From: an uncultured Phycisphaerales bacterium | GTDB lineage: Bacteria > Planctomycetota > Phycisphaerae > Sedimentisphaerales > Anaerobacaceae | DNA length: 64,000 nt | Reading direction: 5' to 3' | Assembly (NCBI GenBank): GCA_963760535.1 | Contig: CAVXEF010000026.1 | Location: 18,416-82,415 of the forward strand | Part shown: in pieces, positions 1-64,000 of the stretch | How positions within the stretch are numbered: position 1 is the stretch's first letter | Layout of the letters: each line of letters opens with the position of its first letter | Made by a program: the position numbers and the translations under genes | Notes under the pieces: generated by a model | What the model saw: the letters and a program-made list of their open reading frames with translations, nothing else | What the model was told of the DNA's origin: nothing | The model's database searches: none

Positions 1-513
1 CATCTGAGGCCAGCGGTCGTAATTGATAATCGTCGCGATTATATTTCCGCCGAACGCAGGCCGAATCTGAAACAGCAGGTTTTTATGAATCTCCTCGTTA
101 TTCGGAGGCTTATGGTCGCCAATCTGTAAATCGGTACAGTCGGCGGTCAGGCCGGCCTTGATTGCACTTGCAATTCGAGGGGCCAAATCCCGACCCGTTA
201 TTGTAGCACCGTAAAGCACTATCTGCGGCTGGTACTTATGAATCAAATCAAAGATTACCTTTGCGTAGCTGTTCGCCTGGTAAGCGCCAAGCAGCGGATG
301 CTCAGCAAGATACACCTTGTCGGCCCCGTAATGTATTAACTTCGTCGCAAGGCCTTTGACATTGTCGCCTAAAAGAGCGGCTGCCAATTTTACGCCCAAT
401 GTATCAGCTAATCGCCGGGCCTTACTCATCAGTTCAATCGGCGTATCTTCCAAATGCCCATTATGCTGCTCGGCAAAGACCCAAACCTCACCTTGTCTAT
501 TCACATCTATCAT
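1..513 (-). CDS. etfA: electron transfer flavoprotein subunit alpha, N-terminal part (gene runs off the window start)
   Basis: Own translation of the minus strand from ATG 513-511: MIDVNRQGEVWVFAEQHNGHLEDTPIELMSKARRLADTLGVKLAAALLGDNV...YGATITGRDLAPRIASAIKAGLTADCTDL, an EtfA-type N domain. It starts 21 nt downstream of the etfB stop. It is absent from the ORF track because no stop codon lies in the window. Confidence 0.8.
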   Translation of the reverse strand, partial: MIDVNRQGEVWVFAEQHNGHLEDTPIELMSKARRLADTLGVKLAAALLGDNVKGLATKLIHYGADKVYLAEHPLLGAYQANSYAKVIFDLIHKYQPQIVLYGATITGRDLAPRIASAIKAGLTADCTDLQIGDHKPPNNEEIHKNLLFQIRPAFGGNIIATIINYDRWPQM

Positions 514-534
514 AATTTGCGCGCTCGTTAGGGG

Positions 535-1446
535 TTATGCGATTATCTTATCTTCAATTAGTTCGTGCACCATATTTGAAATGCCTTTGTCTGTCGGCTC
601 GATGTTTTTGCTTTCCTTGGCAGCGAGGACAACGCTTTGGATGCGATGGACTTTTGTCGGCGAGCCGTCCCGGCCGCACCATTTCAAATCAGCCTCGATA
701 AAATCCAAATCCCACTGCTTTATCAGCAGACCCTTTTGTTCCAACTCGCTGCATTTATGCTCAACCAGTTCCTTAATGATTTTTTCATCAGCGGCAGGGT
801 TATCATCTTTGACCTTTTTTTCAACTTCGACCGCTGTCTTCGCATTTTTATATTTCATCATTTTTTTTGCTGCCGCCGCCCTAGGCATATTCGCATCTGA
901 CGTAACTGTCAAAAGGGCCGGCAGTTTCGTCCGCACCTGCTGCCAGCCGTTGCCGATATTTCGCTGAGCGGTTATCGTTTTGCCGTTAAGCTCCAAAAGC
1001 TTTTCGACATAGGTAATCTGCGGGACGCCTAATTTTTCCGCCAGTTGTGGCCCAACCTGGGCGGTATCGCCGTCGATTGCCTGCCTGCCGCAAAGAACGA
1101 TATCGTAATCCTGTTTTTTGACCGCGCAGCTCAGGATGTAGCTCGTAGCCAACGTATCGCTGGCCGCACATCGGCGGTCGGTAACAAGAATCGCCTCATC
1201 CGCGCCACGGTAGAGCGAGTCGCGAAGAATCTGTGATGCCGCCGGCAGTCCCATCGTAATGACGCTGACCTTGCCGCCGAACCGGTCTTTAATTTCCAGA
1301 GCCATCTCGAGCGCATTCAAATCTTCCGGATTAAAAATCGCCGGCAAAGCACCCCGCCTGACCGTGCCATCATCGTTCATCACATCGCCGGTAATCCTTT
1401 TCGTATCCGGCACCTGTTTGATTAAAACAACGCAATTGTAAGCCAT
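535..1446 (-). CDS. etfB: electron transfer flavoprotein subunit beta (long form, 303 aa)
   Basis: ORF-track protein MAYNCVVLIKQVPDTKRI...CGRQAIDGDTAQVGPQLAEKLG...CGRDGSPTKV has typical EtfB/FixA motifs and is followed directly by etfA. Confidence 0.85.
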   Translation of the reverse strand: MAYNCVVLIKQVPDTKRITGDVMNDDGTVRRGALPAIFNPEDLNALEMALEIKDRFGGKVSVITMGLPAASQILRDSLYRGADEAILVTDRRCAASDTLATSYILSCAVKKQDYDIVLCGRQAIDGDTAQVGPQLAEKLGVPQITYVEKLLELNGKTITAQRNIGNGWQQVRTKLPALLTVTSDANMPRAAAAKKMMKYKNAKTAVEVEKKVKDDNPAADEKIIKELVEHKCSELEQKGLLIKQWDLDFIEADLKWCGRDGSPTKVHRIQSVVLAAKESKNIEPTDKGISNMVHELIEDKIIA

Positions 1447-1569
1447 TATTTCCTCTACGGCAGATACTTATCTGAAAACATTAACTCCTGGGAAAGAACC
1501 AGTTTAGCGAAATTAGGCCTGAAGTCAATCTCAAACCGATTCCGAGGACTGGCTGGTTCTTCGCTGATA

Positions 1570-2172
1570 CTATCGCCACAACTTAGAAGTGACCTTCGCG
1601 GCAGTGATGGTCAAGCCGTACTGCAACAAAACAAGAAAAGTTCCGCCGGCCAGCACTACTGCAACAAATATCGGTATCGTAAATGTAAATGACAGAAACG
1701 GCGTTTCAAATCTGTAGCTTGTCATTCTTCCGGCGACGGCCCACAAGGCCAGCAAAGCACAGATTAGAACCATAACGGCTGCAGTGAAGATAGCTGTCCT
1801 TTTGAAATAATCTCCTGCGTCTGAGCGATTATCAGAGGTGAGTAAAAATCTTCTGGCGGAGTAAATGCCGGCGAGAACGCCCAAAAAGATGTTGCCTACG
1901 GGAATGCCCATAAAGAAGCCGAGCGCACAAACGGAATAGAATACGTACACCACACCAATCGCCTTAGCGCTCATTGTGTAGGCGTTTTTGACCCACCTTT
2001 TGAGAAAGGCTACGTCAATCAACAAGCCCGGCAGCAAGGACCACAATTCCCACGGGCCCAGTGCCTTTGTTCCAAAGGCAATGGCAGCAAAAAGAACAGT
2101 TGCAATAAAAAAGGCAGCCAGCGGCATGAGGCCAAAAAACACACCCAGCATCAAAGATTCGATTTTGCCCAT
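1570..2172 (-). CDS. hypothetical polytopic membrane protein
   Basis: ORF 1570..2241 is hydrophobic throughout. I prefer the internal ATG at 2172 (MGKIESLML...), which is preceded by AAGGAAGGAAAG and lies 25 nt after the upstream stop. Confidence 0.5.
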   Translation of the reverse strand: MGKIESLMLGVFFGLMPLAAFFIATVLFAAIAFGTKALGPWELWSLLPGLLIDVAFLKRWVKNAYTMSAKAIGVVYVFYSVCALGFFMGIPVGNIFLGVLAGIYSARRFLLTSDNRSDAGDYFKRTAIFTAAVMVLICALLALWAVAGRMTSYRFETPFLSFTFTIPIFVAVVLAGGTFLVLLQYGLTITAAKVTSKLWR

Positions 2173-2197
2173 AATATTGTCTTTCCTTCCTTTACTA

Positions 2198-3031
2198 TTA
2201 TGCTCTTTCATCCTCGCCGTACTCCAAGCCGGGGAAAACATTTTGCAAAGCCCTGTCGAAACTGGTGGTATATACGATGCAGATAGAAAAAGTGATGGCC
2301 CAATGTAAATGGAAAACGAAATTGCAGAAGACGAACATGATGAGGACAGATGCCAGGCCGATGGTGACCTGAGCTATCGTCGCATTACGGTCGCTGATAC
2401 ACTCCTCATTGATAATCTCGATACGCAACATCAAAAGCATCAGAACACTGTTGACTATATTCCATATTGGAAAGACAAGCAGCCAGTCGTTAACGGCGCT
2501 GTTTTTTATTACATACCATGCCGAGAAGATGCCTGTGCCGGCATTTGTCAGGACAGCAAAGAGCAACATAATCTTTTTTTCAAAGTCGGTTTTCTCCCTT
2601 GTAGTGAAAATGTGATAAATACTGAGGCCCATGCCGCACAGAAAAAGCACGGCTACGGCGTATACTCGGACATCGTGAACTTTCGTCATCGACTTGTATA
2701 TTTGCTCTCTCATCGGAGCATTCATGGCGTAGAGCAGAATGAGCGTGGCCGCCATCAGAAACAATGACAATTCGTCGTAGGTGGGAACAAGCCATCCGGC
2801 TTTTTCTCTGAAGAACTCGGCCATGTCGTCACATTGTGCGCTCAATGAGGCGATTGCCTCTTTTGCCTGCTGCGACCTCTCTGGAGTATCGGCGCTGATG
2901 GCTGGCCTGCTTTTGGTGGTTTGTGGAACGACCAGAAGGTGCTTACACTTTGGGCAGTGGCCTTTTTTGCCGCGGCCCTCTTCTTGCACGAGTATCCTCT
3001 GCCCACAATAAATACACTTGAATTTTATCAC
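2198..3031 (-). CDS. membrane protein with N-terminal zinc-ribbon (CxxC...CxxC)
   Basis: N-terminus FKCIYCGQRILVQEEGRGKKGHCPKCKHLL, followed by several hydrophobic helices. Confidence 0.5.
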   Translation of the reverse strand: MIKFKCIYCGQRILVQEEGRGKKGHCPKCKHLLVVPQTTKSRPAISADTPERSQQAKEAIASLSAQCDDMAEFFREKAGWLVPTYDELSLFLMAATLILLYAMNAPMREQIYKSMTKVHDVRVYAVAVLFLCGMGLSIYHIFTTREKTDFEKKIMLLFAVLTNAGTGIFSAWYVIKNSAVNDWLLVFPIWNIVNSVLMLLMLRIEIINEECISDRNATIAQVTIGLASVLIMFVFCNFVFHLHWAITFSICIVYTTSFDRALQNVFPGLEYGEDERA

Positions 3032-3098
3032 GGCTGGAGCCTGCCGATATCTGACAATTATTAAGTCAGGGGGGTAAAATTACCCTGCTAACAATAAA

Positions 3099-4205
3099 TC
3101 AATAATCCAGAAAAACGATGTCTTCCGGCGTTGCGACGACGTCGCGTCGGGTTGGGCCGAGAAGTTTTCTGATTTCGCTGCTGTGCTTGCCAATGAGGCT
3201 CTTTAGCTCGGCGCTGCTAAAGTTTGTTACGGCTTTCGCACCGTCATTGAGCATAACAACTGAGCCGGTTTCGAACGTGCCTTTGACGGAAACCACGCCG
3301 CTCGGCAAAAGACTCTTTCGGCTTCTAATCGCTTTCATTGCGCCATCGTCAATAAATATCGTGCCTGCGGCGGCGCTATTTAGAATCCATCTTGCGCGGT
3401 TACCCAGTTTGCGCCTTGGCATAAATAAAGTGCCGATTTGCTCGCCTCCAATAATTCGGCTGATGACGTTTTCCAATCGGCCATCCGCCAGAACCAATCG
3501 ACAACCTGCGGTGGAAGCGATTTTGGCAGCTTCGAGTTTGGTCTTCATTCCGCCGGTCGCGTACCTGCTGCCGCTTTTGCCGGCACTTCGCATAACTTTA
3601 TCGGTTATCTCGTAAACGGCCGGTATCGGCTTAGCATCGGCGTACTTTCGCGGGTCCTTATCATAAAGGGCGTCAATGTCACTTAGCATAATCAATAAGT
3701 CCGCATCAATCTTGCTGGCGACCAGGGCACTGAGCCTGTCGTTATCGCCGAAGGCTGAGCCGATTTCATCGGTGGAGACGCTGTCGTTTTCATTAAGGAC
3801 CGGCACGACGCCTAACTTCAGGAGTGTCTCAACGGAATTGCGGAGGTTGAGATATGTTCTTCTATTGTTGAGCACATCAGCGGTCAGCAGAACCTGGGCA
3901 ACAATAACACCAAACCGGTCAAATGCTTTTCGATATTCGGTCATCAGCAGTGGCTGGCCGATAGCTGCGCAGGCCTGCCGCATCTTTGTATCTTTTACCT
4001 TTTCGGTCAGATTCAGTTGTCCTGCACCCATACCGATAGCGCCGGAGGTGATAATAACGACCTGCCTATCTTTTTTGCGCAGCTCGGCGATTTGGCCGGC
4101 TATCAGCCGGATGTACTCGGTGTCGATTTCGTTGGTGCCCTGCTTAGTGAGTGTATTGGTCCCTATCTTGATTACTACCTTCTTTACGCTGTCAAAATTT
4201 CTCAT
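3099..4205 (-). CDS. proB: glutamate 5-kinase (with C-terminal PUA domain)
   Basis: 368 aa with VVIKIGTNTLT...ITSGAIGMG...GDNDRLSALVA motifs. Its start abuts the proA stop. Confidence 0.9.
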   Translation of the reverse strand: MRNFDSVKKVVIKIGTNTLTKQGTNEIDTEYIRLIAGQIAELRKKDRQVVIITSGAIGMGAGQLNLTEKVKDTKMRQACAAIGQPLLMTEYRKAFDRFGVIVAQVLLTADVLNNRRTYLNLRNSVETLLKLGVVPVLNENDSVSTDEIGSAFGDNDRLSALVASKIDADLLIMLSDIDALYDKDPRKYADAKPIPAVYEITDKVMRSAGKSGSRYATGGMKTKLEAAKIASTAGCRLVLADGRLENVISRIIGGEQIGTLFMPRRKLGNRARWILNSAAAGTIFIDDGAMKAIRSRKSLLPSGVVSVKGTFETGSVVMLNDGAKAVTNFSSAELKSLIGKHSSEIRKLLGPTRRDVVATPEDIVFLDY

Positions 4206-5501
4206 TTATAGCTCACAATTTTTTTGAAGTTTTCTATGTGTAAACTCCTTTGCGTTTTTGCCTGAGTAATCGGCAACTGTTTGGCCTGAGCCGAGGAGTT
4301 TCCATTTGTAAATAACAAGGCCTTCGAGGCCAACTGGGCCGCGAGCGTGAATTTTATTAGTGCTGATGCCGACTTCAGCGCCGAGGCCATAACGGAAACC
4401 GTCACTGAACCTTGTGCTGGCGTTCCAGAACACATTAGCTGAATCAACAAGATTCATAAATTTAGCTGCCTTTTGTTTATCAGCGGTAACAATGGTATCG
4501 GTATGGCGTGAGCTGTAACGATTTATATGCTCGATAGCCTCATCGACGCCGTCAACGACCTTTATCGAGATAATATAATCGAGATACTCGGCTGACCAAT
4601 CCTTCTCGGCAGCCGGCTTTACTTTTATTATCGAAGCTGTTTTTTTGCAGCCGCGAAGCTCGACGCCTTTCTCCTCAAGTGCAGCTTTTACCATCGGCAG
4701 AAATTTTTCGGCGATTTTCGCATCGACCAGCAAAGTTTCAGCGGCATTACAGACAGCAACGTACTGACACTTCGAATCAACGGTGATATTAACGGCCATA
4801 TTCAAATCGGCATCGCCATCCACATAGACGTGGCAAATTCCCTCGGCGTGACCCAGGACGGGTATATTGGTATTATCCATTATGTGGCGGACGAATTCGT
4901 TCGAGCCGCGAGGGATAATCAGGTCGATATATTCATCCAATTTCAGGATTTCCGCGACATCGGCGCGAGTTTCCATCAGTCCGAGCCAGCCCTTTGGGAA
5001 TGCCGGCTGATTCTGCAGCCGGCTGATAAATTCGGCCAATATTTTATTTGTGTGCTGGGCCTCGGAGCCGCCCTTGAGCAGGACGGCATTGCCGCTTTTC
5101 AAACATAACGTCGAAATCTGCACCAGCGCATCCGGTCTTGATTCAAAGACGACGCCAATTACCCCGATAGGACAACTGACTTTATAAAGTTCCAGCCCTT
5201 CGTCGAGTTCGGTTGCTGCCAGTATCTTGCCGACAGGGTCGTCGAGCTTAATCAGGCTCTCGATGCCTGCAATGCAGTCGGCGATTTTGCCTTCGTCAAA
5301 CTTTAGGCGTTTCAGCAATGGGGCGGCGAGACTGCCCTGGGCGACTGAGAGGTCTTTTTCGTTGGCTGAGACAATTTCATGGCTGTGCTTCTTCAAGGCT
5401 TTGGCTATCTCGGCCAAGGCGTGGTTTTTAACATCGGTTTTAACCGCAGCTAACTGAATTGCGGCTTTTTTGGCCTGTTTCGCTATATCAGCAACACCCA
5501 T
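4206..5501 (-). CDS. proA: glutamate-5-semialdehyde dehydrogenase (gamma-glutamyl phosphate reductase)
   Basis: 431 aa in a proA-proB tandem, with typical IPRGSNEFV, VCNAAETLLV and ASTRFSDG motifs. Confidence 0.9.
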   Translation of the reverse strand: MGVADIAKQAKKAAIQLAAVKTDVKNHALAEIAKALKKHSHEIVSANEKDLSVAQGSLAAPLLKRLKFDEGKIADCIAGIESLIKLDDPVGKILAATELDEGLELYKVSCPIGVIGVVFESRPDALVQISTLCLKSGNAVLLKGGSEAQHTNKILAEFISRLQNQPAFPKGWLGLMETRADVAEILKLDEYIDLIIPRGSNEFVRHIMDNTNIPVLGHAEGICHVYVDGDADLNMAVNITVDSKCQYVAVCNAAETLLVDAKIAEKFLPMVKAALEEKGVELRGCKKTASIIKVKPAAEKDWSAEYLDYIISIKVVDGVDEAIEHINRYSSRHTDTIVTADKQKAAKFMNLVDSANVFWNASTRFSDGFRYGLGAEVGISTNKIHARGPVGLEGLVIYKWKLLGSGQTVADYSGKNAKEFTHRKLQKNCEL

Positions 5502-5639
5502 TTTTAATCTTCTTTACTGTTTACGATTGAATCTTTATAATTGACTGCCGAATTATAAATAATAAACAGCAAATAGAAAATAATAAATAGTGCCTGCGGG
5601 TCCGCCATCGATGGAATCGATGGCGAGACCTCGCCAAGG

Positions 5640-5710
5640 GCGGGTGTAGCTTAGTGGTAAAGCACCAGCCTTCCAAGCTGGTCAGGTGGGTTCGATTCCC
5701 ATCACCCGCT
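5640..5710 (+). tRNA. tRNA-Gly (anticodon UCC)
   Basis: Hand-folded cloverleaf: acceptor GCGGGTG/CACCCGC, D arm GCTT-AGTGGTA-AAGC, anticodon stem CCAGC/GCTGG with loop CTTCCAA, T arm GTGGG-TTCGATT-CCCAT. No encoded CCA; followed by a T run. Confidence 0.85.
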
Positions 5711-5955
5711 TTTTTTATACCATCCATCCCCAACCTCATACACCTCGATAATTCTGCGGTCTTTTCATCCGCTGCGCACAAATGCTGAAACCACATACGC
5801 ACCTGTGAAAAAATCACATCGAAAACTTAAAAAAGTATTCAACCCAAACATAAAAATAGTTTTTCCCCTAAACGTATTTGCCTACAGGGATTACGGATTT
5901 TCAGTAATGGTCCTATAATAAGATTTTTATAAAATTTTTAAAAAAACAAATTTAT

Positions 5956-5986
5956 GTGTTGACTTGGTGGGAGAAAGTGGTAGTAT
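5956..5986 (+). promoter_or_regulatory. candidate mraZ/dcw promoter with MraZ-box-like direct repeats
   Basis: TTGACT (5959-5964), a 16-nt spacer, then TAGTAT (5981-5986). Direct repeats GTGTT/GTGGG/GTGGT at 5956/5967/5977 with 10-11 nt phasing overlap the spacer. This resembles the TGGGN repeat operators described for MraZ. Confidence 0.45.
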
Positions 5987-6021
5987 TTCCCACAATCAAT
6001 TAGCTTAGTGGAGCAAATGCC

Positions 6022-6495
6022 ATGCTTTTATTAACAGGTGAATATCAGCACTTAGTTGACGACAAAAGCAGAGTCCTAATCTCCAACAAGCTACGGTCGC
6101 AAATCGACTGCGATGAGTACGGCAGCAATTTCTATTTAGTCCTCGGCGCCAACGGCATACTTTGCCTGTACCCAGAGAAATACTTCGAACAAATTGTCCT
6201 TACGGTTACCGGCAGTACCGTTGCGCCGGATGAAGCTGTGGCATTTGAACGAATGACCTTTGCACTGGCTTCAAAGGTGGAACTCGACGGGCAGGGGCGA
6301 CTACTCCTGAACGAAAAGCTGAGAAAAAGAGCAGGACTGAAAGAGAAAATTACACTTGTCGGCATAAGAGACCACATCGAATTGTGGAACAGCGAAAACT
6401 GGGAGCAGTATCTGGCAGATAATATGGACCAGTACCAGAAACAAACATCGCAGGCACGGCAGATTGCGATGCAAAAACAGCAAGAGCAACTTTAA
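6022..6495 (+). CDS. mraZ: division/cell wall cluster transcriptional regulator MraZ
   Basis: 157 aa starting MLLLTGEYQHLVDDKSRVLI, with a second SpoVT/AbrB-like half (VELDGQGRLLLNEKL). It sits upstream of rsmH. Confidence 0.9.
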   Translation: MLLLTGEYQHLVDDKSRVLISNKLRSQIDCDEYGSNFYLVLGANGILCLYPEKYFEQIVLTVTGSTVAPDEAVAFERMTFALASKVELDGQGRLLLNEKLRKRAGLKEKITLVGIRDHIELWNSENWEQYLADNMDQYQKQTSQARQIAMQKQQEQL

Positions 6496-6544
6496 TTTTT
6501 CAGTCCGCCTTCGCCAAGGCTACGGCGGATGAAAAGGAGGCAAC

Positions 6545-6751
6545 GTGATTGGAACGGATTCAAATCATTGTGAGGTTGTAAGAGAGAGCATTATCGGCGA
6601 AAGGGCGATTGACGAGCAGACCTTTGCGGCACTGGCGATTCTTAACGAACGCCTGGAACGGCTGAGAAAACTTAACAAAGTTTTTTCCGCCGTTGCGTTC
6701 TCATCCGCTGTTAAAAAGCTTAAAAGACGGAATAACAAAGTGCTTGTATAA
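6545..6751 (+). CDS. small hypothetical protein (68 aa) between mraZ and rsmH
   Basis: GTG start 6 nt after a strong AAGGAGG (6533-6539). No family recognised. Confidence 0.4.
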   Translation: MIGTDSNHCEVVRESIIGERAIDEQTFAALAILNERLERLRKLNKVFSAVAFSSAVKKLKRRNNKVLV

Positions 6752-6775
6752 AATACCCGACGGCTGGAGCGTGCG

Positions 6776-7723
6776 GTGTATAGAAAACCGAACGTTATGT
6801 GCCAAACGCCAGAGGTTATGAATGAGACGGCATCGGAGCATATACCGGTTCTCGCGAAGACGTTGACCGAGCAGATAAACTTACCGCAGGAGGCGGTGAT
6901 GGTCGATGCGACCATAGGACACGGAGGTCACAGTTATCTGTTCGGTAAAACTTTGGGCCCTGGGGCGACCTTGCTGGGTTTAGACATAGATAAAAAGTCG
7001 GTCCACAGGGCCCAATCCATATTAAAAGGTCTTGCGTGCAGGGTTATTCTTATTCATTCGAACTTTTCCAAGATTGCTGACTGTCTGAACAACGAGGGCA
7101 TAAACGAAGCCGACTTTATCCTTGCAGACCTGGGCGTCTGCTCAGCACAATTAGCCGATGTCGAGATGGGAATGAGCTTTCAATCGGATATGCCCCTCGA
7201 TATGAGATTTGACAAAAGATTAAAGACGACTGCTGCCGATATAGTTAATAAAGCGGATGAAAAGTCCTTAGCGGATTTGATTTACAGGTTCAGCCAGGAG
7301 AGAGCTTCACGGAGAATCGCACGCTTCATCGTGCGGCACCGCCGCAGTGAGCGGATAACAACAACGTCTCAGTTAGCCCAGATAGTTTGCAGGGCACTGG
7401 CTCGACCGACACGAAAGCAATGGTCGAGGATTCACCCCGCGACAAGAACTTTTCAGGCCCTGAGAATCGCCGTCAATAATGAGCTGGAAAACCTTGAGGC
7501 GCTGCTTGCTTCGGCTCCGCAGATTCTGAAAAAAAATGGTTATATAGCAGTTATCAGCTATCACAGTCTGGAAGACAGAATCGTTAAAAACAACTTTAAG
7601 CAGAACGAAAAAGAAAGGGTCTACAAGGTTATCACGAAAAAACCGATTGTTCCTGAGCCGGAGGAAATCGCAGAAAATCGGCGAGCCAGAAGTGCAAAAT
7701 TGAGGATTGCACAGAAAATATAA
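6776..7723 (+). CDS. rsmH: 16S rRNA (cytosine1402-N4)-methyltransferase
   Basis: SEHIPVL...DATIGHGGHS...DLGVCSAQL...SYHSLEDRIVK motifs. The start is ambiguous (GTG 6776, ATG 6797 or ATG 6819). Confidence 0.9.
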   Translation: MYRKPNVMCQTPEVMNETASEHIPVLAKTLTEQINLPQEAVMVDATIGHGGHSYLFGKTLGPGATLLGLDIDKKSVHRAQSILKGLACRVILIHSNFSKIADCLNNEGINEADFILADLGVCSAQLADVEMGMSFQSDMPLDMRFDKRLKTTAADIVNKADEKSLADLIYRFSQERASRRIARFIVRHRRSERITTTSQLAQIVCRALARPTRKQWSRIHPATRTFQALRIAVNNELENLEALLASAPQILKKNGYIAVISYHSLEDRIVKNNFKQNEKERVYKVITKKPIVPEPEEIAENRRARSAKLRIAQKI

Positions 7724-7752
7724 CACAGAAAACAGAAAAAGGAGTTTCGGCC

Positions 7753-8661
7753 ATGAGTTCGGAAGCAAAGATTGGATTGCTGGTAGGGTCTGGTTTTTAT
7801 ATTTCTGATTGCGTTTATAATCAACGGGATGCCCATCTTTCACAAGAATACAGACAACAACAAGCTATCCAACAATATGGTGAGCCACGAAAACACCCCA
7901 CCGGGACTTGCTGCCAAGGAACGAAGGATTCGGGAGGCATTCGAGCCAGCGGAGTCGGTTAAACAAACGCAACTCGCATCCGGGACCAAGCCGGCAGAAA
8001 ATAATAGTCTTGCCGCAACGGAATTATCACCTCCACCTTCCACCGTGGCGGCGACAAACCCATCCGAAACCACAGGAACTGTCTCGGTGCAACCTTTAAC
8101 TGCTTTGGCGGAAACAACCGACAATAAAGTGGATTCGACAGGGGCTTCGGCTGAGCTGGCCGAATGTCCTCACCACAGGTTAAATCAAGCGAAGCAACTT
8201 CGCCGGAGATTTACGTTGTCGCCGAGGGGGATAATCTCGGCACTATAGCCAAGAAGGTTTACGGCAGCCAGCACGGCAACGAAAAAAACAATATTACGCG
8301 CATATTCCAGGCCAATCGCAGTACTCTGAAATCACCTGACGAAATTTATGTCGGCCAAAAGCTTGTTATACCGCTCTTAGCTGAATCACAGGCGGGCAAA
8401 AACAAGCTCGAAAAACTTTCCCGTCCCACCCTTCTTGAGGAGGTCAAATCCATAAGTCAAAAAAACGTTACGACCGCTCCGAGCCGAGCTGAAGAAAACA
8501 AAAGCTACATTGTGCAGCAGGGCGACAGCTTATGGCATATCGCAACCAAGCAGTTAGGCGACGGCAGCCGCTACGAAGAAATAGTCGAATTAAACGCCAA
8601 TATCTTAGAGAGCGAAGACAATCTGGCGGTGGGAATGTGTCTGAAATTGCCTAAGCGCTGA
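7753..8661 (+). CDS. membrane-anchored protein with Pro/Thr/Ser-rich linker and two C-terminal LysM domains (two apparent frameshifts)
   Basis: Three ORFs (7753, 7829, 8164) join as MSSEAKIGLLVG|LVFIFLIAFIINGMPIF...STGASAEL|..SSPQVKSSEATSPEIYVVAEGDNLGTIAKK. LysM motifs are YVVAEGDNLGTIA...YVGQKLVIP and YIVQQGDSLWHIA. Frame changes fall near 7786 (GGG run) and near 8160. Confidence 0.6.
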
Positions 8662-8716
8662 ACAACCGGGTTCGACCCCGACGCTCGGGGCAGGCAGGCT
8701 CACCACAAGTCAAATC

Positions 8717-8932
8717 ATGAGGGCACGATTTCGCTTCGTTTTTGTTGTTTTTTGGGTGACAGCCATTTTAATTTTGACTGTTCATCTGCGCAATGTTAAC
8801 AACCGGATTTTTTACGAGCTTTGCGTCCGAAGAACCGAACAGAACCGACTGAAACAGCATCTCTGGCAGAAACAATTGGAGGTGGAAAGCCTGATAAATC
8901 CCGCTGCTGTCTCGCGACGTACAGGCCAATAA
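8717..8932 (+). CDS. ftsL: FtsL-like small bitopic cell-division protein
   Basis: 71 aa with one TM helix (FVFVVFWVTAILILTV) followed by a short coiled-coil segment. It occupies the position immediately upstream of ftsI. Confidence 0.5.
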   Translation: MRARFRFVFVVFWVTAILILTVHLRNVNNRIFYELCVRRTEQNRLKQHLWQKQLEVESLINPAAVSRRTGQ

Positions 8933-8953
8933 AAACGAAATCTTCTGACCAAA

Positions 8954-10688
8954 TTGACCTCAGGATTAGATGAAAAGTTGAAAAGCACTCGCATTATTAT
9001 TGTCCTTTTTGTCCTTCTGATTGCGGCGTTCTTGGCGCTGATGGGGCGGTGCTTCTATCTGCAGTATTTTTCCGGCGACCACTATTCTTTAGTTTGTACA
9101 AACCAGCAGCAAAGCCGCACAACTCAAAAACCTCAGCGAGGAGTGATTCTCGACTGCAGAGGCAGGGTTCTTGCGGCGAGCAATAAAATACAGACCATCT
9201 TTGCCGAGCCTCGAATTATAGAAGACCCTATGCAAGTATCCAGCAGACTCGGACCGGTCCTCGGTATGCCTGCGAACAAAATCTGCAAAATTATCACGGA
9301 AAGCAACAATCCCGGCTTTGCGAAAATCAAGGTTGGTGCTCTTCCCAGCCGGTGCAGTGCCGCTGAGAAAATCTATGGTATCGGCGTTCAATCGGACTGG
9401 CAGCGATATTACCCTGCTGGAGCTCTAACCAGCCACATTGTCGGCTTTACGAGCGCCGACAACAGCAGGTCTGGAGGGCATAGAGCTGCAATACGACAAG
9501 GAACTTGCCGGCTCTGCCGGCGAAAACATATTTCTTGCCGACGCGCTTCGCCGACCCATTCAATTGAGACAGCAAAAAAGCATACTGGAGGACGGACTTG
9601 GTGTTATCCTGACCATCGACGCTACAATCCAGCAGTTCACACGGGCTGAACTGCTTGAGCAATATGAAAGCTACGAGGCTGAGTCGGCTGTGGCAATAGT
9701 GGCCCAGCCAAAGACAGGTGCGATTCTGGCTATGGTGTCACTGCCCGATTTTGACCCCAATAAAATCCGCACAACCAATCCGAATAATCTTTGCAATCTG
9801 GCAATAACAAGCCAGTTTGAGCCGGGCAGTATCATAAAACCGATTGTTGCCGCAATAGCACTCGATGCCGGCGCCGTTAACCGGAACGAAGAAATATTCT
9901 GCGAAAACGGCAGCTACCACGGCAAAGGTTTCGGCAGCATCGGCGAATATGCAAAACACGCGTACGGCAATCTGACCGTGCGGGAGATTCTGGTTAAATC
10001 CAGCAACATCGGAATGGCCAAAATCGGACAAAAACTCGGCAAAGACAGATTGTATGAGGGTCTGGAACGCTTCGGGTTCGGCAGAAAAACCGGAATAGAT
10101 TTGCCCGGTGAAGCCGAGGGCCTCTTACGGCCGGCGGATAAATGGACGGGATACAGCGTAACAAGAATACCATTTGGGCAGGAAATTTCCACAACCACGA
10201 TTCAATTGCTCAGGGCCTTCTGCATCCTCGCCAACGGCGGACATCCCGTTCGCCCATTTGTAGTAAGGGCAACGGTCGACAGCACAGGACAGGTTACAAA
10301 GTTGAAACAACCACCGCCAGGTGTGGGTTTTGTAGTTAAGCCGGAAGTCGCCAAATGGATTGTCGAAGACGCCCTTGTCGGAGTGGTTAATGAAGGCACC
10401 GGACGCAAAGCCAAACTGGAAAAATGGCAGCTGTTCGGCAAAACAGGAACTGCCAACATCGCAAAAAGCAATGGGCAGGGTTATTCGGAGGATGACTACA
10501 TCGCCTCGTTTGTAGCAGGGGCACCGGTCGAAGAGCCGAAGGTGGTGGTCCTGGTTTCGATTCGAAAGCCGAACAAACATCTCGGCAAAGGTTATGCCGG
10601 CGGAGAAGTCGCAGCCCCCGTAGCTGCCAGAATAATCGAAAAGACCCTAAACTACCTCGAACGATACGAAGTTAATGGCTCTCCGTAA
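8954..10688 (+). CDS. ftsI: penicillin-binding protein 3-type peptidoglycan D,D-transpeptidase (apparent frameshift near 9465)
   Basis: ORFs 8954..9649 and 9438..10688 join as ...LTSHIVGFTSADNS|GLEGIELQYDKELAG.... Also has an N-terminal TM helix, SxxK as PGSIIKP, SSN, and KTGTA. Confidence 0.85.
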
Positions 10689-10701
10689 CAGCACCACAAC
10701 C

Positions 10702-10730
10702 GGTTTGAAAAATCCGCACTTGTTCAAACC
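10702..10730. terminator. hairpin between convergent ftsI and membrane-protein gene
   Basis: GGTTTGAA (10702-10709) pairs with TTCAAACC (10723-10730) around a 13-nt loop, followed by TTCTT. The only support is its placement between two convergent stop codons. Confidence 0.3.
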
Positions 10731-10733
10731 TTC

Positions 10734-11451
10734 TTAAAATTTCCGCTCATCCGGCAAAGGTTTCGTATCAGGCTCAGCAGATGGTACCGCGATACCGAAT
10801 TCAGCCAGTTCGGGAGTCTGTGCCGACAACTGGCGATATACGAGTGCACTCGCTACCAAGACCGTTGGATATGTTGCAAATACGCCAACAAGAAGACAAA
10901 GCATACCAAGGAGATTTATCAAGGCGCACAAAATGCCAAAGCCAAATAATTGCCATTTGACGCCCATCGTCGTTCGGCTGCTGGCCTTGAGCGCCTCAAT
11001 GGGGCCAAGGCCTTTATCAATGACAAAGTAATAACATAGACTGAATTTTACCGCCCATACGATGCCCGGCACAATAAGCAGGATAAGTCCACCCAATATA
11101 ATAAGGCCGTAAAGGATTGAAGCCCCTACATACCGCCAGAAACAATCCCACGCATCAAATAAAGTGGCAAACGACGGTTTTTGCTCATCGCAAAAGCTAA
11201 GGGCTATTTTGATGAGGCCTATCATTACAACAATGTGAATCACCCATCCCAAAACCCGTAATAGAATCTGCCAATGTGACGTCGGATGCCTTAGGCAAAT
11301 GCAGACTCTTCACCACGACTCTGGCAATGAGGGGCAAATAGATGACTATCAGAAAGACAAAACCCATACCCACAAAGAACCAAAGATTGGCCTTCATCAC
11401 GCCCCAGCCGTAGCTCAACACGTCGCTGAAGTTAAAATATTTACGTGCCAT
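10734..11451 (-). CDS. DUF975-like polytopic membrane protein (apparent frameshift near 11249)
   Basis: ORFs 11197..11451 and 10734..11252 join as ...LADSITGFG|WVIHIVVMIGLIKIAL if one G of a GGG run is removed. Confidence 0.55.
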
Positions 11452-11613
11452 TCACGTTCTCCTTTCGATTTACGATTTGGCTAATAGCAAAATTCCGCCA
11501 TACTCCTGCGACACATAATAGGTTATTAGCTGATATCTGCCAGAATATTTTGTCGCTTTTTCTAAATCCGCCTACGCGATAAAGGTTTCACAATTTTATA
11601 AGCCTCTGGCTTA

Positions 11614-13775
11614 TTATTCCGAATGCATGGGTTTGCCTATGTATCCCGCTTCGATGCAGAACTGGATGATGTTACGCGCCAAAGGAGCGGCATCTCTGGG
11701 GCCTGATTGGCCGCCTTCAACAACTACAGCGATAGCAATACTGCGGCGCTGGGTATCTTCGGCAAAGCCTGCGAACCAGGCGCTGTCGGGCTTTTCCGTC
11801 GAGCCGGTTTTGCCATAAACCTTGACGGCCTGCCCGCCAAAGTTGGCGTAGGCGAACGGACTGTAAGCTGTTCCGCCCGGCTCATTGACCACAGCACTCA
11901 TACCATCACGGACAACCTCCAAAGTATGCGGTGAGATACCGAGGGCGATTTCGTCGCTCGTTGCTCGTCGCTCGTCGCTCGTATCATTAGGTGTAAGGAA
12001 AAGCCGAGGTAATTTATATACTCCACCCCTTGCGATTGCGGCAAAGGCGTTAGCGACCTGTAAAGCCGTAACGCGCAAATTTCCCTGGCCTATCCCGAAA
12101 TACCTCCTTTCGCCTTTCTCAAGAGATGGGACTTGCTCAAAACTCGTGACAGCGCCTTGCGGATTTACGTTTGAGATTACTCCTTGCGCCTGTCGTAATT
12201 CCCGTGGCCCGTGACCCGTGGCTCGTGACTCGTTTGAGTCATTTAGCCATGACGGCGAAAGTTGGATTTGGTGGCCGTAGCCGAATTTGAACAGCCATTG
12301 TTGCAAAACCTTCGGGTCAATTCTGTCGGCAAGACGAGAAAAATAGATATTACAACTACCCTTGATGGCGTTGCGAGCATTGTTCGGCCATTCGTTGTCG
12401 TGACAACTGCCAGGGTATCTAATATACAACCAGCAACTTGGCCAGCCCTGCGGCGCTTTTTGAGCGGGACAGCTGATAATCTCATCAGGAGTGATTTTGC
12501 CGTCTTCGAGGCCGGCGATAAGAATTACAGGTTTTATGGCCGAGCCGGGCGGATAGGATTTGTTCAGTGCCCGGTTTATCATAGGCGTATTGGGGGCACT
12601 GCTGATATTTCCGTAGTTATATCGCGCATAATTTAAATCGAAAGTCGGCGTTGAAACCATCGCCAAAATATCACCTTTTTCGACACTAATAACGACAGCC
12701 GATGTCGGCATTTTGCAGTTGGGATTGAGATTGCAGCCAAGAAGGTAATCTTCTATTTTCTTCTGCAGCTCGATATCGAGCGTAAGCGTAACATCTTTGC
12801 CGAGCTGAGTCTCGGTCTTACTTATGAGACTGCGGTCGAGGTCGTAAATTTCCTCGCCGCGTCGGCCTCGAAGAACGGTTTCACACACATATTCTGCGCC
12901 ATCCTCGCGTCCGCACACCTCATTATCCAAATATCTCGCCAATCTGTCGTCTGCGAAGAGCTTTTTATCCTCTTCCTGTGTGGCCGGCCCGACCCAGCCG
13001 ATTGTCTGAGCGGCAACACTGCCGTGAGGATAAACCCTCTCTGCTTCGGGAAGAATCTGAACACCGTCAGTGTGCATAAATTCAAACTGCGCAGTAAAGA
13101 CATCATCATCGGTTTTCAGCTCCAATAGTGGTTCGGCGGCGTCCATCTCTGCGATGTCATCGACCCTGCCGACAAGTAAAAGACGCTTCTCTTCGCTCGG
13201 AAATCTGGTTTCAAAATCCTCGATAACTTCCGAAAGAGGAATATGACTTATTCTGCCTTCATATTTTTGTATTATATTTGGGTCAGGGTCGTTTCTTCTC
13301 CAAGCAACAAATGTCCGCAGATTCCAGATATTGTCATTTATGCTTCTGATTTTGGTCTCGATATCCGCCCGCTCGAGGCCAAAATATGTACATTTATCGA
13401 TAATCTGCTGGATGTTTTCCAAGCCGGTTTCTATCGCCTCTTTGGCCTTGGCCTCGGCAGCAGCGTTAGACTTTTGCGCCGCTTTGAGCAGCTCGGCCCT
13501 TCGAACGCGCGGGTCGGCAAAACGGCTGAGCCGGTAGTTTATGTATAGTTGGAATCGCAGCTCATCAAACGCCAGAAGTCTGCCTTTATTGTCGAATATT
13601 CTGCCTCTGACGGTTTTTAACTGTCGAGACCGGCCGCCACTGAGTTTCAATTGTGCTATTTCGTCCTGAACGGACGAGCTGGGCAATAGCTGCATCTGCA
13701 CCAGCCGGAGCAGAAGAATCAGTAAAAACAGGACACTTGCGCCAACAAAGATTTTGATTCGCCTGCTTATACATC
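11614..13775 (-). CDS. mrdA: penicillin-binding protein 2 (elongasome transpeptidase); N-terminal frameshift near 13753
   Basis: 695-aa ORF with SAIKP (SxxK) and KTGST, lying downstream of mreBCD. The TM anchor IFVGASVLFLLILLLRLVQ lies in frame upstream of the tracked start. The only ATG (13775, MYKQANQ) is one frame off across an A/T run. Confidence 0.85.
11947..11988. repeat. heptanucleotide tandem array, unit TCGCTCG (4 good + 2 degenerate units), inside mrdA
   Basis: Units read directly: gatttcg TCGCTCG TTGCTCG TCGCTCG TCGCTCG tatcatt. Translated on the minus strand as TSDERRATSDE. Confidence 0.7.
12202..12236. repeat. heptanucleotide tandem array, unit CCGTGRC (4-5 units), inside mrdA
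   Basis: CCGTGGC CCGTGAC CCGTGGC TCGTGAC TCGTTTG. Translated on the minus strand as ESRATGHGPRE. Confidence 0.7.
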
Positions 13776-13800
13776 GTAACTTCTTGCCACAGGATGCGAA

Positions 13801-14343
13801 TTACTGATGGCTGAAACGATGTGTATTTATATGCATCCACCAAGCTGAGGGCAAGAACAAAAACGGCCCCACTATCGCCGAGTACAGCGATGTCCAAAAA
13901 AGAACGGTTCCGCCGATGCTGTCTGCCACCGCAGAACCTTTCAGAAATGTTAAAAGATGCGCCAAAGTCCCGGCCAAAAGAGACGTAATGAATATCGCAG
14001 CAAACTGATAAGGCATTTTCCTGATGGCGACAGCACGGTGCAGATATGCAAGCAAAGTGCCGAACAAACCGAAGCTGATTGTATAAGGCCCCATCGTACA
14101 GCCGATGATATCAGCCGCAAAACCTATTACGAAAGAGGTTATAATCGCCTCGGTGGTCCTGCAATAAATCGCAAAAAACACAAGAAGGACCAGCAACAGG
14201 TCAGGCTTGACATTCAAACCCGCCAGTGCGCTGGCCTGCAAAACGGCAACAAGCAGAACAAAAACACCAAAACGGAGCCACCACTGCACCTGAATATCCT
14301 CCCCAGATACCTTCTTTGCTGCACAAAACAGTCGGCCTTCCAC
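13801..14343 (-). CDS. mreD: rod shape-determining protein MreD
   Basis: 180-aa polytopic membrane protein between mreC and mrdA. Its GTG start overlaps the mreC stop (TAGTG). Confidence 0.7.
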   Translation of the reverse strand: MEGRLFCAAKKVSGEDIQVQWWLRFGVFVLLVAVLQASALAGLNVKPDLLLVLLVFFAIYCRTTEAIITSFVIGFAADIIGCTMGPYTISFGLFGTLLAYLHRAVAIRKMPYQFAAIFITSLLAGTLAHLLTFLKGSAVADSIGGTVLFWTSLYSAIVGPFLFLPSAWWMHINTHRFSHQ

Positions 14344-15134
14344 TACTGCGGATTCATTATGATAACAGCCACGTTCTCCAGAGCTTGCGTATTACACGAA
14401 GGTTTGACCGTTATATCCCACAGCAAGGGATGCTCTTTGTCGGTTTTGCAGTCGGTTACTTTCCCTATAATCATCGCTCCATCGAGCAAGCCGGCGGTTT
14501 TTTGAGCGAAGACCCCATCACCTACTTTTACTTTGTGCTCTTTGGAAAGCAACCGTATCTTCGCTGAGTTATTGCCGGCCCCCTGCATAATCCTCTTTAT
14601 GTTTGATTCCGCTAATTTGATTTCAACTTTTGAAGCCGGGTCGGTAAACAACCTGACCTTCGCCGTTCGAGAACCGGCCTCGGATACGGTCCCGATAACA
14701 TTATTAAGCCCGAGAATATATTGCCCTTTGGCTATGCCGTCGTTGCGGCCGCGGTTGATAATAAGTTCGCCTTTGGAGTCGTTAATCGCGGCTGTAATCA
14801 CATCAGCAACCACCAATTTTGCGCCTTCAAATATGCGTCTATTGCGCAATCCCGATAGTTGTTCAACCTGTTGACGTTCCTGCCAAAGCTCTTCTTCGAG
14901 GTTAGCGATGTAGTTCTGATACTGCTGCTCTGTCGATTTGTCTGTGAGCGGCTGCTGGCGGTGCGCTGCCAGTGAAACGCTTCTGCCGAAGCCCAGGGGC
15001 CAGCGAAAAATACGAGCAAAGCCGAACTGAAGCTTATTCGTCAGACTGTGAGGGGTAAACAGTAAAATGAGTCCGCCCAACATAAACCAGGTAAACAACA
15101 TCCGTCGGGAGACTTTAAATTGCTTCCTTGCCAT
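14343..15134 (-). CDS. mreC: rod shape-determining protein MreC
   Basis: 263 aa with an N-terminal TM helix, a coiled-coil (NLEEELWQERQQVEQL) and a beta-rich C-terminal domain, between mreB and mreD. Confidence 0.8.
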   Translation of the reverse strand: MARKQFKVSRRMLFTWFMLGGLILLFTPHSLTNKLQFGFARIFRWPLGFGRSVSLAAHRQQPLTDKSTEQQYQNYIANLEEELWQERQQVEQLSGLRNRRIFEGAKLVVADVITAAINDSKGELIINRGRNDGIAKGQYILGLNNVIGTVSEAGSRTAKVRLFTDPASKVEIKLAESNIKRIMQGAGNNSAKIRLLSKEHKVKVGDGVFAQKTAGLLDGAMIIGKVTDCKTDKEHPLLWDITVKPSCNTQALENVAVIIMNPQ

Positions 15135-15181
15135 GATTTGCGTGTTGTTGCTTAGATGTCACACATAAGAGAAAAGGCTCA

Positions 15182-16234
15182 CTACCATCCATATTCGCTA
15201 TGGTCCATTGTGTCCTTCCAAAGCTCCAGGTTCTCGAGGTAGACACTGGTACCGCGAGCGACGGCGCTGAGGGGGTCCTCGACCCTTTCGACTTTTAATC
15301 CAGTTGCGTTGGCCAGGACCGTATCCATCCCGCGCAGCAGCGCTCCGCCGCCACAGATATGGATACCGTTGTCAATCAAATCGGCAGCAAGCTCAGGCTC
15401 AGCCTTTTCGAGTGTCCGCGTGACCGCATCTATAATCGCAGCTATCGGTTCACGCAGGGCCTCCCGGATTTCCTCGCTTGTTATGACGATTTTCCTCGGC
15501 AGCCCTGATATAGTGTCCCTGCCCGCCACCTCCACCGTCAGTTCCTCTTCCAGCGGAGCAGCGGAGCCGATTTGTATCTTGACCTTTTCCGCTCTTGGTT
15601 CGCCGATAAGCAGGTTGTATGTTCTTTTGAGGTGATTGATGATTGCCTCGTCCATATCGTCACCAGCGACACGTATCGATTCACACGTGGCGATGTCAGC
15701 GAGACTCATTATGGCCACTTCTGTGGTGCCGCCGCCGATATCGACAATCATCGAGGCGGTAGGTTCGGTTATCGGCAGCCCCGCACCGATACCGGCAGCC
15801 ATTGGCTCATCAACAAGATAGACCTTGCGAGCCCCTGCCCGCTCGGCACTGTCGATGACGGCCCGGCGTTCGACAGCCGTTATGCCGCTCGGAACAGCAA
15901 TTACAACTCGCGGCCGTATCAAACTGCCTCTGCCATGAACCTTCCTGATAAAATAACTGAGCATCTTCTCGGTAATCTCGAAGTCGCTGATTACACCGTC
16001 CTTAAGGGGCCTTATCGCGCTGATTGAGCCGGGCGTTTTGCCAAGCATTTCCCGCGCGACCAGACCCACAGCCTCACCATTATTGAGCACAATATTGGTC
16101 CCTTTGCGGACGGCTACTACGGAAGGCTCGTTGAGGACAATGCCTTTATCCCGGACACAGACCAGGGTCGTACAGGTACCCAGGTCGATACCCATATCCA
16201 TGCTAAACCAGCCTAAAATCGTGTCCAGCAACAC
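15182..16234 (-). CDS. mreB: rod shape-determining actin homologue MreB
   Basis: DMGIDLGTCTTLVC...VIAVPSGITAVERRAV...DIGGGTTEVAI...ICGGGALLRGMD motifs; GTG start. Confidence 0.95.
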   Translation of the reverse strand: MLLDTILGWFSMDMGIDLGTCTTLVCVRDKGIVLNEPSVVAVRKGTNIVLNNGEAVGLVAREMLGKTPGSISAIRPLKDGVISDFEITEKMLSYFIRKVHGRGSLIRPRVVIAVPSGITAVERRAVIDSAERAGARKVYLVDEPMAAGIGAGLPITEPTASMIVDIGGGTTEVAIMSLADIATCESIRVAGDDMDEAIINHLKRTYNLLIGEPRAEKVKIQIGSAAPLEEELTVEVAGRDTISGLPRKIVITSEEIREALREPIAAIIDAVTRTLEKAEPELAADLIDNGIHICGGGALLRGMDTVLANATGLKVERVEDPLSAVARGTSVYLENLELWKDTMDHSEYGW

Positions 16235-16380
16235 CTTCGACTTCCCTTCCGCCTTCGCGGAGCGACCGTAGCTTCGGCGGAGGCGCTTCGATTATCACCG
16301 ACCACTTTTATACAGCTATACAACCAAAAATCGGAATTGTCAATGGTGAATCTTGCCCACCATCCGTGTGGCGGGTAAAG

Positions 16381-16539
16381 CTATGGAATTTTGAAGATTG
16401 TACTGTACTGAGAATAGCACATATAGGCAACGAACGCGGCTGAAGCCGCCACAGCACCGAGCGCCAAGGCAAGAATGACGGTATAAAGATTACTGGGTGC
16501 CGTCACCTTTCCACCACGGCCCTGCCCCTCAGGACTCAT
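16381..16539 (-). CDS. possible 52-aa single-pass membrane micro-protein
   Basis: Own translation: MSPEGQGRGGKVTAPSNLYTVILALALGAVAASAAFVAYMCYSQYSTIFKIP*. It is below the ORF-track length cutoff and lies between the coiled-coil gene and mreB on the same strand. No homology evidence. Confidence 0.3.
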   Translation of the reverse strand: MSPEGQGRGGKVTAPSNLYTVILALALGAVAASAAFVAYMCYSQYSTIFKIP

Positions 16540-16555
16540 ACGTCAGCCTCACATT

Positions 16556-16610
16556 TTGGTAACTGGTAATTGGTGAATGGTAACCATTTAACCAGTTACC
16601 ATTTAACCAG
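16556..16610. repeat. hairpin-forming heptamer array (TGGTAAC units followed by complementary GTTACCA-type units)
   Basis: TGGTAAC TGGTAAT TGGTGAA TGGTAAC | CATTTAA CCAGTTA CCATTTA ACCAGTT. TGGTAACTGGT occurs in the left arm and in the reverse complement of the right arm. It starts directly after the stop codon at 16611-16613. Confidence 0.7.
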
Positions 16611-17516
16611 TTATAAATTAGTAGAAACACTATCACCAACCTTGGGCTGCTTGCTCACCAAGTCGAGCAAACCAACAGCTTTCTCGGCCTCGACGTCATA
16701 AATCAAAATATCACAAATGAACTCTTCACCACGGGTAACGTAAAACTTCATTCCTTCCTTTACACCATCCGCCGCGCCGACAGATATTTCAACCAGAGAA
16801 TTCGCCAAATCAACATCTGTCACCGAGCCTTTAAGGCTTATCTGCGCGGTGGCGGGTTCAGCAGGCCTAACTTTCGATATCTGCGGCGTTACCGGCACCG
16901 CGCCGACAACAGTCTTACCTGCCGGCCGAAGGAGATTATCCAACTTGGTCTGCAATTCGGTCTTCTCTTCGAGCAGACGCTTGTTATCTGTCTGCAACTG
17001 CTCTATTATGGCCATTTTTTCAACCAACTGTGCTGTAGTTTCACTTAGCTCTTTGCGATGTTTGATTTCTTCAGACTGGACACGCTTGAGCTCATCGAGC
17101 GTATTTTGCAACAGTGTCCCCTGCTTATCGTTGGTTGTGTAGAAATCCTTCGTTATACTTGTCCAGCTCTCCACCTGAGCAAGCAGCGACGCCCTTTCCC
17201 TATCAATATTCCCGATGTCGCCTTCCAGCTTGTCAATCTTCGCCTTAAGCGAGGCAATCTCACTTCTAAGTTTGTCTTCAAGCTGCTGCTTTTCACCGAT
17301 ATACTTATTTGCCTCGTCGGTCTTGGCCTTTAATTTTTTTTCAGAGGCGTCCCTGTCGGATTTTATATCGGCGTACTTTCCCCTGTAATTATCGGCGTTG
17401 GCAACGTAGGTTACGACAATACCGCAAAGAAATATAGAAGACAGTGTCAGCAGCACTATCAGAATCTTTGTAAGTGTGTTCAAAATCAGCTTCCTTTGCT
17501 TAATCAGGTTGGTCAT
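16611..17516 (-). CDS. bitopic coiled-coil protein (N-terminal TM, ~200-aa coiled coil, small C-terminal beta domain)
   Basis: TM segment ILIVLLTLSSIFLCGIVVTYV, then heptad-rich K/E/L sequence (KQQLEDKLRSEIASLKAKIDKLEGDIGNIDRERASLLAQVE...). First gene of the co-directional mreBCD-mrdA block. Confidence 0.6.
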   Translation of the reverse strand: MTNLIKQRKLILNTLTKILIVLLTLSSIFLCGIVVTYVANADNYRGKYADIKSDRDASEKKLKAKTDEANKYIGEKQQLEDKLRSEIASLKAKIDKLEGDIGNIDRERASLLAQVESWTSITKDFYTTNDKQGTLLQNTLDELKRVQSEEIKHRKELSETTAQLVEKMAIIEQLQTDNKRLLEEKTELQTKLDNLLRPAGKTVVGAVPVTPQISKVRPAEPATAQISLKGSVTDVDLANSLVEISVGAADGVKEGMKFYVTRGEEFICDILIYDVEAEKAVGLLDLVSKQPKVGDSVSTNL

Positions 17517-17719
17517 GAGGTCAAACCTATGAAACCCGAACCACTTAACCCACGAATTATACTGCGCCGTATGACAGTATGCAACCGAATAATCTAATTT
17601 CCAGTCCCAGACAGGTCAAGTTATTTTTGCGCTGCCATTCGCTATTTTTCGTGAAACTGTATTGTCCCGGACAAAATATCAACCCTAACCGACGTGGCTT
17701 CGCCGAAGGCGAGCAGCCA

Positions 17720-17801
17720 TCCAGCACCAATTGAACCCGAATTGAGAATGCCGTTCTCGTTCGTGGGCAGTATCTTTCACTGGCGGCCAATTGGTGCTGG
17801 A
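17720..17801. mobile_element. MITE-like palindromic element, copy A (80-82 bp, TIR TCCAGCACCAATTG)
   Basis: Perfect terminal inverted repeats CCAGCACCAATTG (17721-17733) and CAATTGGTGCTGG (17788-17800). Identical to copy B at 77 of 80 positions. It forms the last codons and the stop of the HEAT gene. Confidence 0.7.
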
Positions 17802-18918
17802 TTCTCACACAGCAGAACGGCCTTGGCAGCGGCGATACGAACCCGCTTGGACTGATTTTTAAGCAGCTTTGGCAAAAATTCGGTAACGGCAGCCGTCCGA
17901 ATTTGACCTATTGCCAGAGCCGTGAACATAGAAGATCGCTCAACACCTTCAGCGTCCATTCCCTCGTATGAGAATTTTTTCTGAAAACATCAAGCACCTC
18001 AAATTCTCCCTGGGAACTGCCGAGCGCACCGAGCTGTTCTGCCGCCGCCAGCCGAACCTCCAATACCTTATCATCCAACATTGTAATCAGGGCGTTCTTC
18101 GCCTGCTCCGTCCCAAGCGCGCCCATCGCCCTTATACCAATAACTCTGTCGTCTGCATACGCGCTTATCAGCATCGTCCACAGCTTCGGATATACCCTTT
18201 CATCTCTGAGCATTGCCATCGCTTCGGCAACCTGAAACCTGACTTTGTCATCCGAATCTTTGTCGCTTAAGGCCCAATCCAGCAGTTCCAACTGACCCCG
18301 CACCAATTGTTCAGAAGGGAAAGTTTCTGTTCTGGAGATTGATTTTGGTGCAATTGGTGCGGGGCCGCTTTTGCCAAGTATAAGGGCGGCGTTGGCACGA
18401 ACCGTATGGTCCTTGCTGATTATTGCCTTGCGAATGAGTCCAGCACCAATTGAACCCGAATCGAGAATGCCGTTCTCATTCGTGGGCAGTATCTTTCGCT
18501 GGCGGCCAATTGGTGCTGGATAGCCAAGCCTATACATCGCGTAAGCGGCGGCAATTCTGACATTTTCGTCGCGGTCTTTCAAAAGCTGACTTATCTGTTC
18601 TCTCGCAAAACGATACTGCATATCGCCGACAGCCAAAGCCGCTGCGAACCTGACCGGCACAAATTCATCAGTTAACAATCGTTTGACTTTCGGCATCAAT
18701 TCAGTTCGCCGCGTTGCCGCCACAACCTCAATCGCATTGACCCTGATGGAAGAGTCGGTGTCAGCCAAGGCATCCTCAATAATTCGAGCGGCTTCAGGCA
18801 CAAGGCTGTTAACAAGTCTGCTATCAGCCGATACAAGCCTGCTCTTTGAAGGCTCATTGCAACTCGGCAGAAATGCAAAAGCTAAAATTAAAAATGCAAA
18901 ACTGCGGAATTTTTTCAT
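17777..18918 (-). CDS. HEAT/PBS-lyase-repeat lipoprotein carrying three in-frame palindromic-element insertions (apparent frameshift near 17965)
   Basis: Lipobox MKKFRSFAFLILAFAFLPSC. Repeated ...VR..AA.AL... HEAT units. ORFs 17908..18918 and 17777..17959 join across a T6 run (...FEVLDVFRK|..EGMDAEGVERSSMFTALAIGQ...). Confidence 0.7.
18296..18364. mobile_element. MITE-like palindromic element, 69-bp variant (TIR CCCCGCACCAATTG)
   Basis: CCCCGCACCAATTG (18296-18309) and CAATTGGTGCGGGG (18351-18364) are perfect reverse complements. At 69 nt it equals 23 codons, translated as PAPIAPKSISRTETFPSEQLVRG. Confidence 0.6.
18439..18520. mobile_element. MITE-like palindromic element, copy B (80-82 bp, TIR TCCAGCACCAATTG)
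   Basis: Same TIRs as copy A with 3 substitutions in the 80-bp core. It adds exactly 27 codons (PAPIGRQRKILPTNENGILDSGSIGAG) between two HEAT helices. Confidence 0.7.
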
Positions 18919-18938
18919 TAGTTTTTCGTTCTGAACTT

Positions 18939-18964
18939 TAATCCGCCATACGTGCGGCGGATTA
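18939..18964 (-). terminator. GC-rich hairpin overlapping the lnt stop codon (TCCGCC..GGCGGA family)
   Basis: TAATCCGCC (18939-18947) pairs with GGCGGATTA (18956-18964) around an 8-nt loop. There is no U tract, so terminator function is uncertain. Confidence 0.35.
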
Positions 18965-20653
18965 ACTTTTAAGTTTCTTTACAAACCGTTCCCAAAGCGG
19001 CACTATTATGACCCAAACGAAACCAATCGCACAACAAAAATCCAGCCATTGGCCGTATCTGCTGAAAAACGTGGTTCTTTTGTCAATCGGCACTCTGTCG
19101 ACAAACCAGCCCGCCACAGCCCGGCGCTGCTCTGCCTGAGCCGGAAGGTCACCCGCTTCAAAGCCGTTTCTGACACGTCCTGCCGAGTCAATCAGACAGC
19201 TTATGCCGGTATTGACGCTCCGCACGACACTGAGCCTGTTCTCCACAGCCCTGAAGACACAAACAGCCATATGCTGCACCAGCTCCGTGCTCGCAAAGAC
19301 CTTGTCATCCTTAAACCTCACGAACCAGCCGTCATTGCTTATATTAACGAGCCAGTCAATCTGCTTTTGCCCATTTTTATCCGGGGCAAATCCTCTGGCA
19401 ATTGCAGGGACGGTGTCTTCATAACAAATCATTACACTGAATTTGTAACCACGGCTCTGAGTTGTTTTGCCGGTCATCTCAAAAACAGTGTACTCGCTGC
19501 CGGCGTCAAGTGTGTAATCATAATTATAAGGCGTAAACTTCATCAGCAGATTAAAAAGTATCGGCAGTTTTTTGCGAAAAGGAATAAACTCTCCGAAAGG
19601 AACCAGGTGAATCTTGTTATACCGTCCGGGATACTGTTGCCCATCAGGGCGGTACAGAAACGCTGAATTATACCTTTTGGCCAAATGAATCGTCCCATCT
19701 TCCTCGATTTCCGGAGTGCCGCCATACGCACCTACAAGCACAAAGGCGGTATTTTTCGAATGTTCACGGAGAATCTCATCGAAAAGTCGGTCATCTTCCG
19801 AAGGAGCTAAAAGTGCCAGTATTTTCGGGTCCAGCAGTGCCTGCACCATCGTCTCCGGCCAGATAATTAACTCGGCACCGGCTGAAGCAGCAGCTTTGCT
19901 CTTTTCCATCAGCTCAGCAAATAACCTGTCGGACTGCTGAAATGTCCTCTTTACCGACTGCGGAATGTTCGACTGCAAAGACCCGACCAAAGGCCCTGCT
20001 TTTACGGTCTCATCCGATTGCCTTACTCTCCATCGACCATACATAACGGCAGCAATCAGCATTGCACACACAAGGGCAATCCGCCAGACGAACGGCAGAC
20101 AAGTTTTCAAAAGATTGCTGATTTTGAAAATATTTTTCCAGCATCTAACATCGAGTATCAACTCAGCCACCAGTCCATTGACCATCGCTATCAAAAAAGA
20201 TACGCCCGCTGCGCCGAATATGTCAGCTATCTGGATGAGCGTGATATTGGCGTACTGGCTGTGTGAGAGATGTCGCCAGAGAAATCCGCCCAGAAAAAGG
20301 CCCTGCAGCCGCTCAACGCCCACAATCAGGACCGGCACCGCCAGAACTAATGGTATCTTTTTTAGCCGACAGTATTGCAGGCCAAAGGCCAGCATCGGCC
20401 AAAGCACAGCGGTGTACAAACAGAAAGCAAACCAGCCAACAACTGTAACCGGGGCTATCCAATACAGATTGCCGAGCCAGTAACAAAGTGAGACAAGATA
20501 TGCGATAAGTGCCAATCGTCTAAATTTCACATTTGATGAGCAAACGAGAACAAAAGGCACCCACGCAACCCAGGCCAGCCAAGAAAAACTAATCGGCGGC
20601 TGAATTACGGTCAACAGTACCGCCGTGGCAACGAATGCCAGACTGCATAGCAA
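18962..20653 (-). CDS. lnt: apolipoprotein N-acyltransferase
   Basis: 563 aa with a polytopic N-terminal domain plus a C-terminal CN-hydrolase domain (ELIIWPE, VMICYED). Confidence 0.9.
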   Translation of the reverse strand: MLCSLAFVATAVLLTVIQPPISFSWLAWVAWVPFVLVCSSNVKFRRLALIAYLVSLCYWLGNLYWIAPVTVVGWFAFCLYTAVLWPMLAFGLQYCRLKKIPLVLAVPVLIVGVERLQGLFLGGFLWRHLSHSQYANITLIQIADIFGAAGVSFLIAMVNGLVAELILDVRCWKNIFKISNLLKTCLPFVWRIALVCAMLIAAVMYGRWRVRQSDETVKAGPLVGSLQSNIPQSVKRTFQQSDRLFAELMEKSKAAASAGAELIIWPETMVQALLDPKILALLAPSEDDRLFDEILREHSKNTAFVLVGAYGGTPEIEEDGTIHLAKRYNSAFLYRPDGQQYPGRYNKIHLVPFGEFIPFRKKLPILFNLLMKFTPYNYDYTLDAGSEYTVFEMTGKTTQSRGYKFSVMICYEDTVPAIARGFAPDKNGQKQIDWLVNISNDGWFVRFKDDKVFASTELVQHMAVCVFRAVENRLSVVRSVNTGISCLIDSAGRVRNGFEAGDLPAQAEQRRAVAGWFVDRVPIDKRTTFFSRYGQWLDFCCAIGFVWVIIVPLWERFVKKLKS

Positions 20654-20675
20654 AAGTTTTTCACCTGTGCGATTT

Positions 20676-21623
20676 TCAACCGGCTAAATCTCCCAAAGCT
20701 GCTGCTATTCTCTCCTCGCTATATTGCTTATGGTTATTCATTCTCAAGCTGAACTGTTTTGCGAAAAGTTCGAGAAGATTTCTGTCATCGGTAATCTCCC
20801 TGATGGGCATTTCCATCTCACTGATAAGCCGTCTTAGTTCACTAAGTTCAGCGGGGTTAAAGGACAAACTACCGCAGCTTTTTTCTTTTAATTCAGCCAG
20901 ACGCTGCCTCGAATTTTCAACATACTTTTGAGAGATTTCTATACCAACATAATTTCTGCCCAATTGATAAGCTGCTGCTGCGGTAGTTCCTGAGCCGCTG
21001 AAAGGGTCAAGGACGCAGTCGCCTGGCTTTGAGCTTGCCGCTATGATTCTTTTTAGGATATCTTCAGGCATCTGGCAGGGATGCCAGCCGGTGCGTTCTT
21101 TGAATGTCCCACATACGCGAGAGAACTCGCCCCAGACATCATCCGGCATTTTGCCTTTTGGATTAGCGCGCCTATCGTTGTAAATTAGCTGCCGGTCGGA
21201 CGGAACCCGAACGGCGTGTTCGTTAAAGGTAAAATTTTTCCTGTCATTTACGAAGTAAAAAATATGGGTGTGTGCGCGGGCAAATTTATTTTTCGTCTGC
21301 TGGCCGAAGGTGTAATGCCATATTATCCAGTTGCGCATAAAAAGTCCTAATTCGTCCGCTATGATTTTGACGTTCGCGGCGTAATCATCGCCTATGGCAA
21401 TATAAAATGAGCCGTGGGGTTTTAAGACCTTTTTGCAGACGCCCACCCAGTCTTTTGTCCAGGCGATATAGTTTTCGCGTTTTTGCCTGTCGTTGTACTT
21501 ATCGTACTTGTAGCCGATATTGAAAGGCGGGTCAGCAAATATCAAATCCGCAAATGGCTTTCGAACTTTGCCCAGAACTTCTATACAATCGCCGCATACA
21601 ATTTTATTAAGCAGTTTTTCCAC
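20676..21623 (-). CDS. beta-class (N6-adenine or N4-cytosine) DNA methyltransferase with ~80-aa C-terminal extension, no cognate nuclease nearby
   Basis: Motif IV ADPPFN precedes motif I DPFSGSGTT, the beta-class permuted order. Neighbours are lnt and a lipoprotein. Confidence 0.85.
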   Translation of the reverse strand: MEKLLNKIVCGDCIEVLGKVRKPFADLIFADPPFNIGYKYDKYNDRQKRENYIAWTKDWVGVCKKVLKPHGSFYIAIGDDYAANVKIIADELGLFMRNWIIWHYTFGQQTKNKFARAHTHIFYFVNDRKNFTFNEHAVRVPSDRQLIYNDRRANPKGKMPDDVWGEFSRVCGTFKERTGWHPCQMPEDILKRIIAASSKPGDCVLDPFSGSGTTAAAAYQLGRNYVGIEISQKYVENSRQRLAELKEKSCGSLSFNPAELSELRRLISEMEMPIREITDDRNLLELFAKQFSLRMNNHKQYSEERIAAALGDLAG

Positions 21624-21668
21624 ATCATCATTTTAGCGCACAAAAGCCGAATTGCAAGCGGGACCTGA

Positions 21669-22329
21669 TTACGGCTTTATTATCTTTTGCTCTTCGAAGA
21701 CTTTGCCGGAGAGATAATCGGTAAAGGTAACCTTCACCGTTAAGGGCTTGTCGAAGCTCTTGACTATATCGTTTACGTCGAAAGCCAACCTGTAATTGGA
21801 GGTTAGAACAGTGTCAAACCAGAGCTTTTTCAACTCATCCGGCTTGACGTGCCACTTGGCCAGCATCGACTTGTCGCCTTCTTTGCTGAGGTCCCAAAGC
21901 TGCACATCAACAGTCGCCGCCGGCTTTTACCTTGTTGTCCTCGGCATCGACAGGCTGTACGTAAACGATTAACTTTTCCTTTCTGCCGTCTTTATCCTTA
22001 TCGTAGAGGTTGGTATATCTGGTAAGTTTGATTTCTTTCAGGTCGTAGAGACTGTCGAATTTGTCCTGCGGAAGACCCGAAATGACCTGTACCTGTTTTT
22101 TTAATTGCTGGTTCTGCGAATCGGCCTGCTGAAGCTGATTCTGGAGCTGCCTGTTTTCCCGCTTTAATGCCCGGATTTGCTCCGCCGGCGTAAGTTTTCC
22201 GCTATCTCCACAGCCTGCGGCAAATAAGAGCACAAGTGCAAAAGTGCACAAGAAGGCGGACGACAGAAGACGGAAGACGGATGACGGACGACGGACGACG
22301 GATGACGGATGACCAATGCACTTATACAT
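21669..22329 (-). CDS. lipoprotein of unknown function (apparent frameshift near 21905)
   Basis: Lipobox LLFAAGC. ORFs 21907..22329 and 21669..21905 join as ...DNKVKAGG|.TVDVQLWDLSKEGDK. The ATG overlaps the clpP stop (TAATG). Confidence 0.5.
22252..22314. repeat. heptanucleotide tandem array, unit GAWGACG, 9 units = 63 nt, encoding the N-terminus of the lipoprotein
   Basis: GAAGGCG GACGACA GAAGACG GAAGACG GATGACG GACGACG GACGACG GATGACG GATGACC. The minus-strand translation GHPSSVVRRPSSVFRLLSSAF shows a 7-aa peptide periodicity. Confidence 0.75.
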
Positions 22330-22961
22330 TACTGCTCCTTATCCCTGTCTCTAACGATTTCCGGCGCTTTCTGCAGCACCCTGTCGGCCAGGCCGTAACT
22401 TATAGCATCTTTTGCTTCCAGCCAGAGGTTTCGGTCGCAGTCCTTCTCAATTTTTTCGGCACTTTGGCCGGTATGTTTGGCCAATATCTCGTAGAGCCTG
22501 CTGCGCAGCCGAAGTATTTCCTTCGCTTCGATGTCCAGGTCGGTGGCGGAGCCTTCGAGTATTCCTGCAATTTCCGGCTGATGCAGAAGCATCCTGCTGT
22601 TAGCCAGGAGAAATCGTTTTCCGCTTTTTCCGCCGGCCAGCAGCAGCGCCGCCATACTCGCCGCCTGCCCTACGCAATACGTTGCGACATCGCATCGTAA
22701 AAACTGCATCGTATCGTAAATCGCAAGACCCGCTGTGATCGAGCCGCCCGGCGAATTGATATAAAAATGGATATCCGTCTTGGTATCTTCGTTGCTTAAA
22801 AACAGCATCTGCGCAATGATTAAATTTGCGGTTGCATCATCGGTCGGCCCGCCAAGAAAGATGATTCTATCCTTGAGCAGCCTCGAATAAATATCGTACG
22901 CTCGCTCGGTTCGACCGCTTTTTTCAATCACTATCGGCACCAAATTCTGATTAACTATCAT
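22329..22961 (-). CDS. clpP: ATP-dependent Clp protease proteolytic subunit (paralogue 1)
   Basis: 210 aa with [28 protein letters not shown] and MLHQP motifs. Confidence 0.9.
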
Positions 22962-23000
22962 AATTCATCCTGTACTGCGTAAAACCATTATCGCATTCGT

Positions 23001-23639
23001 TTATTTACTTTTTTCCTTCTTTTCATCTTCTTCGTGCAGCACTTCATCGATAAGGCCGTATTCCTTTGCCTCTTCAGCGGTCATATACCTGTCTCTTTCG
23101 GTCTCAGCGGCGATTTTATCTATCGGCTGGCCGGTATGTCTTGAAAGGATTTCGTTTATCATTGTCTTGGCCTTGAGAACTTCTTCAGCCTGTATTTTGA
23201 TATCCGCGGCCTGGCCGGTAACGCCGCCCCACGGCTGATGAAGCATAACCTTGGCGTGCGGCAGTGCGTAGCGCTTTCCTTTTGTACCTGCTGCCAGTAT
23301 TACCGCTGCTCCCGACTGTGCTCTGCCGATACAATATGTCGCCACCGGAGCACTGACAAAACGAATTGTATCGTAAATCGCCATCGTGTCGTCCACGGTG
23401 CCGCCCGGCGAATTGATGTAAAGACTGATTTCAGTGGCACGTTTGAGATTATCCAGGTACAGCATCTTCATAATGACCTCAGCGGCCCTGGCGTACGATA
23501 TCTCGCCTATCAGAAAAACAATTCGGTTCTCCAGCAGCATATCGTCAAGGCTCATCTGCCGATAACGCTGGTATTGTCCATACTGATTAAAAATCTCAAG
23601 ATTCTTCATAACCTCTCTTGCGGGCTTTTCGATAAGCAT
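23001..23639 (-). CDS. clpP: ATP-dependent Clp protease proteolytic subunit (paralogue 2)
   Basis: 212 aa with NSPGGTVDDTMAIYDTI, GRAQSGAAVILAAG and MLHQPWGG motifs. Confidence 0.9.
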   Translation of the reverse strand: MLIEKPAREVMKNLEIFNQYGQYQRYRQMSLDDMLLENRIVFLIGEISYARAAEVIMKMLYLDNLKRATEISLYINSPGGTVDDTMAIYDTIRFVSAPVATYCIGRAQSGAAVILAAGTKGKRYALPHAKVMLHQPWGGVTGQAADIKIQAEEVLKAKTMINEILSRHTGQPIDKIAAETERDRYMTAEEAKEYGLIDEVLHEEDEKKEKSK

Positions 23640-23680
23640 CTGCCACTCCTTTGTCAGTGGTTCACAGATTACAAGTTACA

Positions 23681-25126
23681 CTATTTGCCGGTTTTCTTTT
23701 TTGCTGCTGCTTTGTGTTTTTTAGGCTGTTTCTTCTCGCCCGTCGGCGTTTTCTTGACTGCTTTCGTGCAGGTCTTCTTTGGTTTCTTTTCCGGCTCGAC
23801 TTCCGTTATCTTCGCCGATTCGAGCAGTTTGGCGATACATTTATTTTCCCGCACCTGGAGTCTGAGCTGAGCCAATGAGCCGTCGCGCACCATTTGTTCC
23901 CGCATTCTTTCCGGCCGCTGGCTGCGCTGAACTGCCAACTGGGCGATATAGCCGTTAATCTCCTCTTCACTTACCTCGACCTCAAGTTTATCAGCCACTT
24001 TATCCATTATAAAGAACGTCTTGAGCTGCTCGGCGGCCTGTCGGTCACTGCCTGCCCGAAGCTGCTCCATATGCTCTTCTATCTGCTCACGTGTCAAACC
24101 TCTCTGCAGCAGATTGATATACTGTCTCTGCAGAAGTGTCGCCGATTGCTCTGCAACGATGTCCGTCGGCAGGTCGAAACTGGTATTGTCGAGCATATAC
24201 TTGTAAATCTGCTCGGCCATATCAGCCTGCACTTGCTGTTCCAATCGACTCTGCAGGCCGTCCCGAAGTTTCTCCCGCAACTGGTTTTCGTTCTCGACGC
24301 CGAATCTTTTGAGGAAGTCCTCGTTAAGCTCAGCGGGTTTGAGCCATTTAATATCCTTGATGGCAATTTCAATATCCACCTTTTTGCCGCGATACTCCTG
24401 CCGGAAGTACGTCTTTGGGACCTCCACCGTGATTTTCTTTATCTCTTCTGCCTTTGCACCGACCAGAAGCTCATCGAGCTTCTCCACGGGAATTGCACCG
24501 ACAAAGCCGTTTTGCCTCACGTATATCTCGACATTGTCAAGCTTTTGCTCCTGCTCGGCGTCCTGGGCTTTTAGAACCACGTCAGCTACTACCTGGTCGT
24601 CAAGCTCAACAGTCTCGCCCTCCTGACGCGGTGACCATAGACCAGCGTATTTTCGCAGTTGCTCTATTTCCCTGTCGATTTGCTCATCGGTAACTTCAAA
24701 CTTTTTCTTTTCAACAGCGATGCCCTTTAGCTGCGGCAGCTCGAACCCCGGCCGAACCTCCACCTCAAAATCAAATTTCAACGGCCCGCTCTCAGGCAGT
24801 GTTACCTTCTCGAAATCGATGTTCGGCTCACGAAGCGTATCGAGTTTATTATCCTTGATGGCTGAGTCGCTGGCGTCAGCCAACAATTTCAATTTGATTT
24901 GCTCTGACGTTTCTTTGCCGAATCGCTTTTCCAGGAGCCGCCGCGGCGCCCGTCCTTTTCTAAAGCCAGGCACCAAAGCATCCTTACGCAAAGTCTCATA
25001 CTGCTCGTCCACGGCTTTTTTTACCGTCTCTTCCGGGATTTCTACAGAGACCCGCTTCTTACAAGGCCCTGCCTCTTCGATTGTTACTGTGTTTTTCAGC
25101 TCCGTGGTTTGCTGTTCCTCAGCCAT
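23681..25126 (-). CDS. tig: trigger factor with Lys/Pro/Ala-rich C-terminal tail
   Basis: Preferred start is ATG 25126 (MAEEQQTTELK), preceded by GGGAG. It has a PPIase-type middle domain and lies upstream of clpP-clpP. The tail reads EKKPKKTCTKAVKKTPTGEKKQPKKHKAAAKKKTGK. Confidence 0.9.
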   Translation of the reverse strand: MAEEQQTTELKNTVTIEEAGPCKKRVSVEIPEETVKKAVDEQYETLRKDALVPGFRKGRAPRRLLEKRFGKETSEQIKLKLLADASDSAIKDNKLDTLREPNIDFEKVTLPESGPLKFDFEVEVRPGFELPQLKGIAVEKKKFEVTDEQIDREIEQLRKYAGLWSPRQEGETVELDDQVVADVVLKAQDAEQEQKLDNVEIYVRQNGFVGAIPVEKLDELLVGAKAEEIKKITVEVPKTYFRQEYRGKKVDIEIAIKDIKWLKPAELNEDFLKRFGVENENQLREKLRDGLQSRLEQQVQADMAEQIYKYMLDNTSFDLPTDIVAEQSATLLQRQYINLLQRGLTREQIEEHMEQLRAGSDRQAAEQLKTFFIMDKVADKLEVEVSEEEINGYIAQLAVQRSQRPERMREQMVRDGSLAQLRLQVRENKCIAKLLESAKITEVEPEKKPKKTCTKAVKKTPTGEKKQPKKHKAAAKKKTGK

Positions 25127-25289
25127 TCTCGTACTCCCGCACAACTTCACCTTATCCACTTAAGATAATAAACAAAAATGGCGTCGGGGCAACTTATTTT
25201 TCCCTTAGCCAGATTTTCGTGATTGCGAAACGCATCGGCGACCAACGCCAAACTATCGCTTAGCCGGTAACTCACCGATACTATAGTTT

Positions 25290-25366
25290 GTTCATAGTTC
25301 GTTGTTCATTGTTCATTGTTCATAGTTTGTTGTCGATGAACCCCCAACAATAAACTATGAACTCAC
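25290..25366. repeat. hairpin-forming heptamer array (GTTCATW units, then complementary AACnnnn units) abutting tRNA-Gly
   Basis: GTTCATA GTTCGTT GTTCATT GTTCATT GTTCATA GTTTGTT GTCGATG | AACCCCC AACAATA AACTATG AACTCAC. GTTCATAGTTT (25318-25328) pairs perfectly with AAACTATGAAC (25352-25362). Confidence 0.7.
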
Positions 25367-25368
25367 AG

Positions 25369-25440
25369 AGCGGGTGATGAGATTCGAACTCACGACATTC
25401 ACGTTGGCAACGTGACGCTCTACCACTGAGCTACACCCGC
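25369..25440 (-). tRNA. tRNA-Gly (anticodon GCC)
   Basis: Reverse complement GCGGGTGTAGCTCAGTGGTAGAGCGTCACGTTGCCAACGTGAATGTCGTGAGTTCGAATCTCATCACCCGCT folds as a cloverleaf with anticodon loop TTGCCAA. Confidence 0.85.
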
Positions 25441-25544
25441 GTTTTCGCAAATCGATTATAAAGTTTATTATCGGCTTTGCAAGAGGGTTCTTTGCAAAAG
25501 TTTTGCATCTGTGACAGCAGTTTTTTCGAGTTGACGGCTCGGAT

Positions 25545-25572
25545 TTGACGTTTAGCTGACATTTGTTATAAT
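25545..25572 (+). promoter_or_regulatory. candidate sigma-70 promoter upstream of pcm
   Basis: TTGACG (25545-25550), 16 nt, TATAAT (25567-25572). Confidence 0.4.
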
Positions 25573-25655
25573 GACCGATGCTCCCAACGCAGCCTTTGGA
25601 TTATCCCGGAGGGATGTTATGAGCAAAGGTCCCTATTAAATGGGTATATGCGGGC

Positions 25656-26468
25656 GTGTCTATACTGATGGTTTCAGCGTTCCTCTCGTTTATTTTTGCT
25701 GCGGAATCAAAAAAAGCTGAGCCCAATCAGGCTGCAACTAACGCCAATGACCCAAACCAAAAAGACAAAAAACTGCTATCCCCGACGCACGAACATCCTG
25801 CCTTTAGCCAGTTCTATGAGCAGCGTCAGAAAATGGTCCAAAGACAAATCGAAAGACGCGGCGTCCGCGACCCGAACGTTCTATCCGCAATGCAGACCGT
25901 GCCGCGACACGCTTTTGTCAGAGCCGACGAGCTGCACCAGGCATACGATGACTGCCCGCTTCCGATAGGTTATGACCAGACCATAAGCCAGCCATACATT
26001 GTAGCATTTATGACGGAGGCTCTGGCGCTGAAACCCAATTCCAAAGTATTGGAGATTGGCACCGGCTCAGGGTACCAGGCTGCGGTCTGCGCCGAGATTG
26101 CCGCTGAGGTCTATACAATCGAAATTATCAAGGAGCTCGCCGAGTCCGCCGAGAAGCGATTGAAGGAGCTCGGCTACAGAAACGTATCGGTCAAGGCCGG
26201 CGACGGCTATTTCGGCTGGAAAGAAAAAGCCCCATTCGACGCCATCATCGGCACAGCGGCGGCTGGGCAAATACCTCCGCCTTTATTGGAGCAGCTAAAG
26301 CCGGGCGGCAGAATGATTCTGCCCGTGGAAGACCGCCTCGGACTTCAGTATCTTGTGTTGATAATCAAGGACCAAAAAGGCAATCTGCACAAAGAGAACG
26401 TTATGCCGGTCCGGTTTGTGCCTATGACCGGCGAGGTAGAAAAGAACGAAGCCAAGTCAAAGAAATGA
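25656..26468 (+). CDS. pcm: protein-L-isoaspartate O-methyltransferase with N-terminal signal/anchor sequence
   Basis: Core motifs [19 protein letters not shown] and [13 protein letters not shown]. An ATG at 25620 with GGAGGG upstream gives MSKGP.. and would join the hydrophobic N-terminus after a 1-nt shift at a CCC run, so the true start is uncertain. Confidence 0.85.
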
Positions 26469-26512
26469 CAATAGATGCCCATTTTTTTCTGCAGGCTGTG
26501 CCAATTCGGCAC

Positions 26513-26884
26513 TCAGCACGTCAAATGCAAGGCGGCGGCAACATTGGCACCCTGTGCAGACAATTCATTAAACCGCTGGACGGCACCGGCGGTATTCATC
26601 GTCTCAAGCTGGATACCTTTTTCCTGCAGAACCTGCCGCGTTTGTTCGGGCACTTCCATCAGCCCCGACGCACCGCAGCCGACAACCAGCACCGAAGGCC
26701 TGGCTGCGAAGACAGCCTTCAAATCTTCAGCAGACAACGAATGGCCCTCTTTTCTCCACCAGCCGGAACGGACAGCGCCGCCCACAATTAAGCAATCACT
26801 GTTGTAATTCACTCCGTTAATAATTATTCTGCCGAATTGATACGAATCGATATGCACCTGAAAATCCTGCGTCGTTATACACAA
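26513..26884 (-). CDS. Mth938/NDUFAF3-like (DUF498) domain protein
   Basis: 123 aa; ...YNSDCLIV..GAVRSGWW...HSLSAEDL...PSVLVVGCGASGLMEV...AAALHLTC matches my memory of that family pattern. Confidence 0.6.
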   Translation of the reverse strand: MCITTQDFQVHIDSYQFGRIIINGVNYNSDCLIVGGAVRSGWWRKEGHSLSAEDLKAVFAARPSVLVVGCGASGLMEVPEQTRQVLQEKGIQLETMNTAGAVQRFNELSAQGANVAAALHLTC

Positions 26885-26930
26885 ATCTTGTCCAAACCTT
26901 TAAGGCCTGTACTTGCCCATGCTGCCATAA

Positions 26931-28542
26931 TCAATCTCTTTTTTTACGGTATCGCTTATAGTCGATACCTAATTCGTTGACTTTATATCGTATAATCCTT
27001 GCGGTGGTTTTTAAATCTCGAGCTATTGCCGCCAGATTCCCATCGTTACGTTTGAGCGCATCAACAATCAGATCTCGTTCAAACAAATTGGTTCTTTCCT
27101 CCAATGAACCTGTGCCGATTGTGCCGGATGCGTCCGAGGTCTGAAGCGTTGGCGGCAGGTGATGTCCATGAATAACTCCGTCGCTGCTTAAAAGCACTGC
27201 TCTTTCGATACAGTTTTCAAGCTCACGGACGTTACCCGGCCAGTGATATGACACCATCATATTAATCGCAGGTGTACTGATGCGTCTAATGTCTTTGCCC
27301 ATTTTCCTGGAATACCGCTCAACGAAGAAATCAGCCAATAGCAGGATGTCATCCTTTCGCTGGCGCAGAGGCGGCAAGAAGACAGGAAACACGTTTATAC
27401 GATAGTAAAGGTCCTGCCTGAAACTTCCCTGGTCAACACATTTCTCTAAGTCTCGGCTTGTAGCTGTAATAATCCTTGCGTTTGTCCTTAAGGTGCGGTT
27501 GCTGCCGACGCGTTCAAATTCCTTTTCCTGAAGAACTCGAAGAAGCTTTACCTGGGTAGCGGAAGAGAAGTCACCTATTTCGTCGAGAAATATGGTGCCA
27601 TTGTTTGCCTCTTCAAGCCGACCTTTGCGACTTTGTATCGCTCCGGTAAAAGCCCCTTTTTCATGACCGAACAACTCGCTCTCGAGAAGGTTCTCATTCA
27701 GGGCAGCACAGTTGACTTTTACAAAAGTCCCTTTTGCTCTGGAACTGGAGAAGTGAATGGCATGGGCGACCAATTCTTTGCCGGTACCCGATTCACCACG
27801 TATAAGAACCGTCGTATCGCTGCCGGCGACCTGGTGAATCTGGTGATACACATCACGCATAGTATTGGAATTGCCTATTATATTTTCGGGGCGAAACTTG
27901 TCTTCCAGCTCATGACGTAATCGCAGATTTTCGTCTTCGAGCTGTTGACGCTCAATAGCAGCTTCCCGCCTGGTCCTCAAATCGTTTGCAATCATACTTG
28001 CAACGATGCTTAATACCCGCATTTCCTCATCGAGCGATGTTGTCTTCATCATAAGGTCTATCAACCGAAATTGTCCCAATTACATCATTGCCAATTGAAA
28101 TCGGTACACAAATAAAGCTTAAATCCTGCTTTGTAACATTCCATCTTTCAAACCGATTCAAAAAAAGCGGTTCCTGAGAAACTTTCGGGACAATCATTGC
28201 CTTGCCGGTTTGCATTACCTTACCAGTTACACCCTCTCCTATTCGATACGTAATTTTTCGACTCTGTTCCTGCGAGAGATTGTGAGCCGCTTCAATCCTA
28301 ATCTCATTGCCGTCAGGTGCAAGAAGCGTGATTGTACCTCTATTGAGACCAAGCTCATTGTCCAGCACCTCCAAAACCCTGGCAAGGTTCTCCTGCCCAC
28401 GTGCCCCTGCGGCCAGTATTTGACTAACCTTATAAAGGCTTTCAAGCTGCTGGACCTGATGTGAGGTATATACTACGTTATTTTGCCAAAGTGTCGTTTT
28501 CTTGGCCATTTTAAGAAAATCCTTCCAATTCTGATACGACAT
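26931..28542 (-). CDS. NifA/NtrC-like sigma-54-dependent activator, GAF-AAA+-HTH (apparent frameshift near 28040)
   Basis: The GAF half (28027..28542) and the AAA+ half (GESGTGKE, GAFTGA, ESELFGHEKGAFTGA, C-terminal Fis-type HTH) join as ...VDRPYDEDN|.SLDEEMRVLSIVA. Divergent from the amtB cluster. Confidence 0.8.
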
Positions 28543-28834
28543 AATTGTAACATACTCTGCAAGAGATGGCGATATAATTTTTCATTAAAAAACCCATAGC
28601 TTTTGGATTAGGTTTCGTAAGTACTTTAATTATAGAAAGATATGATGCGTTTTTTCTTAAATATTTTTTATTGAACCAGTACACCCTTTCCCTCGGTGTC
28701 TTCTAAAGAATGAGACACAAATGTTACCCTTCTTAAATAGATTACAAATTTGTTACACTTTTTAAGTTATTGGCTGCTCCAATTTAAAACATATCTCTTT
28801 TTGCAATAAGCACTTACAATATAGTCGTCTGTTC

Positions 28835-28850
28835 TGGTACGCATATTGCT
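28835..28850 (+). promoter_or_regulatory. candidate sigma-54 (-24/-12) promoter for the amtB-glnB cluster
   Basis: TGGTACGCATATTGCT has GG and GC with the canonical 10-nt separation (consensus TGGCACG-N4-TTGCW). It lies 42 nt upstream of ORF 28892 and about 350 nt upstream of amtB, next to a sigma-54 activator gene. Confidence 0.55.
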
Positions 28851-28891
28851 TAAAAAGTAGGCATATCAAGTGATTCAGAAAGGTAACGCCG

Positions 28892-29161
28892 TTGAAAAAA
28901 GAAGAAAAGATGTTAGTTTTAGCTTTGGGTGCGCTGGCATGTTCTGCGGACAGTATTTTTGGTAGCGAAAGTGAAAAGATAGGTCTCAATTTAACATCTG
29001 ATTTCCAGAGCAAGTACATCTGGCGGGGTCAGAACATCAACAACAAGAGCGTTTTTCAGCGGGCCATATCCGCAAGGGTACGGAAAGAAGCGACAATCTT
29101 TGGTTTGGTGTCGGGGTGTCGACTTCCTTTTGAGTACCCAAAGCCGCTATTACAGAAATGA
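28892..29161 (+). pseudogene. short porin-like ORF, possibly a remnant of the amtB-associated outer-membrane (TIGR02001/TorF-like) family
   Basis: Signal peptide MLVLALGALACSA and TSDFQSKYIWRGQNINNKSVFQ resemble the N-terminus of that ~230-aa family. Only ~89 codons remain, and the tail looks scrambled across frames. Confidence 0.3.
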
Positions 29162-29190
29162 ATGATAACGTTAAAAGTTAGGAGAAACAA

Positions 29191-30555
29191 ATGACGCAAA
29201 TACAAACAGAACCATTAGTGAAGATTAAACGGTTGTTTCCGGCTGTGATTTTGGGGTCAGTTCTGATGTGTCAGGCAGCATTTGCAGGCGAGGGAGGAAC
29301 GACTGCGCCGGCGAAGGCAGCTATAGACTCCGGGGATACCAGTTGGCTGCTGATATCAACCGCATTAGTGATGCTCATGACACCCGGGCTGGCGTTTTTC
29401 TACGGGGGGCTGGTTCGGCGAAAAAATATGCTGTCGGTACTTATGCAGTGCTTTATGGTTCTGTGCATAATAAGTATTCAATGGATAGTATGCGGGTACA
29501 GTTTATCGTTCGGGCCGGATAAGGGTTCTGTAATCGGCGGGCTGGAATGGTTCTTCCTGAAAAGCGTAGGAATGAACCCGAATCCCGACTATGCAGCGAC
29601 AGTGCCGCACGAAGTATTTATGATGTTCCAGATGATGTTTGCAGTGATAACGCCGGCGTTAATCATAGGCGCATTCGCGGAACGGATGAAATTCTCATGC
29701 GTTTTGTATTTTTATGCTGTTGTGGGCGACTTTTGTGTATGACCCGATAGCACACTGGGTATGGGGTGTTGGAGGTTTTTTGAGAAAGATGGGAGCGTTA
29801 GATTTTGCCGGTGGAGCTGTCGTTCATATAAACGCCGGGATGACAGCTTTGGCGGCAGCACTGATATTAAGGAAGCGACAGGGTTATCCGTGCAGTATTT
29901 CTCCTCCGCACAATTTGCCGTTTGCCGTGTTGGGTGCGGCTCTATTATGGTTTGGATGGTTCGGCTTCAACGCCGGCAGTGCCTTGAAGGCGTCGGGCTC
30001 TGGCAGGCAATGCGTTCACCGTAACACACATAGCCGGTGCCGTTGCCGGTGCAACGTGGGCTATGCTCGACTGGCTCAAGTACAAAAAGCCAACGACATT
30101 AGGTATGATTACCGGTGCAGTGGCCGGCCTGGCAGCCATTACCCCAGCATCCGGATTCGTTACGCCTGCGGCGGGCAATATGGATAGGTATAGGAGCAGG
30201 TGTATTTCCGTGGCTGGCAGTTACATATCTTAAAGGGGTGCTGGGTTATGATGATTCATTAGATGCCTTTGGCGTGCATGGAATCGGAGGCATCTGGGGC
30301 GTGATTGCAACAGGTATATGGGCCACAAAGACAATTAACCCGGATGGGGCAAATGGTTTGTTGTACGGTAATCCGGCACAATTGTGGATTCAGGTTAAGG
30401 CGGTTATTGTCACATTAGTGTATTCATTCGTAGTCGGAATCGTGCTGCTGAAGCTGGTGGATGCGGTAATGAAGCTGCGGGTAAGTGAGCACGAGGAGCG
30501 AGTGGGCCTGGATTTGACGCAGCATCGGGAAGCGGCGTATACATTGATTGATTAA
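29191..30555 (+). CDS. amtB: ammonium transporter (three apparent frameshifts)
   Basis: Segments in frames 1,2,3,1 join as ...FAERMKFS|..[18 protein letters not shown]...[11 protein letters not shown]|[25 protein letters not shown]...TPAAG|.[15 protein letters not shown]...[13 protein letters not shown]. Breaks fall near 29705, 29998 and 30178. Confidence 0.85.
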
Positions 30556-30574
30556 GCGAGAAAGGACAAGGCAA

Positions 30575-30916
30575 ATGAAATATGTAATAGCTATTATTCA
30601 GCCGGACCGTCTGGACGAGGTGCTCAAAAGATTGACGGAAAAAGAGATTCACCTTGTAACAGTATCAGATGTTGTTGGCCGAGGCCGACAGAAGGGTATA
30701 GCTGAGGTTTACCGAGGCCACAAAGAAAAGGGTAGTCTTCTGAGGAAGATGAAATTAGAGATAGCCGTCAACGAGAGCTTTGTGGAGCCGACGATACAGG
30801 CAATCATCGAAGGTGCAAAGACGGGGCAAATCGGCGATGGCAAGATATTTGTACTGGACCTGCCGGAATGCATCCGTATCAGGACAGGAGAAAGAGGCGG
30901 CGAGGCAATAGGTTGA
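30575..30916 (+). CDS. glnK: nitrogen regulatory protein P-II (GlnB/GlnK family)
   Basis: 113 aa; [20 protein letters not shown]...[14 protein letters not shown] aligns without gaps to E. coli GlnB as I recall it. Immediately downstream of amtB. Confidence 0.9.
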
Positions 30917-31061
30917 ACAGAGGCTCTTGTTAAGGAAGGTAAGTCCTTTTGGCTTGCCCCTTCTTTTATTTTGTAACTTTCTGCAATTCTGTATAAGATG
31001 TTGCAGCAGTAAGGCAGGTATCAACAAAAACGAAAAAATGTCTATAAGAAGGAGAAACTCA

Positions 31062-32474
31062 ATGACACCGAAAGAGTTTTTTGAATTCGCAAAGAAGAAC
31101 AACGCAAAGATGGCGGACCTGAAATTCGTCGACCTCCTTGGCACGTGGCAGCACTGCACGTTCCCAGTGGAGTACTTGGACGAAAATACCTTGAAGGAAG
31201 GTCTCGGTTTCGACGGTTCCTCAATCCGCGGCTGGAAGCCGATTCACCAGTCCGACATGATGGCGGTTCCGGACCTCAGCACCGTCGTAATGGACCCGTT
31301 TTTCGAAAAACCTACGGTGAGCGTCATTACGGACATCATCGACCCCATCACACGTGAAGAATATAATCGCGACCCGCGCTATGTCGCCCGCAAGGCGGCC
31401 GAATTCGCGAAAAAGACCGGGCTGGCGGATACCGCGTATTTCGGCCCGGAGCCGGAATTCTTTATCTTCGACGAAGTTCGTTACGAACAGAACCAGCATA
31501 CCGGAATGTATGTCATCGATTCGGCGGAAGGGTCCTGGAACACCGCCCGTTTCGAAGAACCCAATCTTGGATACAAACCGTCGTACAAAGGCGGTTATTT
31601 CCCAGTGAGCCCGACCGACACCCAACAGGATATCCGGTCCGAAATGGTCGAGGAAATGCAGAAGATTGGGATTGTGGTCGAGAAACACCATCATGAAGTT
31701 GCCTCCGGGGGGCAAGCCGAAATCGACATGCTTTTCTCACCACTGGTCAAGATGGCCGACCAGCTTATGTGGTATAAGTACATCGTCAGGAACGTGGCCA
31801 AGCGCCACGGTAAAACGGCAACGTTTATGCCCAAGCCGATATTCCAGGACAATGGTAGCGGTATGCACACGCACTTCTCGCTCTGGAAGAAGGGCGTCAA
31901 CCTGTTCGCCGGCAAAGGATATGCCGGGCTCTCCGATCTCGCCATACATGCAATTGCCGGGCTCATCACCCATGCGCCGGCCATCCTGGCTTTCGCCGCG
32001 CCAACCACGAACTCATACCGCCGGCTCGTGCCAGGTTTCGAGGCGCCGGTGAACCTGTGTATGTCCGCACGTAACCGGTCGGCCGCCTGCCGCATCCCGA
32101 TGTACTCACCGAGTCCGAATTCTAAACGAGTCGAATTCCGTTGCCCAGACCCGAGCTGCAACGGCTACCTTACTTTCGCCGCGATGCTCATGGCTGCCAA
32201 CGATGGCGTCAAACGCAAGCTCGACCCCGGCAAACCGCTGGATGTGGACGTGTACGAGCTGTCCAAGAAAGAGCTGGCCAATACCAAACAGGCACCCGGC
32301 TCCCTCGCAGAGGCGATTGATGCGCTCGAGAAGGACCATGCGTTTCTCACCGTCGGCGACGTCTTTACCGAAGACCTTATCGAGACGTGGATTCAGTGGA
32401 AACGGGAAAAAGAATTGGACGAGATGGCACTGCGGCCGCATCCGTATGAGTTTCACCTATATTATGACAGTTGA
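31062..32474 (+). CDS. glnA: glutamine synthetase type I
   Basis: ATG 31062 lies 8 nt after [37 protein letters not shown]..., [24 protein letters not shown]. Confidence 0.9.
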
Positions 32475-32491
32475 GAAGGTAGTCAGAGAAA

Positions 32492-35400
32492 GTGCAACGA
32501 ATACCTGAAAATCAGGGTTTATATGAAAGCCGATGGGAGCACGACGGCTGCGGAATAGGAGCCGTTGTAAAAATCAGCGGCCGGCGCGACCATTCTATCA
32601 TTGAATACAGCAAAGAGACTCTCCTGAACTTGCGTCACCGCGGAGCAGCAGGGGCTGACGAGGTTACAGGAGACGGGGCGGGCATTTTGTTTCAAATCCC
32701 CCACGAGTTCCTGCAGGATGAGTGTGAACGCTTAGGCTTTTCCCTGCCCGGTCTGTGCCAATATGGGGTGGGAATGGTATTTGGCCCACAGAATAAAGAG
32801 CTCCGCAGGAAGTGCGACCAAATCTTAGAGGACTCGATTAGCCATTACGGTTTGAAAGTGCTCGGCTGGCGAGATGTGCCAACGTCAAATGATTGTCTGG
32901 GGCAAATAGCTTTGCAGGCGGAACCCACTATAAAACAGATTTTCGTTGACGGCTCAGGACTCGAAGATGAGTTGCTGGAACGGGGATTGTATTTAGCACG
33001 GAAACAAGCTGAAAAACTTGTCAGAAAAAGGTTTGGGCAGGAAGGCGAAGATTTCTATGTGCCGATCGCTTTCCTGCAGAACCATCTGCTACAAAGGTAT
33101 GTTTATGGCATGGCAGTTGTTTGCCTATTATCCCGACCTTGCAGACGAGCGGGTCATCTCAGCTCTGGCGATAGTGCATCAGCGGTACAGCACCAATACA
33201 TTTCCGAACTGGCGGCTTGCCCAGCCGCTGCGGTGTATCGCTCATAATGGGGAGATAAACACACTCAGCGGCAATCGCAACTGGATGCAGGCCCGCCAGA
33301 TGAAGATGTCCAGTGAAGCGTTTGGTAACAGCATTGACGACCTGCTGCCGATTCTGACCCCGCAGGGAAGCGACTCTGCGTGTTTTGACAACGTGCTCGA
33401 ACTGCTTGTTCGTGCGGGCAGAAGCTTACCCCATTCAATGATGATGATGATACCCGAAGCGTTCGGCGCCAAATATCATATCAGTACGGATAAGCGCGCA
33501 TTTTATGAGTATCACGCGGCCATAATGGAGCCCTGGGACGGACCTGCCGCAATCGTTTTTACTGATGGGCGAATTGTCGGCGGAACACTTGACCGCAATG
33601 GTCTCAGGCCCTGCCGGTATCTTGTAACAAGTGATGATTTGGTCATTATGGCCAGTGAGACCGGTGTCGTTCAATTTCCACCGGAAAAAATCCGGCAGAA
33701 AGGGCGCCTGCGGCCCGGTCATATGTTTCTTGTTGACACCGTTGAAGGACGAATAATCTCCGACAACGAGATAAAAAGCAAGATTGCCCGTCAAAAACCT
33801 TATCGAAGATGGCTGGATGAAAACAGGATTGAGCTTCGCGGCTTATTTGATACGCCAAAATTGGTGCAAACCGACCCTGAAACATTAGTTCAGAAACTGC
33901 GATTGTTCGACTACACTCGTGAAGAGCTGAAGATGATTCTGCTTCCGATGGCCTTAAACGGTCAGGAACCCGTAGGTTCAATGGGAAATGACACGCCGTT
34001 AGCGGTGCTTTCCGACGGGCCAAAGCTTTTATTTAACTATTTCAAGCAGCTTTTTGCCCAGGTGACAAATCCGGCTATAGACCCTCTGCGCGAAGGATTA
34101 GTTATGAGCCTGATGAACTTCGTAGGCAGAAAATTAAACATTTTGGAAGAGACGCCTGAGCATTGCCGTCAGCTTAAACTGCCTCACCCGATTTTGGCCA
34201 ATGAAGATATTCAGCGGTTGCGCACGATAAAAAGACAAGACCTTAAAGTTGTCAGTATCTCATCTGTTTTTGATGTCAGCGCTGCTAATATTTCGCAAGG
34301 TCTGAAACAGGCGTTGAGTGGATTGGTTGATGCCGCCGAGCAAGCCATCAAGAAAGGGGCTTCACTGATAATAATCAGCGATAGAGAGGTTTCACAGACA
34401 AAAGCTCCAATTCCATCGCTTTTAGCGACAGCGGCGGTTCATAACGGCCTGCTTAATCGAGGCCTGCGGGGTGAGGCGGGTTTGATTGTTGAAAGTGGCG
34501 AGCCGCGTGAGGTAATGCATTTTTGCCTTTTATGCGGTTTCGGCGCCAATGCGATAAACCCCTATTTGGCATTTGAGACACTTAACTATCTCCATCGAGA
34601 AGATGAGTTACCTGCGGATATGGAGCCTTCTCAAATAGCAGACAATTATATCGCCGCAGTTAAGAAAGGCATTTTGAAAACAATAAGCAAGATGGGAATA
34701 TCAACGCTGAGGAGTTACACAGGGGCTCAACTGTTTGAAGCTATTGGATTAAATCGCTCTTTCGTGGATGAGTACTTTACCGGAACAAGTTCACGAATTG
34801 GCGGGATTGGCCTGGCGGAAGTTGCTCAGGAGGCGGTTGCACGCCACAAGGCGGCTTTTCAGCAGCGCCCCACAGGGGCGCTTGAGCTAAACTTTGGTGG
34901 CGAATATCATTTCAGACACAACAGCGAACGGCATCTTTGGAATCCCACAACCGTAGCACGCCTGCAGCACGCCGTCAAATTTGCAGACCGGCAGGCGTAT
35001 GAAGATTATGCAAATGCGGTAAATCAGCAGACCAAAAATCTGTATACTTTGCGCGGGCTTTTTGAATTTATTGACGGTGAAACAATACCGCTTGAGCAGG
35101 TCGAACCTGCCGGTGAAATCATCAAGAGATTCTGCACAGGTGCAATGAGTCATGGTTCAATTAGTAAAGAAGCACACGAGTGCCTGGCTATTGCTATGAA
35201 CCGCATAGGTGCGATGAGCAATACCGGCGAAGGCGGCGAAGACCCTTGTCGCTATGAGCCTGAACTTTACAGCGATTCAAAAAATTGCGCTATTAAGCAG
35301 GTTGCCAGCGGACGGTTTGGCGTCACACTGAATTACCTTGCACATGCAAAAGAGCTTCAAATAAAAATAGCCCAGGGTGCTAAACCCGGTGAAGGCGGGC

Positions 35401-37058
35401 AGCTGCCGGGTCATAAAGTTACAGAAGAAATCGCCAGACTCCGACATTCGACTATCGGAGTAACTCTGATATCGCCTCCGCCTCATCATGATATATATTC
35501 GATTGAGGACCTGGCACAGCTTATATATGACCTCAAGTGCAGTAACCCGGAGGCAAAAGTTTCGGTTAAGCTTGTTGCCGAAGTTGGAGTTGGTGCGATT
35601 GCAGCCGGTGTCGCCAAGGGGAATGCAGATGAAGTGCTTATCAGCGGGCACGATGGCGGAACCGGTGCCAGTCCTCTGTCCTCAATAAAACACACCGGCT
35701 GTCCCTGGGAACTTGGTCTGGCTGAGACCCAGCAGGTTCTGGTGATGAACAACTTAAGGGGCCGTATCCGGGTTCAGGTAGACGGCCAAATCAAGACCGG
35801 AAGAGACGTCGTTGTTGCTGCATTGCTGGGAGCTGATAGATTTGGCTTCGGCACGGCTGCTCTGGTAGCGCTTGGCTGCACACTACTTCGCAAGTGCCAC
35901 GAAGGGGCTTGTCCTTTTGGAATCGGCACCCAGGACCCGCAGCTGCGAATGCGATTTGCAGGAAAACCCGAGTATGTTGAAAGATTTATGTATTTTGTGG
36001 CTGAGGAAGTACGACAGATTATGTCACAGCTCGGCTTCAGAAAATTTGAAGATATGGTTGGCAGAGTAGACAGACTGAAGACCAGCACCGCAATCAATCA
36101 CTGGAAGGCAAAAGGCCTGGATTTCTCCGCGATTTTCCACCAGCCTGATGGCTTGGATGGGAAAGCGACAAGAGCAGTAAATCCACAGGCAAACAAACTC
36201 AATGACCATCTTGATTGGCAACTCATCGAGAAAGCCAAACCAGCGATTGAACAGGCCAAACATACTGTTATAGAAGTGCCGATTCGTAACACAGACCGAA
36301 CAGTTGGGGCGATTTTGAGTAATAAAATAGTAAAGAAACACGGCGAAAAAGGGTTACCCGATAACACGCTGGAAATTACCCTGCACGGCTCTGCGGGCCA
36401 AAGCTTCGGTGCCTTTCTTGCGCCTGGCGTGACTTTGAAACTGGTCGGTGACAGCAACGACTATCTGGGCAAGGGTCTTTCCGGGGGACGAATTGTTGTC
36501 AGGACGCCGGAAGGTTCACCGTTTATGAGCCACGAAAATATTATCGTGGGCAATACCGTGCTTTATGGTGCCACATCCGGTGAGGTTTTTATCAATGGGG
36601 TGGCTGGTGAAAGATTTTGTGTGCGAAACAGCGGGGTAACTGCCGTTGTCGAAGGCGTCGGCGACCATGGCTGTGAGTATATGACAGGCGGATTGGTTGT
36701 GGTCCTCGGGAAGACCGGATGTAACTTCGCGGCGGGCATGAGCGGCGGCCTCGCTTATGTGCTCGACGAGGCACAGCTATTTGATACGATGTGTAACCTT
36801 GATATGGTCGAGTTGGAAAGCGTTTGGAAAGAAGAGGACAAAAATCTGCTGTATGAGCTTATCCAGCAGCATCTCAGATGGACCGGCAGCGCACGTGCAC
36901 AAAGTATTCTGGATGCGTGGCTGGATATAGTCGGCAAATTTGTAAAGGTTGTCCCCATAGATTACCGCAAGGCATTAGAGAAAATGCGAACTGCCCAGCA
37001 GCAGCGAGATACTGAGACGATACCGGCAACAGAAGAGGTGTTTTCATGGGTGAAATAA
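32492..37058 (+). CDS. gltB: glutamate synthase large subunit (apparent frameshift near 33060)
   Basis: N-terminal amidotransferase EHDGCGIGAVV...TGDGAGILFQIP joins ...EDFYVP|SLSCRTICYKGM...HQRYSTNTFPNW..HNGEINTL. FMN and GXGXG domains follow. Confidence 0.9.
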
Positions 37059-38470
37059 AAGGTTTTCTAAAATACGGGCGTCAGGAAGTTGGACATCGGC
37101 CGGTCGAGGAAAGAATACATGATTTTGCCGAGTTCGACCTGCCGCTTACGCCGGAGCAAATCCACCAGCAGACGGCACGATGTATGGACTGCGGCATCCC
37201 GTTTTGCCACGGTGTCGGTTGTCCGCTGCAAAATAATATACCGGAACTAAATGAACTGGTGTACAAGGGTAAATGGCAACAGGCCTGTGAATTACTTCAT
37301 TTGAACAACAACTTTCCTGAAATTACAGGCCGGGTGTGTCCTGCACCGTGCGAAACCGCGTGTACGCTCTCCGTTAATGACGAACCTGTCCTTATCAGGC
37401 ATATTGAGCTCCAGATTGTCGAACGTGGATTTAAGGAAGGATGGATAAAGCCGGCACCGGCCAAACAGAAAACAGGTAGAAAAATCGCAGTGGTCGGCTC
37501 CGGCCCTGCCGGCCTGGCGGCCGCGCAGCAACTGGCACGAGCAGGCCATCAGGTAACAGTCTTTGAAAAAGATGAGCAGATAGGAGGCCTGTTGAGATAT
37601 GGTATTCCGGAATTTAAGCTTGAAAAACATATAATCGACCGTCGCCTCGAACAATTAAAAGGCGAAGGTGTGGAATTTCAGACAGGTGTTAACGCTGGGG
37701 AAGATACATCGGTTCGTTATTTGGAAAAGATGTTTGATTGTATCTGCCTGACAATGGGTGCTGAAACGCCACGAGACCTCGAAATACCCGGTCGAGGATA
37801 TGAGAATATTCTGTTTGCTACGGATTATTTGAAGACTCAAAACAAAATCTGCTGCGGCGAACCTGTAGACGAATCTTCGGTCATTACAGCAAAGAATAAA
37901 GTTGTGGTTGTAATAGGCGGCGGTGATACGGGAAGCGACTGTGTAGGAACAGCACGCAGAGAGGGTGCCAAAGAGATTTATCAGCTGGAGATTTTGCCGG
38001 AGCCGCCGCCAGCAAGACCGCCGGATACACCCTGGCCTATGTGGCCGCGAATTATGAGAACATCTTCTTCTCACGAAGAAGGCTGCCAGCGCCGATGGAG
38101 CGTAATGACCAAGAGATTCTCAGGTGTAGAAACCCGCGTAACATGCCTGCATTGCTGCCAGGTTAAGTGGATAAAGGAAAACGGGACGTGGAAACTGAAA
38201 GAGTTAGCAGGCTCCGATTTTACTCTTGAGGCCGACATAGTGCTCTTGGCGATGGGGTTTCTTCACGCAACACATAACGGGCTTATAAAAAAATTAGGTT
38301 TGAAACTTGATAAATCAGGCAATGTGGCAGTAGATAATTACCAGACAAGCGAATCAAGGGTATTTGCTGCTGGCGACACAATTAACGGGGCTTCATTGGT
38401 TGTTCGAGCCATCGACAGCGGACGCAAAGCAGCTGCCGCCATTGATGCCTGGTTAAAACCACAGTTTTGA
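37046..38470 (+). CDS. gltD: glutamate synthase small subunit (NADPH)
   Basis: 474 aa with CMDCGIPFC, Fe-S cysteines and VVGSGPAGLAAAQQLARAGH. It overlaps the gltB stop by 13 nt. Confidence 0.9.
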   Translation: MGEIKGFLKYGRQEVGHRPVEERIHDFAEFDLPLTPEQIHQQTARCMDCGIPFCHGVGCPLQNNIPELNELVYKGKWQQACELLHLNNNFPEITGRVCPAPCETACTLSVNDEPVLIRHIELQIVERGFKEGWIKPAPAKQKTGRKIAVVGSGPAGLAAAQQLARAGHQVTVFEKDEQIGGLLRYGIPEFKLEKHIIDRRLEQLKGEGVEFQTGVNAGEDTSVRYLEKMFDCICLTMGAETPRDLEIPGRGYENILFATDYLKTQNKICCGEPVDESSVITAKNKVVVVIGGGDTGSDCVGTARREGAKEIYQLEILPEPPPARPPDTPWPMWPRIMRTSSSHEEGCQRRWSVMTKRFSGVETRVTCLHCCQVKWIKENGTWKLKELAGSDFTLEADIVLLAMGFLHATHNGLIKKLGLKLDKSGNVAVDNYQTSESRVFAAGDTINGASLVVRAIDSGRKAAAAIDAWLKPQF

Positions 38471-38498
38471 GTTTTTAGTTTTAGGTTTTCAGTTTCTT
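38464..38498. repeat. heptanucleotide array GTTTTNN x5 filling the gltD-nadE spacer
   Basis: GTTTTGA (contains the gltD TGA stop) GTTTTTA GTTTTAG GTTTTCA GTTTCTT, followed directly by the nadE ATG at 38499. Confidence 0.6.
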
Positions 38499-40186
38499 AT
38501 GCGAATAGCACTGGCACAATTTGACGCGTCGGTCGGTAATATCAAAGGTAATATCGGGAAAATGGAAAAGCTAAGCGCCAAAGCGTACGACTTAGGTGCT
38601 GACATTGTGGTTTTTCCCGAAATGTCGGTGTGCGGTTATCCTCCGGAAGACCTGTTGTTTAAAAAACATTTTCTGGAAGACAACCGCTTGGCGGTGGAAC
38701 GCCTGGCACAAAAGGCCAGTCGTTTGGGGTCTGGGGTCAGGGGTCTGGAGTCTGGGATTACTGTCGTAGCTGGTTTTGCAGAGATAAATGACAAGGGCTG
38801 CTTCAATTCACTTGCTGTATTGCAAGGCGGCAAGATTGCGAGGATTTATCGAAAAAGCATTTTACCTAATTATGGGGTGTTCGACGAAAGGCGATATTTT
38901 CGCCCGGGGACAGAAGCGGTACGAATCACAATAAAAGATATGGCTGTGGTGTTTGCAATCTGTGAAGATATATGGCGTCTGAAGTGGCTGGACAGTTTCC
39001 TTGGAGAAATACCACGGATAGACATAATCATAAATATATCCGCGTCTCCCTTTCACATAGGCAAAATCAGCCAGCGTGAAGAAATTCTCCGCCAATGCGC
39101 AAAGCATTTTAACTGTGCCGTTGCCTATTGCAATTTGGTCGGCGGTCAGGATGAACTTGTTTTTGACGGCCGAAGCATGTTTGTGGATTCATCCGGCAAC
39201 GTTGTTTGCGTAGCTGCGGCGTTTGCAGAAGATATGCTGCTGGCAGATTTAGTAGCAGCGGAGAACGTCTGTCGTCTGTTGCCGGTCGTCGGTCGTCGGT
39301 CGACGAGAGACGAGGGACGAGGGACGAGAGACGAGATTGCCGAGGTTTATAATGCACTGATTCTTGGGGTTAAAGACTACGTACGAAAGAACAATTTTTC
39401 CAAAGTTGTAATCGGCCTCAGTGGTGGAATAGATTCATCTCTTACGGCGGCAATTGCCGCAGGTGCGCTGGGGGCAAAAAATGTCGTCGGCGTAACTATG
39501 CCGTCACAATTTAACAGTCCGGATACTATCAGAGATGCACAAACACTGGCAGACAATCTTGATATTGAGTTTCACGTTTTGCCAATCAAGGCAACGCTGG
39601 AGCAATTTAACGAAGCTGCTGACAAAAATGCCGGGATGGGACAAAACGGGTATAGCCTATGAAAATCTGCAGGCAAGAATTCGAGGATGTATACTTATGT
39701 CTTTGAGCAACCGATACGGTTATCTTGTTTTGACCACCAGCAACAAGAGCGAAACCGCTGTCGGATATGCCACCCTGTATGGTGACACAGCGGGTGGCTT
39801 TGCGGTTTTGAAAGACGTGCCCAAGACAATGGTTTATCAATTGGCTGAGTATGTAAATAAGGTCCATCACGGAGTTATCCCCGCTACGGTAATACAACGA
39901 CCTCCGAGTGCTGAACTAAAGGAAAACCAAAAGGATACAGATTCCCTTCCGGAGTATGACATCCTCGACCGCGTACTTCGTAGTTATGTGGAAGAAGACA
40001 AAGGGGTTTCTGAGTATGGTCAAGGAAGGCTTACCCAAGAATATCGTTAATAAGGTCGTCAGTATGGTGGACCGGAATGAATACAAAAGGAGACAATCTC
40101 CACCGGGGATTAAAATCACTCCGAAAGCATTTGGTAAAGACAGGCGAATGCCCATAACCAACCTCTATACTTCCGAAAGACCTTAG
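38499..40186 (+). CDS. nadE: glutamine-dependent NAD+ synthetase (two apparent frameshifts, two in-frame heptamer arrays)
   Basis: CN-hydrolase domain (MRIALAQ...[12 protein letters not shown]) plus synthetase domain ([24 protein letters not shown]). Joins occur near 39635 (..AGMG|[13 protein letters not shown]) and near 40011 (..DKGVSE|[22 protein letters not shown]). Confidence 0.85.
38719..38760. repeat. heptanucleotide tandem array, unit GGGGTCT (4 good + 2 degenerate units = 42 nt), inside nadE
   Basis: gtcgttt GGGGTCT GGGGTCA GGGGTCT GGAGTCT gggatta. Translated as [14 protein letters not shown]. Confidence 0.7.
39267..39336. repeat. bipartite heptanucleotide array, 5 x GTCNGTY then 5 x GACGAGR, inside nadE
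   Basis: GTCTGTC GTCTGTT GCCGGTC GTCGGTC GTCGGTC | GACGAGA GACGAGG GACGAGG GACGAGA GACGAGA. The arms are complementary at 5 of 7 positions per unit and are centred on GTCGAC. Translated as [23 protein letters not shown]. Confidence 0.8.
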
Positions 40187-40262
40187 GATAAATAATAGCT
40201 CCGCAGTCAATAATTTGGAAGAAACAAAAGAACAGACAATGGATTCGACAGGCTCACCATAA

Positions 40263-43200
40263 ATGCCAAAACGCAAAGACGTTAAAAAGATACTGATTAT
40301 AGGTTCCGGACCTATCGTTATAGGTCAGGGCTGTGAATTTGACTACTCGGGCACACAGGCGTGCAAAGTATTAAAACAGGAAGGTCTTAAGGTTGTGCTT
40401 GTCAATAGCAACCCCGCTACAATAATGACCGACCCCGAGATGGCTGACAGAACCTATATTGAACCGATTACACCTGAGATAGTTGAAAAAATAATTCAGA
40501 AAGAACGGCCTGACAGTCTCCTTCCCACCCTCGGAGGACAAACAGGTCTAAATACCGCAGTGGCATTAGCTGAAAATGGGGTATTGAAAAAGTACGGTGT
40601 TCGCCTTTTGGGAGCTAATTTGCAGGCAATCAAAAGGGCTGAAGAAAGAGACAGATTCAAGAAAGTAATTCAGGACTGTGGTCTGGAAGTCCCTACAAGT
40701 GGCTATGCACATTCCTGGCAACAGGCCGAGGAAATAATCAAGTATATTGGTTTTCCTGCTATCATCAGGCCTTCATATACTCTGGGTGGTACAGGCGGCA
40801 ATATCGCCTACAATATCGAAGAGTATAAAAATCACATCGAATGGGGCTTGAATCTAAGCCCTAAGAACCGGGTCTTGATTGAGGAATCCGTTATAGGCTG
40901 GAAAGAGTATGAGCTGGAGGTAATGCGGGACAAAAAAGATAATGTAGTTATAGTCTGCCCGATAGAAAATCTTGACCCGATGGGTATTCATACCGGCGAT
41001 AGTATTACAGTGGCACCTGCTCAGACTCTCACTGATAAAGAATATCAGATAATGCGCAATGCCGCTCTTAAAATTATAAGGGCTATCGGCGTTGAAACAG
41101 GCGGTTCGAATATACAGTTTGCGGTAAATCCCGACAACGGCAAGCTATACGTAATAGAGATGAACCCCCGTGTCTCACGAAGCTCCGCCCTTGCTTCCAA
41201 AGCCACGGGTTTTCCCATCGCAAAGATAGCTTCTCTATTGGCAGTCGGATACACACTTGACGAGATTCCCAACGATATTACCAAAAAGACACCGGCCTGT
41301 TTCGAGCCTACCATTGACTATTGTGTCGTTAAGTGGCCGCGTTTTACATTTGAAAAATTCCCTAACACCACTCCTGAGCTTACCGTGCAGATGAAGTCGG
41401 TTGGCGAAGCAATGGCGATAGGAAGAACATTCAAGGAAGCACTGCAAAAAGCCATAAGGTCATTGGAGATCGACCGCTATTCACTTGATAAAAGACATAT
41501 CAATGGTGAGCTTACATTAGCTCAGTTAAAAAAGAAACTGCAAACCAACTGCTGGGACAAAATCTGGTATGTAGCCGAGGCCTTTAGGAGAAAACTCTCA
41601 GCCGATGAAATATTTGCCTTTACAAAAATCGACCCGTGGTTCCTCAATAATATAAAGGACATCATTCGACTTGAAGAGAAAATAAAATCCATAGGCAGCC
41701 TGACGGACATAGATGCCGGTTTGATGAGAACTATCAAAGAATACGGCTTCAGCGATAAGTATCTGGCGTCTATTCTGAAGGTCGATGAACCTCGGTTCAG
41801 AAAATATCGTCAGAGGATGGAAGTAAATCCGGTTTACAAAACCGTCGATACCTGTGGAGCTGAGTTTGAGGCTCATACCCCCTATCTTTACTCGACGTTT
41901 GAGAGCGAATGCGAAGCCAATCCAAGCAGCAGAAAAAAAATTGTTATCCTCGGCGGAGGACCAAATCGCATAGGGCAGGGCATAGAATTCGATTATTGCT
42001 GCGTACACGCCGCTTTTGCATTGAAGGAGATAGGTATTGAATCAATAATGGTAAACTGCAATCCGGAAACAGTAAGTACCGACTACGATACTTCCGACAG
42101 GCTGTATTTTGAGCCGTTGACATTTGAAGATGTTATGTCAATCGTCGAAAAAGAAAAACCTGACGGTGTAATTGTTCAGTTCGGCGGACAAACTCCGCTC
42201 AAATTGGCTGTGCCATTAGAGAGAGCCGGCGTGAAAATAATCGGCACATCACCTGACAGCATTGCCTGTGCTGAGGACCGTAAGCGCTTCAATAGGTTAG
42301 TCGAGAAATTAGGGCTTCGCCAACCCGATAGCGGGACGGCAACAACTTACGACCAGGCCTTAAAAATCGCTCAAAGACTTGGATTTCCTTTACTCATCCG
42401 GCCATCTTTTGTGCTGGGAGGCCGAGCGATGCAGATTGTCCATGACGAAAAATCATTCAAGGCCGCTGTGGAAAAAGCATTTGAAGCCTCAGGCGAACAT
42501 CCGGTTTTGATAGATAAATTTCTTGATGACGCAACGGAACTGGACGTTGATGCTATCAGTGACGGCAAGCGAGTGGTTATTGGCGGGATTATGGAACACG
42601 TGGAGGAAGCGGGTGTGCACTCAGGCGATAGTGCCTGTTCGCTTCCGCCTGTTTCGATAAGTAAAAGAATCCTCGATGAAATCAGAAGACAAACCAGCCT
42701 CCTCTCGCTTGAATTAAAAGTACAGGGCCTTATGAACGTTCAGTTTGCTGTAAAAGATGACGAAATTTATATACTCGAGGTCAACCCACGTGCCTCGAGG
42801 ACAATCCCGTTCGTAAGCAAAGCAATTGGCGTACCTCTGGCGAAACTCGCAACAAAAGTGATGACGGGAATGACCTTGGATGAGTTGAAATTCACAAAAG
42901 AAGTACGGCCTGAACATTTTTCGGTAAAGGAGGCCGTGTTTCCATTTTTGAAGTTCCCCGGCATAGACACACTTCTCGGCCCGGAGATGCTTTCTACCGG
43001 CGAGGTTATGGGTATAGATGATGATTTTGGAATCGCCTTCGCAAAATCTCAGATAGCAGCCGGCAACAGCTTGCCGATGAGTGGCAATGTGTTGTTTAGT
43101 GTCAAGGACAGCGATAAGAAAAAAGCCGTCGAACTCGCACACAAAATGCACAAAATGGGATTTAAGATTGTTGCAACAAAGGAAACGTGCCTTGAATTCG

Positions 43201-43475
43201 TAAACAATAACATACCATCAGAATTTGTGCTTAAGATGACCGAAGGCAGGCCGAATATAGTTGACCGGATTATAAACGGCAAAATCGACCTTATCATAAA
43301 TACCACGGCAGGCGCTCAATCCATCAGGGATTCTTTTCCAATAAGAAGAACCGCCCTCGATAAACAGATTCCCTATGTAACAACCATAAGAGCCGCCGCA
43401 GCGGTTGTAAAAGCCATAACAGCAATGAAGGCGCAAAAAATCAGAGTAAAACCTATTCAGCGTTATCACAATTAG
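40263..43475 (+). CDS. carB: carbamoyl-phosphate synthase large subunit
   Basis: Intact 1070 aa with two ATP-grasp halves and an MGS-like C-terminal domain. Confidence 0.95.
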
Positions 43476-43489
43476 GCTCGGACTTAAGA

Positions 43490-44626
43490 TTGAAAGCTGT
43501 TCTGTTACTTGAAGATGGTACGGTTTTTGAAGGTAAGTCTTTTGGAGCTAAAGGCCAAAAGTGCGGGGAAGTTGTCTTTAATACGAGTATGACAGGCTAT
43601 CAGGAAATACTGACCGACCCATCCTACTATGAGCAGATAATCACAATGACATATCCGCTGATTGGCAATTATGGTACAAACCAGTTAGACTGGGAATCTC
43701 GAAAAGTTTTTGCAAGCGGTTTTATTGCCAAAGAGAACTGCAGATACCCAAACAACTGGCGAAAAGAGGACTCTCTAAGCCGATACTTGAAAGCCAACAA
43801 CGTAATTGGTCTTGAAGGCATTGATACAAGAAAACTCGTAAAACACATTCGCACTCAAGGGGCTATGAAAGGAATTATTTCTTCCACTGAATTTCAAATC
43901 GCCAGGCTTGCAAAAAAATTGGACGAATATCCCGGCCTTGTCGGCAGGGATATAGTTAAAGACGTAAGTATCAAAAAAGCTTACAAATGGAATAATGGTG
44001 TTGTTGATGTACTGACGGGTTCGGAGCATAAAGATGAAAAAAAATACAAGGTCGTAGCCTTCGATTTCGGCATAAAACACGTTATTCTCAGACTGCTTCG
44101 CTCGCATGGCTGTGACGTAAAGGTCGTACCCGCCGCTACTTCGGCCCAGGAAGTTCTCAGCCAGAAGCCCGATGGTGTATTCTTGAGCAACGGCCCGGGT
44201 GACCCTGCACCCGTAAGTTATGCTATTGAAACCATAAGAAAGCTTCTTGGCAAAGTCCCAATTTTTGGTATTTGTCTCGGCCATCAATTACTTGGCCTTG
44301 CCCTGGGCGGCCAAACTTACAAACTCAAGTTCGGCCATAGGGGTGCGAATCATCCGGTTAAAAACCTGCTGACAGGTGCGGTCGAAATAACCTGCCAGAA
44401 TCACGGCTTCTGTGTTGACATCGATTCCCTGAAGGATAAAGACATCGAGCTTACACATATGAATCTCAATGACAATACCGTAGAAGGTATCAGGTCTGAG
44501 AAGCTATCAGCTTTTGCAGTTCAGTACCATCCCGAAGCCTCGCCGGGTCCTCATGATTCCAGATATCTCTTTAAACAGTTTATTGAGTTAATGAACCAAC
44601 GGAAAAAAAGAGTACACAGATACTAA
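43490..44626 (+). CDS. carA: carbamoyl-phosphate synthase small (glutaminase) subunit
   Basis: 378 aa; MKAVLLLEDGTVFEGKSFGA, GICLGHQLL, HPEASPGPHD. TTG start 14 nt after carB. Confidence 0.95.
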   Translation: MKAVLLLEDGTVFEGKSFGAKGQKCGEVVFNTSMTGYQEILTDPSYYEQIITMTYPLIGNYGTNQLDWESRKVFASGFIAKENCRYPNNWRKEDSLSRYLKANNVIGLEGIDTRKLVKHIRTQGAMKGIISSTEFQIARLAKKLDEYPGLVGRDIVKDVSIKKAYKWNNGVVDVLTGSEHKDEKKYKVVAFDFGIKHVILRLLRSHGCDVKVVPAATSAQEVLSQKPDGVFLSNGPGDPAPVSYAIETIRKLLGKVPIFGICLGHQLLGLALGGQTYKLKFGHRGANHPVKNLLTGAVEITCQNHGFCVDIDSLKDKDIELTHMNLNDNTVEGIRSEKLSAFAVQYHPEASPGPHDSRYLFKQFIELMNQRKKRVHRY

Positions 44627-44678
44627 AGAGTAACTGATATGGTACAGCAGAAACTGTTCCAACCCAACAAAGACAAAC

Positions 44679-44765
44679 CGGAGCAGGAGGGATTCGAACC
44701 CCCGTTACCCGAAAGGGTAAAACGGTTTTCAAGACCGTCGCCTTAAACCGCTCGGCCACTGCTCC
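44679..44765 (-). tRNA. tRNA-Ser (anticodon UGA)
   Basis: Reverse complement GGAGCAGTGGCCGAGCGGTTTAAGGCGACGGTCTTGAAAACCGTTTTACCCTTTCGGGTAACGGGGGTTCGAATCCCTCCTGCTCCG has a long variable arm and anticodon loop CTTGAAA. Confidence 0.85.
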
Positions 44766-44772
44766 ATATCAA

Positions 44773-44807
44773 CTCGTTGCCCGCGCCTCGTATCTCGTTG
44801 CTGTGAT
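44773..44807. repeat. weak, degenerate heptamer-periodic tract next to tRNA-Ser
   Basis: CTCGTTG CCCGCGC CTCGTAT CTCGTTG CTGTGAT. Only three of five units resemble each other. Confidence 0.3.
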
Positions 44808-44950
44808 TCTATTTAACTAATCGGCAGCTTCCCGCCTATTCTACAGCAGCCCTCTGATTTTGCAAGCGCCATACCTTTTCTTCTACTTACTTACTCATCG
44901 ACTCTCCACGTGCTCTGCTTTCTCAGCGGTAAAATTTTTTCAAATTTTAC

Positions 44951-44979
44951 TTGACATCACATAGTATGTATAGCATAAT
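44951..44979 (+). promoter_or_regulatory. candidate sigma-70 promoter with palindromic CATAnTATG motifs upstream of padR
   Basis: TTGACA (44951-44956), 17 nt, CATAAT (44974-44979). CATAGTATG and CATAATATG half-palindromes overlap the spacer and -10 and are possible PadR operators. Confidence 0.4.
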
Positions 44980-45039
44980 ATGTAAAGCAAGATAATAAAC
45001 GAATCGTCATAATCTTCTGGAGACCAAAAGGAGGTTCTT

Positions 45040-45381
45040 ATGAAATTTGAAAGTCAGTTGTTAAAGGGAATCGCCCCTGTCGTAGTTCTTGAGATTCTCT
45101 CCCGCGGACAGATGTACGGCTATGAGCTCAGCCAGGCAATTGAGCAGCGAAGCGGCGATATCCTCACCCTCGGCAAAGGAACGCTGTATCCGCTGCTCTA
45201 TAATTTAGAGGCCAAGAAACTCATCAGGGGCAAATGGCAACAAACCGACTCCAGCCGAGAGAGAAGATATTACTCCATAACCAGCAAAGGCAAAAATCAA
45301 CTGGCAGAACAAAAAGCCCAGCTTAAGAAACTCACAGCCGGCTTAAATTTTGTTTTCGGCGGAGCTCTTATGCCGGCCTAA
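45040..45381 (+). CDS. PadR family transcriptional regulator
   Basis: 113 aa; LLKGIAPVVVLEILSRGQMYGYELSQAIEQRSGDILTLGKGTLYPLLYNLEAKKLI is the PadR winged-helix signature. Confidence 0.85.
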   Translation: MKFESQLLKGIAPVVVLEILSRGQMYGYELSQAIEQRSGDILTLGKGTLYPLLYNLEAKKLIRGKWQQTDSSRERRYYSITSKGKNQLAEQKAQLKKLTAGLNFVFGGALMPA

Positions 45382-45424
45382 ACTACGAATCGCCGTTTTA
45401 AACTCTTATATCGAAAGGTTTATC

Positions 45425-47104
45425 ATGGCAAAGAAGTGTAACAAAAGCGATTTGCAAAGTCTTCCCGAATGCGCACGAGACTTCATAAAACTTGTCGTTA
45501 GGAAAATGCGGTATCGCAAAAAGGTCCAGGCCGATGTGCAGGCTGAACTGGTGGCGCATTTTGAAGATGAATTGCGAGACTGCAAAACCGACGAGGAAAA
45601 ACAGCAAAAAGCTCAGCGACTAATCGAAGATTTCGGTGACGCCAAATTACTCGGCATCCTGCTGCGCAGGGCCAAAAAACGCTGCAGGCCGCTTTGGCGA
45701 ACCGTTGTCGCAAAGACATTTCAGACCATCGGCGTTTTAATTCTGTGTCTCATCCTATATTGTATTTATATCTCACTCGGCAAACCCACCATCGCTGTCA
45801 ATTACGTTGAGGAAATAACCCGGCTTGCCCATCCGCTTGCTGATGAGAGCCTGAACGCAGCAGTCCTTTATCAAAAAGCTTTCGATGTTTACAAGGAACC
45901 GCCTTTAATCAAGCACGAAACAAAGACAAAAAAGATAAGTTTACTTGACGCCATAAAAGATAAAAATGAAATCACAGAACTGAGCAAAGAGGAACTTACG
46001 CTGCTGAAGCAGTGGCTTTCCGACAACGCCAACACAATCGGATTTTTCAAGCAAGCCTCCGAAAAACCTTATTGCTGGTGGAAGCGGCAGGCAAAAGATA
46101 ACGTTGTATGGGCTATCCTTATGCCGGAACTGGCAAAGTTAAAAGATATCACGAAAATAATGGTTTGGCAAGCAAAACTGAAGGCATACGATGGGCACAC
46201 CGAAGAGGCCTTTGACGATTTGCTGGTCTGCTATCGGACAGGGACGCATTTCAAAGGTCCTCACATATTAATTGAGCAATTGGTCGGAATAGCCATCCAG
46301 GTTCTTGCGGTAAAAGACATGCGTATGATCTTATGCAATCAAAAAGTAGACAGTCAATCGTTAAAAAATCTTCAGGCCAAACTCGAAGACCTGGTGGCTG
46401 GGGATACGTATGTTATTAGTTACGAAGATGAAAAATTCTGTGCGAAGGATTTTATCCAAAGATGCTACACCGATAATGGAAGAGGCTCTGGTCATATGAT
46501 TCCCGGACAGCTAAAAATATTAGATTTTGAATTGTTTCCAGGTTCTCAGGGTTCCCAAAGCGAGCCTATGCTATATTTGGCTATGGCTCTGGTCAGTGCG
46601 AACAGAAGCGAAATAAGCCGTGAGTTTGATAAATTTTACAGCACCGATGAAGACTGGGCGGCAAAAACCCCTTGGCAGTTGCATAAAGAAAACGTTGATT
46701 TGGAAATAGGCTTTGACAAATGGTCGTCTCTCAAAAAAGTAAGGTACTGGCCTGTCGAGGTGTTTATGCCTGGCGTGGCAAAGGTGAATGCAAGAGCCTA
46801 TCGAATCAAAGCAGATACGTATGCTACCTTGGCAATAATTGCGATATTAAGATACAAACAGGACAAAGGTGCGTTTCCGAGCACCCTCGATGATTTAATC
46901 CAGGCTGACTACCTTAAGCAATTACCTATGGACCCATGGAGTGACAAGCCGCTGGTTTATAAAAGAACCACTGATGGTTTCATGCTTTACGGCGTCGGAT
47001 ACAATTCCAAAGACGATAGCGGAAAAGTGGCCAGAGATGACAAGGGAAAAATCAAACCCTACGCCGACGAAGGAGACTGGGTTTTCTGGCCGGTGCAAAA
47101 ATAA
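45425..47104 (+). CDS. membrane protein partnered with PadR (N-terminal DUF1700-like helix region, one TM, large C-terminal domain)
   Basis: Preferred ATG is 45425 (MAKKCNKSDLQSL), preceded by GAAAGG. TM segment VLILCLILYCIYISL. The C-terminal end PMDPWSDKPLVYKRTTDGFMLYGVGYNSKDDSG is reminiscent of pseudopilin C-termini. Confidence 0.5.
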   Translation: MAKKCNKSDLQSLPECARDFIKLVVRKMRYRKKVQADVQAELVAHFEDELRDCKTDEEKQQKAQRLIEDFGDAKLLGILLRRAKKRCRPLWRTVVAKTFQTIGVLILCLILYCIYISLGKPTIAVNYVEEITRLAHPLADESLNAAVLYQKAFDVYKEPPLIKHETKTKKISLLDAIKDKNEITELSKEELTLLKQWLSDNANTIGFFKQASEKPYCWWKRQAKDNVVWAILMPELAKLKDITKIMVWQAKLKAYDGHTEEAFDDLLVCYRTGTHFKGPHILIEQLVGIAIQVLAVKDMRMILCNQKVDSQSLKNLQAKLEDLVAGDTYVISYEDEKFCAKDFIQRCYTDNGRGSGHMIPGQLKILDFELFPGSQGSQSEPMLYLAMALVSANRSEISREFDKFYSTDEDWAAKTPWQLHKENVDLEIGFDKWSSLKKVRYWPVEVFMPGVAKVNARAYRIKADTYATLAIIAILRYKQDKGAFPSTLDDLIQADYLKQLPMDPWSDKPLVYKRTTDGFMLYGVGYNSKDDSGKVARDDKGKIKPYADEGDWVFWPVQK

Positions 47105-47163
47105 AAGTCAAGCAAATCAATGGAATTGATTACTGCGATAGAAATTCGTGGAAGAAATTTGTG

Positions 47164-47346
47164 TTAGTAACTAAAGCTTGAAATTCGCTGGGACCTGCGA
47201 ACACGTCGGCGGTTCTTCTCCGACGGTTTTTCGTAGTAGGCACTACGCTTCATATCTCTGATAAGACCCTCCTTCTCGCAGAGCTTCTTAAAGCGTCTTA
47301 TCATTTGCTGAACCGATTCACCTGTACGCGACTTCACTTTCAACAT
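47164..47346 (-). CDS. rpsU: 30S ribosomal protein S21
   Basis: 60 aa; MLKVKSRTGESVQQMIRRFKKLCEKEGLIRDMKRSAYYEKPSEKNRR. Confidence 0.9.
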   Translation of the reverse strand: MLKVKSRTGESVQQMIRRFKKLCEKEGLIRDMKRSAYYEKPSEKNRRRVRRSQRISSFSY

Positions 47347-47631
47347 AAGAAACGACCTTCCCTGCTTCCCTTAACAAAAAAGTCCCGGAAAGAAACATCT
47401 ATAAGTTTATTCGTCAAAATACAAAAGATAATTTACTGTAAGAGATGGTTTACATTTAATCAAGTCAAAAACGCTGTCTGCCGCCGATTTTTCGGCACCG
47501 AACCGCCCTTTTAGCCCAAAAAACGCTGGTTTCAGCCCAAAAATGCAGAATCCGCCAAATATTTGAGCTCTATTGAGAAACTCGGCCAAATATGCTAAAA
47601 TAAAAGGACAATTTTGGGAGGCTGCCCTTAA

Positions 47632-48957
47632 TTGGAAAAACTGCGTGAAACGCTAAGGGTCAAAAAAGAGCGAGCTGTTCTGGTTGGCGCTATTCTGCAC
47701 ACCAAGGACGATTCGGACGATTTAGTTGAGCTGACAGCCTTAGCTGAAAGTGCCGGTGCCATCGTCGTCGACAGATTCCAGCAGAAAATCCACACAATCA
47801 ACCCCACCACGTACATAGGCAAAGGCAAAGCCGAGCAGCTCGCAAGCCGGGTCAAGCGCTTCAAGGCTGATGTCGTGATATTCGACAACGACCTGATGCC
47901 GCGTCAGATTCGCGAGCTTGAAGAGATAATCGGCGTCAAGATACTCGACCGCAGCGAGTTGATTCTGGACATATTCGCAACCAGAGCCAAGACAAAACAA
48001 GCCCAACTTCAGGTTACACTGGCCCAACTGGAATATACGTATCCGAGACTTGCGAGGATGTGGTCGCACTTAGACAGTGTCGCCGGCGCAGGCGGCGGCT
48101 CCGCCGCCGGTATGGTCGGCGGCATCGGCACAAGAGGAACCGGCGAACAGCAGCTCGAAATCGACCGCCGACTGGTCAATAAGCGAATCACAGAACTAAA
48201 ACATGAGCTTGCTAACATCGACAGACGCAGAGTCCGTGAGATAGACAGCCGAAAGAATATGTTCAAAATCTGCATAGTCGGCTATACGAACGCAGGAAAA
48301 AGCACCGTCTTAAATGCTCTTACCGACGCCGGCGTGCTCGTCGAGGACCGGCTGTTTGCAACGCTCGATACGCGGACAAAAAAATGGATTCTGGAAGGCG
48401 GAGCAGAGGTGCTTTTGAGTGACACCGTCGGCTTCGTTAAAAACCTGCCGCATCAACTGGTCGCCTCGTTCAAAGCAACTCTGGAAGAAGCCGTCAATGC
48501 CGACCTGCTCTTGCACATTGTGGACGTCTCCAATCCGGAGGTACTCAGGCAAATCGAATCTGTCAATAACGTCTTGGCGGAAATCGGCTGCGGCGAAAAA
48601 CCAATCCTGATGGTGTTTAACAAGACCGATATCATAAAAAAAATCGGCGAACTCGATATGCTGCAGACATTATTTCCCGATGCGGTCTGCATATCAGCCC
48701 TGACCAGCTTTGGCCTCGAAAATCTCACCGAAGTAGTGTTGGAAAAATACAGAGGTGGCGAAATTCTCCTGCGTATAACCAGCAGCCAGTCAAACGGCAA
48801 AGTCCAGAGTTTTCTGCGGGCAAATGGACGTATCCTGAAAGAGCAGTATCACGACGGCTCAGTCCTGATTGACACCAGATTAGGCAAAAATCAATTGCCC
48901 GCACTAAAAAGACTGCACCCCGACGGACTCGAAATCCTGCCTATGCAGGACGACTGA
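47632..48957 (+). CDS. hflX: GTPase HflX
   Basis: 441 aa; LAQLEYTYPRL, GTRGTGEQQLEIDRR, GYTNAGKSTVLNAL, DTVGF, NKTD. Confidence 0.9.
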   Translation: MEKLRETLRVKKERAVLVGAILHTKDDSDDLVELTALAESAGAIVVDRFQQKIHTINPTTYIGKGKAEQLASRVKRFKADVVIFDNDLMPRQIRELEEIIGVKILDRSELILDIFATRAKTKQAQLQVTLAQLEYTYPRLARMWSHLDSVAGAGGGSAAGMVGGIGTRGTGEQQLEIDRRLVNKRITELKHELANIDRRRVREIDSRKNMFKICIVGYTNAGKSTVLNALTDAGVLVEDRLFATLDTRTKKWILEGGAEVLLSDTVGFVKNLPHQLVASFKATLEEAVNADLLLHIVDVSNPEVLRQIESVNNVLAEIGCGEKPILMVFNKTDIIKKIGELDMLQTLFPDAVCISALTSFGLENLTEVVLEKYRGGEILLRITSSQSNGKVQSFLRANGRILKEQYHDGSVLIDTRLGKNQLPALKRLHPDGLEILPMQDD

Positions 48958-49036
48958 AAAACCATTCTACAAAACTTGCCACTCAAACAAAATCTCGGTT
49001 CGGATTTCGCCCCGCTGTCTCGGCGGCCTTGTAACG

Positions 49037-49065
49037 TTGACATCGCAATTTTATTCCGCTAATAT
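49037..49065 (+). promoter_or_regulatory. candidate sigma-70 promoter placing the TSS at or next to the tsaD ATG
   Basis: TTGACA (49037-49042), 17 nt, TAATAT (49060-49065). The ATG at 49072 is 7 nt after the -10, with no Shine-Dalgarno in between. Confidence 0.4.
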
Positions 49066-49071
49066 CGGTTT

Positions 49072-50116
49072 ATGGCAAATAAAAGGGACTCTGTAAACAT
49101 TCTGGGTATTGAAACCAGTTGTGATGAGACCGCAGCCGCCGTTGTTGCCGACGGCCGAGTTGTTAAATCTTCCGTCGTAGCTTCGCAGACAAAGCTGCAC
49201 GAAAAGTACGGCGGCGTTGTGCCGGAGATTGCCTCTCGCGCTCACATCGAAAAGATATATCCGGTCATAGTTGAGGCGATTTCACAGGCCGAGGTCGGCA
49301 AAGATGATATCGACGCCATTGCAGTCGCGAACCAGCCGGGCCTGACTATCGCTCTGATGGTCGGCGTTACCGCTGCCAAGACCCTCGCATTTGCCTGGCA
49401 AAAGCCATTGATAGCAATAAACCACCTGCACGCACACTTGCAGTCGGCGCTTCTTGGAGCAGGATAGTCCGCAGTTACCAGCCGTGGCTTTGATAGTTTC
49501 AGGTGGACACACCAGTCTTTATGATTACCATTTACCTTTTGAGCCGAGGCTGCTGGGTTCTACGATTGACGATGCCGCGGGTGAAGCCTTCGATAAGGTG
49601 GCAAATATCCTGAAATTATCGTATCCGGGCGGCCCTTCAATCGAAAAGGCGGCTAAACACGGCAACCCCAGAGCAATCAAATTTCCAATATCGATGCTCG
49701 GAAAGGACTCGCTGGATTTTTCATTCAGCGGCATCAAGACCGCTGTGCTGTATTACTGCCGCGGCCAGGATATGAAAGGCGAAAACAAGGTTGATTCGAT
49801 GAGCGCTGAGCAAATCGCCGATATTGCGGCCTCATTTCAGGCGGCAGTGGTCGAAGTGCTCGTTAAAAAAACTCAGCGGGCTGCCGAAAAAATCGGCGCA
49901 AAGACCGTCCTGCTCGGCGGCGGAGTGGCGGCAAACACGCAGCTCAGAATCGCTCTGCAGCGAATGTGCGATTCGAGCACCCCCTCGAAAAAGCTGCTCG
50001 TCGCTCCAAAACAGTATTGCACGGACAATGCGGTTATGATAGCCTCGTTGGCGTATCATAAATTCAAAGCCGGCCTCTTTGCGGATTTGACCCTCGAACC
50101 AAAAGCAACCGGTTAA
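49072..50116 (+). CDS. tsaD: tRNA N6-adenosine threonylcarbamoyltransferase (apparent frameshift near 49456)
   Basis: ILGIETSCDETAAAVV...INHLHAHLQSALL|EQDSPQLPAVALIVSGGHTSLY. An extra G sits at the join. Confidence 0.9.
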
Positions 50117-50172
50117 ACAGTCTTTGGAAAGTGGACAGGTGACATATTCAGGTTGAGCAATTAAAAAAATTA

Positions 50173-50916
50173 TTGGAGCAGGTCAAAAGCGGCGAAATTG
50201 AAATCGGCGAGGCTGTTGAGCAATTGCGCCATCTGCCGTTTGAGGATTTGGGTTTTGCCCATCTGGACCATCATCGCCAGCTTCGCTGCGGCTTTCCCGA
50301 GGTCATTTACTGCCCCGGCAAAACCACCGACCAGATAGTTAAAATATTTTCAGCCCTCGCTGAAAAAGGCAACAATGTCCTCGCCACCCGGGCCGAAGAA
50401 AACGTTTTCGAGGCGCTGGCAGAAACAAACAAATTCCCGAATATCAGATACGAAAAGTCAGCGAAGGCGATTGTGCTGGAGCAGAAAAAAATCAAACCTT
50501 CGAAATCCGTTATTCCGATAGTTACAGCCGGCACCGCCGATTTGCCTGTCGCAGCGGAGGCGAAAGTTACCGCCGAGATTATGGGCCAGCGGACGGAAGT
50601 AATTCCCGATGTCGGCGTAGCGGGTCTGCACAGATTGCTCGGCCATATGGAGCAGCTCCAGAATGCAAATGTCATCATCGTCATCGCAGGAATGGAAGGG
50701 GCGCTGGCAAGCGTAGTGGGCGGCTTAGTCAGTTGTCCGGTAATCGCCGTGCCTACCAGCATCGGAACGGGCGCCAGCTTCGGCGGCCTCTCGGCACTTT
50801 TGACTATGCTCAATAGCTGTGCCGCAGGTGTTACCGTCGTTAATATCGACAACGGCTTTTCCGCAGGCGTAGCGGCAACACTGATAAACAAAAGAATTGA
50901 ACAAAGTAATAACTGA
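50173..50916 (+). CDS. larB: nickel-pincer cofactor biosynthesis protein LarB (AIR-carboxylase-like)
   Basis: 247 aa; HHRQLRCGFPEVIYCPGKT, VTAGTADLPVAAEA, IAGMEGALASVVGG. The start is uncertain (TTG 50173; the frame is open from 50143). Confidence 0.7.
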   Translation: MEQVKSGEIEIGEAVEQLRHLPFEDLGFAHLDHHRQLRCGFPEVIYCPGKTTDQIVKIFSALAEKGNNVLATRAEENVFEALAETNKFPNIRYEKSAKAIVLEQKKIKPSKSVIPIVTAGTADLPVAAEAKVTAEIMGQRTEVIPDVGVAGLHRLLGHMEQLQNANVIIVIAGMEGALASVVGGLVSCPVIAVPTSIGTGASFGGLSALLTMLNSCAAGVTVVNIDNGFSAGVAATLINKRIEQSNN

Positions 50917-50923
50917 GTGAAAA

Positions 50924-51782
50924 ATGAGAATAATAAAGGATATCCCAAAATTAAAACCAAGAAAGCCTGATGCCCACAAAGGTGATTTCGGCAAGGTCTG
51001 TATCATTGCCGGCAGTCTCGGTATGAGCGGGGCCGCTGCTCTTGCGGGTCGCTCAGCCCTGCGGGCCGGCGCAGGCCTGGTGCGGGTGGCAACTCCGAAA
51101 AGTGTTTTGCCGATAGTCGCCTGCAATAGAGCCGTCTTTTACCACCATTCCGCTGGCAGAAGATGCCGCCGGCAGAATATCTGCAAAGGCAATCAATACC
51201 ATTCTCGATGCCGTGAATGAAAATGATTGCTTCGCCTTCGGCCCGGGTGTCGGTGTTAGCACCGCACTTCGGACCATTCTTGAAACACTGCTCAGCCAGG
51301 AAAAACTGAAGCTAATCATAGATGCCGACGGCCTTAACAATCTCGCTTCGATAAAGGATTGGCCGGCCAAAACAAAAGCCGGTCTAATCATTACGCCTCA
51401 TCCCGGCGAAATGAAAAGATTATGGTCGGGATTGTTTAGAGAACCATTGCCGCCGGAAAGACAAAACCAGGCATCGCGATTAGCAAAGCGCACCAAAACG
51501 GTGGTGGTCCTGAAAGGGGCGGGCACGGTCGTTACCGACGGACAAAAAGTTTATGTCAACAAAACCGGCAATCCCGGAATGGCTACAGCCGGCTCAGGCG
51601 ACGTTCTGACCGGCGTTATGACGGCTCTCGTTGGCCAGGGTTTGAGTAACTTCGACGCTGCAATCCTCGCTGTTTACATTCACGGATTAGCCGGCGACAT
51701 CGCTGCAAAAAAAATGGGCCAGATAAGCCTGATTGCTACCGACATCATTGACGCTCTTGGCGAGGCTTTTATGAAAGGTTAG
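50924..51782 (+). CDS. nnrD: ADP/ATP-dependent NAD(P)H-hydrate dehydratase (YjeF C-terminal type; apparent frameshift near 51120)
   Basis: KGDFGKVCIIAGSLGMSGAAALAGRSALRAGAGLV...VLPIVA|.IEPSFTTIPLAED...GPGVG...GSGDVLTG. Confidence 0.8.
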
Positions 51783-51806
51783 TCGTTGTTCTGGAGGAAT
51801 AGCTCA

Positions 51807-52151
51807 ATGGCAAACGAAACAAAGGAATTCTTAGAAAAATTCAAAAAAGATGTGGGAAAAATGAAAGAGTTGGCCGCCGATACCGTCCAGGGTTTTTCAG
51901 CGGTGTTTTCAAAAATTATGAAAGAAGGCGCACTTGGCCTCAAAGAAAAAGAGCTTATCGCTCTTGCTATAGGTGTTACTCAACGCTGTAAGCCGTGCAT
52001 AAGACTGCACGTGCAAAAATGCCTCGAAGCCGGCGCAACGAAAGAGCAAATCCTCGAAGCTGCTTCCGTCGCCGTAATGATGGGCGGCGGGCCGGCGTAC
52101 ACACATATTCCTGTGGTAATCGACGCACTGGAAGCATTGCAGGCCGGCTGA
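51807..52151 (+). CDS. carboxymuconolactone decarboxylase/AhpD-like family protein
   Basis: ATG 51807 follows GGAGG. It has a CxxC-type motif RCKPCIRLH and the length typical of the family. Confidence 0.65.
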   Translation: MANETKEFLEKFKKDVGKMKELAADTVQGFSAVFSKIMKEGALGLKEKELIALAIGVTQRCKPCIRLHVQKCLEAGATKEQILEAASVAVMMGGGPAYTHIPVVIDALEALQAG

Positions 52152-52174
52152 AAAAACGCCTGTGGGGATACTAA

Positions 52175-52615
52175 TTGATTCACTATCAGAAAATGAACGC
52201 CGTCGTTTCTTTTTTCCAGAAAAGAAAATGGACTTTGCTTTGTCTGTGCGTAGTTACACCAGCCGGGTTTCTATCCAAAAGTTACGCCGGCGCCGGTCAT
52301 AAATGGTTTAATGACTACGGAGGGGGATTACTTTATGAAGTCTTTTGGTGTCTGGTCGTATTTTTCTTTGTACCCAAAAAGAAATACGCAACCACAATTG
52401 CTGTGGTGGTGCTGTTAATCACCTGTATTCTTGAGACGCTTCAGCTTTGGCATCCGCCGTTTCTGCAACTGGTGCGTTCGTACTATTTAGGTAGAGCGCT
52501 CATAGGCACCACGTTTGTGTGGTGGGATTTTCCGCACTACTTCTTAGGCTGCTTTATCGGCTGGCTTTGCATGCGGATAATCTCAAAGAAATCCGACGAA
52601 CCGAACCTGCCGTGA
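52175..52615 (+). CDS. DUF2809-like membrane protein
   Basis: Four hydrophobic helices with a WFNDYGGGLLYEVFW motif. The start is uncertain (TTG 52175 or ATG 52193). Confidence 0.5.
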   Translation: MIHYQKMNAVVSFFQKRKWTLLCLCVVTPAGFLSKSYAGAGHKWFNDYGGGLLYEVFWCLVVFFFVPKKKYATTIAVVVLLITCILETLQLWHPPFLQLVRSYYLGRALIGTTFVWWDFPHYFLGCFIGWLCMRIISKKSDEPNLP

Positions 52616-52748
52616 ATCTGCACCGCGAACCGCCTTTTACCGCTGTCAGTCTTGTGGTAAAGAAGCTGCGGCCATATTATTCAAGAAAACCACGCCAAAG
52701 TCCGAAAGAATAAATAGTTATAGGGCACAGACCGAGCAGGTACTAAAA

Positions 52749-53414
52749 ATGAAAACTATCACAGTGCAAGAAACTTTGGAGGATACAGTCCCGACGCTGC
52801 AGCTTGAAAGAGCGCTTGTGCCCATCGACGAATTTGCGGCCCGTGAAGGCGTTTCGAGAAGCGCCATCGAAGACTGGGCAAAGCTGGGGCTTGTGCAGAT
52901 AAGAAGACATAAAGGCAAAACATTTATTGTTGATGTACCGCCCGGCCCTTACGACGATTCCTGCCGGACCCTTAATAACCGCCAGGAAATAAGCTCCGCA
53001 AGCACACCGCCGAAGCCCACAGGCTTCTGGCAGTTCACTGCAATTGTTTCAGTGATATGCACTTTTGCAGCCGTCCTCGCAAGCCTCTGGTTGTATTCCG
53101 ACCGGCAGGGGCTGCTTGATGGCGTCACACTGGTATACGAGAAGATTGACAAAACAAATGAAAACTTTATGCACGCCAAACAACAGGCGGAAATTTTGCA
53201 AAACCAGCTCGACGAGGCAAAAATGGAACTCGACCGACTTAGAGGCCAGTTCGTCCGGTCGCAGATTGAAGTAAAAGATGTTCGCAACCAGCTCAATAAC
53301 GCCCGGCAAAACATAGTCGCCCTGCGTCAGTACAATGCCGAAGCAGCACAGCGACTGAACGAACAAATCGAAAAACTGACCGAGCTGACAGACGAAGTGA
53401 GCAAAGGCCGCTAA
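52749..53414 (+). CDS. bitopic protein: N-terminal MerR/excisionase-like HTH, TM helix, C-terminal coiled coil
   Basis: PIDEFAAREGVSRSAIEDWAKLGLVQIRRHKGKTFI; TM segment FTAIVSVICTFAAVLASLWLY; then a Q/E/L-rich coiled coil. Confidence 0.5.
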   Translation: MKTITVQETLEDTVPTLQLERALVPIDEFAAREGVSRSAIEDWAKLGLVQIRRHKGKTFIVDVPPGPYDDSCRTLNNRQEISSASTPPKPTGFWQFTAIVSVICTFAAVLASLWLYSDRQGLLDGVTLVYEKIDKTNENFMHAKQQAEILQNQLDEAKMELDRLRGQFVRSQIEVKDVRNQLNNARQNIVALRQYNAEAAQRLNEQIEKLTELTDEVSKGR

Positions 53415-54016
53415 CGGCCGCTGTTATTACCTGCCGAGAGGTTCAGCACTCCGAGTAATTTCCAGCCTGCCGGCAGAACCACCGCCGCTAATACTATCTT
53501 CAAAATATCACCAACTATGAAAGGATATAAGCCAACAGCCAATACAGCCCTGTTAACACCCATCAGACAGCACAGCCAGCCAAGGCCAAACGCATACATC
53601 GCAACACTGCCGAGAGTCATCGCCAAAACGGTTGTGATGAATCTTCGGTCCCAGCGGTTTTCAGCCAGCAGTCCCGTAACATAAGCAGCGGCGACAAACC
53701 CAACAAGATAACCGCCCGTCGGGCTCAGCATCGCGGCGAAGCTGCTTCTGCCCATTGTAAATACGGGTAATCCGGAAAGACCCTCGATTATATAAGCAAG
53801 CACGCACAGACTGCCACGCCGCCTGCCGAAGAGCGCCCCTGTCATCAGCACCGCAAAGGTCTGGGCCGTGATGGGCACAGGCCCAATGGGGATTGCTATC
53901 TGAGCACACAATCCGATAAAAAGCGAGCCGCCAACAATCAAAGTTGCATCGTAAACCCACGCGAGTTTCTTCCCACAAGGCCGAAAAACATCCGCCAAAG
54001 TTACATCTGCCAGCAT
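53411..54016 (-). CDS. bioY: biotin transporter BioY
   Basis: Preferred start is MLADVTLADVF (ATG 54016). The motif IPIGPVPITAQTFAVLMTGALFG is characteristic. Confidence 0.8.
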   Translation of the reverse strand: MLADVTLADVFRPCGKKLAWVYDATLIVGGSLFIGLCAQIAIPIGPVPITAQTFAVLMTGALFGRRRGSLCVLAYIIEGLSGLPVFTMGRSSFAAMLSPTGGYLVGFVAAAYVTGLLAENRWDRRFITTVLAMTLGSVAMYAFGLGWLCCLMGVNRAVLAVGLYPFIVGDILKIVLAAVVLPAGWKLLGVLNLSAGNNSGR

Positions 54017-54483
54017 ACCTGCACCCCTGCAAAAAACGAAAAATCCCAAAATTATCGGCAGCTATTGTACAATTGAAGGCAGGGCCAGTCAACAGACCAG
54101 CCAAATCAAGTGTCCCGCTGGAAACAGCCCGCCAAACCCCGTTTTGGCGGCATTTCGCCTTAAAGAGTGCTGGCAAGATTGGCATCACTGATGGTGACCA
54201 AGAAATTTTTACCCTCATGGAGGTTTACACCGTATACTTTAAAAAGATTGCGTTTCAAGAAAAACAGGTTGTTAGGCCGATAATAAATTTGATATCAAGG
54301 GGGTAGCAATTGCTGAACGTCTTGTCGGCCAATGAACGCTGACCCGGCTGGCAGGTATGGAAGGTACAGGGGGGGAAATTATATCGTGGGGGCGTTTTGA
54401 GCTCTTTAGGAGGGACGATAAGTAGAAATTTGCCGTACTATACTTAAAGGCACCCGCGAGGCACTTGGAAGTCCGGGGGAAAT

Positions 54484-54840
54484 ATGAAAAAAATCCTGGT
54501 GATAGAGGACAACTTCGTTAATTCATATTTAATCGAGTCTATCCTGAATAAGAAAGGCTACACGGTAATACAGACTGAACGTGCCAGCACGGGCATAGAT
54601 ATCGCTGCAAAAGAGATGCCGGAGCTTATAATCGTTGACCTTCACATCGCCGACATAAACGGTCTGGAGGCTGTAAGAAAGATAAATCTGCTCATACCCC
54701 AGATACCGCTCATCGCCCTTATTTCACACGCTATGACAAATGAGAAGGAAAAGGCACTCGACGCCGGCTGCACTACTTGCATCGAGAAACCAATCGACCC
54801 AGACACCTTCGCCGAGCAACTTGAGTGTTATCTGTCCTGA
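54484..54840 (+). CDS. single-domain response regulator (CheY-like receiver)
   Basis: 118 aa; KILVIEDNFVN...LIIVDLHIADINGLE...ALISHA. Confidence 0.85.
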   Translation: MKKILVIEDNFVNSYLIESILNKKGYTVIQTERASTGIDIAAKEMPELIIVDLHIADINGLEAVRKINLLIPQIPLIALISHAMTNEKEKALDAGCTTCIEKPIDPDTFAEQLECYLS

Positions 54841-55096
54841 TGACGCTGCCATCGTAACATAATCAAACCCCACATCACAAAGACCCTGACCTGCTCCTCG
54901 TGAGAAACGACCGATAATATACACCCGCCTAATGACAAGTGCCGGTTGAAATCTGTATTTCATCCAAAATATATCAGAAAGCGAACTATCTTAAGTGGAA
55001 CGCATATATCGCCGAAAAATTATGCTGAACAGCAGTGAGAAAAAAGGCTGGAAGCCGGGTTTTTAAGAAGCGCGACCATGTTAGGGGAAAGTAAAT

Positions 55097-55537
55097 ATGG
55101 ATACGCCAAAAACTACAGTGGTGTTGCTGGTCGAAGACGACCCAATAGACCAGAAATTGGTGAAGAACGCCCTGGTTAATCAGAAAATAGAATGTGCGAT
55201 TTACACAGCCGGAAACGGCGATGAGGCACTCGAATACCTGCAGCGCAGTAAAGGTGGTGACACGGAAAGTCCCCGCCCGAACCTGATTCTGCTCGATTTG
55301 AATATGCCTGGTATGGACGGCAAAGAGTTCTTACGACGCATCAAGGCCGATGACGACTTACACTCTATTCCTGTGGTTGTTTTAACGGCGTCGGACGCAA
55401 AAACCGATATACAGGAAAGCTACAAATTACAGGCTGCAGGATATGTACAGAAAAGCGCAAATCTGGAAGAGTTTCAAAAGGTTATGGGCAAGCTGGCTAA
55501 ATACTGGTTCGAAACATCCTCGGTGGTAAAAAGTTGA
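55097..55537 (+). CDS. single-domain response regulator (Rcp1-like receiver)
   Basis: 146 aa; LLVEDDPIDQKL...LILLDLNMPGMDGKEFL...VVVLTASD...YVQKS...YWF. Confidence 0.85.
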   Translation: MDTPKTTVVLLVEDDPIDQKLVKNALVNQKIECAIYTAGNGDEALEYLQRSKGGDTESPRPNLILLDLNMPGMDGKEFLRRIKADDDLHSIPVVVLTASDAKTDIQESYKLQAAGYVQKSANLEEFQKVMGKLAKYWFETSSVVKS

Positions 55538-55620
55538 TTCTCGATTTAACCGGTAACAGACAGTCCGGAGAGTGTCCTTAGGCACTGACATTTATGGAAG
55601 ATTTAGAAGGGAGCAGCCAT

Positions 55621-56088
55621 ATGAATGACCTTATACCAGTGGTAATACTACTGGTCGAGGACGACCCTGCTGACCAGAAATTGATTAAGAAATCAGTGCT
55701 TGATCAGAAAATAAGCAACAAACTCATCATCACAAATAGCGCCGAGGACGCCCTCGAATATCTGGACCACAGCAAATTAGCTGAAGCTGGTTACCCTATT
55801 CCAGACCTGATTCTGCTCGATTTGAATATGCCTGGGATGGGAGGCAAGGAGTTTCTATGTCGTCTCAAGACCGATGATGCGCTGGACACCATACCGGTCG
55901 TAATTTTGACAAGCTCAGCATCTGAGCAGGATATCCTCGAAACCTACAAACTACAGGCGGCAGGGTACATAAAAAAACCGCCAACTCTCGACGGTTTTCG
56001 CGAGGTGTTCAGCCACCTCGAGGAGTACTGGTTTGTTATATGTAAACGAGTTCCACAGAGACGACTATCATGCGCAACAATTCGGTAA
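55621..56088 (+). CDS. single-domain response regulator (Rcp1-like receiver), paralogue of 55097
   Basis: Preferred ATG is 55621, after AAGGGAG. LLVEDDPADQKL...LILLDLNMPGMGGKEFL...VVILTSS...YIKKP...YWF. Confidence 0.85.
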   Translation: MNDLIPVVILLVEDDPADQKLIKKSVLDQKISNKLIITNSAEDALEYLDHSKLAEAGYPIPDLILLDLNMPGMGGKEFLCRLKTDDALDTIPVVILTSSASEQDILETYKLQAAGYIKKPPTLDGFREVFSHLEEYWFVICKRVPQRRLSCATIR

Positions 56089-57701
56089 ATATCCTTGTGA
56101 TTGACGACGACCCTGCTGACCGTCGACTAACAGAGCTGGCACTGAGGGGCTCACCGCAGACGAAGCGGTTTGCAACTCAAACGGCTGCCAGCCTCGCGGA
56201 AGGATTGGACCTTATTAAACATCAAAGCTTCAACATGGTGCTGCTCGACCTCGGCCTACCAGAAAGTCGTGGTCTCGATACACTCGAGAACTTTCGCCAC
56301 GAGTACCCGCAGGTGCCTGTTGTGGTACTGACAGGTCTGCAGGATGAGGAAGCCGGTGTCGAGGCCATAAGAAAAGGGGCTATCGATTACGTAACCAAAC
56401 CCTTCAAGCAGAATGGCCTGCGAACTCGCATCAGTATCGCCCTTCAGATGGTCGAATTACAGGATAAGCTCCTGCTACTCGCAAACACCGACGAATTGAC
56501 GGGGCTGACAAATCGCCGGCATTTCTTTGACATCCTCGAAAGGGAAATCCTTTGTGCCAAGATAAAAGACAATCCCATATCGGTGATGATTCTTGACCTC
56601 GACTATTTCAAGAGCGTAAATGACACATACGGCCATCTCAGCGGCGATATGATTTTAAAGCAGGCAGCCGAAGTCCTCCAGCAGAGCATTTACCCCCTCG
56701 ATGTCGTCGCACGATATGGAGGAGATGAATTTATCATTCTTATGCCCAGCACACCACCCGAAAAAGCTGCTCAGGCAGCCGAAAGGCTGCGCAGAATAAT
56801 AGACGACCACCAGTGGAAAGTGCCCAACCAGCAGATATCAATTACTGCCAGCATCGGCCTGGCAAATTCCGACTATCGAAACTCCCTCAGTTCACAGTGA
56901 ACTTATCGAAGACGCCGATTCCGCCCTTTACGCCGCCAAAAGGAGCGGAGGAAACTGTGTGGTTTGCTACGACCAGATTAACCCACTCCAAAAAGTATTA
57001 AATCCGCAGGAGCGCGACTTCCAGGAATTACAGAACAAGGTCTCTTCACTGGCAAGGCAACTGCAGTCTCATGCTCGCGGGACAGTATCTGCCCTTGCTC
57101 GGGCTGCGAATGCAGTAATCAAAGACCCTTACATGGTCCATCACGCTGAAAACGTAAGAGATTATTCGGCTGCAATCGCACGACAAATGAAATTGTCGCC
57201 GCAACTAATCAAACAAATCGGTACAGCTGCAATTCTCATGGACCTTGGCAAAATCAGCATTCCCAGCTCATATCTTGAAAAAGCCGACGCCGCTGACCGA
57301 AGAAGAAGAACAGATTGTCAGACAACATCCGGTAGCGGCTACCCAGATTCTGGCACCGATTGCATTTTTTGAACAGGAGTCACGTACTCATAAAGCATCA
57401 TCACGAAAATTTCGACGGCTCAGGTTACCCTGACGGCTTAAAAGCCAAAGAGATACCAATTGGTTCACGAATCTTGGCAGTTGCCGATGCCTTTGACGCA
57501 ATTACCTCCGACCATGCCTATGCCCCCGCGAGGTCCTGTGCACATGCGCTGAACGAAATTGTCAGCCGCGCAGGCAGTCAGTTCGACCCGGAGGTCGTTG
57601 AGGCCTTTCAAAAAACATATCAGGAGTACAAAGCTGATTGGCCGCTGTCAGTAAAAAGATGTTTGGCCAGCTCCACTCAAGATGTACCGCACTCGTCCTG
57701 A
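56070..57701 (+). CDS. hybrid response regulator REC-GGDEF-HD-GYP (three apparent frameshifts)
   Basis: REC (ILVIDDDPADRRL..MVLLDLGLPE), GGDEF (RYGGDEFIILMP), then ELIEDADSALYAAKRSGGN in the next frame (break near 56883). The HD-GYP part is split near 57270 and 57380 (DLGKISIPS|HILKKPTPLTEEE...FFEQES|.VLIKHHHENFDGSGYPDGL). Confidence 0.8.
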
Positions 57702-57807
57702 AGCTCAACCCCTTTGAAACACTTGTCCTCTCGGCTGTTTCGGCAATGCAGGTGAGGAAAGTTTTTAATTTGATTATCGAGCAGCGATTATTGATAATCA
57801 GGTAACG

Positions 57808-58221
57808 ATGGTCGAGATACCACAGAATAAACTCTCGTTTAAGTATTCCCGAAGTGCCGCGCCGGGCGGACAGAATGTCAATAAGGTAAACACCAAAGTG
57901 ACGGTATTCTTCGATGTGGCAAATTGCGCCATCTTCTCCGACGACGAGAAAAGGCAAATATTGGCTCACCTTGCGAGACGAGCCAGCAGAGATGGTGTAA
58001 TTCACGTCGTCTCACAGAGGTTCCGAACGCAAAGGGCCAATCGGGCCGAAGCGGTCGAACGATTGCAGAGACTACTGACCGAAGCTCTCAAAACTACACC
58101 TGTCCGCCGAAAAACAACCATCCCCCTGCACATCAAAAAAAAGCGATTGGAAGAAAAAAGACAGCACAGCTTATTGAAACAACAAAGGGTAAAAAACCAC
58201 TTGGCTGAAGACTTGCCCTAA
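57808..58221 (+). CDS. arfB: alternative ribosome-rescue factor ArfB (peptidyl-tRNA hydrolase, GGQ type)
   Basis: 137 aa; SRSAAPGGQNVNKVNTKV plus a basic C-terminal tail KKKRLEEKRQHSLLKQQRVK. Confidence 0.85.
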   Translation: MVEIPQNKLSFKYSRSAAPGGQNVNKVNTKVTVFFDVANCAIFSDDEKRQILAHLARRASRDGVIHVVSQRFRTQRANRAEAVERLQRLLTEALKTTPVRRKTTIPLHIKKKRLEEKRQHSLLKQQRVKNHLAEDLP

Positions 58222-58332
58222 AACCTCATCGCCAAAGGAAAAAAGCTCTGTGTACTTTCCTTCATAACAACTTTTATCATGTCATATCACATCTATAATT
58301 ACTTAAATCATTCCTTCAATCAAGACAAGGTA

Positions 58333-59133
58333 TTAAAGCTGTGATAGATTTCTATAAAGTATCGATTTATAAAGTCTATACAATTCACCTATAAAGCGGT
58401 TCGCAACTAACACGTAATCAAATTCCTTAAGTAGAAACCCTCCAAAGCTTTGCTTAAATTGGGTAATTCCGTAGGCGGGTGAATCCTTATCCAAATTTAT
58501 GCCGCCCATATCATACCAACGAAATCCCTGCTGCTTGTACATTTCTATCATAGTACGCCAGTGAAGATATCTCATGAAAGCACCGGAAAGTTTTCGTAAC
58601 GTTTCGTCGGAAAACCGATCGTTGAAAGAATAGAGTAGTCTTACACGTGATAGACCGTCTTTAATGTAAAAATTACCACCCACCAGTTGGCCATTATAGT
58701 ATATATTAATCAGATCGCCACACCCTTTTTCCATATACTTTTCCAGTTGCCACGACCTTAAAGGTTTTAAGTACTTTTTTACCTGTATGTAACTGTTGGC
58801 GATTTCAATGTAGCGTGCTATGTCGGTATTTTCTGCGATCTTTACGTCTTCTCCTTTATCCGCCATTTTCTGTATCTTTCGTATCTCGTATTTGCAGGAT
58901 TTAGGGTCGAACGCTTTCCAAATTTCCTTCTCTGATTGGGTCAAGTCTATCACTGTGGTATTAAAAACACTTTGCTGGATACATACGGTCCGCCCCAGAA
59001 CCAGCTCCACGGCGCTTTGTCTGAAAACGTGCAGCATACCAAGTTCGTCGGCGTTCAAGGTGGGGGCTGTATTAAACCAGGTTGTTACCACCGGAATCAG
59101 CCCGAACTTCTTATATGATATAGTAACGGACAT
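58333..59133 (-). CDS. FemAB/GNAT-fold acyltransferase-like protein (function uncertain)
   Basis: 266 aa. The assignment rests on overall similarity to FemAB-like / BioF2-like acetyltransferase families (YDMGGI, GITQFKQSFGG). Lies in a low-GC region. Confidence 0.45.
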   Translation of the reverse strand: MSVTISYKKFGLIPVVTTWFNTAPTLNADELGMLHVFRQSAVELVLGRTVCIQQSVFNTTVIDLTQSEKEIWKAFDPKSCKYEIRKIQKMADKGEDVKIAENTDIARYIEIANSYIQVKKYLKPLRSWQLEKYMEKGCGDLINIYYNGQLVGGNFYIKDGLSRVRLLYSFNDRFSDETLRKLSGAFMRYLHWRTMIEMYKQQGFRWYDMGGINLDKDSPAYGITQFKQSFGGFLLKEFDYVLVANRFIGELYRLYKSILYRNLSQL

Positions 59134-59181
59134 TTAATCGCCCTGCTCATAAGCCCCGAAGTTAATCTACCTTGAAAACAT

Positions 59182-60168
59182 CTATTCTTTCTCCTTATCA
59201 ACAGAAATCTCGTAGTAATCTCCACAACCAGCACCACCAACCCCTGCCTTTGAGAGTAAACTAAAGATTTTGTTCAAATCACTGTATAGATTGTCAATAT
59301 CACCCCATGTTGCGTAAGTTGGACTGCAACCCGGCATTAATTCCGACGAGTGAAGCATAAACTCCACGTATTTACTATTTGAAGCAAGTTCGCTTTCCAA
59401 CATTCTTAAGATACTTTTTATATTTCTTCTCTTACATCGGAACCAACTTGGTCGGCCAAATACTCCCCACATCAGATACTTTACAGCGGCAGATGGCATA
59501 ATCGAATATAGCTTGCTGAAAATAGGACCATATTTCCATCTGATAGTTACAGGCAGCTCCAGAACAGAGGAATGCCCCGCCTTTGATATGTCATTCATAT
59601 CCAAAAAATAGGCTTCGGTGGGAAAGTTACTAAAATTCGGACCGCCGCTTCCATCCGGCGCTCCCAACTTTGTTTTCCAACACTCAAAAGGGGTTACAGA
59701 GCAATCAACCTTATATCGCAACTGCTCAAGAACACGCGCATAAATCTCGTTAAAACCCCATCTGCCTGCCCTGTGTGAAACAATCTTCGTCTCAAATGTA
59801 GACTCAAGCAAATCTGTAAGAAATTTTACTTTCTTGTATATAATTTCCTCAGGATACTCAATCAAATAAGGCCCATGTTTTCTGTCGTTTCCGGTAAGAT
59901 TATAGTCCGGCGGTGAGTTCCATGCATGAGGGTGTGAACCAATCTCACATGTGCCTCTTGCCAAACATTCCTTACCAAACTTGACAAAAAACTCGTCCAC
60001 GACCATTTCATAACTTGTCAAGTATGTCGGCTTATACGCGTACCGCTCACAAAGTTCCTGAAAAGGTGGTAAGAACTTGGCGTTTTCGGTCGTAATATTC
60101 TGGCGGCATTGTTCAGACCACTGGTTATCACCCTCAGTATCAATCGTAATTATTAGAACTGGTTTCAT
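59182..60168 (-). CDS. polysaccharide deacetylase-like (WalW-type) protein (function uncertain)
   Basis: 328 aa. An N-terminal VLIITIDTEGD motif and the GSHPHAW histidines resemble the divergent deacetylase family. Lies in a low-GC region. Confidence 0.45.
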   Translation of the reverse strand: MKPVLIITIDTEGDNQWSEQCRQNITTENAKFLPPFQELCERYAYKPTYLTSYEMVVDEFFVKFGKECLARGTCEIGSHPHAWNSPPDYNLTGNDRKHGPYLIEYPEEIIYKKVKFLTDLLESTFETKIVSHRAGRWGFNEIYARVLEQLRYKVDCSVTPFECWKTKLGAPDGSGGPNFSNFPTEAYFLDMNDISKAGHSSVLELPVTIRWKYGPIFSKLYSIMPSAAVKYLMWGVFGRPSWFRCKRRNIKSILRMLESELASNSKYVEFMLHSSELMPGCSPTYATWGDIDNLYSDLNKIFSLLSKAGVGGAGCGDYYEISVDKEKE

Positions 60169-60199
60169 AAGTGTGCTCTTGTGTTTGTAAGCCCTTTTT

Positions 60200-62641
60200 T
60201 TAATCGGGCTTCAAGGCAAGTTTAAGAACCTCGTTTGTGTTTTTGACAAAAGCGAATTTAAGGCCTTTTTTCGCCTCTTTCGGGACTTCAGGGAGGTCTT
60301 TTTTGTTTCTCTGCGGCAGGATAACGGTCTTTATGCCGGCCTGTTTTGCAGCAAGTATCTTTTCCTTTAATCCTCCGATCGGCAAAACCAGTCCGCGAAG
60401 GTTATCTCGCCGGTCATCGCCACCTCAGGCCGGGTTGGTTTGCCTAAAAGCAAGCTGACCAGCGACGTGAACATCGCGACGCCGGCACTCGGGCCGTCCT
60501 TGGGAATTGCACCTGCCGGAACGTGAATGTGGTAGTCGAATTTGCTGAATCTCGACGGCTCGATTTTCAAGTCTTTGGCGTTCGCCTTTACGATGGAAAA
60601 AGCGGTCTGGGCACTTTCCTTCATAACATCTCCGATTTGGCCGGTTAGCTGTAAGCTGCCTTTGCCGGGCATAGATGCCGATTCAATAAAAAGCAGCTCC
60701 CCTCCGACCGGCGTAAAGGCCAACGCAGTAGCAACCCCCGGTATGCCGGCTCGCAGCGCCAGCTCAGGCTCGAACTGCGTAGGTCCCAGAATTTTGGCAA
60801 GGTCCTTTTTGCCTATGGTCGCTCCCTTCTTTCGGCCCTTGGCAATGCCGGTCGCAACAGCCCTGCAAATCGCTGCGATATTTCTTTCGAGATTTCGCAC
60901 GCCGGCCTCTCGCGTATAGCTTTGAATTATTGCAAGTATTGCCTCGTCTTTGATAGTGAGCCGACTTTTATTGAGCCCGTGCTCAGTGAGCTGACGAGGA
61001 ACGAGATATTTTTTCGCAATGTTCAGTTTTTCGCCTTCGGTATAGCCGGGCAGTTCGATAATTTCCATCCTGTCGTGCAGTGCCGGCGGTATCGGCTCAG
61101 CGTAATTGGCGGTGCCGATGAACATCACGCTGGACAAATCGAAGGGCTGGTCAAGATAATGGTCGGTGAAGCTGAAGTTCTGCTCCGGGTCGAGCACCTC
61201 TAAAAGTGCGCTCGCAGGGTCGCCCCGGAAGTCAGCACCGATTTTATCCAGCTCGTCAAGCATAAAGACGGGATTTCTGCTTTCAGCTTTTCTTAATTCC
61301 TGCAGTATTCGCCCCGGCAGTGCTCCGATGTAGGTTCTTCGGTGTCCCCGGATGTCGGCCTCGTCTCTTATTCCGCCGAGCGATATGCGGATGAACTTTC
61401 TTCCTAAAGCCCTCGCAATGGATTTGCCAAGCGATGTCTTGCCGACGCCGGGCGGGCCGATGAAGCAGAGTATTGGACTTTTGCCGGTCGGGTTTAGCTT
61501 TCGAACAGCTAAAAATTCGAGGATGCGCTTTTTGACTTTTTGCAGGTCGTAATGGTCCTGATTCAATATCCGCTGCGCCTTGTTGATGTCAAGATGGTCT
61601 TTTGTTTGAATCGACCAGGGCAGTTCGCAGACCCAGTCGAGATACGTCCGGATGACGCTGTATTCGGGCGAAGCCGGTGGTATCTTGCTTAGCCTCTCTA
61701 ATTCGCGCAGGGCCTCAGCCTGAACTTTTTCGGGCATCCTTGCTTTTTCGATATTTTTCTTGAGTTGCTTTAGCTCTTCGGTTTGGCGGTCGCCCCGTCC
61801 AAGCTCAGATTGGATGGCCTTTAGCTGTTCTTGTAGGAAATATTCCCGCTGACTTTTTTCTATGGATTCTCTGACCCGGCCTTGGATTTTGTGGCTTAAC
61901 TCGAGTACTTCCAGTTGGCTTGCCAGTGCGACGGATATTTTTTCGAGTCGTTTGACCTCGTCAAGCTCTTCAAGCAGTTGCTGTTTTTCGCTTATGGGCA
62001 GGCTGAGATTTGCAGCCAGGAAATCCGCCAGCGCAGATGGGTTTTCTATGTTTTCCAGCAGCACCGTCGCCTCTTCAGGGATATTGGGGCTTAGCGCAAT
62101 CACACGGTTGGCAGCCTGCCGGACACTGACAATAAGGGCCTGCAGATTTTTTGTCATCTTGGTTCCGAAGGTAAGCATCTGCACCTCCGCCTTCAGATAT
62201 GGCTCGGTGGCAACCCTTTCGGTTATCCGAAAGCGCGACTATGCCGTGGACTACAATATGAATCAAATCCTGCGGCATCTTGATAACCTTGAGGATTGTG
62301 GCTGCGGTTCCGACAGAATAAAGGTCGTCGAAGCCTGGGCTGTCGGTTTCGGCGTTGCGCTGCGTGACGAGGCCTATGATGGATTCGTTTGGGGTAGCTT
62401 CGGTAATGAGATGTTTGCTTTTCTGCCGGCCTATCGCCAGTGGTGTCACCGTGCCAGGGTACGCAACGGCGTTTCGAATAGGCAGGATGGGAATTACATC
62501 CGGCAGTTTGAATTCGTGGCTGTTGTCCTTCGGAGAACCGGTCTCGCCTTGCAGATAGTGCTCAACTTCGCCGAGGTCCTCGCCGGAAAGTTCAATCGGC
62601 CATACTCCGTCGGTTACGAATTTTTTAAGCTCATCCGCCAT
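60200..62641 (-). CDS. lon: ATP-dependent Lon protease (two apparent frameshifts)
   Basis: The LON N domain ([14 protein letters not shown]) joins ...IHIVVHGIV|[21 protein letters not shown] near 62234. AAA+ motif GPPGVGKTS. The protease domain is split near 60398: AMTGEIT|[23 protein letters not shown] (CC where CCC is needed). Confidence 0.9.
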
Positions 62642-62843
62642 TTTCAGTTAATATCTCCCAATCAAATACGAGTATACCCTATTGGCACGCAAAAGGCAAA
62701 GGTTGCACCGGTATCCTTTAGGTATGTCGGACTGCCCGCGGTACAAATTTAGCTGTTTTTCCTGGAAAAACTGTCGGCTTTTTGAATGTATGTACTCAGA
62801 AATCCCCAGACGGAATTCCCAGACAGCTGCTTAGGGTTATCCC

Positions 62844-64000
62844 TACTTGTACTTGATGACCGCGTGGTAACTTTGCAGTGATCTTATGGGGCTGTCGCTA
62901 TTTCGGCGAGCAGCAATTCCTTTGACGGCGGCGGCAGCAGCGCCGTCGTCGTTACGTACGGTATCTTGTACTTTATCGCCGCCTTGCGAATATATGAATC
63001 GTCGTATTTGCTCATCTTGCCCGCAGGCGTATTCACAATCAATTGAATCTCGCCGTTCTTTATGCAGTCCATCACATTGGGCCTGCCTTCGTGCATTTTC
63101 AAAACCATCTCCGATTTGATGCCATTTTGTTCAAGCAGGCGATGTGTTCCCTCGGTCGCCTTGATTTTGAAACTGAGTTTCGCAAACTCCTTTGCCGGCC
63201 GGATAATGTCTTTCTTGTCGGGGTCGGCTACGGTTATAAGCACTGTTCCTTCCGAAGGCAGACGTAGTTGTGTAGCCTCCTGCGCCTTGTAATACGCCAG
63301 TTCAAACGAATCCGCCAGCCCTAATACCTCGCCGGTCGAGCGCATCTCAGGTCCCAAAACCGGGTCAACTTCAGGGAACATATTGAAGGGGAACACCGAC
63401 TCTTTAACGCCAAAGTGCGGGATTTGTCTGTGCTTGAGATTTAAGTCTTTCAGCTTTTTGCCCAACATAACCTGGGTCGCTACTCTCGCCATCGAAAGTC
63501 CGCAGACCTTCGACACGATGGGAACGGTCCTCGATGCCCGCGGGTTTGCTTCCAGCACATAAACCTTGTCGTTGCATATCGCATACTGGATATTCATTAA
63601 CCCGACGACGTTTAACTTTATTGCAATTTTCTTTGTGTACTCGGCTATCGTATCCAAGTGCTTCTTCGGTATGCTCACGGGAGGTATCACGCAGGCCGAA
63701 TCGCCTGAGTGAATCCCTGCAAGCTCGATATGCTCCATTATCGCCGGTATAAAGGCGTCGGTGCCATCAGATATCGCGTCGGCCTCTGTCTCAGTCGCAT
63801 TTTCCAGAAATTTATCTATAAGTATTGGTCTTTCGGGCGTAACATCCACCGCCGCCGCAACGTATTCTTTAAGCATCTCCTCATCGTGCACCACTTCCAT
63901 ACCCCGACCGCCCAATACGTACGACGGCCTGACAATCAGCGGATAGCCGATTTTCTTGGCCAGCGCCAACGCGTCCTCAAGGTTGCTTGCCATTCCCGCC
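62844..64000 (-). CDS. carB: second carbamoyl-phosphate synthase large-subunit paralogue, C-terminal half (5' end outside window; apparent frameshift near 62940)
   Basis: ORF 62884..63993 remains open to the window edge. After YVTTT the alternative frame gives the canonical end AAAAAAVKGIAARRNSDSPIRSLQSYHAVIKYK*, with its stop at 62846-62844. Confidence 0.85.

Follow-up and report, generated by a model that had tools for sequence, protein, structure and literature searches.

The window, that is the whole 64-kb stretch of DNA that was analysed, comes from a PVC-type sediment bacterium, its closest relatives being MAGs of Sedimentisphaerales, Phycisphaerae and Planctomycetota. It carries, among others, rsmH/mraW, the gene for PBP2/MrdA, mreB, lnt, clpP, a tRNA-Gly(GCC) gene, tig, gltD and nadE, and within and between these genes lie short tandem arrays with a period of 7 nt (Table 1), each of which has its own unit sequence.

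Table 1. Period-7 arrays of the window with their setting and the support from Tandem Repeats Finder (TRF)
Unit and copies	Position	Strand	Setting	Support
ACAGAAA x4.1	7711-7739	+	spans rsmH/mraW stop codon (ORF 6776-7723; Pfam MraW) and spacer before next gene	TRF, 72% matches, score 37
ACGAGCG (coding strand) x4.6	11951-11982	-	PBP2/MrdA (11614-13701, minus strand), transpeptidase domain, variable loop 'site B'; encodes TSDERRATSDE	TRF, 92% matches
CACGGGY (coding strand) x~4 (3.9 copies)	12201-12233	-	PBP2, variable loop 'site A'; encodes NESRATGHGPRE	TRF, 85% matches at period 7, 89% at period 14
TGGTAAN x4 (4.0 copies), then inverted complement	16556-16613 (TRF 16557-16584)		hairpin in spacer between coiled-coil ORF (16611-17516, minus strand) and mreB	TRF
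AAATGCA x4.4, weak	18871-18901	-	5' edge of HEAT-repeat ORF and lnt-HEAT spacer	TRF, 69% matches, 15% indels
CGTCNTC (coding strand) x8.9	22252-22313	-	signal-peptide n-region of small lipoprotein (ORF 21907-22329, lipobox LFAAGC)	TRF, 85% matches; period 21 outscores period 7
AATGAAC-type (minus strand), 5.7 copies, with inverted partner	25288-25366 (TRF 25288-25327)	-	long hairpin directly 3' of tRNA-Gly(GCC) (25368-25440, minus strand), upstream of tig	TRF
GTTTTNN x4.7	38463-38495	+	entire gltD-nadE spacer, gltD stop codon to nadE ATG	TRF
GGGGTCT x4.6	38718-38756 (TRF 38725-38756)	+	nadE, CN-hydrolase domain	TRF
GTCNGTY x5.3, then GACGAGR x5.0	39266-39302, then 39302-39336	+	nadE, interdomain linker	TRF
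CTCGTTG, 'weak' tract of the original prediction	44773-44807			unsupported as array (TRF, lag-7 scan)

At a TRF score threshold of 30, and with overlapping rows removed, the window yields 11 arrays of period 7 against 0-3 for any other period. In a lag-k scan, lag 7 has 7 arrays and each of the remaining lags from 3 to 15 has 0-2, the chance level for lag-7 arrays being 0.11 (maximum 1) in 100 third-order Markov simulations. Eight of the nine tracts listed in the original prediction were recovered by TRF as period-7 arrays, to which the program added those at 7711-7739 and 18871-18901. The ninth, the CTCGTTG tract, matches at about 13 of 28 positions at lag 7 by direct reading, and since it is absent from both the TRF output and the lag-7 scan it is indistinguishable from chance. 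The TGGTAAC tract, taken to be heptameric together with its complement, has period 7 in its first arm, whereas the complementary arm (16583-16613) repeats every 15 nt, in units of 8 + 7, and lacks a clean 7. Indels amount to 0% within each of the nine TRF arrays at the predicted tracts, so that the 7-nt register is strictly held inside each array. The units are imperfect, with matches of 72-92% (lower in the weak AAATGCA array), and over all the arrays studied there are about 3-14 copies per array (median 4.6, maximum 13.7); higher-order periods of 14 and 21 nt point to block duplications.

The period-7 peak is present in all the lineage DNA scanned, namely the window and about 0.4 Mb of relatives, largely orthologous regions, which were assembled independently by JGI (Ga0315282, Ga0315293, Ga0114918, Ga0315545), NCBI (JABUBL, SDBU), ENA (ERZ27247700) and Logan (SRR9617863). 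In 311 kb of these relatives 81 period-7 arrays stand against 20-31 for any other period, counts which are not fully independent because the sampled regions are orthologous. Per Mb, we found 109 arrays in the window, 155 in the close clade, 123 in the mid-distance clade, 21 in the more distant nadE relatives and 8 in non-planctomycete controls, and the density drops to near background in related planctomycete lineages. The controls (1.1 Mb) are dominated by periods 6, 9 and 12 and show no excess of period 7 over neighbouring periods; such an excess, which the original prediction required, is seen in the window and its relatives. In the clade, exact tandem duplications of 7-mers number 85 against 24 expected (3.5-fold), while 8-mers and 5-mers are at expectation; in the controls the 7-mer count, 73 against 83 expected, is at expectation. 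Thirteen runs of 7-mers reach at least three exact copies, whereas no other k between 4 and 11 has more than 1 such run.

The claim that the period is constant while the unit is specific to the locus also holds, in that the 92 period-7 arrays of the window and relatives fall into 53 canonical unit classes, which recur mostly at orthologous sites and only rarely elsewhere. This diversity excludes the spread of one repeat and points to a process rather than to one element. As had been noticed, the arrays occupy both intergenic and coding DNA: the period-7 peak appears in both, with 46 arrays outside long ORFs, where no other period exceeds 8, and 34 inside them, where none exceeds 6; the density is about 4.9-fold higher outside, and 42% of arrays lie inside. 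An inverted partner, able to form a hairpin, accompanies 16 of 74 arrays (22%), and some arrays sit directly ahead of start codons, features which leave room for function at individual loci. Folded as RNA, most direct arrays, for example the unstructured GTTTTNN spacer array, are no more structured than shuffles. The hairpin next to mreB folds at -21 kcal/mol (z -2.0), that of the tRNA-Gly/tig spacer at -25.8 kcal/mol (z -4.8), and the two nadE linker arrays pair as an imperfect hairpin of -44.1 kcal/mol (z -2.9 to -4.0); no terminator-like hits were found at 16556-16613 or 25288-25366.

The histories of individual loci show how the arrays change. The site-B array of PBP2, a region whose alignment to its counterpart in E. 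coli MrdA (6g9f) is loose, is the same in the relative L082 (79% aa identity), while P0052 has a 7-aa deletion there and L118 and L120 (62-65% aa identity) carry related CATCGAG/CGAGCAT arrays at the same loop. Such long persistence with periodicity retained implies continued homogenisation. At site A, L082 is shorter by exactly 21 nt (3 units), the units have decayed in L081 and several homologues have a 7-aa gap; in L118, ATCGAGA x5.7 precedes the site-B arrays by about 260 nt, which by position is approximately site A. Orthologues of lnt differ by 21-nt indels. The lipoprotein array, the only one in a 5' coding sequence where unit changes could switch expression, lies in an ORF whose ATG overlaps the clpP stop codon; its copy number ranges from 4.9 to 10.9 across the window and relatives, with a 42-nt difference between L087 and L086, and it is in frame through to the lipobox in all seven contigs (the window, L083, L084, L086, L087, L097 and L108). 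The expectation that coding sequences tolerate changes only in steps of three units is thus borne out by the 21-nt and 42-nt differences in these three genes, and that of unit-wise change by the tRNA-Gly/tig spacer, where six of the seven metagenome contigs aligned retain the array (the exception is L087) and orthologues differ in length by 7, 14 and 21 nt.

L083 and L084 have different, inverted heptamer arrays (AGCTTAA/TTTAAGT), and insertions confined to L083 locate these in the lnt-HEAT spacer. An insertion of 3 x AACTCAA is likewise confined to L083. The GTTTTNN array of the gltD-nadE spacer is found in L116 but is absent in L114, where the spacer is 17 nt shorter and of different sequence. 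The GGGGTCT array constitutes a lineage-specific 33-nt (11-aa) insertion of the window only, absent from 10 of 10 planctomycete relatives in a protein alignment and from L114/L116 (81% aa identity); we count this insertion and the 3 x AACTCAA insertion as births of arrays. In the nadE linker the heptamer arrays of L001 and L002 are different ones, and a palindromic element takes the place of the window's inverted heptamer arrays in L114/L116. Small palindromic insertion elements, a separate family, are active in the same genomes. Some array sites have indels of 17, 18 and 33 nt, lengths that 7 does not divide. Where contigs agree at 99.6% or more, over about 63 kb, no array changes in length, and this stability between near-identical strains is the behaviour of slow microsatellites rather than of phase-variation switches; it indicates a slow turnover, to which unequal recombination or gene conversion could contribute.

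The arrays belong to a known kind of bacterial heptanucleotide repeat. An excess of heptanucleotides in many bacteria, together with an explanation by polymerase slippage, was published in 2007 by Mrazek, Guo & Shah. As represented in PMC4679880 and PMC4692102, that class comprises units of 5-11 nt in excess, heptanucleotides being the commonest, with diverse units, a patchy phylogeny and about 7 nt contacting the polymerase, and species-rich examples come from Burkholderia, cyanobacteria, actinobacteria and Xanthomonas. The window and its clade share with the class so described the excess over a compositional null, the predominance of period 7 and the diversity of units; here period 7 is also the commonest inside long ORFs. 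We consider it probable (roughly 0.6) that the arrays are heptanucleotide microsatellites, which change by unit-wise slippage with a lineage-specific preference for 7 nt and are mostly neutral and filtered by location. Short tandem arrays would arise locally from any 7-mer present and would then lengthen, shorten and become homogenised through slipped-strand mispairing of whole units in replication or repair, with a strong and specific bias to 7-nt units in this Sedimentisphaerales-like clade of Planctomycetota. Such a bias would agree with the 2007 proposal that about 7 nt of DNA interacts with the polymerase. The arrays would then be mostly neutral passengers, selection only filtering the sites at which they survive: spacers would allow single-unit steps, and protein surface loops, interdomain linkers and signal peptides would keep only arrays whose net change is a multiple of three, typically 3 units, or 21 nt, or 7 aa. 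Some arrays would have gained an inverted partner and so form hairpins. The comparisons above show the excess and its extent across the lineage, the diversity of units, length differences by whole units, preserved frames, long persistence of the periodicity and stability between near-identical strains; that slippage is the mechanism, why at the molecular level the unit should be seven, and that the arrays are neutral, are what we infer.

The arrays could instead be selected functional elements, the 7-nt period being the footprint of a binding partner, although this we regard as unlikely. Candidates would be sites for ssNA-binding proteins (e.g. of cold-shock-type OB-fold, about 7 nt each), RNA hairpins for processing or stability, and unstructured translation leaders. 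The higher density outside long ORFs and the inverted partners are consistent with such roles, as are the retention of the hairpin 3' of tRNA-Gly and the GTTTTNN array, which reaches the nadE ATG and is shared with L116. A translational role and cold-shock-protein binding have also been proposed for the TAACTGA direct repeats of marine Beggiatoaceae, some cyanobacteria and Bacteroidetes (MacGregor 2015, PMC4679880), which occur in 2-6+ copies, often just upstream of start codons, with other heptamers intermixed in Microcystis and some Bacteroidetes, and at which contigs break. Heptamer direct repeats are common to both, but one unit dominates the TAACTGA system, and its horizontal spread is suspected, whereas no unit dominates here. 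With unrelated units in so many classes no single sequence-specific partner fits; moreover, the arrays inside long ORFs are translated there, presence at the same site varies in close relatives (L114 against L116, and the nadE insertion), most direct arrays fold no better than shuffles and the hairpins are not terminator-like.

Generic slippage leaves unexplained both the restriction of the excess to 7-mers, with 8-mers and 5-mers at expectation, and the near-background density in related planctomycete lineages. One might envisage a dedicated or idiosyncratic expansion with a 7-nt register, due to a peculiarity of the replicase or of repair enzymes, or driven by an element, which would act on any local heptamer, would be active in this sublineage and almost inactive in sister planctomycete lineages and would constitute a standing source of 7-aa insertions; we regard it as unlikely. 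If true, essential proteins would have their loops, linkers and signal peptides reshaped by these insertions, and inverted arrays would build hairpins.

It is improbable that the arrays are contingency (phase-variation) loci, in which single-unit slippage in the 5' coding sequence switches genes, chiefly that of the lipoprotein after clpP. The 8.9-copy lipoprotein array and its variable copy number would be in keeping with this, and neuO of the E. coli K1 prophage CUS-3 demonstrates that heptanucleotide arrays can act so: its 5'-AAGACTC-3' array in the 5' coding sequence is translated in all three phases, and a full-length product is made only at copy numbers divisible by three (PMC13001214). 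The lipoprotein, PBP2 and lnt arrays share this divisible-by-three arithmetic. However, neuO has 3-53 near-perfect copies and measurable switching rates, and 66% of genomes carry it in the OFF state (PMC13001214), whereas the arrays here have 3-14 imperfect copies (matches are 85% in the lipoprotein array itself, and matches of 72-92% with a median of 4.6 copies do not describe long near-perfect tracts), all 7 contigs have the lipoprotein ORF in the ON state and lengths do not change between near-identical strains. Most of the arrays in coding sequences furthermore lie in housekeeping genes that are essential (PBP2, nadE, lnt) and where OFF would be lethal.

Mobile or templated deposition, whether by STRR-like spreading families, by miniature transposable elements or as tandem footprints of an element that inserts and excises repeatedly with a 7-bp target-site duplication, is very improbable. 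Such footprints would give a fixed period with a locus-specific unit, and palindromic insertion elements occupy the L114/L116 nadE linker exactly where the window has inverted arrays. Yet there are no indels and no foreign sequence between units, changes by 1-3 units are what slippage would give, as is the 14/21-nt higher-order structure, units seldom recur at non-orthologous sites, and no transposase was identified among the part of the window ORFs scanned against Pfam. To our knowledge, 7-bp target duplication with footprint-leaving excision is rare among bacterial elements. An assembly or sequencing artefact is effectively refuted. About 11 ORF-breaking single-base insertions in the window relative to relatives do suggest that it may not be flawless at the base level, but JGI, NCBI, ENA and Logan contigs from independent projects and assemblers share these arrays at matching sites, and those in coding sequences keep their reading frames.

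Among described systems, the STRR repeats of heterocystous cyanobacteria had been proposed as the nearest precedent, which is apt as regards tandem 7-nt units in several copies per array, mainly intergenic and dispersed over the chromosome. But STRR, as described in PMC4692102, consist of a few defined heptamers (three in Calothrix PCC 7601), each at many loci, whereas here the units are many, recur mostly through orthology, often lie inside long ORFs and belong to a planctomycete, so that generic heptanucleotide microsatellites are the better match. The GGGAATC repeats of Xanthomonas and GGGGA(T/C)T of Nostoc PCC 7120 are intergenic, sometimes form stem-loops as inverted pairs and vary extensively in length and sequence in orthologous spacers of close species (PMC4692102). 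Heptamers, inverted pairs and spacer variation are thus shared with them, but each of those genomes has one G-rich, quadruplex-prone unit, whereas the present units are heterogeneous and only GGGGTCT is G-rich. The (GATAGRA)n satellites of Chloroflexus aurantiacus and the microsatellites of Burkholderia comprise many heptamer-based arrays thought to result from local replication errors (PMC6749651); Chloroflexus has a single unit, in contrast to the diverse units here. The same survey gives 29 satellites for the planctomycete Rhodopirellula baltica and does not mention a heptamer bias (PMC6749651). We found no literature report of heptanucleotide-dominated repeats in Planctomycetota or Phycisphaerae. 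The supposition that none had been described in PVC-type bacteria or inside essential genes overstated the novelty in that both the bacterial heptamer excess and the neuO arrays within coding sequence were known. What is new is a heptanucleotide microsatellite habit in a planctomycete lineage and inside essential genes.

The tandem repeats of the window are dominated by a single period. When overlapping rows of Tandem Repeats Finder (TRF) output were collapsed, period 7 accounted for 11 of 22 arrays and every other period for at most three, and the nine period-7 arrays tabulated with copy numbers each contain 0% indels. A separate lag-k scan returned seven arrays at lag 7 and between zero and two at the other lags from 3 to 15, whereas 100 third-order Markov simulations averaged 0.11 arrays at lag 7 and never produced more than one. 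On these grounds, together with the contigs of relatives, the period-7 arrays listed in the original prediction are real, statistically strong and lineage-wide, save for its ninth tract (44773-44807), which neither search recovered and which is indistinguishable from chance; two further arrays were missing from that list.

Positions of heptanucleotide arrays and other features in the window and in metagenome contigs of relatives (L-numbers)
Feature	Contig	Position	Copies	Source or score
Period-7 array	window	11951-11982	4.6	TRF
Period-7 array	window	12201-12233	3.9	TRF
Period-7 array	window	16557-16584	4.0	TRF
Period-7 array	window	22252-22313	8.9	TRF
Period-7 array	window	25288-25327	5.7	TRF
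Period-7 array	window	38463-38495	4.7	TRF
Period-7 array	window	38725-38756	4.6	TRF
Period-7 array	window	39266-39302	5.3	TRF
Period-7 array	window	39302-39336	5.0	TRF
Additional array	window	7711-7739		TRF
Additional weak array	window	18871-18901		TRF
Array pair, second arm with 15-nt period	window	16556-16613		TRF
Long or terminal array	L109	4-99
Long or terminal array	L105	35-90
Long or terminal array	L096	6246-6337
Fold against shuffles	window	25280-25372		z -4.8
Fold against shuffles	window	39255-39345		z -2.9
Fold against shuffles	window	16540-16625		z -2.0
Single-base insertions	window	28048, 28565, 28600, 28658, 29699, 29999, 30172, 32521, 33064, 39612, 40016
Palindromic elements	window	17724-17797, 18300-18360, 18443-18516
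Palindromic element	L116	10729-10801
Palindromic element	L117	9798-9870
Palindromic element	L084	16688-16761

A metagenome scan with Tig yielded 29 related loci at 56-92% amino acid identity, and further contigs were taken from NadE and PBP2 homologues; the comparison of period 7 with its neighbours, proposed along with the original prediction, covers the window, 64 kb of this genome, and these sampled contigs, and reveals an excess there. In the Tig-linked relatives (311 kb) TRF found 81 period-7 arrays versus 20-31 at any other period. By the lag scan, the density of period-7 arrays is 109 per Mb in the window, 155 in close relatives, 123 in relatives at middle distance and 21 at the nadE loci of more distant planctomycetes, compared with 8 per Mb in 1.13 Mb of non-planctomycete controls, where periods 6, 9 and 12 dominate; among related planctomycete lineages the spread reaches about 7-fold, and unrelated bacteria lie 14- to 19-fold lower. 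The clade contains 85 exact tandem 7-mer duplications against 24 expected, those of 5-mers and 8-mers being at expectation. Thirteen 7-mer runs extend to three or more exact copies, a length that no other k between 4 and 11 attains more than once; in the controls the 7-mer excess is absent (73 observed, 83 expected). Period 7 prevails outside long ORFs, with 46 arrays versus at most eight at any other period, as well as within them, with 34 versus at most six. The longest arrays are TCTGTCC (13.7 copies, L109) and CGAGCAT (13.1 copies, L096). The former occupies the first bases of its contig, and shorter arrays in L105 likewise lie at the start of the locus, a pattern suggesting that short-read assemblies break at long arrays, so that the counts and lengths of arrays given here are probably too low.

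The 92 arrays of at least three copies fall into 53 canonical unit classes, and recurrence of a class mostly reflects one orthologous site seen across several contigs, as would follow from the predicted combination of a fixed period with a locus-specific unit. At the sequence level this diversity supports a period-setting process that would act on local sequence, as opposed to the spread of one repeat. A common core, GACGA, shared by the coding units at 11951, 22252, 39266 and 39302, was rejected, the remaining units being unrelated, and its recurrence more likely reflects a requirement that units be stop-free and hydrophilic in all three frames. Since long ORFs constitute 78% of the sampled DNA and hold 42% of the arrays, spacers are about 4.9-fold denser in them. 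An inverted copy lies within 90 nt of 16 of 74 arrays; three window cases, with the z-scores tabulated, fold more stably than shuffles, whereas direct arrays do not. A role of the inverted arrays as terminators was also rejected, the hairpins lacking an intrinsic-terminator pattern, including those at 16556-16613 and 25288-25366.

The window carries housekeeping genes (rsmH, the mreB-mreC-mreD-PBP2 operon, lnt, two clpP genes and tig), the block amt-glnK-glnA-gltB-gltD-nadE-carB-carA and three tRNAs, the latter being the only Rfam matches in the window, with no RNA family at any array. The nearest NadE and PBP2 relatives are found in MAGs labelled Sedimentisphaerales, Phycisphaerae or Planctomycetota, and a single NCBI/ENA contig of 82,937 nt encodes proteins with 100% identity to PBP2 and the truncated NadE of the window. 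The arrays occupy both intergenic and coding DNA, as anticipated: spacer arrays lie at the rsmH 3' end and between a coiled-coil gene and mreB, tRNA-Gly and tig, and gltD and nadE, whereas five are translated, the double array in the NadE interdomain linker counted as one. Two of these encode variable loops of the PBP2 (MrdA) transpeptidase domain, residues 488-500 and 571-585, where the alignment with E. coli MrdA is loose and gapped; another is an 11-amino-acid insertion in the NadE CN-hydrolase domain, missing in all ten planctomycete relatives compared; and that at 22252-22313 supplies the n-region of the signal peptide of a lipoprotein, whose ATG overlaps the clpP stop codon. Adjoining the latter is a period-8 repeat (AAGTGCAC, 3.4 copies, 22226-22252), which encodes the hydrophobic core of the same signal peptide and differs by a 28-nt indel between the window and L083.

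MAFFT alignments at 85-88% identity gave an indel-length spectrum too noisy for a genome-wide test of multiples of 7, and only clearly orthologous arrays were used to follow array change. In the tRNA-Gly/tig spacer, array and hairpin are kept in six of seven other aligned contigs (L087 differs), the spacer length differing from that of the window by 7 nt (L083, L084), 14 nt (L088) or 21 nt (L085, L086, L106). In coding DNA, L082 lacks exactly 21 nt at the upper PBP2 site (12201-12233), the homologous protein P0052 lacks seven amino acids at the other (11951-11982), and lnt of L083 has gained 21 nt, that is, three AACTCAA units; spacers thus change in steps of one unit and coding sequence in steps of three, in agreement with the frame arithmetic of the original prediction. 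In seven of seven contigs the lipoprotein ORF stays in frame across its array, which has 4.9-10.9 copies, with a 42-nt difference between L087 and L086. At the second PBP2 site an ACGAGCG array is common to the window and L082 (79% amino acid identity) and the loop holds CATCGAG/CGAGCAT arrays in relatives at 62-65% identity, a persistence of periodicity which implies continuing homogenisation. A 33-nt nadE insertion present in the window only, and a GTTTTNN spacer array present in the window and L116 and not in L114, are read as array births, and for many arrays the score at period 14 or 21 exceeds that at 7, noted as block duplications. Turnover is slow, since four pairs of contigs 99.6-100% identical (about 63 kb) have no array length differences.

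We consider it reasonably probable (roughly 0.6) that these are heptanucleotide microsatellites which would arise and change through slipped-strand mispairing by whole units, under a lineage-specific preference for 7-nt units, with selection presumably purging them from sites that do not tolerate them. The original interpretation, of a fixed period with diverse units changing by one unit or by three, is judged correct. Generic slippage accounts neither for the sharpness of the peak at 7 nor for the near-background densities of related planctomycete lineages. Individual hairpins and leaders may have a selected function, which is doubtful as the general cause, given the diversity of units and the variable presence of arrays among close relatives. 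Phase variation at contingency loci is improbable, because the lipoprotein ORF is in frame in all seven contigs, the repeats are imperfect and near-identical contigs are unchanged. Still less credible is an origin from mobile elements or their footprints: the arrays are gap-free, no transposase was found among the ORFs scanned, and a target-site-duplication footprint was rejected on account of the gap-free arrays and changes of 1-3 units. Assembly artefact is excluded for practical purposes, the arrays recurring in independent JGI, ENA, NCBI and Logan assemblies.

Heptamer repeats are known from Xanthomonas (GGGAATC) and Nostoc (GGGGAYT) (PMC4692102), Beggiatoaceae (TAACTGA; PMC4679880) and Chloroflexus ((GATAGRA)n; PMC6749651), and the STRR of Calothrix are three tandem heptanucleotides (PMC4692102). 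In E. coli neuO a translated heptanucleotide array permits the full-length protein only at copy numbers divisible by three (PMC13001214). STRR, named in the original prediction as the nearest precedent, consist of few dispersed unit sequences, unlike the arrays of the window and clade, which differ also from contingency loci of the neuO type and belong to the generic class of heptanucleotide simple sequence repeats. Our literature search found no paper tying Planctomycetota or Phycisphaerae to heptamer repeats; the finding extends an established phenomenon to a new phylum and reveals no new kind of system. It is somewhat unusual in that period 7 dominates even within long ORFs and that arrays in loops of essential proteins outlast deep divergence. 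The arrays repeatedly give rise to 7-amino-acid indels in signal peptides and in the essential enzymes PBP2, NadE and Lnt, and hence bear on annotation and alignment of such proteins, and on assembly, because at least one contig (L109) starts within a long array. As summarised in two papers, a 2007 survey of prokaryotic simple sequence repeats proposed slippage of the polymerase, some 7 nt of DNA being in contact with it, an answer to the seven-base preference that is speculative (PMC4679880, PMC4692102). The clade offers a clean case and a sharp comparative system for the question of why 7: given the sharp peak, the density contrasts and the many metagenome assemblies, the trait could be mapped on a phylogeny and correlated with replication and repair gene content.

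Several other features accompany the arrays. About 11 single-base insertions, none in a heptamer array, distinguish the window from L083, L114 and L116, and all but one or two fall within and break ORFs of the nitrogen-assimilation cluster: the sigma-54 activator, amt (three pieces), gltB (251 and 1346 aa) and nadE (387 and 171 aa), which in relatives are intact at 525, 452, 1520 and 548 aa, respectively. The deposited record likewise calls a truncated NadE of 387 aa, and the insertions reflect either local errors of assembly or a concentration of pseudogenes in a single pathway. Cumulative GC skew has its minimum near 28 kb, where minus-strand genes on the left give way to plus-strand genes on the right, a switch that could be replication-origin-like or merely operon-level. 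Upstream of tig, the units of the AATGAAC array (25280-25336, minus strand) yield the -35-like hexamers TGAACA and TCGACA, spaced 17 nt from TATAGT and AACAAT, each a 9-of-12 match that may be due to chance.

A second, unrelated repeat class comprises palindromic elements of 61-74 nt with a variable interior and an exact terminal inverted repeat, GCACCAATTG...CAATTGGTGC, often longer (CCCCGCACC... or TCCAGCACC...). Two of the three window copies are read in frame as part of a HEAT-repeat ORF (17908-18918, minus strand), the third (17724-17797) lying just downstream, where the reading frame breaks; L083 lacks 66 nt at the first copy and 69 nt at the second. We take them to resemble the Rickettsia palindromic elements, which insert in frame within ORFs. 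In L114, L116 and L117 the same palindromic element, read in a different frame, makes up the NadE interdomain linker, at the exact site of the window's inverted heptamer arrays. Across the window (39230-39345), L001-L011, L114 and L116 this linker keeps a steady length of 72-99 nt while its sequence is repeatedly replaced: it is ordinary sequence in more distant relatives and self-complementary AAAATTC/GAAGTTC heptamer arrays in L001 and L002, and the three replaced types (L001/L002, L114/L116 and the window) all form hairpins (z -2.0 to -4.0).

What the first reader, a model, noticed from the sequence alone, without database searches (positions are those of the whole stretch)
11947..12236. 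Two different heptamer arrays read through in frame inside the essential transpeptidase gene mrdA
Two arrays about 250 bp apart (units TCGCTCG and CCGTGRC) are translated as ..PND[TSDERRATSDE]IALG.. and ..NDSNE[SRATGHGPRE]LRQAQG... Both are charged, low-complexity stretches that look like loop insertions in the PBP2 transpeptidase region. The ORF stays open across both. An essential elongasome enzyme thus tolerates, or exploits, repeat-encoded peptide inserts. Any gain or loss of one unit would knock out PBP2.
Basis: partly seen in the sequence, partly recalled or inferred. Interest (0 to 1): 0.65.

Follow-up and report, generated by a model that had tools for sequence, protein, structure and literature searches.

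The report
In-frame heptamer microsatellites in PBP2 loops
Two short 7-base tandem repeats sit in frame in two floppy loops of a cell-wall enzyme gene, and they are local examples of a 7-base repeat habit shared by this whole bacterial group, which changes loop length in 7-amino-acid steps and shows no sign of a special function.

Summary
Window 11951-11982 holds (ACGAGCG)x4.6 on the coding strand. Window 12201-12233 holds (ACGAGTC/ACGGGCC)x4.7. Both are read in frame in a PBP2-type class B transpeptidase gene (11614-13701, minus strand) downstream of mreC and mreD.

Close orthologues differ by exactly 21 nt, which is 3 units or 7 aa. One has 1.6 units at site 1 and another has 1 unit at site 2. 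The arrays are therefore expansions of local seeds, not foreign inserts.

The trait is clade-wide (Sedimentisphaerales/Phycisphaerae MAGs). In the window and in 1.2 Mb of related loci, exact tandem runs occur almost only at periods 7, 14 and 21. In 84 mrdA orthologues, 39 of 48 heptamer arrays fall in these same two loops. They use many different units, and loop lengths are quantised (19, 26, 33 and 47 aa at site 2).

Both loops have pLDDT below 50 and no secondary structure in an AlphaFold model. The catalytic motifs are intact. No orthologue is frameshifted at an array.

The best reading is tolerated slippage-driven heptanucleotide microsatellites, filtered by selection to 3-unit steps. There is no evidence for exploitation or phase variation. 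It is a new member of a known kind, of moderate interest. The window's assembly has several 1-nt frameshifts, one of them at the mrdA start.

The parts
11614..13701 (-). PBP2/MrdA-type class B penicillin-binding protein gene as callable (695 aa, GTG start). It has PBP_dimer and Transpeptidase domains.
   Evidence: 59-86% identical orthologues in Sedimentisphaerales/Planctomycetota MAGs
11951..11982 (-). Array 1: heptamer ACGAGCG x4.6 on the coding strand, encoding T574-E584 (TSDERRATSDE). It is 3 units (21 nt, 7 aa) longer than the allele of L002 and L005.
   Evidence: pLDDT below 50 at residues 572-582
12201..12233 (-). Array 2: heptamers ACGAGTC/ACGAGCC/ACGGGTC/ACGGGCC x4.7 on the coding strand, encoding N490-E501 (NESRATGHGPRE). 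It is 3 units longer than the allele of L001. Its last unit contains the codon of the invariant Arg500.
   Evidence: pLDDT below 50 at residues 482-508
12532..12543 (-). SxxK active-site motif (S387-A-I-K390), intact
   Evidence: translation; invariant columns S387 and K390 in 40 orthologues
12349..12357 (-). SxN motif (S449-C-N451), intact
11803..11811 (-). KTG motif (K631-T-G633), intact. It lies downstream of both arrays, so a frameshift at either array would remove it.
13702..13777 (-). True 5' end of mrdA. ATG at 13775-13777 followed by codons 2-3 (MYK) is in one frame. An extra G near 13767 shifts the rest, RRIKIFVGASVLFLLILLLRLV (the membrane anchor), into the main frame. The orthologues read MYNRRIKIFVG... 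continuously.
13801..14343 (-). mreD (context)
   Evidence: MreD is also upstream of the orthologues
14343..15134 (-). mreC (context)

Best explanation
The two arrays are heptanucleotide microsatellites (long-unit simple-sequence repeats, of the same kind as cyanobacterial STRRs and the heptanucleotide SSR excess described for many bacteria).

They grew in place, most likely by slipped-strand mispairing during replication or repair. The starting material was 1 to 2.4 unit seeds that already form part of the coding sequence of two hypervariable, disordered loops of the PBP2 transpeptidase domain.

Seven is not a multiple of three. In an intact gene, selection therefore retains only net changes of three units (21 nt, one 7-aa cassette). 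Loop length consequently changes in 7-aa quanta.

The arrays sit where they do for two reasons. This lineage has a genome-wide, period-7-specific tendency to tandem duplication. These two loops, like the nadE interdomain linker, tolerate almost any hydrophilic peptide.

Shown here: the arrays, their period specificity, the 21-nt differences from close orthologues, the seeds, the hot spots, the length quantisation and the low-confidence loops. Inferred: slippage as the mechanism, near-neutrality of the inserts, and purifying selection as the filter.
For: Arrays and frame.

Codon-level DNA alignment:
- Site 1: the window has ACGAGCG x4.6, while L002 has ACGAGCGACGAA (1.6 units), a gap of exactly 21 nt.
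- Site 2: the window has 4 units and L001 has 1, again a gap of exactly 21 nt.

Other short alleles also carry seeds. Examples are L051 GAAATTCGAAATTCAGAT (2 units, 10-aa loop), against L019 (AATTTCG)x5 and L017 (AAATCGG/A)x5 (17-aa loops).

Period specificity:
- Window: 6 runs at period 7 against 0.04 expected, and none at periods 4-13 other than 7.
- 80 related loci (1.21 Mb): period 7 = 112, period 14 = 99, period 21 = 65, all other periods 1-17.

Hot spots: of 48 arrays in 84 orthologous mrdA genes, 17 map to residues 480-499 and 22 to residues 570-589. They use 11 and 13 different units respectively.

Quantisation: site-2 loop lengths are 19 aa (32 sequences), 26 (13), 33 (2) and 47 (1). 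Of 43 loops longer than 19 aa, 16 are 19+7k, against 1/7 expected (p = 1.7e-4).

Turnover: there are at least 47 (site 1) and 37 (site 2) length-state changes on an 83-taxon tree, against 3-22 for other segments. Among the five closest relatives (at least 80% identical), the states of the two sites are mutually incongruent.

Structure: pLDDT is below 50 and there is no secondary structure at 482-508 and 572-582. The fold matches PBP2.

Function retained: the catalytic motifs are invariant, and 0 of 83 orthologues are broken at an array.

Permissiveness: the same loop also carries unrelated palindromic-element-derived inserts in L011, L042, L053, L061, L046 and L049. nadE has three in-frame arrays, two of them in its interdomain linker.

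Precedent: heptanucleotide SSRs are the most abundant long-unit SSR class in many bacteria, with polymerase slippage proposed as the cause (Mrazek et al. 2007, as summarised in PMC4679880 and PMC4692102). A 1.6-unit seed, GGTGcccGGTG, expanded by slipped-strand mispairing in Pseudomonas (bioRxiv 10.1101/2024.05.01.592015).
Against: Units are not random. Only 59 canonical units occur among 131 arrays. The same unit (AATACGC) occurs at three non-homologous sites of mrdA in different lineages. Arrays in one locus resemble each other more than shuffling predicts (26 pairs against 14.1 expected, p about 0.002). Simple slippage from arbitrary seeds does not predict this. It needs an added preference, either in the mutational process or through selection on the peptide, or some ectopic copying.

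Slippage itself was not observed. No raw reads were available, only consensus contigs.

Polarity (expansion or contraction) is not resolved for either site.

Neutrality is inferred from tolerance, not measured.
Confidence: 0.78

Rival explanations
1. Heptamer arrays are spread as ready-made blocks by an active or templated process, such as ectopic gene conversion between arrays or an unknown enzyme that writes favoured heptamers. They land in permissive sites such as these loops rather than growing from local seeds.
For: The pool of units is restricted and recurrent. The same unit occurs at non-homologous mrdA sites. Units within a locus are more similar than expected (p about 0.002). Four of the six strong arrays in the window are ACGRGNN. 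Metagenome contigs pile up on array 1 with unrelated flanks, so the same array exists at many other loci.
Against: Short alleles differ by exactly three units and already contain the unit. No extra sequence and no target-site duplication is seen. Units at one orthologous site drift by point changes along lineages. Sharing of exactly identical units within a locus is not significant (p = 0.13). The recurrence can also come from selection on the encoded peptide, which must be stop-free in all three frames and hydrophilic.
Confidence: 0.12
2. The loop cassettes are selected variation. Changing the length or charge of these PBP2 loops tunes interaction with partners (RodA, MreC, PBP1) or with inhibitors such as beta-lactams, so the repeats are exploited as an evolvability device.
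For: These two loops have the highest length turnover in the protein. Array density in mrdA is about three times that of the flanking DNA. The encoded peptides are consistently charged and hydrophilic.
Against: The loops are low-confidence and unstructured. They accept unrelated junk such as palindromic-element-derived peptides. Similar arrays sit in the nadE linker and in intergenic DNA. No test of positive selection was possible. High turnover is what a neutral microsatellite in a permissive loop would show anyway.
Confidence: 0.07
3. The arrays act as a contingency (phase-variation) switch. Gain or loss of one unit reversibly turns PBP2 off and on.
For: The unit length is not divisible by three, and both arrays lie upstream of the KTG motif, so a one-unit change would truncate the enzyme (direct reading of the sequence). 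Heptanucleotide repeats can evolve into such switches.
Against: 0 of 83 orthologues are out of frame at an array. No 7-nt indel is seen in related metagenome contigs, and one contig about 96% identical spans array 1 with the same copy number. The tracts are short (under 5 units). The gene is a housekeeping cell-wall enzyme, not a surface or modification gene. Arrays occur just as often in other housekeeping genes.
Confidence: 0.03

Closest known systems
Heptanucleotide long-unit simple-sequence repeats of bacteria (Mrazek, Guo and Shah 2007, as summarised in PMC4679880 and PMC4692102)
   Same: Tandem 7-nt units with a few to about a dozen copies. There is a period-7-specific excess over other unit lengths, many different units per genome, and length variation between related genomes. 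Polymerase slippage is the proposed cause.
   Different: The excess was reported mostly for Burkholderia, Xanthomonas, cyanobacteria and actinobacteria, and mainly in intergenic DNA. Here the host is Sedimentisphaerales/Phycisphaerae (Planctomycetota). I found no report for this group. About half of the arrays lie deep inside long open frames, where they change in 3-unit steps.
Cyanobacterial STRR (short tandemly repeated repetitive) heptamers of Nostoc, Anabaena and Calothrix
   Same: Families of favoured heptamer units are repeated in tandem at many loci. From my own recollection, not checked against a paper here, STRRs can sit inside an essential gene product (RNase P RNA).
   Different: The phylum and the unit sequences differ. 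STRRs are described as mainly intergenic or non-coding. No common origin is shown.
Heptanucleotide contingency locus in Pseudomonas fluorescens pflu0185 (bioRxiv 10.1101/2024.05.01.592015)
   Same: A 1.6-unit seed within a coding sequence (GGTGcccGGTG) expands by slipped-strand mispairing. Single-unit changes break the reading frame.
   Different: There the out-of-frame states are the selected phenotype, and the tract lies at the 5' end of a regulator gene. Here only in-frame (3n-unit) states are seen, in loops of a housekeeping enzyme.
TAACTGA heptamer repeats of marine Beggiatoaceae (PMC4679880)
   Same: Heptamer direct repeats are abundant in a lineage. That paper also discusses translation of a heptamer array through all three frames into a 7-aa periodic peptide.
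   Different: That system has a single dominant unit, located mostly just upstream of start codons, with stops in the forward orientation. Here there are many units, which are stop-free and read through.

Membership tests
Heptanucleotide simple-sequence repeat (microsatellite) | Head-to-tail copies of a 7-nt unit, three or more copies, high identity | tested here: met
   TRF: 4.6 copies at 92% matches, and about 4.7 copies at 82-89%
Heptanucleotide simple-sequence repeat (microsatellite) | Excess over chance that is specific to period 7 | tested here: met
   Window: 6 runs against 0.04 expected, and none at other periods from 4 to 13. In 1.21 Mb of related loci: 112, 99 and 65 runs at periods 7, 14 and 21, against 1-17 elsewhere
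Heptanucleotide simple-sequence repeat (microsatellite) | Copy-number differences in whole units between related genomes at the same site | tested here: met
   Differences of exactly 21 nt (3 units) at both sites. Series of 2 units against 5 units at site 1. Site-2 loop lengths of 19, 26, 33 and 47 aa
Heptanucleotide simple-sequence repeat (microsatellite) | Ongoing slippage (minor length alleles within a population) | not testable with these tools
   Only Logan consensus contigs were available for the runs that hold the sequence. These drop rare variants
Cyanobacterial STRR family | Cyanobacterial host and the canonical STRR units | tested here: not met
   All relatives are Planctomycetota, Phycisphaerae or Sedimentisphaerales MAGs. 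The units ACGAGCG and ACGRGYC are not the STRR units as I recall them (that comparison is from memory)
SSR-mediated phase-variable (contingency) gene | Out-of-frame alleles among strains or within populations | tested here: not met
   0 of 83 orthologues are interrupted at an array. No 7-nt indels appear in related contigs. This test is limited to consensus sequences
SSR-mediated phase-variable (contingency) gene | Repeat unit not divisible by three inside the ORF, so that a unit change shifts the frame | tested here: met
   Direct reading of the sequence: 7-nt units upstream of the KTG motif
PBP2 / MrdA (elongasome class B transpeptidase) | PBP_dimer and Transpeptidase domains with SxxK, SxN and KTG motifs | tested here: met
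   Pfam. S387/K390, S449/N451 and K631-T-G633 are invariant in the alignment. The top Foldseek hits are PBP2 of Yersinia and E. coli
PBP2 / MrdA (elongasome class B transpeptidase) | NCBIfam equivalog TIGR03423 at or above its trusted cut-off | tested here: not met
   282 bits against a cut-off of 455. It is the best-scoring model, but the protein is divergent
PBP2 / MrdA (elongasome class B transpeptidase) | Gene context with mreC and mreD | tested here: met
   mreC (14343-15134) and mreD (13801-14343) lie directly upstream on the same strand. The orthologues have the same arrangement
PBP2 / MrdA (elongasome class B transpeptidase) | Intact N-terminal membrane anchor in frame with a start codon | tested here: not met
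   An extra G near 13767 separates the ATG from the anchor-encoding frame. This is probably an assembly indel, because a comparable 1-nt error in ftsI at 9465 is absent from near-identical Illumina-derived contigs
Mobile-element insertion (MITE/REP-like) | Foreign sequence with terminal inverted repeats and/or a target-site duplication relative to the empty site | tested here: not met
   The filled and short alleles differ only by three extra copies of a unit that is already present

The most novel reading that the evidence does not exclude
Sedimentisphaerales and related Phycisphaerae may have a lineage-specific, period-7-specific repeat-writing process that favours a limited pool of units and partly homogenises them within a genome. 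This would be more than passive slippage. Such a process would continually add and remove 7-aa cassettes in permissive loops and linkers of housekeeping proteins (PBP2, NadE and others), acting as a genome-wide generator of quantised protein length variation.
Probability: 0.15. Interest if true: 0.65.

Novelty: new member of a known kind. Interest (0 to 1): 0.4.

Why it matters
The finding shows that the heptanucleotide-repeat habit known from a few bacterial groups also exists across an order of Planctomycetota.

It also reaches into conserved housekeeping genes there. It leaves a clear signature: loop lengths that change in 7-aa steps at the same two sites in dozens of lineages.

This has practical value in three ways:
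- Annotation: such charged 7-aa periodic stretches are repeat-derived and are not functional motifs.
- Structure: it marks two permissive loops in PBP2.
- Mutation biology: the clade offers a natural system for asking why 7 nt is the favoured slippage unit.

It does not point to a new function of PBP2.

Tried and rejected
Chance was rejected by the period spectra and the shuffles.

An assembly artefact was rejected. Independent assemblies carry the same arrays: L001 has the same length at site 1, L002, L003 and L004 have the same length at site 2, and an X6 contig spans array 1 without a gap.

A foreign or mobile insert was rejected, because the short alleles already contain the unit and differ by exactly three units.

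Phase variation has no support, since no out-of-frame orthologue was found. Read-level testing failed because all 20 runs found are kept only as Logan contigs (share of words at most 0.34), which cannot show minor alleles.

The contigs also break at the arrays, because the same heptamer tract occurs at many other loci. Array 2 was not spanned by any near-identical contig.

Genome-specific use of exactly identical units was not significant (p = 0.13). A looser test allowing one mismatch was significant (p about 0.002), and this remains unexplained.

Literature searches for heptamer repeats in Planctomycetes or Sedimentisphaerales returned nothing. PMC3315296 does not treat heptamers.

The antisense ORFs over the arrays (11885-12214 on the plus strand) were considered and dismissed as by-products of the open frame on the other strand.

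The AlphaFold model is only moderate overall (mean pLDDT 70.8).
Full report
**1. Observation**

Tandem Repeats Finder reports a period-7 array at 11951-11982 (4.6 copies, 92% matches). It reports a second at 12201-12233 (about 4.7 copies, also scored as period 14 x 2.4).

The minus-strand ORF 11614-13701 (695 aa) runs open through both arrays. It reads PND-TSDERRATSDE-IALG (T574-E584) and NDS-NESRATGHGPRE-LRQAQG (N490-E501).

On the coding strand the units are ACGAGCG (array 1) and ACGAGTC, ACGAGCC, ACGGGTC and ACGGGCC (array 2). The two arrays are therefore variants of one ACGRGNN theme rather than unrelated repeats.

**2. The gene**

- Pfam finds PBP_dimer and Transpeptidase domains.
- The best solved relatives are MrdA of E. 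coli, Yersinia and others.
- An AlphaFold model (mean pLDDT 70.8) matches PBP2 structures best.
- mreC and mreD lie directly upstream.
- The catalytic motifs S387xxK390, S449xN451 and K631TG633 are present and invariant in 40 orthologues.
- The NCBIfam mrdA equivalog is the best-scoring model, but its score is below the trusted cut-off (282 bits against 455).

I call the gene a divergent PBP2-type enzyme on the basis of fold and gene context. Its essentiality in this organism is assumed, not shown.

**3. More than chance, and not special to mrdA**

In the window, exact lag-p runs of at least 10 nt number 6 at period 7, 6 at period 21, and at most 1 at any other period from 4 to 24. Codon-shuffled sequence gives about 0.04 per period.

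TRF lists about eleven period-7 arrays with different units across the 64 kb. Three of them are in frame in nadE (38499-39662). One lies in the CN-hydrolase domain. Two adjacent arrays lie in the linker between the CN-hydrolase and NAD-synthase domains.

**4. Relatives**

The protein's homologues are Sedimentisphaerales, Phycisphaerae and Planctomycetota MAG proteins. I fetched the DNA of three close orthologues and of 80 genome loci.

Across those 1.21 Mb the same signature holds. There are 112, 99 and 65 runs at periods 7, 14 and 21, against 1-17 at all other periods. The heptamer habit is a trait of the clade. It is weaker in the most distant third of the loci (4.2 against 8-9 arrays per 100 kb outside mrdA).

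**5. What the arrays are at the DNA level**

A codon-anchored alignment gives these comparisons.

| Site | Window | Close orthologue | Difference |
|---|---|---|---|
| 1 | ACGAGCG ACGAGCG ACGAGCA ACGAGCG ACGA (4.6 units) | L002 (86% identical protein; L005 is the same): ACGAGCG ACGA (1.6 units) | exactly 21 nt |
| 2 | four units | L001 (80% identical): one unit | exactly 21 nt |

The 'empty' sites are therefore not empty. They hold the seed.

The same pattern is seen in a second family of site-1 alleles. Loops of 10 aa contain about two units, for example GAAATTC GAAATTC in L051. Their 17-aa relatives contain five units: (AATTTCG)x5 in L019 and (AAATCGG/A)x5 in L017.

This is the pattern expected of slipped-strand mispairing on a short seed. 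It has been shown experimentally for a heptanucleotide in Pseudomonas. An open reading frame then lets only 3-unit net changes survive.

**6. Hot spots and quantisation**

In 84 orthologous mrdA genes I found 48 period-7 arrays. Seventeen map to window residues 480-499 and 22 to residues 570-589, exactly the two sites of the finding. The rest map to the N-terminus, to about residues 82-87, and to one other place.

The arrays at one site use many units, 13 at site 1 and 11 at site 2. They give peptides such as TSIEHRASRIE, IENRESSIENR, NTQYAIRNTQY and SNFEFRISNF.

Site-2 loop length is 19 aa in 32 sequences, 26 in 13, 33 in 2 and 47 in 1. Of 43 loops longer than 19 aa, 16 are 19+7k, against one in seven expected (p = 1.7e-4).

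On a neighbour-joining tree built from the remaining columns, the two loops need at least 47 and 37 length-state changes. Other segments need 3-22. Among the five closest relatives, the states of the two sites are mutually incongruent. Turnover is therefore fast relative to substitutions.

**7. Are they loops?**

The model has pLDDT below 50 and no secondary structure at 482-508 and 572-582.

E. coli PBP2 aligns with an unrelated, non-repetitive stretch of similar length at site 1 (19 aa against 18 aa). At site 2 it aligns with a stretch about 6 aa shorter. These positions are thus length-variable in PBP2s in general.

The same site-1 loop in other orthologues carries unrelated palindromic-element-derived peptides (VIASEAKQSQ..., RHSERSEESL...). 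This argues that the loop accepts almost anything.

**8. Function and phase variation**

One unit gained or lost at either array would shift the frame before the KTG motif.

However, none of the 83 orthologues is interrupted at an array. Related metagenome contigs show no 7-nt indels. One contig about 96% identical spans array 1 with the same copy number.

Only consensus contigs were available, so minor alleles cannot be excluded. Nothing indicates that the enzyme exploits the cassettes.

**9. What remains unexplained**

- The units come from a restricted, recurring pool: 59 canonical units among 131 arrays.
- The same unit appears at non-homologous mrdA sites in different lineages.
- Units within one locus resemble each other more than shuffling predicts (26 pairs against 14.1 expected, p about 0.002).
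- Exact-unit sharing within a locus is not significant (p = 0.13).
- Metagenome contigs pile up on array 1 with unrelated flanks.

Three causes could produce this: selection on the encoded peptide (stop-free in three frames, hydrophilic), a sequence preference of the slippage process, or ectopic copying. I could not separate them.

**10. Comparison with what is known**

Heptanucleotide repeats are the most abundant long-unit SSR class in many bacterial genomes. Polymerase slippage has been proposed as the cause (Mrazek et al. 2007, as summarised in PMC4679880 and PMC4692102). Cyanobacterial STRRs and the Beggiatoaceae TAACTGA repeats are lineage-specific examples.

I found no report for Planctomycetota. 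The present case is a new host clade. It is also an unusually clear coding-region manifestation, with 3-unit, 7-aa quanta at fixed hot spots in a conserved enzyme. It is not a new kind of element.

**11. Data-quality note**

The window has several 1-nt frameshifts in housekeeping genes.

| Gene | Position |
|---|---|
| ftsI-like PBP | 9465 |
| mrdA start | extra G near 13767 |
| nadE | near an A5 run |
| sigma-54 activator | split ORFs 26931-28079 / 28027-28542 |
| ammonium transporter | split ORFs 29191-29742 / 29714-30187 |

At 9465, near-identical contigs from runs X3 and X5 lack the extra base. These frameshifts look like long-read assembly indels. They do not affect the arrays, which independent assemblies corroborate.

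**12. Verdict**

The best explanation, at confidence about 0.78, is tolerated, slippage-driven heptanucleotide microsatellites in two permissive PBP2 loops, as part of a clade-wide trait. It is a new member of a known kind, with interest 0.4.

Noticed in passing
window 8954-10688 (+), position 9465: An ftsI-like class B PBP is split into two overlapping ORFs (PBP_dimer in 8954-9649, Transpeptidase in 9438-10688). Near-identical metagenome contigs from runs X3 and X5 lack one base at 9465, which restores the frame. This is probably an assembly indel.
   Followed up: yes
window 13702-13777 (-): An extra G near 13767 separates the mrdA start codon (ATG at 13775-13777) and codons 2-3 from the frame that encodes the membrane anchor. 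The orthologues read MYNRRIKIFVG... continuously. As assembled, the gene has no canonical in-frame start codon upstream of its anchor.
   Followed up: partly
window 38499-40050 (+): Glutamine-dependent NAD synthetase (nadE) carries three in-frame heptamer arrays: 38725-38756 in the CN-hydrolase domain, and 39266-39302 plus 39302-39336 in the interdomain linker. It is also split by a frameshift at about 39600-39640, near an A5 run.
   Followed up: partly
window 22252-22313: This is the longest heptamer array in the window (GAAGACG/GACGGAT, 8.9 copies). It lies between clpP (22329-22961, minus strand) and a lipoprotein-like ORF (21907-22329, minus strand). It is either 5' leader or an N-terminal extension.
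   Followed up: no
window 26931-28542 (-) and 29191-30187 (+): A GAF/sigma-54 activator and an ammonium transporter are each split into overlapping ORFs. These are further apparent 1-nt frameshifts, next to glutamine synthetase (30927-32474).
   Followed up: partly
L011, L042, L053, L061 and L046, L049: mrdA site-1 loop: The same PBP2 loop carries inserts of 20-30 aa that read VIASEAKQSQ... or RHSERSEESL.... These are peptides typical of small palindromic repeat elements translated in frame. In L011 the insert lies next to a heptamer array.
   Followed up: no
window 16556-16613 and 25288-25333: Two intergenic arrays: a compound one (TGGTAAC x4 followed by a 15-nt unit x2.1 whose copies are complementary to it, hairpin-like) and TTGTTCA x5.7. 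The unit AACAATG recurs in several related loci (L006, L072, L028).
   Followed up: no
window about 28000: Cumulative GC skew reaches its minimum near 28 kb, where G+C drops to 0.44. This coincides with a switch in gene orientation. No dnaA gene was seen among the ORFs checked there.
   Followed up: partly
runs X1-X6 laid on window 11948-11984: Contig depth spikes 10- to 60-fold over array 1, with many unrelated flanking sequences. Some of these continue into other heptamer arrays, for example ACGAGGC ACGAGTC ACGGGTC and GAGTCTG repeats. (ACGAGCG)n and compound heptamer arrays are therefore common at many loci in soil, wetland and sediment metagenomes.
   Followed up: partly

Follow-up and report, generated by a model that had tools for sequence, protein, structure and literature searches.

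The window, i.e. the whole 64,000-nucleotide stretch of DNA that was analysed, carries at 17777-18918 on the reverse strand a gene for a HEAT-repeat putative lipoprotein. The gene matches the Pfam families HEAT_2, HEAT and HEAT_PBS (4e-26 and 6e-22 for the first two in the ORF at 17908-18918, reverse strand), and this ORF encodes a signal peptide and Cys that are common to its orthologues, in agreement with the earlier note, which had named a HEAT-repeat lipoprotein gene as the host. Homologues are numerous (n=1433) and the gene order MTase-Lnt-HEAT-x-MreB-MreC is shared with loci L120 and L121. Because of a +2-nt frameshift the gene can be annotated as two ORFs (17908-18918 and 17777-17959, both on the reverse strand), which align to a single orthologous protein. 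The shift relative to the orthologues falls within 17940-17962 on the reverse strand (near 17945-17960; alignment columns 1060-1080) and adjoins an A6/T7 run. It is probably an indel error of the assembly, since the window has at least four other conserved genes that are similarly split (amt, tsaD, nadE and lon).

This gene contains elements of about 80 bp bounded by inverted repeats, and their existence is confirmed. The oligomer GCACCAATTG occurs six times in the window, for an expectation of 0.17, and these occurrences form three inverted pairs; the 64 kb have no other perfect close inverted repeat of at least 14 nt. The earlier note had described two 80-bp copies, 96% identical and with perfect inverted ends of 13-14 bp. 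Both copies are real and the arms are indeed perfect over 14-15 nt, but a third element had been missed. Copy A (17720-17802, forward, an orientation assigned by the weak family consensus AACC...TCTTTC...GGA) has arms of 15 nt at 17719-17733 and 17788-17802. It forms with copy B (18439-18521, forward; arms of 14 nt at 18439-18452 and 18507-18520) a direct repeat of 83 nt, 96% identical, with three differences that are all transitions. The gapless extension of this repeat stops at the inverted termini, and the flanks have no similarity that such an extension could follow. The third element (18296-18364, given no orientation) is a short variant of 69 nt, with perfect 14-nt arms CCCCGCACCAATTG and CAATTGGTGCGGGG around a 41-nt interior and a predicted fold of -36.9 kcal/mol (z = -5.1).

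The three elements relate differently to the host protein. Copy B lies in frame in a loop between repeats and encodes PAPIGRQRKILPTNENGILDSGSIGAG; the third element spans 23 codons in frame, read as PAPIAPKSISRTETFPSEQLVRG. The two copies first noticed had both been placed inside the gene and in frame, which holds for copy B, whereas copy A sits at the 3' end and takes the place of the native last two codons and stop codon. Orthologues end in ..AVLQ(Y/C)AK* and the window protein in ..AVLLCENPAPIGRQ*, its TGA stop (17777-17779, reverse strand, the end of ORF 17777-17959) being supplied by copy A. The homologous codon of copy B is CGA (Arg); this T/C change on the coding strand is among the three that separate A from B. 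In the predicted structure the residues encoded by the elements would form disordered loops between helices: residues 136-155 of the protein (copy B) are modelled as coil with pLDDT below 50 between helices 118-130 and 157-166, and residues 189-200 (third element) also have pLDDT below 50.

Empty sites had been proposed as a check, and they were found in the orthologous HEAT genes of L119 and L120/L121. These genes, aligned at the DNA level for L119 and L120 (L121 equals L120 in gene map and matches) and about 85% identical to that of the window, lack all three elements, which are thus insertions. The elements are also absent from 17 aligned orthologous proteins, and peptide motifs of the element ends are absent in 118 of the 120 best homologues, being present only in the window's own protein and in P0015. 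At the site of copy B the orthologues read GGATTTGCGGA|TAATTTCGGACTC (amino acids ADNFG), with a net gain of 66 nt in the window; at that of the third element they read GGCGACCCGC|GTCAG, with a net gain of 60 nt. Hence, the claim that copy B adds exactly 27 codons must be amended: the 27 quoted residues are encoded, but the net gain is 22 codons. Nor does deleting copy B restore a normal junction, as had been thought, for orthologues have five residues there (xDxFG). Two further pairs of filled and empty sites (L010 vs L082 and L097 vs L057) bring the net length changes to 60, 66, 66 and 78 nt. In all four pairs, whose boundaries are approximate, 5-19 nt are replaced by the element, which is no clean insertion and counts against a mobile element. 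Microhomology between empty sites and termini, as between TTGGGGCGG in L057 and TTGGTGCGG, was considered and rejected as inconsistent across the four pairs.

One might imagine that copies A and B arose from the HEAT repeats themselves and not as mobile DNA, through duplication within the gene, gene conversion among the units or a motif at the level of the protein. All three elements lie at the equivalent spot of three HEAT units, just past helix B (..AAxAxxxLG|), and A/B-type interiors occur nowhere outside the HEAT gene among the listed matches of the scanned genomes, a result that also weighs against mobile DNA. Scans of metagenomes with the A/B interior, and with A/B-type termini plus adjacent bases, gave 0 matches each. 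Yet the 96% identity is limited to the 83-nt unit even though the HEAT units on either side resemble each other at the protein level, the segments are absent from orthologues, and many genomes have elements with these termini in unrelated genes and between genes. Furthermore, no protein repeat requires inverted termini at the DNA level. This explanation is largely refuted, and we hold it to be very improbable. A diversity-generating retroelement, with its pair of template and variable repeats, was likewise discarded: the differences between A and B, three transitions, bear no relation to adenines, and there is no reverse transcriptase among the window ORFs scanned.

An exact-match search for the element ends in species-representative genomes showed that the window elements belong to a family. 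It recovered at least 118 loci and at least 94 perfect copies, the latter spread over about 640 kb of sequence from 44 or more assemblies, nearly all of Planctomycetota, with at least nine loci in the richest genome among the matches listed. The earlier note had proposed searching for the same termini elsewhere, and the more than 90 further copies lie both between genes and in frame within unrelated genes. It had also set against itself an outcome in which there were no further copies and orthologues carried the same 27 residues without the DNA palindromy; what was found favours the note. The family is widespread in Phycisphaerae-type Planctomycetota. A scan of viral contigs gave 0 matches, the covariance models of Rfam 15 gave no match overlapping the elements at E-values up to 10, and literature searches by sequence and topic found no description, so that the family appears to be undescribed.

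The elements of this family are non-coding and measure about 79-84 bp. Their terminal inverted repeat is an invariant 14 nt, YCCCGCACCAATTG ... CAATTGGTGCGGGR, and the spacer of about 53 nt is fixed in length, nearly free in sequence and unstructured. Half-sites are nearly always paired (123 pairs vs 8 singles), and a single over-represented oligomer akin to an uptake sequence was rejected on this ground. Pairing of the termini ends sharply past 14 nt: it is seen in 76-81 of 86 copies at positions 1-4, which lie outside the ascertained core, and in 23 of 86 at position 5, being at chance level beyond positions 1-4. The outer pairs, which were not in the search pattern, covary (C:G 53 vs T:A 25, p=6e-13; C:G 68 vs A:T 9, p=3e-9). 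Family interiors fold no better than shuffled sequences (mean z = -0.25), which dismisses a whole-element hairpin or extended palindrome; the elements had been called palindromic, and this stands for their inverted termini only. A hammerhead or other ribozyme suggested by the GAAAG motif was also discarded, as it has no Rfam match and the order of its motifs is wrong. Most interiors are mutually unrelated. Related copies occur at unrelated loci of a genome: CAYONQ01 has three paralogous copies with unrelated flanks, and in CAYQKF01 the interiors of L027, L039 and L062 are related.

Among the 94 copies, 28 lie within ORFs by at least 30 nt (about 30%), and in frame. Their hosts include mfd, topA, dnaA and nrdJ, and Pfam confirms Mfd, TopA, DnaA, class II ribonucleotide reductase, Fe-ADH, GGDEF and flavoproteins, whose domains the element interrupts. 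The class with a 75-nt core (total length 81 nt) is over-represented inside genes (7/13 vs 9/49). Genic elements occur in both orientations and in all three phases of unrelated proteins, encoding three different peptide pairs according to phase; relative to transcription the orientations are 38:21. The occurrence of both orientations favours an element acting at the level of DNA, and these observations uphold the statement that protein repeat structure is no explanation. We suggest that intragenic copies would be the survivors of selection for an open host frame, a length change that is a multiple of three and tolerant loops, and that each surviving copy may contribute some 20-27 disordered residues, as structure prediction indicates for the HEAT protein. 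They provide a large natural set of peptide-loop insertions with which to study how proteins tolerate or recruit new segments.

The several frameshift-type errors of the window, and a contig with copies at both ends (L019), might raise the suspicion of an artefact, i.e. chimeric or mis-joined reads at a hairpin-forming sequence in error-prone metagenome assemblies. This is extremely improbable. At least 44 independent assemblies, produced by different assemblers, show the same architecture, reading frames are kept open in conserved genes, and the three window copies differ mutually by substitutions and not by indels. Repeats of this kind break MAG assemblies and inflate the number of 'hypothetical' insertions. 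The pair of 14-mers at fixed spacing provides a simple marker to annotate and quality-check planctomycete MAGs.

We consider it likely that the window elements are small, non-coding and non-autonomous mobile elements of Phycisphaerae-type Planctomycetota, with a REPIN-like architecture and a behaviour like that of Rickettsia palindromic elements (RPEs). Compared with orthologous genes they are inserted, a single genome can have related copies at unrelated loci, and they are found between and inside genes. Several results are at odds with mobility. All three window copies lie within one 1.1-kb gene, with 0 in the remaining 63 kb, which calls for local hopping or for a strongly tolerant or attractive target. 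Copies A and B may represent a recent within-gene duplication of one element, probably by a local hop, and the third element would be an independent insertion. A scan of 38 of the largest ORFs of the window, out of 59 with at least 120 aa, showed neither a transposase nor another mobilising gene, and all-against-all clustering of 978 ORFs gave only housekeeping families instead of a recurrent neighbour gene or transposase. Finally, conservation is much stronger in the termini than in the interiors, even at positions unused for ascertainment, which is not expected of a purely selfish element under neutral decay unless its turnover is fast.

The conservation of the termini could instead mean that the elements are, or became, structural motifs selected by the host, in which a 14-bp stem and a loop of fixed length are kept at each locus for a host factor and mobility concerns only their origin. 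One might think of a hairpin that serves RNase III or mRNA stability in polycistronic transcripts, or of the site of a DNA-binding protein. Such a motif fits the fact that the 14-nt termini and the spacer length are extremely conserved beside nearly random interiors. It also fits the tight placement of many copies in operons (stop, element, about 15 nt, start, e.g. gyrA-holA and ychF-QC), stop codons that abut the termini three times as frequently as they occur at neighbouring offsets, and the persistence between species of orthologous copies with perfect cores (e.g. L002/L064 and L024/L077/L084). But the exact-match search biases the core conservation seen between orthologues, there are recent duplicates, and orthologous genes do well without the elements. 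Moreover, copies take both orientations relative to transcription, about 30% of them lie in all phases of unrelated coding regions, and no Rfam family matches. We regard selection for a host motif as quite unlikely.

If the elements are mobile, the way they move can be sketched tentatively. Mobilisation might proceed through a single-stranded DNA hairpin of the two termini, by an enzyme acting in trans and leaving no target-site duplication, HUH/RAYT-like as in REPINs, rather than by DDE cut-and-paste; we regard this as possible and somewhat doubtful. No consistent target-site duplication was found among direct repeats of 2-6 nt at offsets 0-7 in 86 copies, where four combinations of offset and length gave weak signals (1 to 13 copies each), and none is visible in the four filled/empty comparisons. 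Neither distant pairs of half-sites nor a transposase was found in the window or in about 0.64 Mb of flanks. A phmmer search of 2627 ORFs (about 0.9 Mb of loci) with two Y1-HUH probes gave no match, a result uninformative for a single-copy gene. We think it unlikely that the elements form a distinct hairpin-type class of mobile element, in which only the invariant 14-bp stem and the loop length are heritable, a non-DDE and possibly new enzyme copies or regenerates both ends together, and the host tolerates or uses the copies, routinely making surface loops in essential proteins across a bacterial class. Joint copying or regeneration of both ends would explain the perfect, covarying termini and the absence of target-site duplications.

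Comparison with known systems places the architecture closer to REPINs than to strict MITEs. The MITE-like character first proposed is apt for the inverted termini, short non-coding unit and dispersed copies, but a MITE in the strict sense does not apply as there is no target-site duplication. MITEs derived from DDE elements (Correia/NEMIS, ERIC, RUP) are similarly short, non-coding, multi-copy and bounded by terminal inverted repeats, with occasional in-frame fusion to ORFs (PMC10969869). In contrast, here target-site duplications are lacking at any offset, the window and the flanks searched gave no parent IS with the same ends, about 81 bp is unusually small, and interiors are unrelated between most copies. 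REPINs are REP doublets that form hairpins and are mobilised by RAYT tyrosine (HUH-Y1) transposases (Bertels & Rainey 2011, PMC3116915). They share with the elements two invariant short inverted sequences (16-mers in REPINs, 14-mers here) at a fixed start-to-start spacing (71 bp in GI REPINs, about 67 bp here). In both, the spacer is conserved far less than the ends, changes at one end are compensated at the other, half-sites are mainly paired, and each genome has several dispersed copies that lack coding capacity. Yet REPs are self-palindromic units of 20-40 nt, usually with a GTAG/CGTC tag, whereas the only palindrome in the 14-mer is the 6-bp CAATTG and the tag is absent. REPIN spacers retain hairpin potential, unlike the unstructured interiors here, and REPINs are essentially extragenic, unlike the roughly 30% of copies in frame within genes. 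Among the ORFs of the loci, the two Y1 probes found no RAYT. A REPIN-like architecture without a known transposase makes the search for the mobilising enzyme a concrete question.

Integron attC sites are recombination sites of 57-141 bp defined by structure, with conserved inverted ends and a variable interior, which the elements resemble in ends, interior and length. They differ in that the R''/R' core (RYYYAAC/GTTRRRY) is absent, the termini having no GTTRRRY at their outer ends, and in that there are no cassette arrays, no integrase lies nearby and copies occur inside genes.

The likeness to Rickettsia palindromic elements pointed out in the earlier note holds for behaviour. RPE-1 to RPE-10 are small repeats that occur between genes and, in frame, within ORFs of unrelated housekeeping genes, where their peptides are tolerated (PMC10969869; Di Nocera 2013, PMC3733652); here too intergenic sites and unrelated ORFs are occupied. 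However, RPEs measure about 100-150 bp and conserve sequence and encoded peptide across a family, whereas only the 14-nt termini are conserved here, and the hosts are free-living bacteria of a different phylum. Membership in an RPE family is unlikely, because interiors are not conserved and peptides differ by phase; the distinction is drawn from descriptions of RPEs. Intragenic GTAG/CGTC REPs are known within the PVC superphylum too, e.g. in Opitutus terrae (Verrucomicrobia), where REP dimers encode 20-30 amino acids (Di Nocera et al. 2013, PMC3733652). These often lie in replication or repair genes (uvrA, uvrB, dnaE) and sometimes twice in one ORF (PMC3733652), as the planctomycete copies lie in mfd, topA and dnaA and three times in one ORF, but the planctomycete unit lacks the GTAG/CGTC tag and is one long-loop hairpin with 14-nt ends instead of a dimer of short stem-loops. 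In-frame palindromic insertions have so far mostly been deemed peculiar to Rickettsia and a few REP-rich genomes. The same behaviour is now seen in free-living and environmentally abundant Planctomycetota, where it affects dnaA, topA, mfd and ribonucleotide reductase.

The three elements studied here all lie in one gene for a HEAT-repeat putative lipoprotein. Within the 64-kb window the 10-mer GCACCAATTG is present six times, against 0.17 occurrences expected by chance; the six form three inverted pairs, all within 17724-18516. Copies A (17720-17802) and B (18439-18521) were recovered by the repeat finder as an 83-nt direct repeat with 96% identity; their inverted arms are perfect over 15 nt and 14 nt, and each of their three differences is a transition. 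The two near-identical palindromes described in the earlier note are thus real, but that note overlooked a third element revealed by the repeat finder, with arms at 18296-18309 and 18351-18364 (CCCCGCACCAATTG ... CAATTGGTGCGGGG, 41 nt between). No other perfect close inverted repeats of at least 14 nt exist in the window, and a relaxed search with up to four mismatches found no further copies there, and none in 20 shuffles. Each unit folds far below shuffled sequences (z between -4.2 and -5.8), and it is essentially the terminal stem that accounts for this. In the third element, TTGGTGC is internally duplicated near the right end (TTGGTGC-AA-TTGGTGC, 18341-18363). An AT-rich cluster of imperfect inverted and direct repeats (GTTCATAGTT units) at 25290-25362, intergenic and upstream of a PCMT gene, is unrelated to the family.

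Sequence comparison shows that all three elements are insertions relative to orthologous HEAT genes, and the empty sites that the earlier note proposed to look for were seen at site B and at the third site. The segments PAPIGRQRKILPTNENGILDSGSIGAG and PAPIAPKSISRTETFPSEQLVRG are missing in 17 out of 17 aligned orthologues (58-79% identity). Among the 120 best homologues, the peptide motifs of the element ends occur only in the window's own protein and in homologue P0015, where a short variant, PAPI...NRCG, sits elsewhere in the protein. At the DNA level (~85% identity between HEAT loci), site B of the orthologous locus L119 reads GGATTTGCGGA/TAATTTCGGACTC (residues ADNFG) where the window carries the element, for a net gain of 66 nt, and the empty third site reads GGCGACCCGC/GTCAG, for a net gain of 60 nt. 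Contrary to the earlier note, deleting copy B would hence not quite restore a normal junction: these five ancestral residues are missing. At the 3' end, orthologues finish with ..AVLQYAK-stop and the window with ..AVLLCENPAPIGRQ-stop, a new TGA (17777-17779) lying inside copy A where copy B has CGA. Elsewhere, L010 is filled and L082 empty (GGTA/AAAAC/GAGAAAG, net +78 nt), and L097 filled and L057 empty (TTTGG/CTACCTTGGGGCG/GACAGC, net +66 nt). In all four filled/empty pairs the element replaced 5-19 nt.

The further copies anticipated by the earlier note were found. A search for GCACCAATTG-N35-65-CAATTGGTGC, with each species represented by one genome, gave at least 118 loci; since perfect cores (the 10-mer of each end) were required, copy numbers are minimum values and the conservation seen in the cores carries an ascertainment bias. 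Some 90 of the listed loci belong to no fewer than 44 assemblies, whose deposited labels are Planctomycetota, Phycisphaerae, Sedimentisphaerales, Phycisphaerales or 'uncultured Pirellulales', with at most nine from one assembly among the matches listed. The rest are chance matches or other repeats; examples are a REP-like family of Steroidobacteraceae and, in Bartonella and Microcoleus, conserved coding sequence. Typical members also occur in MAGs labelled Candidatus Aegiribacteria (L015, L056) and Eubacteriales (L006), for which mis-binning is more likely than horizontal transfer; in its flanks, L015 shares 88-97% identity with L037 and L088, two planctomycete loci.

Half-sites form 123 pairs, with 8 of 254 unpaired. 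The inverted repeat is 14 nt long: beyond the searched core, four further positions, free of the ascertainment bias, are paired in 76-81 of 86 copies; at the fifth, pairing is down to chance (23/86). The ends covary, with C:G in 53, T:A in 25 and mismatches in 9 copies at one outer position (p=6e-13) and C:G in 68 and A:T in 9 at another (p=3e-9), both values being uncorrected for relatedness. In 640 kb of loci, 94 copies have perfect 20-nt cores and only ~5 real copies have one to three mismatches. Interiors (51-55 nt) share a weak consensus, AACCYGAG ... TCTTTC-N5-GGA, and a median pairwise identity of 0.55, which we take to be near chance for such short sequences; shuffled versions of them fold just as well (mean z = -0.25). 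We found no target-site duplication around family copies, no Rfam match to the elements, no match of the terminal-repeat pattern in viral contigs and, among the loci and sequences searched, no member of the A/B subfamily outside the window gene. Structural variants (L036:5098-5136, L030:7415-7511, L096:5972-6125) include a miniature hairpin in which a loop of only 14 nt joins the two termini, and others with the right terminus duplicated 30-69 nt downstream.

Among the matches listed, and with crude, mechanical ORF calls, 28 of the 94 copies fall within ORFs by 30 nt or more, 17 overlap a called 5' end (such ends are probably over-extended) and the remainder are intergenic. In-frame hosts confirmed by Pfam are Mfd (UvrB_inter split), TopA (Topoisom_bac split), the DnaA linker, a class II ribonucleotide reductase ATP-cone, Fe-ADH, a CBS-GGDEF protein and two flavoproteins. 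Intragenic copies use all three phases and both orientations, giving the peptide ends PAPI../..IGAG, PHQL../..NWCG and RTNW../..QLVRG; orientation, assigned from the weak interior motif, is mildly biased relative to transcription (38:21). The 75-nt core class (81 nt with CCC/GGG, i.e. 27 codons) is enriched inside genes (7/13 intragenic versus 9/49). This enrichment and the net length changes (60, 66, 66 and 78 nt) fit a selective filter as the source of frame preservation, rather than a property inherent in the element. Many intergenic copies are squeezed into operons, in the order stop, element, ~15 nt, start, as between gyrA and holA (L108:1554-1636) or between ychF and the next gene (L002:2927-3009). 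Stop codons read toward the element adjoin the 14-nt terminus on 24 of 192 sides, versus 1-9 at offsets 1-6. The main rival explanation, host-level selection on the stem, draws on these operon placements and on the extreme conservation of the termini. Yet the elements sit in both orientations in many unrelated genes, and orthologous sites are empty.

Non-autonomous mobile elements are the supported reading. Assembly CAYONQ01 has three related copies (L074:5166-5247, L099:2368-2449, L113:357-437) with interiors 83-93% identical and unrelated flanks, and related interiors occur at three separate loci of CAYQKF01. The cognate transposase that the earlier note proposed to look for did not appear: neither the window nor the locus flanks nor a search with Y1-HUH probes yielded a mobilising enzyme. 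With modest confidence we favour a mechanism based on hairpins or single-stranded DNA, given the tiny size, the missing target-site duplication and the covarying ends. In CAYONQ01 the repeat unit is longer by ~8 nt at each end, past the 14-nt termini (ATTGCTTC ... TCGCAATG, likewise inverted) and a GAGATTGCTTCGC motif recurs nearby, which suggests copies nested in, or fused with, another small repeat.

By architecture the closest known systems are REPINs (PMC3116915): there too, a pair of short, invariant inverted sequences stands a set distance apart, the spacer is little conserved, and changes are compensatory. By behaviour they are Rickettsia palindromic elements (RPEs) and the intragenic REPs of Opitutus terrae and others (PMC10969869, PMC3733652). 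The family strictly belongs to none of these. It lacks a self-palindromic GTAG/CGTC-tagged REP, is not extragenic, and no RAYT was found in the loci searched; unlike RPEs, it has no conserved interior or peptide. The label MITE-like holds for short length and inverted termini, but strict MITE membership fails for want of duplicated targets, and no parent IS was found in the window or the locus flanks. The original observation is thus confirmed with corrections, and its interpretation supported. The family is apparently undescribed, none of the literature searched describing it, although elements of this kind are already known; its interest would rise if the mobilising mechanism proved new.

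The host gene itself seems prone to receive insertions. ORF 17908-18918 (reverse strand) encodes 336 aa with Pfam matches to HEAT_2, HEAT and HEAT_PBS and, as in orthologues, a signal peptide and Cys at the N-terminus; it has 1433 homologues, and the order DNA methyltransferase-Lnt-HEAT-x-MreB-MreC is kept in two relatives (L120 and L121). Orthologue alignments identify the short ORF 17777-17959 (reverse strand) as the missing C-terminus, two extra nucleotides near 17945-17960 causing a frameshift. Other window genes are likewise split into adjacent same-strand ORFs: an ammonium transporter in three pieces (29191-30555; Pfam profile positions 2-125, 120-221 and 275-399) and tsaD (49072-50116), NAD synthase (38499-40050) and lon (60367-62641) in two each. 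This points to assembly indel errors, widespread pseudogenes being less likely, and we therefore take the HEAT frameshift as an assembly indel, not as biology.

AlphaFold2, run with the orthologue alignment, gives the HEAT helices pLDDT >90 and predicts coil with pLDDT <50 at residues 136-155 (between helices 118-130 and 157-166) and 189-200 (between helices 171-183 and 203-218). The insertions would thus form loops on the protein surface, at the turns between repeats. The copy-B loop is also used by a second palindromic family, since a 90-nt GC-rich hairpin (-52.9 kcal/mol) lies in frame exactly at site B in L120 (10485-10574), with a relative of it downstream of the gene, near L120:11377. 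The hairpin is at the same position in L121 and absent from L119, nearly identical to L120. Other orthologues carry other, unrelated insertions at the same turns. The inter-repeat loops are tolerant hot spots, and the gene has repeatedly taken up small insertions. In the protein alignment A1, orthologues P0005, P0006, P0008/P0013, P0016 and P0015 show lineage-specific in-frame insertions at inter-repeat turns and after the lipobox, one of which, ACLPTGRRG, could by back-translation be encoded by a GC-rich palindrome.

Follow-up and report, generated by a model that had tools for sequence, protein, structure and literature searches.

Mazel in 1990 reportedly described the STRR sequences of cyanobacteria as heptanucleotide repeats. 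In the summary of Mrazek 2007 given in PMC4679880, heptanucleotides are the commonest long simple sequence repeats (long SSRs), and polymerase slippage has been proposed to account for them. Xanthomonas holds 70-75 convergent pairs of heptamer arrays capable of forming stem-loops (PMC4692102), and 32% of the heptamer arrays in Nostoc are intragenic (Rehm 2015, PMC4692102). In marine Beggiatoaceae, the few coding copies of the TAACTGA repeat lie at the protein periphery, insertions surviving where the protein tolerates them (PMC4679880). For Planctomycetes, Phycisphaerae and Sedimentisphaerales, the literature searched contained no report of repeats of the heptamer or tandem kind, and the Planctomycetota are not among the phyla reported in PMC4679880 and PMC4692102. 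Like STRR sequences and long SSRs, the arrays described here consist of tandem 7-nt units, with several unrelated units per genome, over-representation of period 7, a mostly intergenic position, variable copy number and a patchy phylogenetic distribution; read on the reverse strand, the unit of one of them, array 1 (CCCCAGA), is one base apart from STRR1 (CCCCAGT). Unlike in those systems, the same loops of housekeeping proteins are here occupied in frame repeatedly, with a unit that differs by lineage.

The window, a 64,000-nt stretch from an uncultured bacterium of the Sedimentisphaerales, contains nadE with two such arrays, one in each of two loop or linker segments of the encoded enzyme (Table 1). 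We conclude that these arrays are real and lineage-specific, and that they are one instance of an order-wide in-frame tolerance of heptamer arrays in protein loops rather than a nadE-specific device. The host protein matches PDB entries 3n05, 5kha and 4f4h (E 1e-58 to 1e-66) and its orthologues (86% identity, 548 aa), on which Pfam PF00795 and PF02540 are found; alignment to these orthologues shows the invariant E41, K119, C155 and SGGxDS to be retained, and the protein has both domains of a glutamine-dependent NAD+ synthetase, in N- then C-terminal order, with their conserved motifs. Both arrays were located where the first-pass annotation had placed them, in frame with both domains and with the translations it gave, and TRF identified head-to-tail tandem copies of 7 nt in each.

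Table 1. Coordinates of nadE, its two arrays and other heptamer arrays in the window
Feature	Position	Strand	Details
nadE, glutamine-dependent NAD+ synthetase	38499..40186	+	CN-hydrolase domain and NAD-synthase domain
Array 1, GGGGTCT-type heptamers	38719..38760	+	TRF core 38725-38756, 4.6 copies, 84% matches
Array 2, left arm	39267..39301	+	GTCTGTC GTCTGTT GCCGGTC GTCGGTC GTCGGTC; encodes V257-S268 (12 residues)
Array 2, right arm	39302..39336	+	GACGAGA GACGAGG GACGAGG GACGAGA GACGAGA; encodes T269-E279 (11 residues)
GACGAGC array, PBP2 transpeptidase domain, in frame	11951..11982	-	encodes TSDERRATSDE
CACGRGY array, second PBP2 loop, in frame	12201..12233	-	encodes NESRATGHGPRE
Intergenic bipartite hairpin, TGGTAAN x4 then TTACCAN x4	16556..16613	.	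RNA -24.7 kcal/mol, z -4.05, 0/150 shuffles
Intergenic TTGTTCA array, then inverted partial copy	25288..25362	.	z -4.1 on one strand, -3.9 on the other
tRNA-Gly(gcc)	25368-25440	-	TTGTTCA array directly 3' of it
Intergenic AGTTTTN array	38462..38495	+	includes last codons and stop of gltD; ends 3 nt before the nadE ATG
Heptamer array directly upstream of a start codon	7711-7739		

Counted from 38719, array 1 reads GTCGTTT GGGGTCT GGGGTCA GGGGTCT GGAGTCT GGGATTA, that is, three to four good units flanked by two degenerate ones. It codes for A73-G86 (14 residues) where relatives have C-P-D, and against relatives of 84-86% protein identity it is a clean insertion of 33 nt; the 13 residues originally counted as added thus come down to a net gain of 11. 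The site is a surface loop leading from helix 56-75 to strand 88-97, modelled by AlphaFold as coil with pLDDT <50 at residues 80-84. Among 33 aligned orthologues the loop between this helix and the ITV strand is only C/R/S-P/S/T/F-x in 32, the exception, P0075, having a different insert of ~8 residues at the same site, and about 25 further loci have the same short loop before the ITV strand. At the DNA level the three closest relatives (L001, L083 and L085) show a clean 33-nt gap in place of array 1, and array 2 is missing from them as well; dS in this comparison is ~0.35-0.5 for most genes and 0.88 for carA.

Array 2 had been described as five GTCNGTY units followed by five GACGAGR units, an arrangement that holds, including the GTCGAC at the junction of the arms, except that the left-arm unit GCCGGTC does not fit GTCNGTY. 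TRF recorded the two halves at 39266-39302 (5.3 copies, 83% matches) and 39302-39336 (5.0 copies, 92%), the right arm being an imperfect reverse complement of the left. Hairpin arms of 33 nt each (39266-39298 and 39301-39333) are 73% complementary, and the fold contains ~5 paired positions per heptad with 2x2 internal loops between them, in agreement with the pairing at 5 of 7 positions proposed beforehand. The predicted hairpin is stable as RNA (-40.9 kcal/mol, z -3.43, 0/200 shuffles as stable) and reaches -19.8 kcal/mol (z -1.9) as DNA; an inverted-repeat scan with an 8-nt seed overlooks imperfect heptamer hairpins of this kind. Array 2 consists of close complementary arrays in opposite orientation that can form a stem-loop, as do the convergent pairs of Xanthomonas, and the GGGAATC/GGGGAYT repeats of Xanthomonas and Nostoc are likewise heptamer arrays, typically of ~4 units, and G-rich as array 1 is. 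Unlike them, array 2 has units that are not G-tract repeats, array 1 has a predicted fold other than a G-quadruplex, and the convergent pairs are not reported in PMC4692102 as translated parts of conserved enzymes.

Within the protein, array 2 occupies the interdomain linker, which is flanked by two conserved motifs, ...LLADL and EVYNAL, and there its 69 nt stand in place of 66 nt of unrelated linker in relatives (net +1 residue), with borders that are sharp against ~90% identical flanks. The length of this linker is conserved at 29-30 aa and its sequence is not. Array 2 is a substitution of the linker, not an addition to it; with this correction, the proposal of lineage-specific, in-frame arrays in a loop of the CN-hydrolase domain and at the interdomain linker is supported. 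The structural expectation was borne out, the model giving array 2 a short strand (257-262) and then coil, with pLDDT <50 at residues 267-276, so that both array segments lie in low-confidence coil. When array 2 was compared with the linker it replaces, the only similarity was a single shared 7-mer, GTTGCCG, which lies 10 nt out of register and is compatible with chance. A separate observation concerns a palindromic element family with fixed termini, C[CA]GCACCAATTG...CAATTGGTG[CT]G, which has entered genes of these genomes in frame, the NadE linker of L001, L085 and L102-L106 among them, and is a closer analogue of the Rickettsia palindromic elements (RPEs) than array 2 is.

Heptamer arrays are abundant well beyond nadE. 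TRF returned 13 rows of period 7 in the window, compared to 0.87 on average, and never more than 4, in 30 dinucleotide shuffles (~15-fold), and loci of Sedimentisphaerales contain 4.25 period-7 arrays per 100 kb compared to 0.13 in loci of other phyla (~30-fold). In the Sedimentisphaerales loci (542 kb) 23 of 48 arrays have period 7, and in those from other phyla (1.53 Mb) 2 of 407. A parallel pattern was observed in proteins, with runs of 7-residue period in 5 of 120 NadE sequences and 39 such runs in 120 PBP2 sequences, against 0-1 runs for periods of 5, 6, 8 and 9 residues in the same sequences. As in STRR-type repeats, period 7 is thus in excess over both chance and other periods in this genome (judged on the 64-kb window), and copy number or presence varies between relatives. 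The GACGAGC array of PBP2 has 4.6 copies here and 13.7 in L166, a difference of 63 nt that is a multiple of three units and so keeps the frame; the second PBP2 loop contains ATCGAGA in L163 and L167 and AATTTCG (x5.3) in L164, and across lineages the PBP2 loops are occupied by ACGAGCG, ATCGAGA, AATTTCG or TCGAGCA arrays of 4.6 to 17.3 copies.

Between genes, where the first-pass annotation had also noted it, the bipartite hairpin architecture recurs at two sites (Table 1, 16556-16613 and 25288-25362), while no hairpins were detected in the AT-rich intergenic arrays (z up to +1.4), and Rfam returned three tRNAs only, with no match on the arrays. The AGTTTTN array between gltD and nadE is present in L085 (33/34 nt identical) and absent from L001 and L083. 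Over most of the region L001 and L085 share 95-97% identity, yet L001 is without this array, and gain and loss of arrays are therefore fast; any extra conservation of the array over its flanks could not be distinguished from the local identity of 93%. This array and the one at 7711-7739 recall the TAACTGA repeats of marine Beggiatoaceae (MacGregor 2015, PMC4679880), which also lie directly upstream of start codons. The latter, however, are a single unit genome-wide, with stops in all three frames of one strand, whereas many units are found here, of which those in coding sequence contain no stops and lie inside domains or linkers.

In our preferred reading, to which we assign a probability of roughly 0.58, the nadE arrays are heptanucleotide SSRs of the STRR/long-SSR class, produced by slippage and inverted duplication and surviving in genes only in loops and only at lengths that keep the frame. 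They would belong to a lineage, the Sedimentisphaerales, with an unusually high rate of formation and turnover of 7-nt tandem arrays. A 7-nt seed would first be expanded by replication slippage, and strand switching within the array, or fold-back copying, would at times add an inverted half to give a bipartite palindrome, whose arms would afterwards homogenise each on its own; such separate homogenisation would explain the G/G mismatch that recurs in every heptad. Survival would depend on a site that accepts any hydrophilic or flexible peptide (here the surface loop and the interdomain linker), on a unit free of stops in all three frames, and on a net change in length divisible by 3. Array 1 would then be a simple gain of 33 nt, and array 2 would have overwritten a linker conserved in length and variable in sequence. 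We infer that the arrays were generated by slippage and template switching; a function dedicated to NadE is probably absent, although the hairpin may have some function.

What counts against purely local growth is the non-random likeness of the units, which slippage from arbitrary seeds does not predict and which would need peptide selection or copying between arrays. Array pairs with units no more than one mismatch apart numbered 22, compared to 9.0 ± 3.0 for permuted units (0/500); relatedness was scored as a pair count because single-linkage clustering chained unrelated units. One family, CGTCGCT/AGCGACG, has members in NadE, in PBP2 and in a HEAT protein, all read in the same frame (T-x-D-E-x-R-x), and bipartite ones are found in loop A of the L166 PBP2 (-41 kcal/mol) and in the HEAT-repeat protein of L169. 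The units of the two arms of array 2 each differ from the PBP2 unit by one mismatch at most, the arms having opposite orientations, and the right-arm unit shares its family with the PBP2 array at 11951-11982. Instead of having grown in place, array 2 (and perhaps also array 1) might accordingly be a copy from a dispersed, possibly mobile or template-copied family of heptamer hairpins that enters loops in frame as RPEs do. This alternative, which would also suit the lack of homology between array 2 and the replaced linker and the in-frame insertion of true fixed-termini palindromic elements in the same genomes, is the strongest competitor, although we consider it unlikely. Array 2 resembles RPEs (PMC10969869), which are palindromic DNA in frame in unrelated housekeeping genes, translated and compatible with the protein fold, in being palindromic and lying in frame at a structurally tolerant site of a conserved gene. 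RPEs, however, form families of ~150 bp with conserved sequence, whereas array 2 is built of 7-nt units without fixed termini or length, and dispersed copies with conserved sequence and termini were not observed: the 64-kb window contains no further copy of array 2, only the 7-nt unit family recurring, and neither terminal repeats nor target-site duplications were found at the borders of the nadE arrays. Copy number and unit sequence vary continuously from site to site, simple insertion leaves unexplained why array 2 is as long as the linker it replaced, and selection for stop-free hydrophilic units could yield a shared vocabulary by convergence.

A further alternative is that the hairpin is itself a selected nucleic-acid element, either an mRNA structure that slows the ribosome and lets the glutaminase domain fold first, or a site for an RNase or RNA-binding protein, with array 1 possibly forming a G-quadruplex. 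The stability of the array 2 hairpin and its position exactly between the domains would fit such a role, and hairpin-capable sequence is found in the NadE linker of at least four lineages, which could reflect selection for structure. In L168 the linker contains a bipartite hairpin of independent origin, CGTCGTG/AATACGC (-36 kcal/mol, z -3.84), in which, as in array 2, each heptad has 5 bp and a 2x2 loop, and the linker of L001 and L085 also forms a hairpin (-43.8 kcal/mol); L003, L005, L089 and L101 have TTCGAAN arrays there. However, 12 of 19 orthologue linkers gave z values above -1.5, including that of the closest relative L083 (+0.79), which means that nadE has not conserved the hairpin. 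Identical hairpin arrays also occur between genes and in unrelated proteins, and no set of sequences shares array 2. As for array 1, its sense strand has GGGG three times, then GGAG, then GGG after a 10-nt loop; folding against shuffles gave no significant hairpin (z -0.14), and with G-quadruplex energies in ViennaRNA the predicted minimum-energy fold is a hairpin rather than a G-quadruplex. We regard a selected element of this kind as improbable. Equally improbable in our view is an active, sequence-selective process, beyond mere slippage, that in the Sedimentisphaerales would write a limited heptamer vocabulary, often as inverted pairs with 5 bp and a 2x2 loop in each heptad, into recurring hot spots, including loops and linkers of essential proteins. 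Selection would then keep the hairpins, which might act within coding sequence in pausing, in processing or in protein binding. In its favour are the unit likeness across non-orthologous genes, the recurring linker hairpins and one array slightly better conserved than its gene, this last being a weak signal from PBP2 (28/33 nt compared to 68% identity for the gene in L164, P = 0.025) that was not significant against L165.

The reading frame is unbroken through both nadE arrays, while downstream of them single-base insertions at 39612 and 40016 split the assembled gene over three frames, causing the ORF to end at a stop at 39662. Without these two bases, nadE encodes 561 aa with no stop and has a dN/dS of 0.136 against L001, within the range of its neighbours (0.02-0.16), and it is because of this value (0.14) after their removal that the insertions are probably sequencing errors. 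The genes amt and gltB of the same nitrogen-metabolism cluster are likewise broken in the assembly; all six frame lesions in the cluster are +1 insertions, at least five of them outside homopolymers (30173 adjoins a G run), as is typical of assembly or long-read error, and deleting the six inserted bases gives back full ORFs without stops. That nadE is a decaying pseudogene with the arrays as part of its decay, as the broken ORFs of the cluster might suggest, is thus very improbable, all the more so as other assemblies have arrays of these kinds in orthologues that are intact. No more credible is that the arrays are a collapsed, expanded or chimeric assembly product, or a phase-variable on/off switch for nadE: the assembly does contain indel errors, gain or loss of a single 7-nt unit would put the gene out of frame, and no second copy of the species was found from which to check unit numbers (a single contig carries the exact ORF, and the best matches among genome and metagenome contigs are 72-84% identical), but equivalent arrays occupy equivalent sites in many independent assemblies. 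Phase-variable contingency loci share with nadE a repeat within an ORF whose unit is not a multiple of 3, so that one unit more or less shifts the frame; the nadE arrays, in contrast, are short (no more than five units per arm) and imperfect (83-92% matches), a poor substrate for slippage, and their host is a housekeeping gene rather than one of the surface or contingency kind.

In practical terms, low-complexity inserts of 7-residue period can lead astray the alignment of MAG proteins, their domain annotation and the prediction of their structures, and stable intragenic hairpins can cause errors in assembly and polishing. The Sedimentisphaerales offer a natural experiment, since the same loops of NadE, PBP2 and HEAT proteins contain different arrays and copy numbers in each relative, always in frame. 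This lineage allows the peptides and RNA structures tolerated by an essential enzyme to be measured, the gain and loss of arrays to be dated, and slippage to be tested against copying between arrays.

The two in-frame heptamer arrays of nadE, array 1 in a loop and array 2 at the interdomain linker, lie in a gene encoding a two-domain glutamine-dependent NAD+ synthetase (start at 38499; PDB 3n05, 5kha and 4f4h matched at E 1e-58 to 1e-66). It belongs to a conserved cluster, amt-glnB-glnA-gltB-gltD-nadE-carB-carA, syntenic with the related locus L001, and the best protein matches of both NadE and the penicillin-binding protein PBP2 are MAG proteins of the Sedimentisphaerales (Phycisphaerae, Planctomycetota), the order of the uncultured bacterium that carries the window. 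As assembled, nadE spans three frames. Alignment to L001 revealed six single-base insertions across 29.7-40.0 kb, each a +1 frame shift; all six were insertions and none a deletion, at least five lay outside homopolymers, and the one at 30173 adjoined a G run. Removal of the six bases yielded full-length, stop-free ORFs, and the corrected nadE had a dN/dS of 0.136 relative to L001, inside the 0.02-0.16 span of the neighbouring genes and indicative of purifying selection, from which we conclude that the insertions are probably uncorrected indel errors of the assembly or reads and that nadE is a working gene. Because of these errors the array unit numbers stand as assembled values rather than confirmed counts, and since the frame holds on either side, they are correct modulo 3 in both arrays. 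A CAG run in gltB holds one CAG more than L001 (36996-36998), an ordinary in-frame trinucleotide slip. A second carB-like sequence (62947-63999, -), which runs past the window end and shares 52% identity with CarB residues 690-1041, may be a paralogous ATP-grasp carboxylase.

Array 1 is read in the NadE frame at the position reported in the first-pass annotation, the 42 nt from 38719 taking in two degenerate edge units around the core listed in the table, and its proposed lineage specificity was borne out. Between the helix that ends ...LAQK and the ITVVAGF strand, 32 of 33 aligned orthologues, as well as some 25 additional loci, had only three residues (typically C-P-D); the remaining orthologue, P0075, carried a different insert of ~8 residues, and the window NadE has 14 residues at this site. 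In the DNA of its three nearest relatives, L083 (84% amino acid identity), L001 and L085 (both 83% by tblastn, 86% full-length), a clean 33-nt gap stood opposite array 1, with flanks ~90% identical. An AlphaFold2 model built from a 34-sequence alignment (mean pLDDT 76) predicted A73-G86 as a coil segment joining helix 56-75 to strand 88-97, with pLDDT <50 at 80-84, consistent with the loop placement suggested earlier.

Array 2, also in the NadE frame, has the five plus five units and the coordinates first described, with GTCGAC at the junction of its arms, except that the third left unit (GCCGGTC) departs from the GTCNGTY pattern. The arms are 73% complementary (39266-39298 versus 39301-39333), and the mRNA segment folded into a stable single hairpin (-40.9 kcal/mol; z, the fold energy relative to shuffled sequences, -3.43; 0/200 shuffles equally stable) with ~5 bp per heptad and 2x2 internal loops between; as DNA, the values were -19.8 kcal/mol and z -1.9. 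The array is flanked by the conserved motifs ...EDMLLADL and EVYNAL and its residues 263-278 are predicted as coil (pLDDT <50 at 267-276) ahead of helix 279-297, in agreement with the assigned position between the two domains. The linker is 29-30 aa long in most relatives regardless of sequence, and that of L083, which begins and ends as the window's does (VAAEN...IA), has 66 nt of unrelated sequence opposite 69 nt of array 2; array 2 has thus replaced an existing linker without lengthening it. Thus, of the earlier proposal that both segments are lineage-specific insertions, array 1 and the linker location of array 2 stand, while array 2 is a replacement and not an insertion. No other sequence sharing array 2 was found among the NadE relatives.

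The same linker holds other repeats in other lineages. TTCGAAN arrays encoding KNSKFKIRNSKF occupy a shortened linker of 22 aa in four related loci (L003, L005, L089 and L101), and an independent bipartite quasi-palindrome in L168, whose NadE shares 63% amino acid identity, forms a hairpin (-36 kcal/mol, z -3.84) that also has 5 bp and a 2x2 loop per heptad. Hairpin-capable linkers occur in at least four lineages, namely the window, L168, the L003 group and L001/L085/L102-L106; the linker of this last group is a true palindromic element of another kind, folding at -43.8 kcal/mol. A conserved function of the linker hairpin is not supported, since 12/19 folded orthologue linkers, that of the closest relative among them, lacked unusual structure; a lineage-specific function is possible.

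Repeat arrays, palindromic elements and putative assembly errors in the window and in related loci (L-numbers)
Feature	Location	Strand	Details
nadE array 1, TRF core	38725-38756		TGGGGTC, 4.6 copies, 84% matches
nadE array 2, left arm	39267-39301		five GTCNGTY-like units
nadE array 2, right arm	39302-39336		five GACGAGR units
NadE linker, bipartite quasi-palindrome	L168 942-1013		CGTCGTG x4.3 then AATACGC x4.9
PBP2 gene	11614-13701	-	two in-frame heptamer arrays in transpeptidase-domain loops
PBP2 array, GACGAGC	11951-11982	-	encodes TSDERRATSDE
PBP2 array, CACGRGY	12201-12233	-	encodes NESRATGHGPRE
PBP2 loops, ATCGAGA	L163; L167		x5.7; x9
PBP2 loop, AATTTCG	L164		x5.3, perfect
PBP2 loop, ACGAGCG	L164 and L165; L166		x4.6-4.7; x13.7
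PBP2 loop, TCGAGCA	L167		x17.3
Intergenic bipartite heptamer hairpin	16556-16613		z -4.05; abuts stop of ORF 16611-17516 (-)
Intergenic bipartite heptamer hairpin	25288-25362		z -4.1; directly after tRNA-Gly(gcc) 25368-25440 (-)
Inverted GATTTTC/GAAAATC pair	L166		between mreC and mreD; bipartite
Heptamer arrays before start codons	38462-38495; 7711-7739; L164 4638-4670; L085 4964-4997		end 3-14 nt before start
HEAT-repeat protein arrays	L169 2132-2167 and 2580-2652		perfect AAAATCG x5.1 and bipartite CGTCGCT/AGCGACG hairpin
Palindromic element, window	17722-17799; 18298-18362; 18441-18518
Palindromic element, relatives	L001 10724-10803; L085; L102-L106
Single-base insertions, amt	29699; 29999; 30173		alignment to L001
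Single-base insertion, gltB	33066		alignment to L001
Single-base insertions, nadE	39612; 40016		alignment to L001

PBP2 presents a parallel case: in orthologues from independent assemblies, the same two loops hold other heptamer units, in 4 to 17 copies across the order. The step from 4.6 to 13.7 copies of ACGAGCG amounts to 63 nt, or nine units, and keeps the frame. The array in loop A of L166 PBP2 is bipartite; this array and the mreC-mreD pair of the same locus lie at 3342-3400 and 1217-1269, respectively. Period 7 is in marked excess: TRF reported 13 period-7 rows for the window, and another 7 whose period was 14 or 21, against a mean of 0.87 (maximum 4) period-7 rows in thirty dinucleotide-preserving shuffles. 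At a stricter TRF score, period 7 made up 23/48 arrays in Sedimentisphaerales loci (542 kb; 4.25 per 100 kb) and 2/407 in loci of other phyla (1.53 Mb; 0.13 per 100 kb). Among the 120 best matches of each protein, runs in which residue i equals i+7 numbered 5 for NadE and 39 for PBP2, and periods 5, 6, 8 and 9 gave 0-1; 9 of the 39 PBP2 runs are a conserved motif close to the N-terminus, G[KR]ILDRxG[KR]IL, and are probably not array-encoded.

The heptamer units are not arbitrary. Across 30 non-redundant arrays, 22 pairs of units (a few of them orthologous) were at most one mismatch apart in any rotation on either strand, compared with 9.0 ± 3.0 pairs for letter-permuted units (0/500 permutations reached 22). 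Both arms of array 2, in opposite orientations, fall in the CGTCGCT/AGCGACG family, together with the PBP2 arrays and the L169 HEAT-protein hairpin array, in a shared register (T-x-D-E-x-R-x; S-S-L-V-A-R on the other strand), which could be explained by selection on the encoded peptide or by copying between arrays.

The hairpin architecture of array 2 does recur intergenically, as the first-pass annotation had noted, in two bipartite arrays with z about -4; no T-run follows either. Arrays are gained and lost quickly. The AGTTTTN array (38462-38495) overlaps gltD, supplying its stop codon, and leaves 3 nt to the start of nadE; 33/34 nt are identical in L085 and the array is absent from L001, although these loci share 95-97% identity across most of the region. 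The ACAGAAA unit turns up again in L163, ahead of PBP2. A compound repeat (22226-22313) just downstream of ORF 22329-22961 (-), consisting of AAGTGCAC x3.4 (period 8) followed by GAAGACG/GACGACG/GATGACG x8.9, includes the window's longest heptamer array.

A separate palindromic element of 65-78 nt, with termini C[CA]GCACCAATTG ... CAATTGGTG[CT]G (6 matches versus 0.41 expected) and hairpins of -37 to -41 kcal/mol, resembles Rickettsia palindromic elements (RPEs). In ORF 17908-18918 (-), two copies are inserted in frame between HEAT repeats and encode PAPIG...IGAG, and orthologues lack both; the same termini enclose the entire NadE linker of L001 and L085 (APHQLT...DWCG), and likewise of L102-L106. 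At ~17516-17950 (-) the HEAT-repeat protein stops early (...KNSHTREWTLKV...), its orthologues running ~60 conserved residues further, which is probably another assembly frameshift; the third copy (17722-17799) lies within the displaced part.

The anatomy of the arrays fits heptanucleotide long simple-sequence repeats (SSRs), which, according to Mrazek 2007 as cited in PMC4679880, outnumber other long SSRs in many bacteria, with slippage of a polymerase-bound 7-nt stretch as the proposed cause. The nadE arrays share the defining features of these SSRs and of convergent heptamer pairs, of which Xanthomonas has 70-75, stem-loop capable (PMC4692102), but lack the conserved sequence and termini of RPE/MITE families; like RPEs, they are palindromic DNA translated inside housekeeping proteins (PMC10969869). 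Slippage would generate an array, strand switching inside it would produce the inverted half, and separate homogenisation of each arm would spread one mismatch to every heptad. Selection then purges coding arrays unless they sit in loops that tolerate them, are built of stop-free units and have a net length divisible by 3, a filter evident from the array locations and from the increments by which lengths differ; where linker length matters, growth would be balanced by loss of adjacent unique sequence. In Nostoc, a third of the arrays lie within genes (PMC4692102). The TAACTGA repeat of Beggiatoaceae persists in coding sequence mainly at the protein periphery, and the arrays placed 3-14 nt before start codons recall these repeats (PMC4679880). 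The literature consulted held no account of such repeats in Planctomycetota. The most likely mechanism is an ordinary one, and the finding is solid and generalises. What is new is the occurrence in the phylum Planctomycetota, the way in which differing arrays repeatedly settle, in frame, in the same loops of conserved enzymes, bipartite hairpins that are translated and carry a regular 5+2 heptad pattern, and a unit vocabulary common to the arrays.
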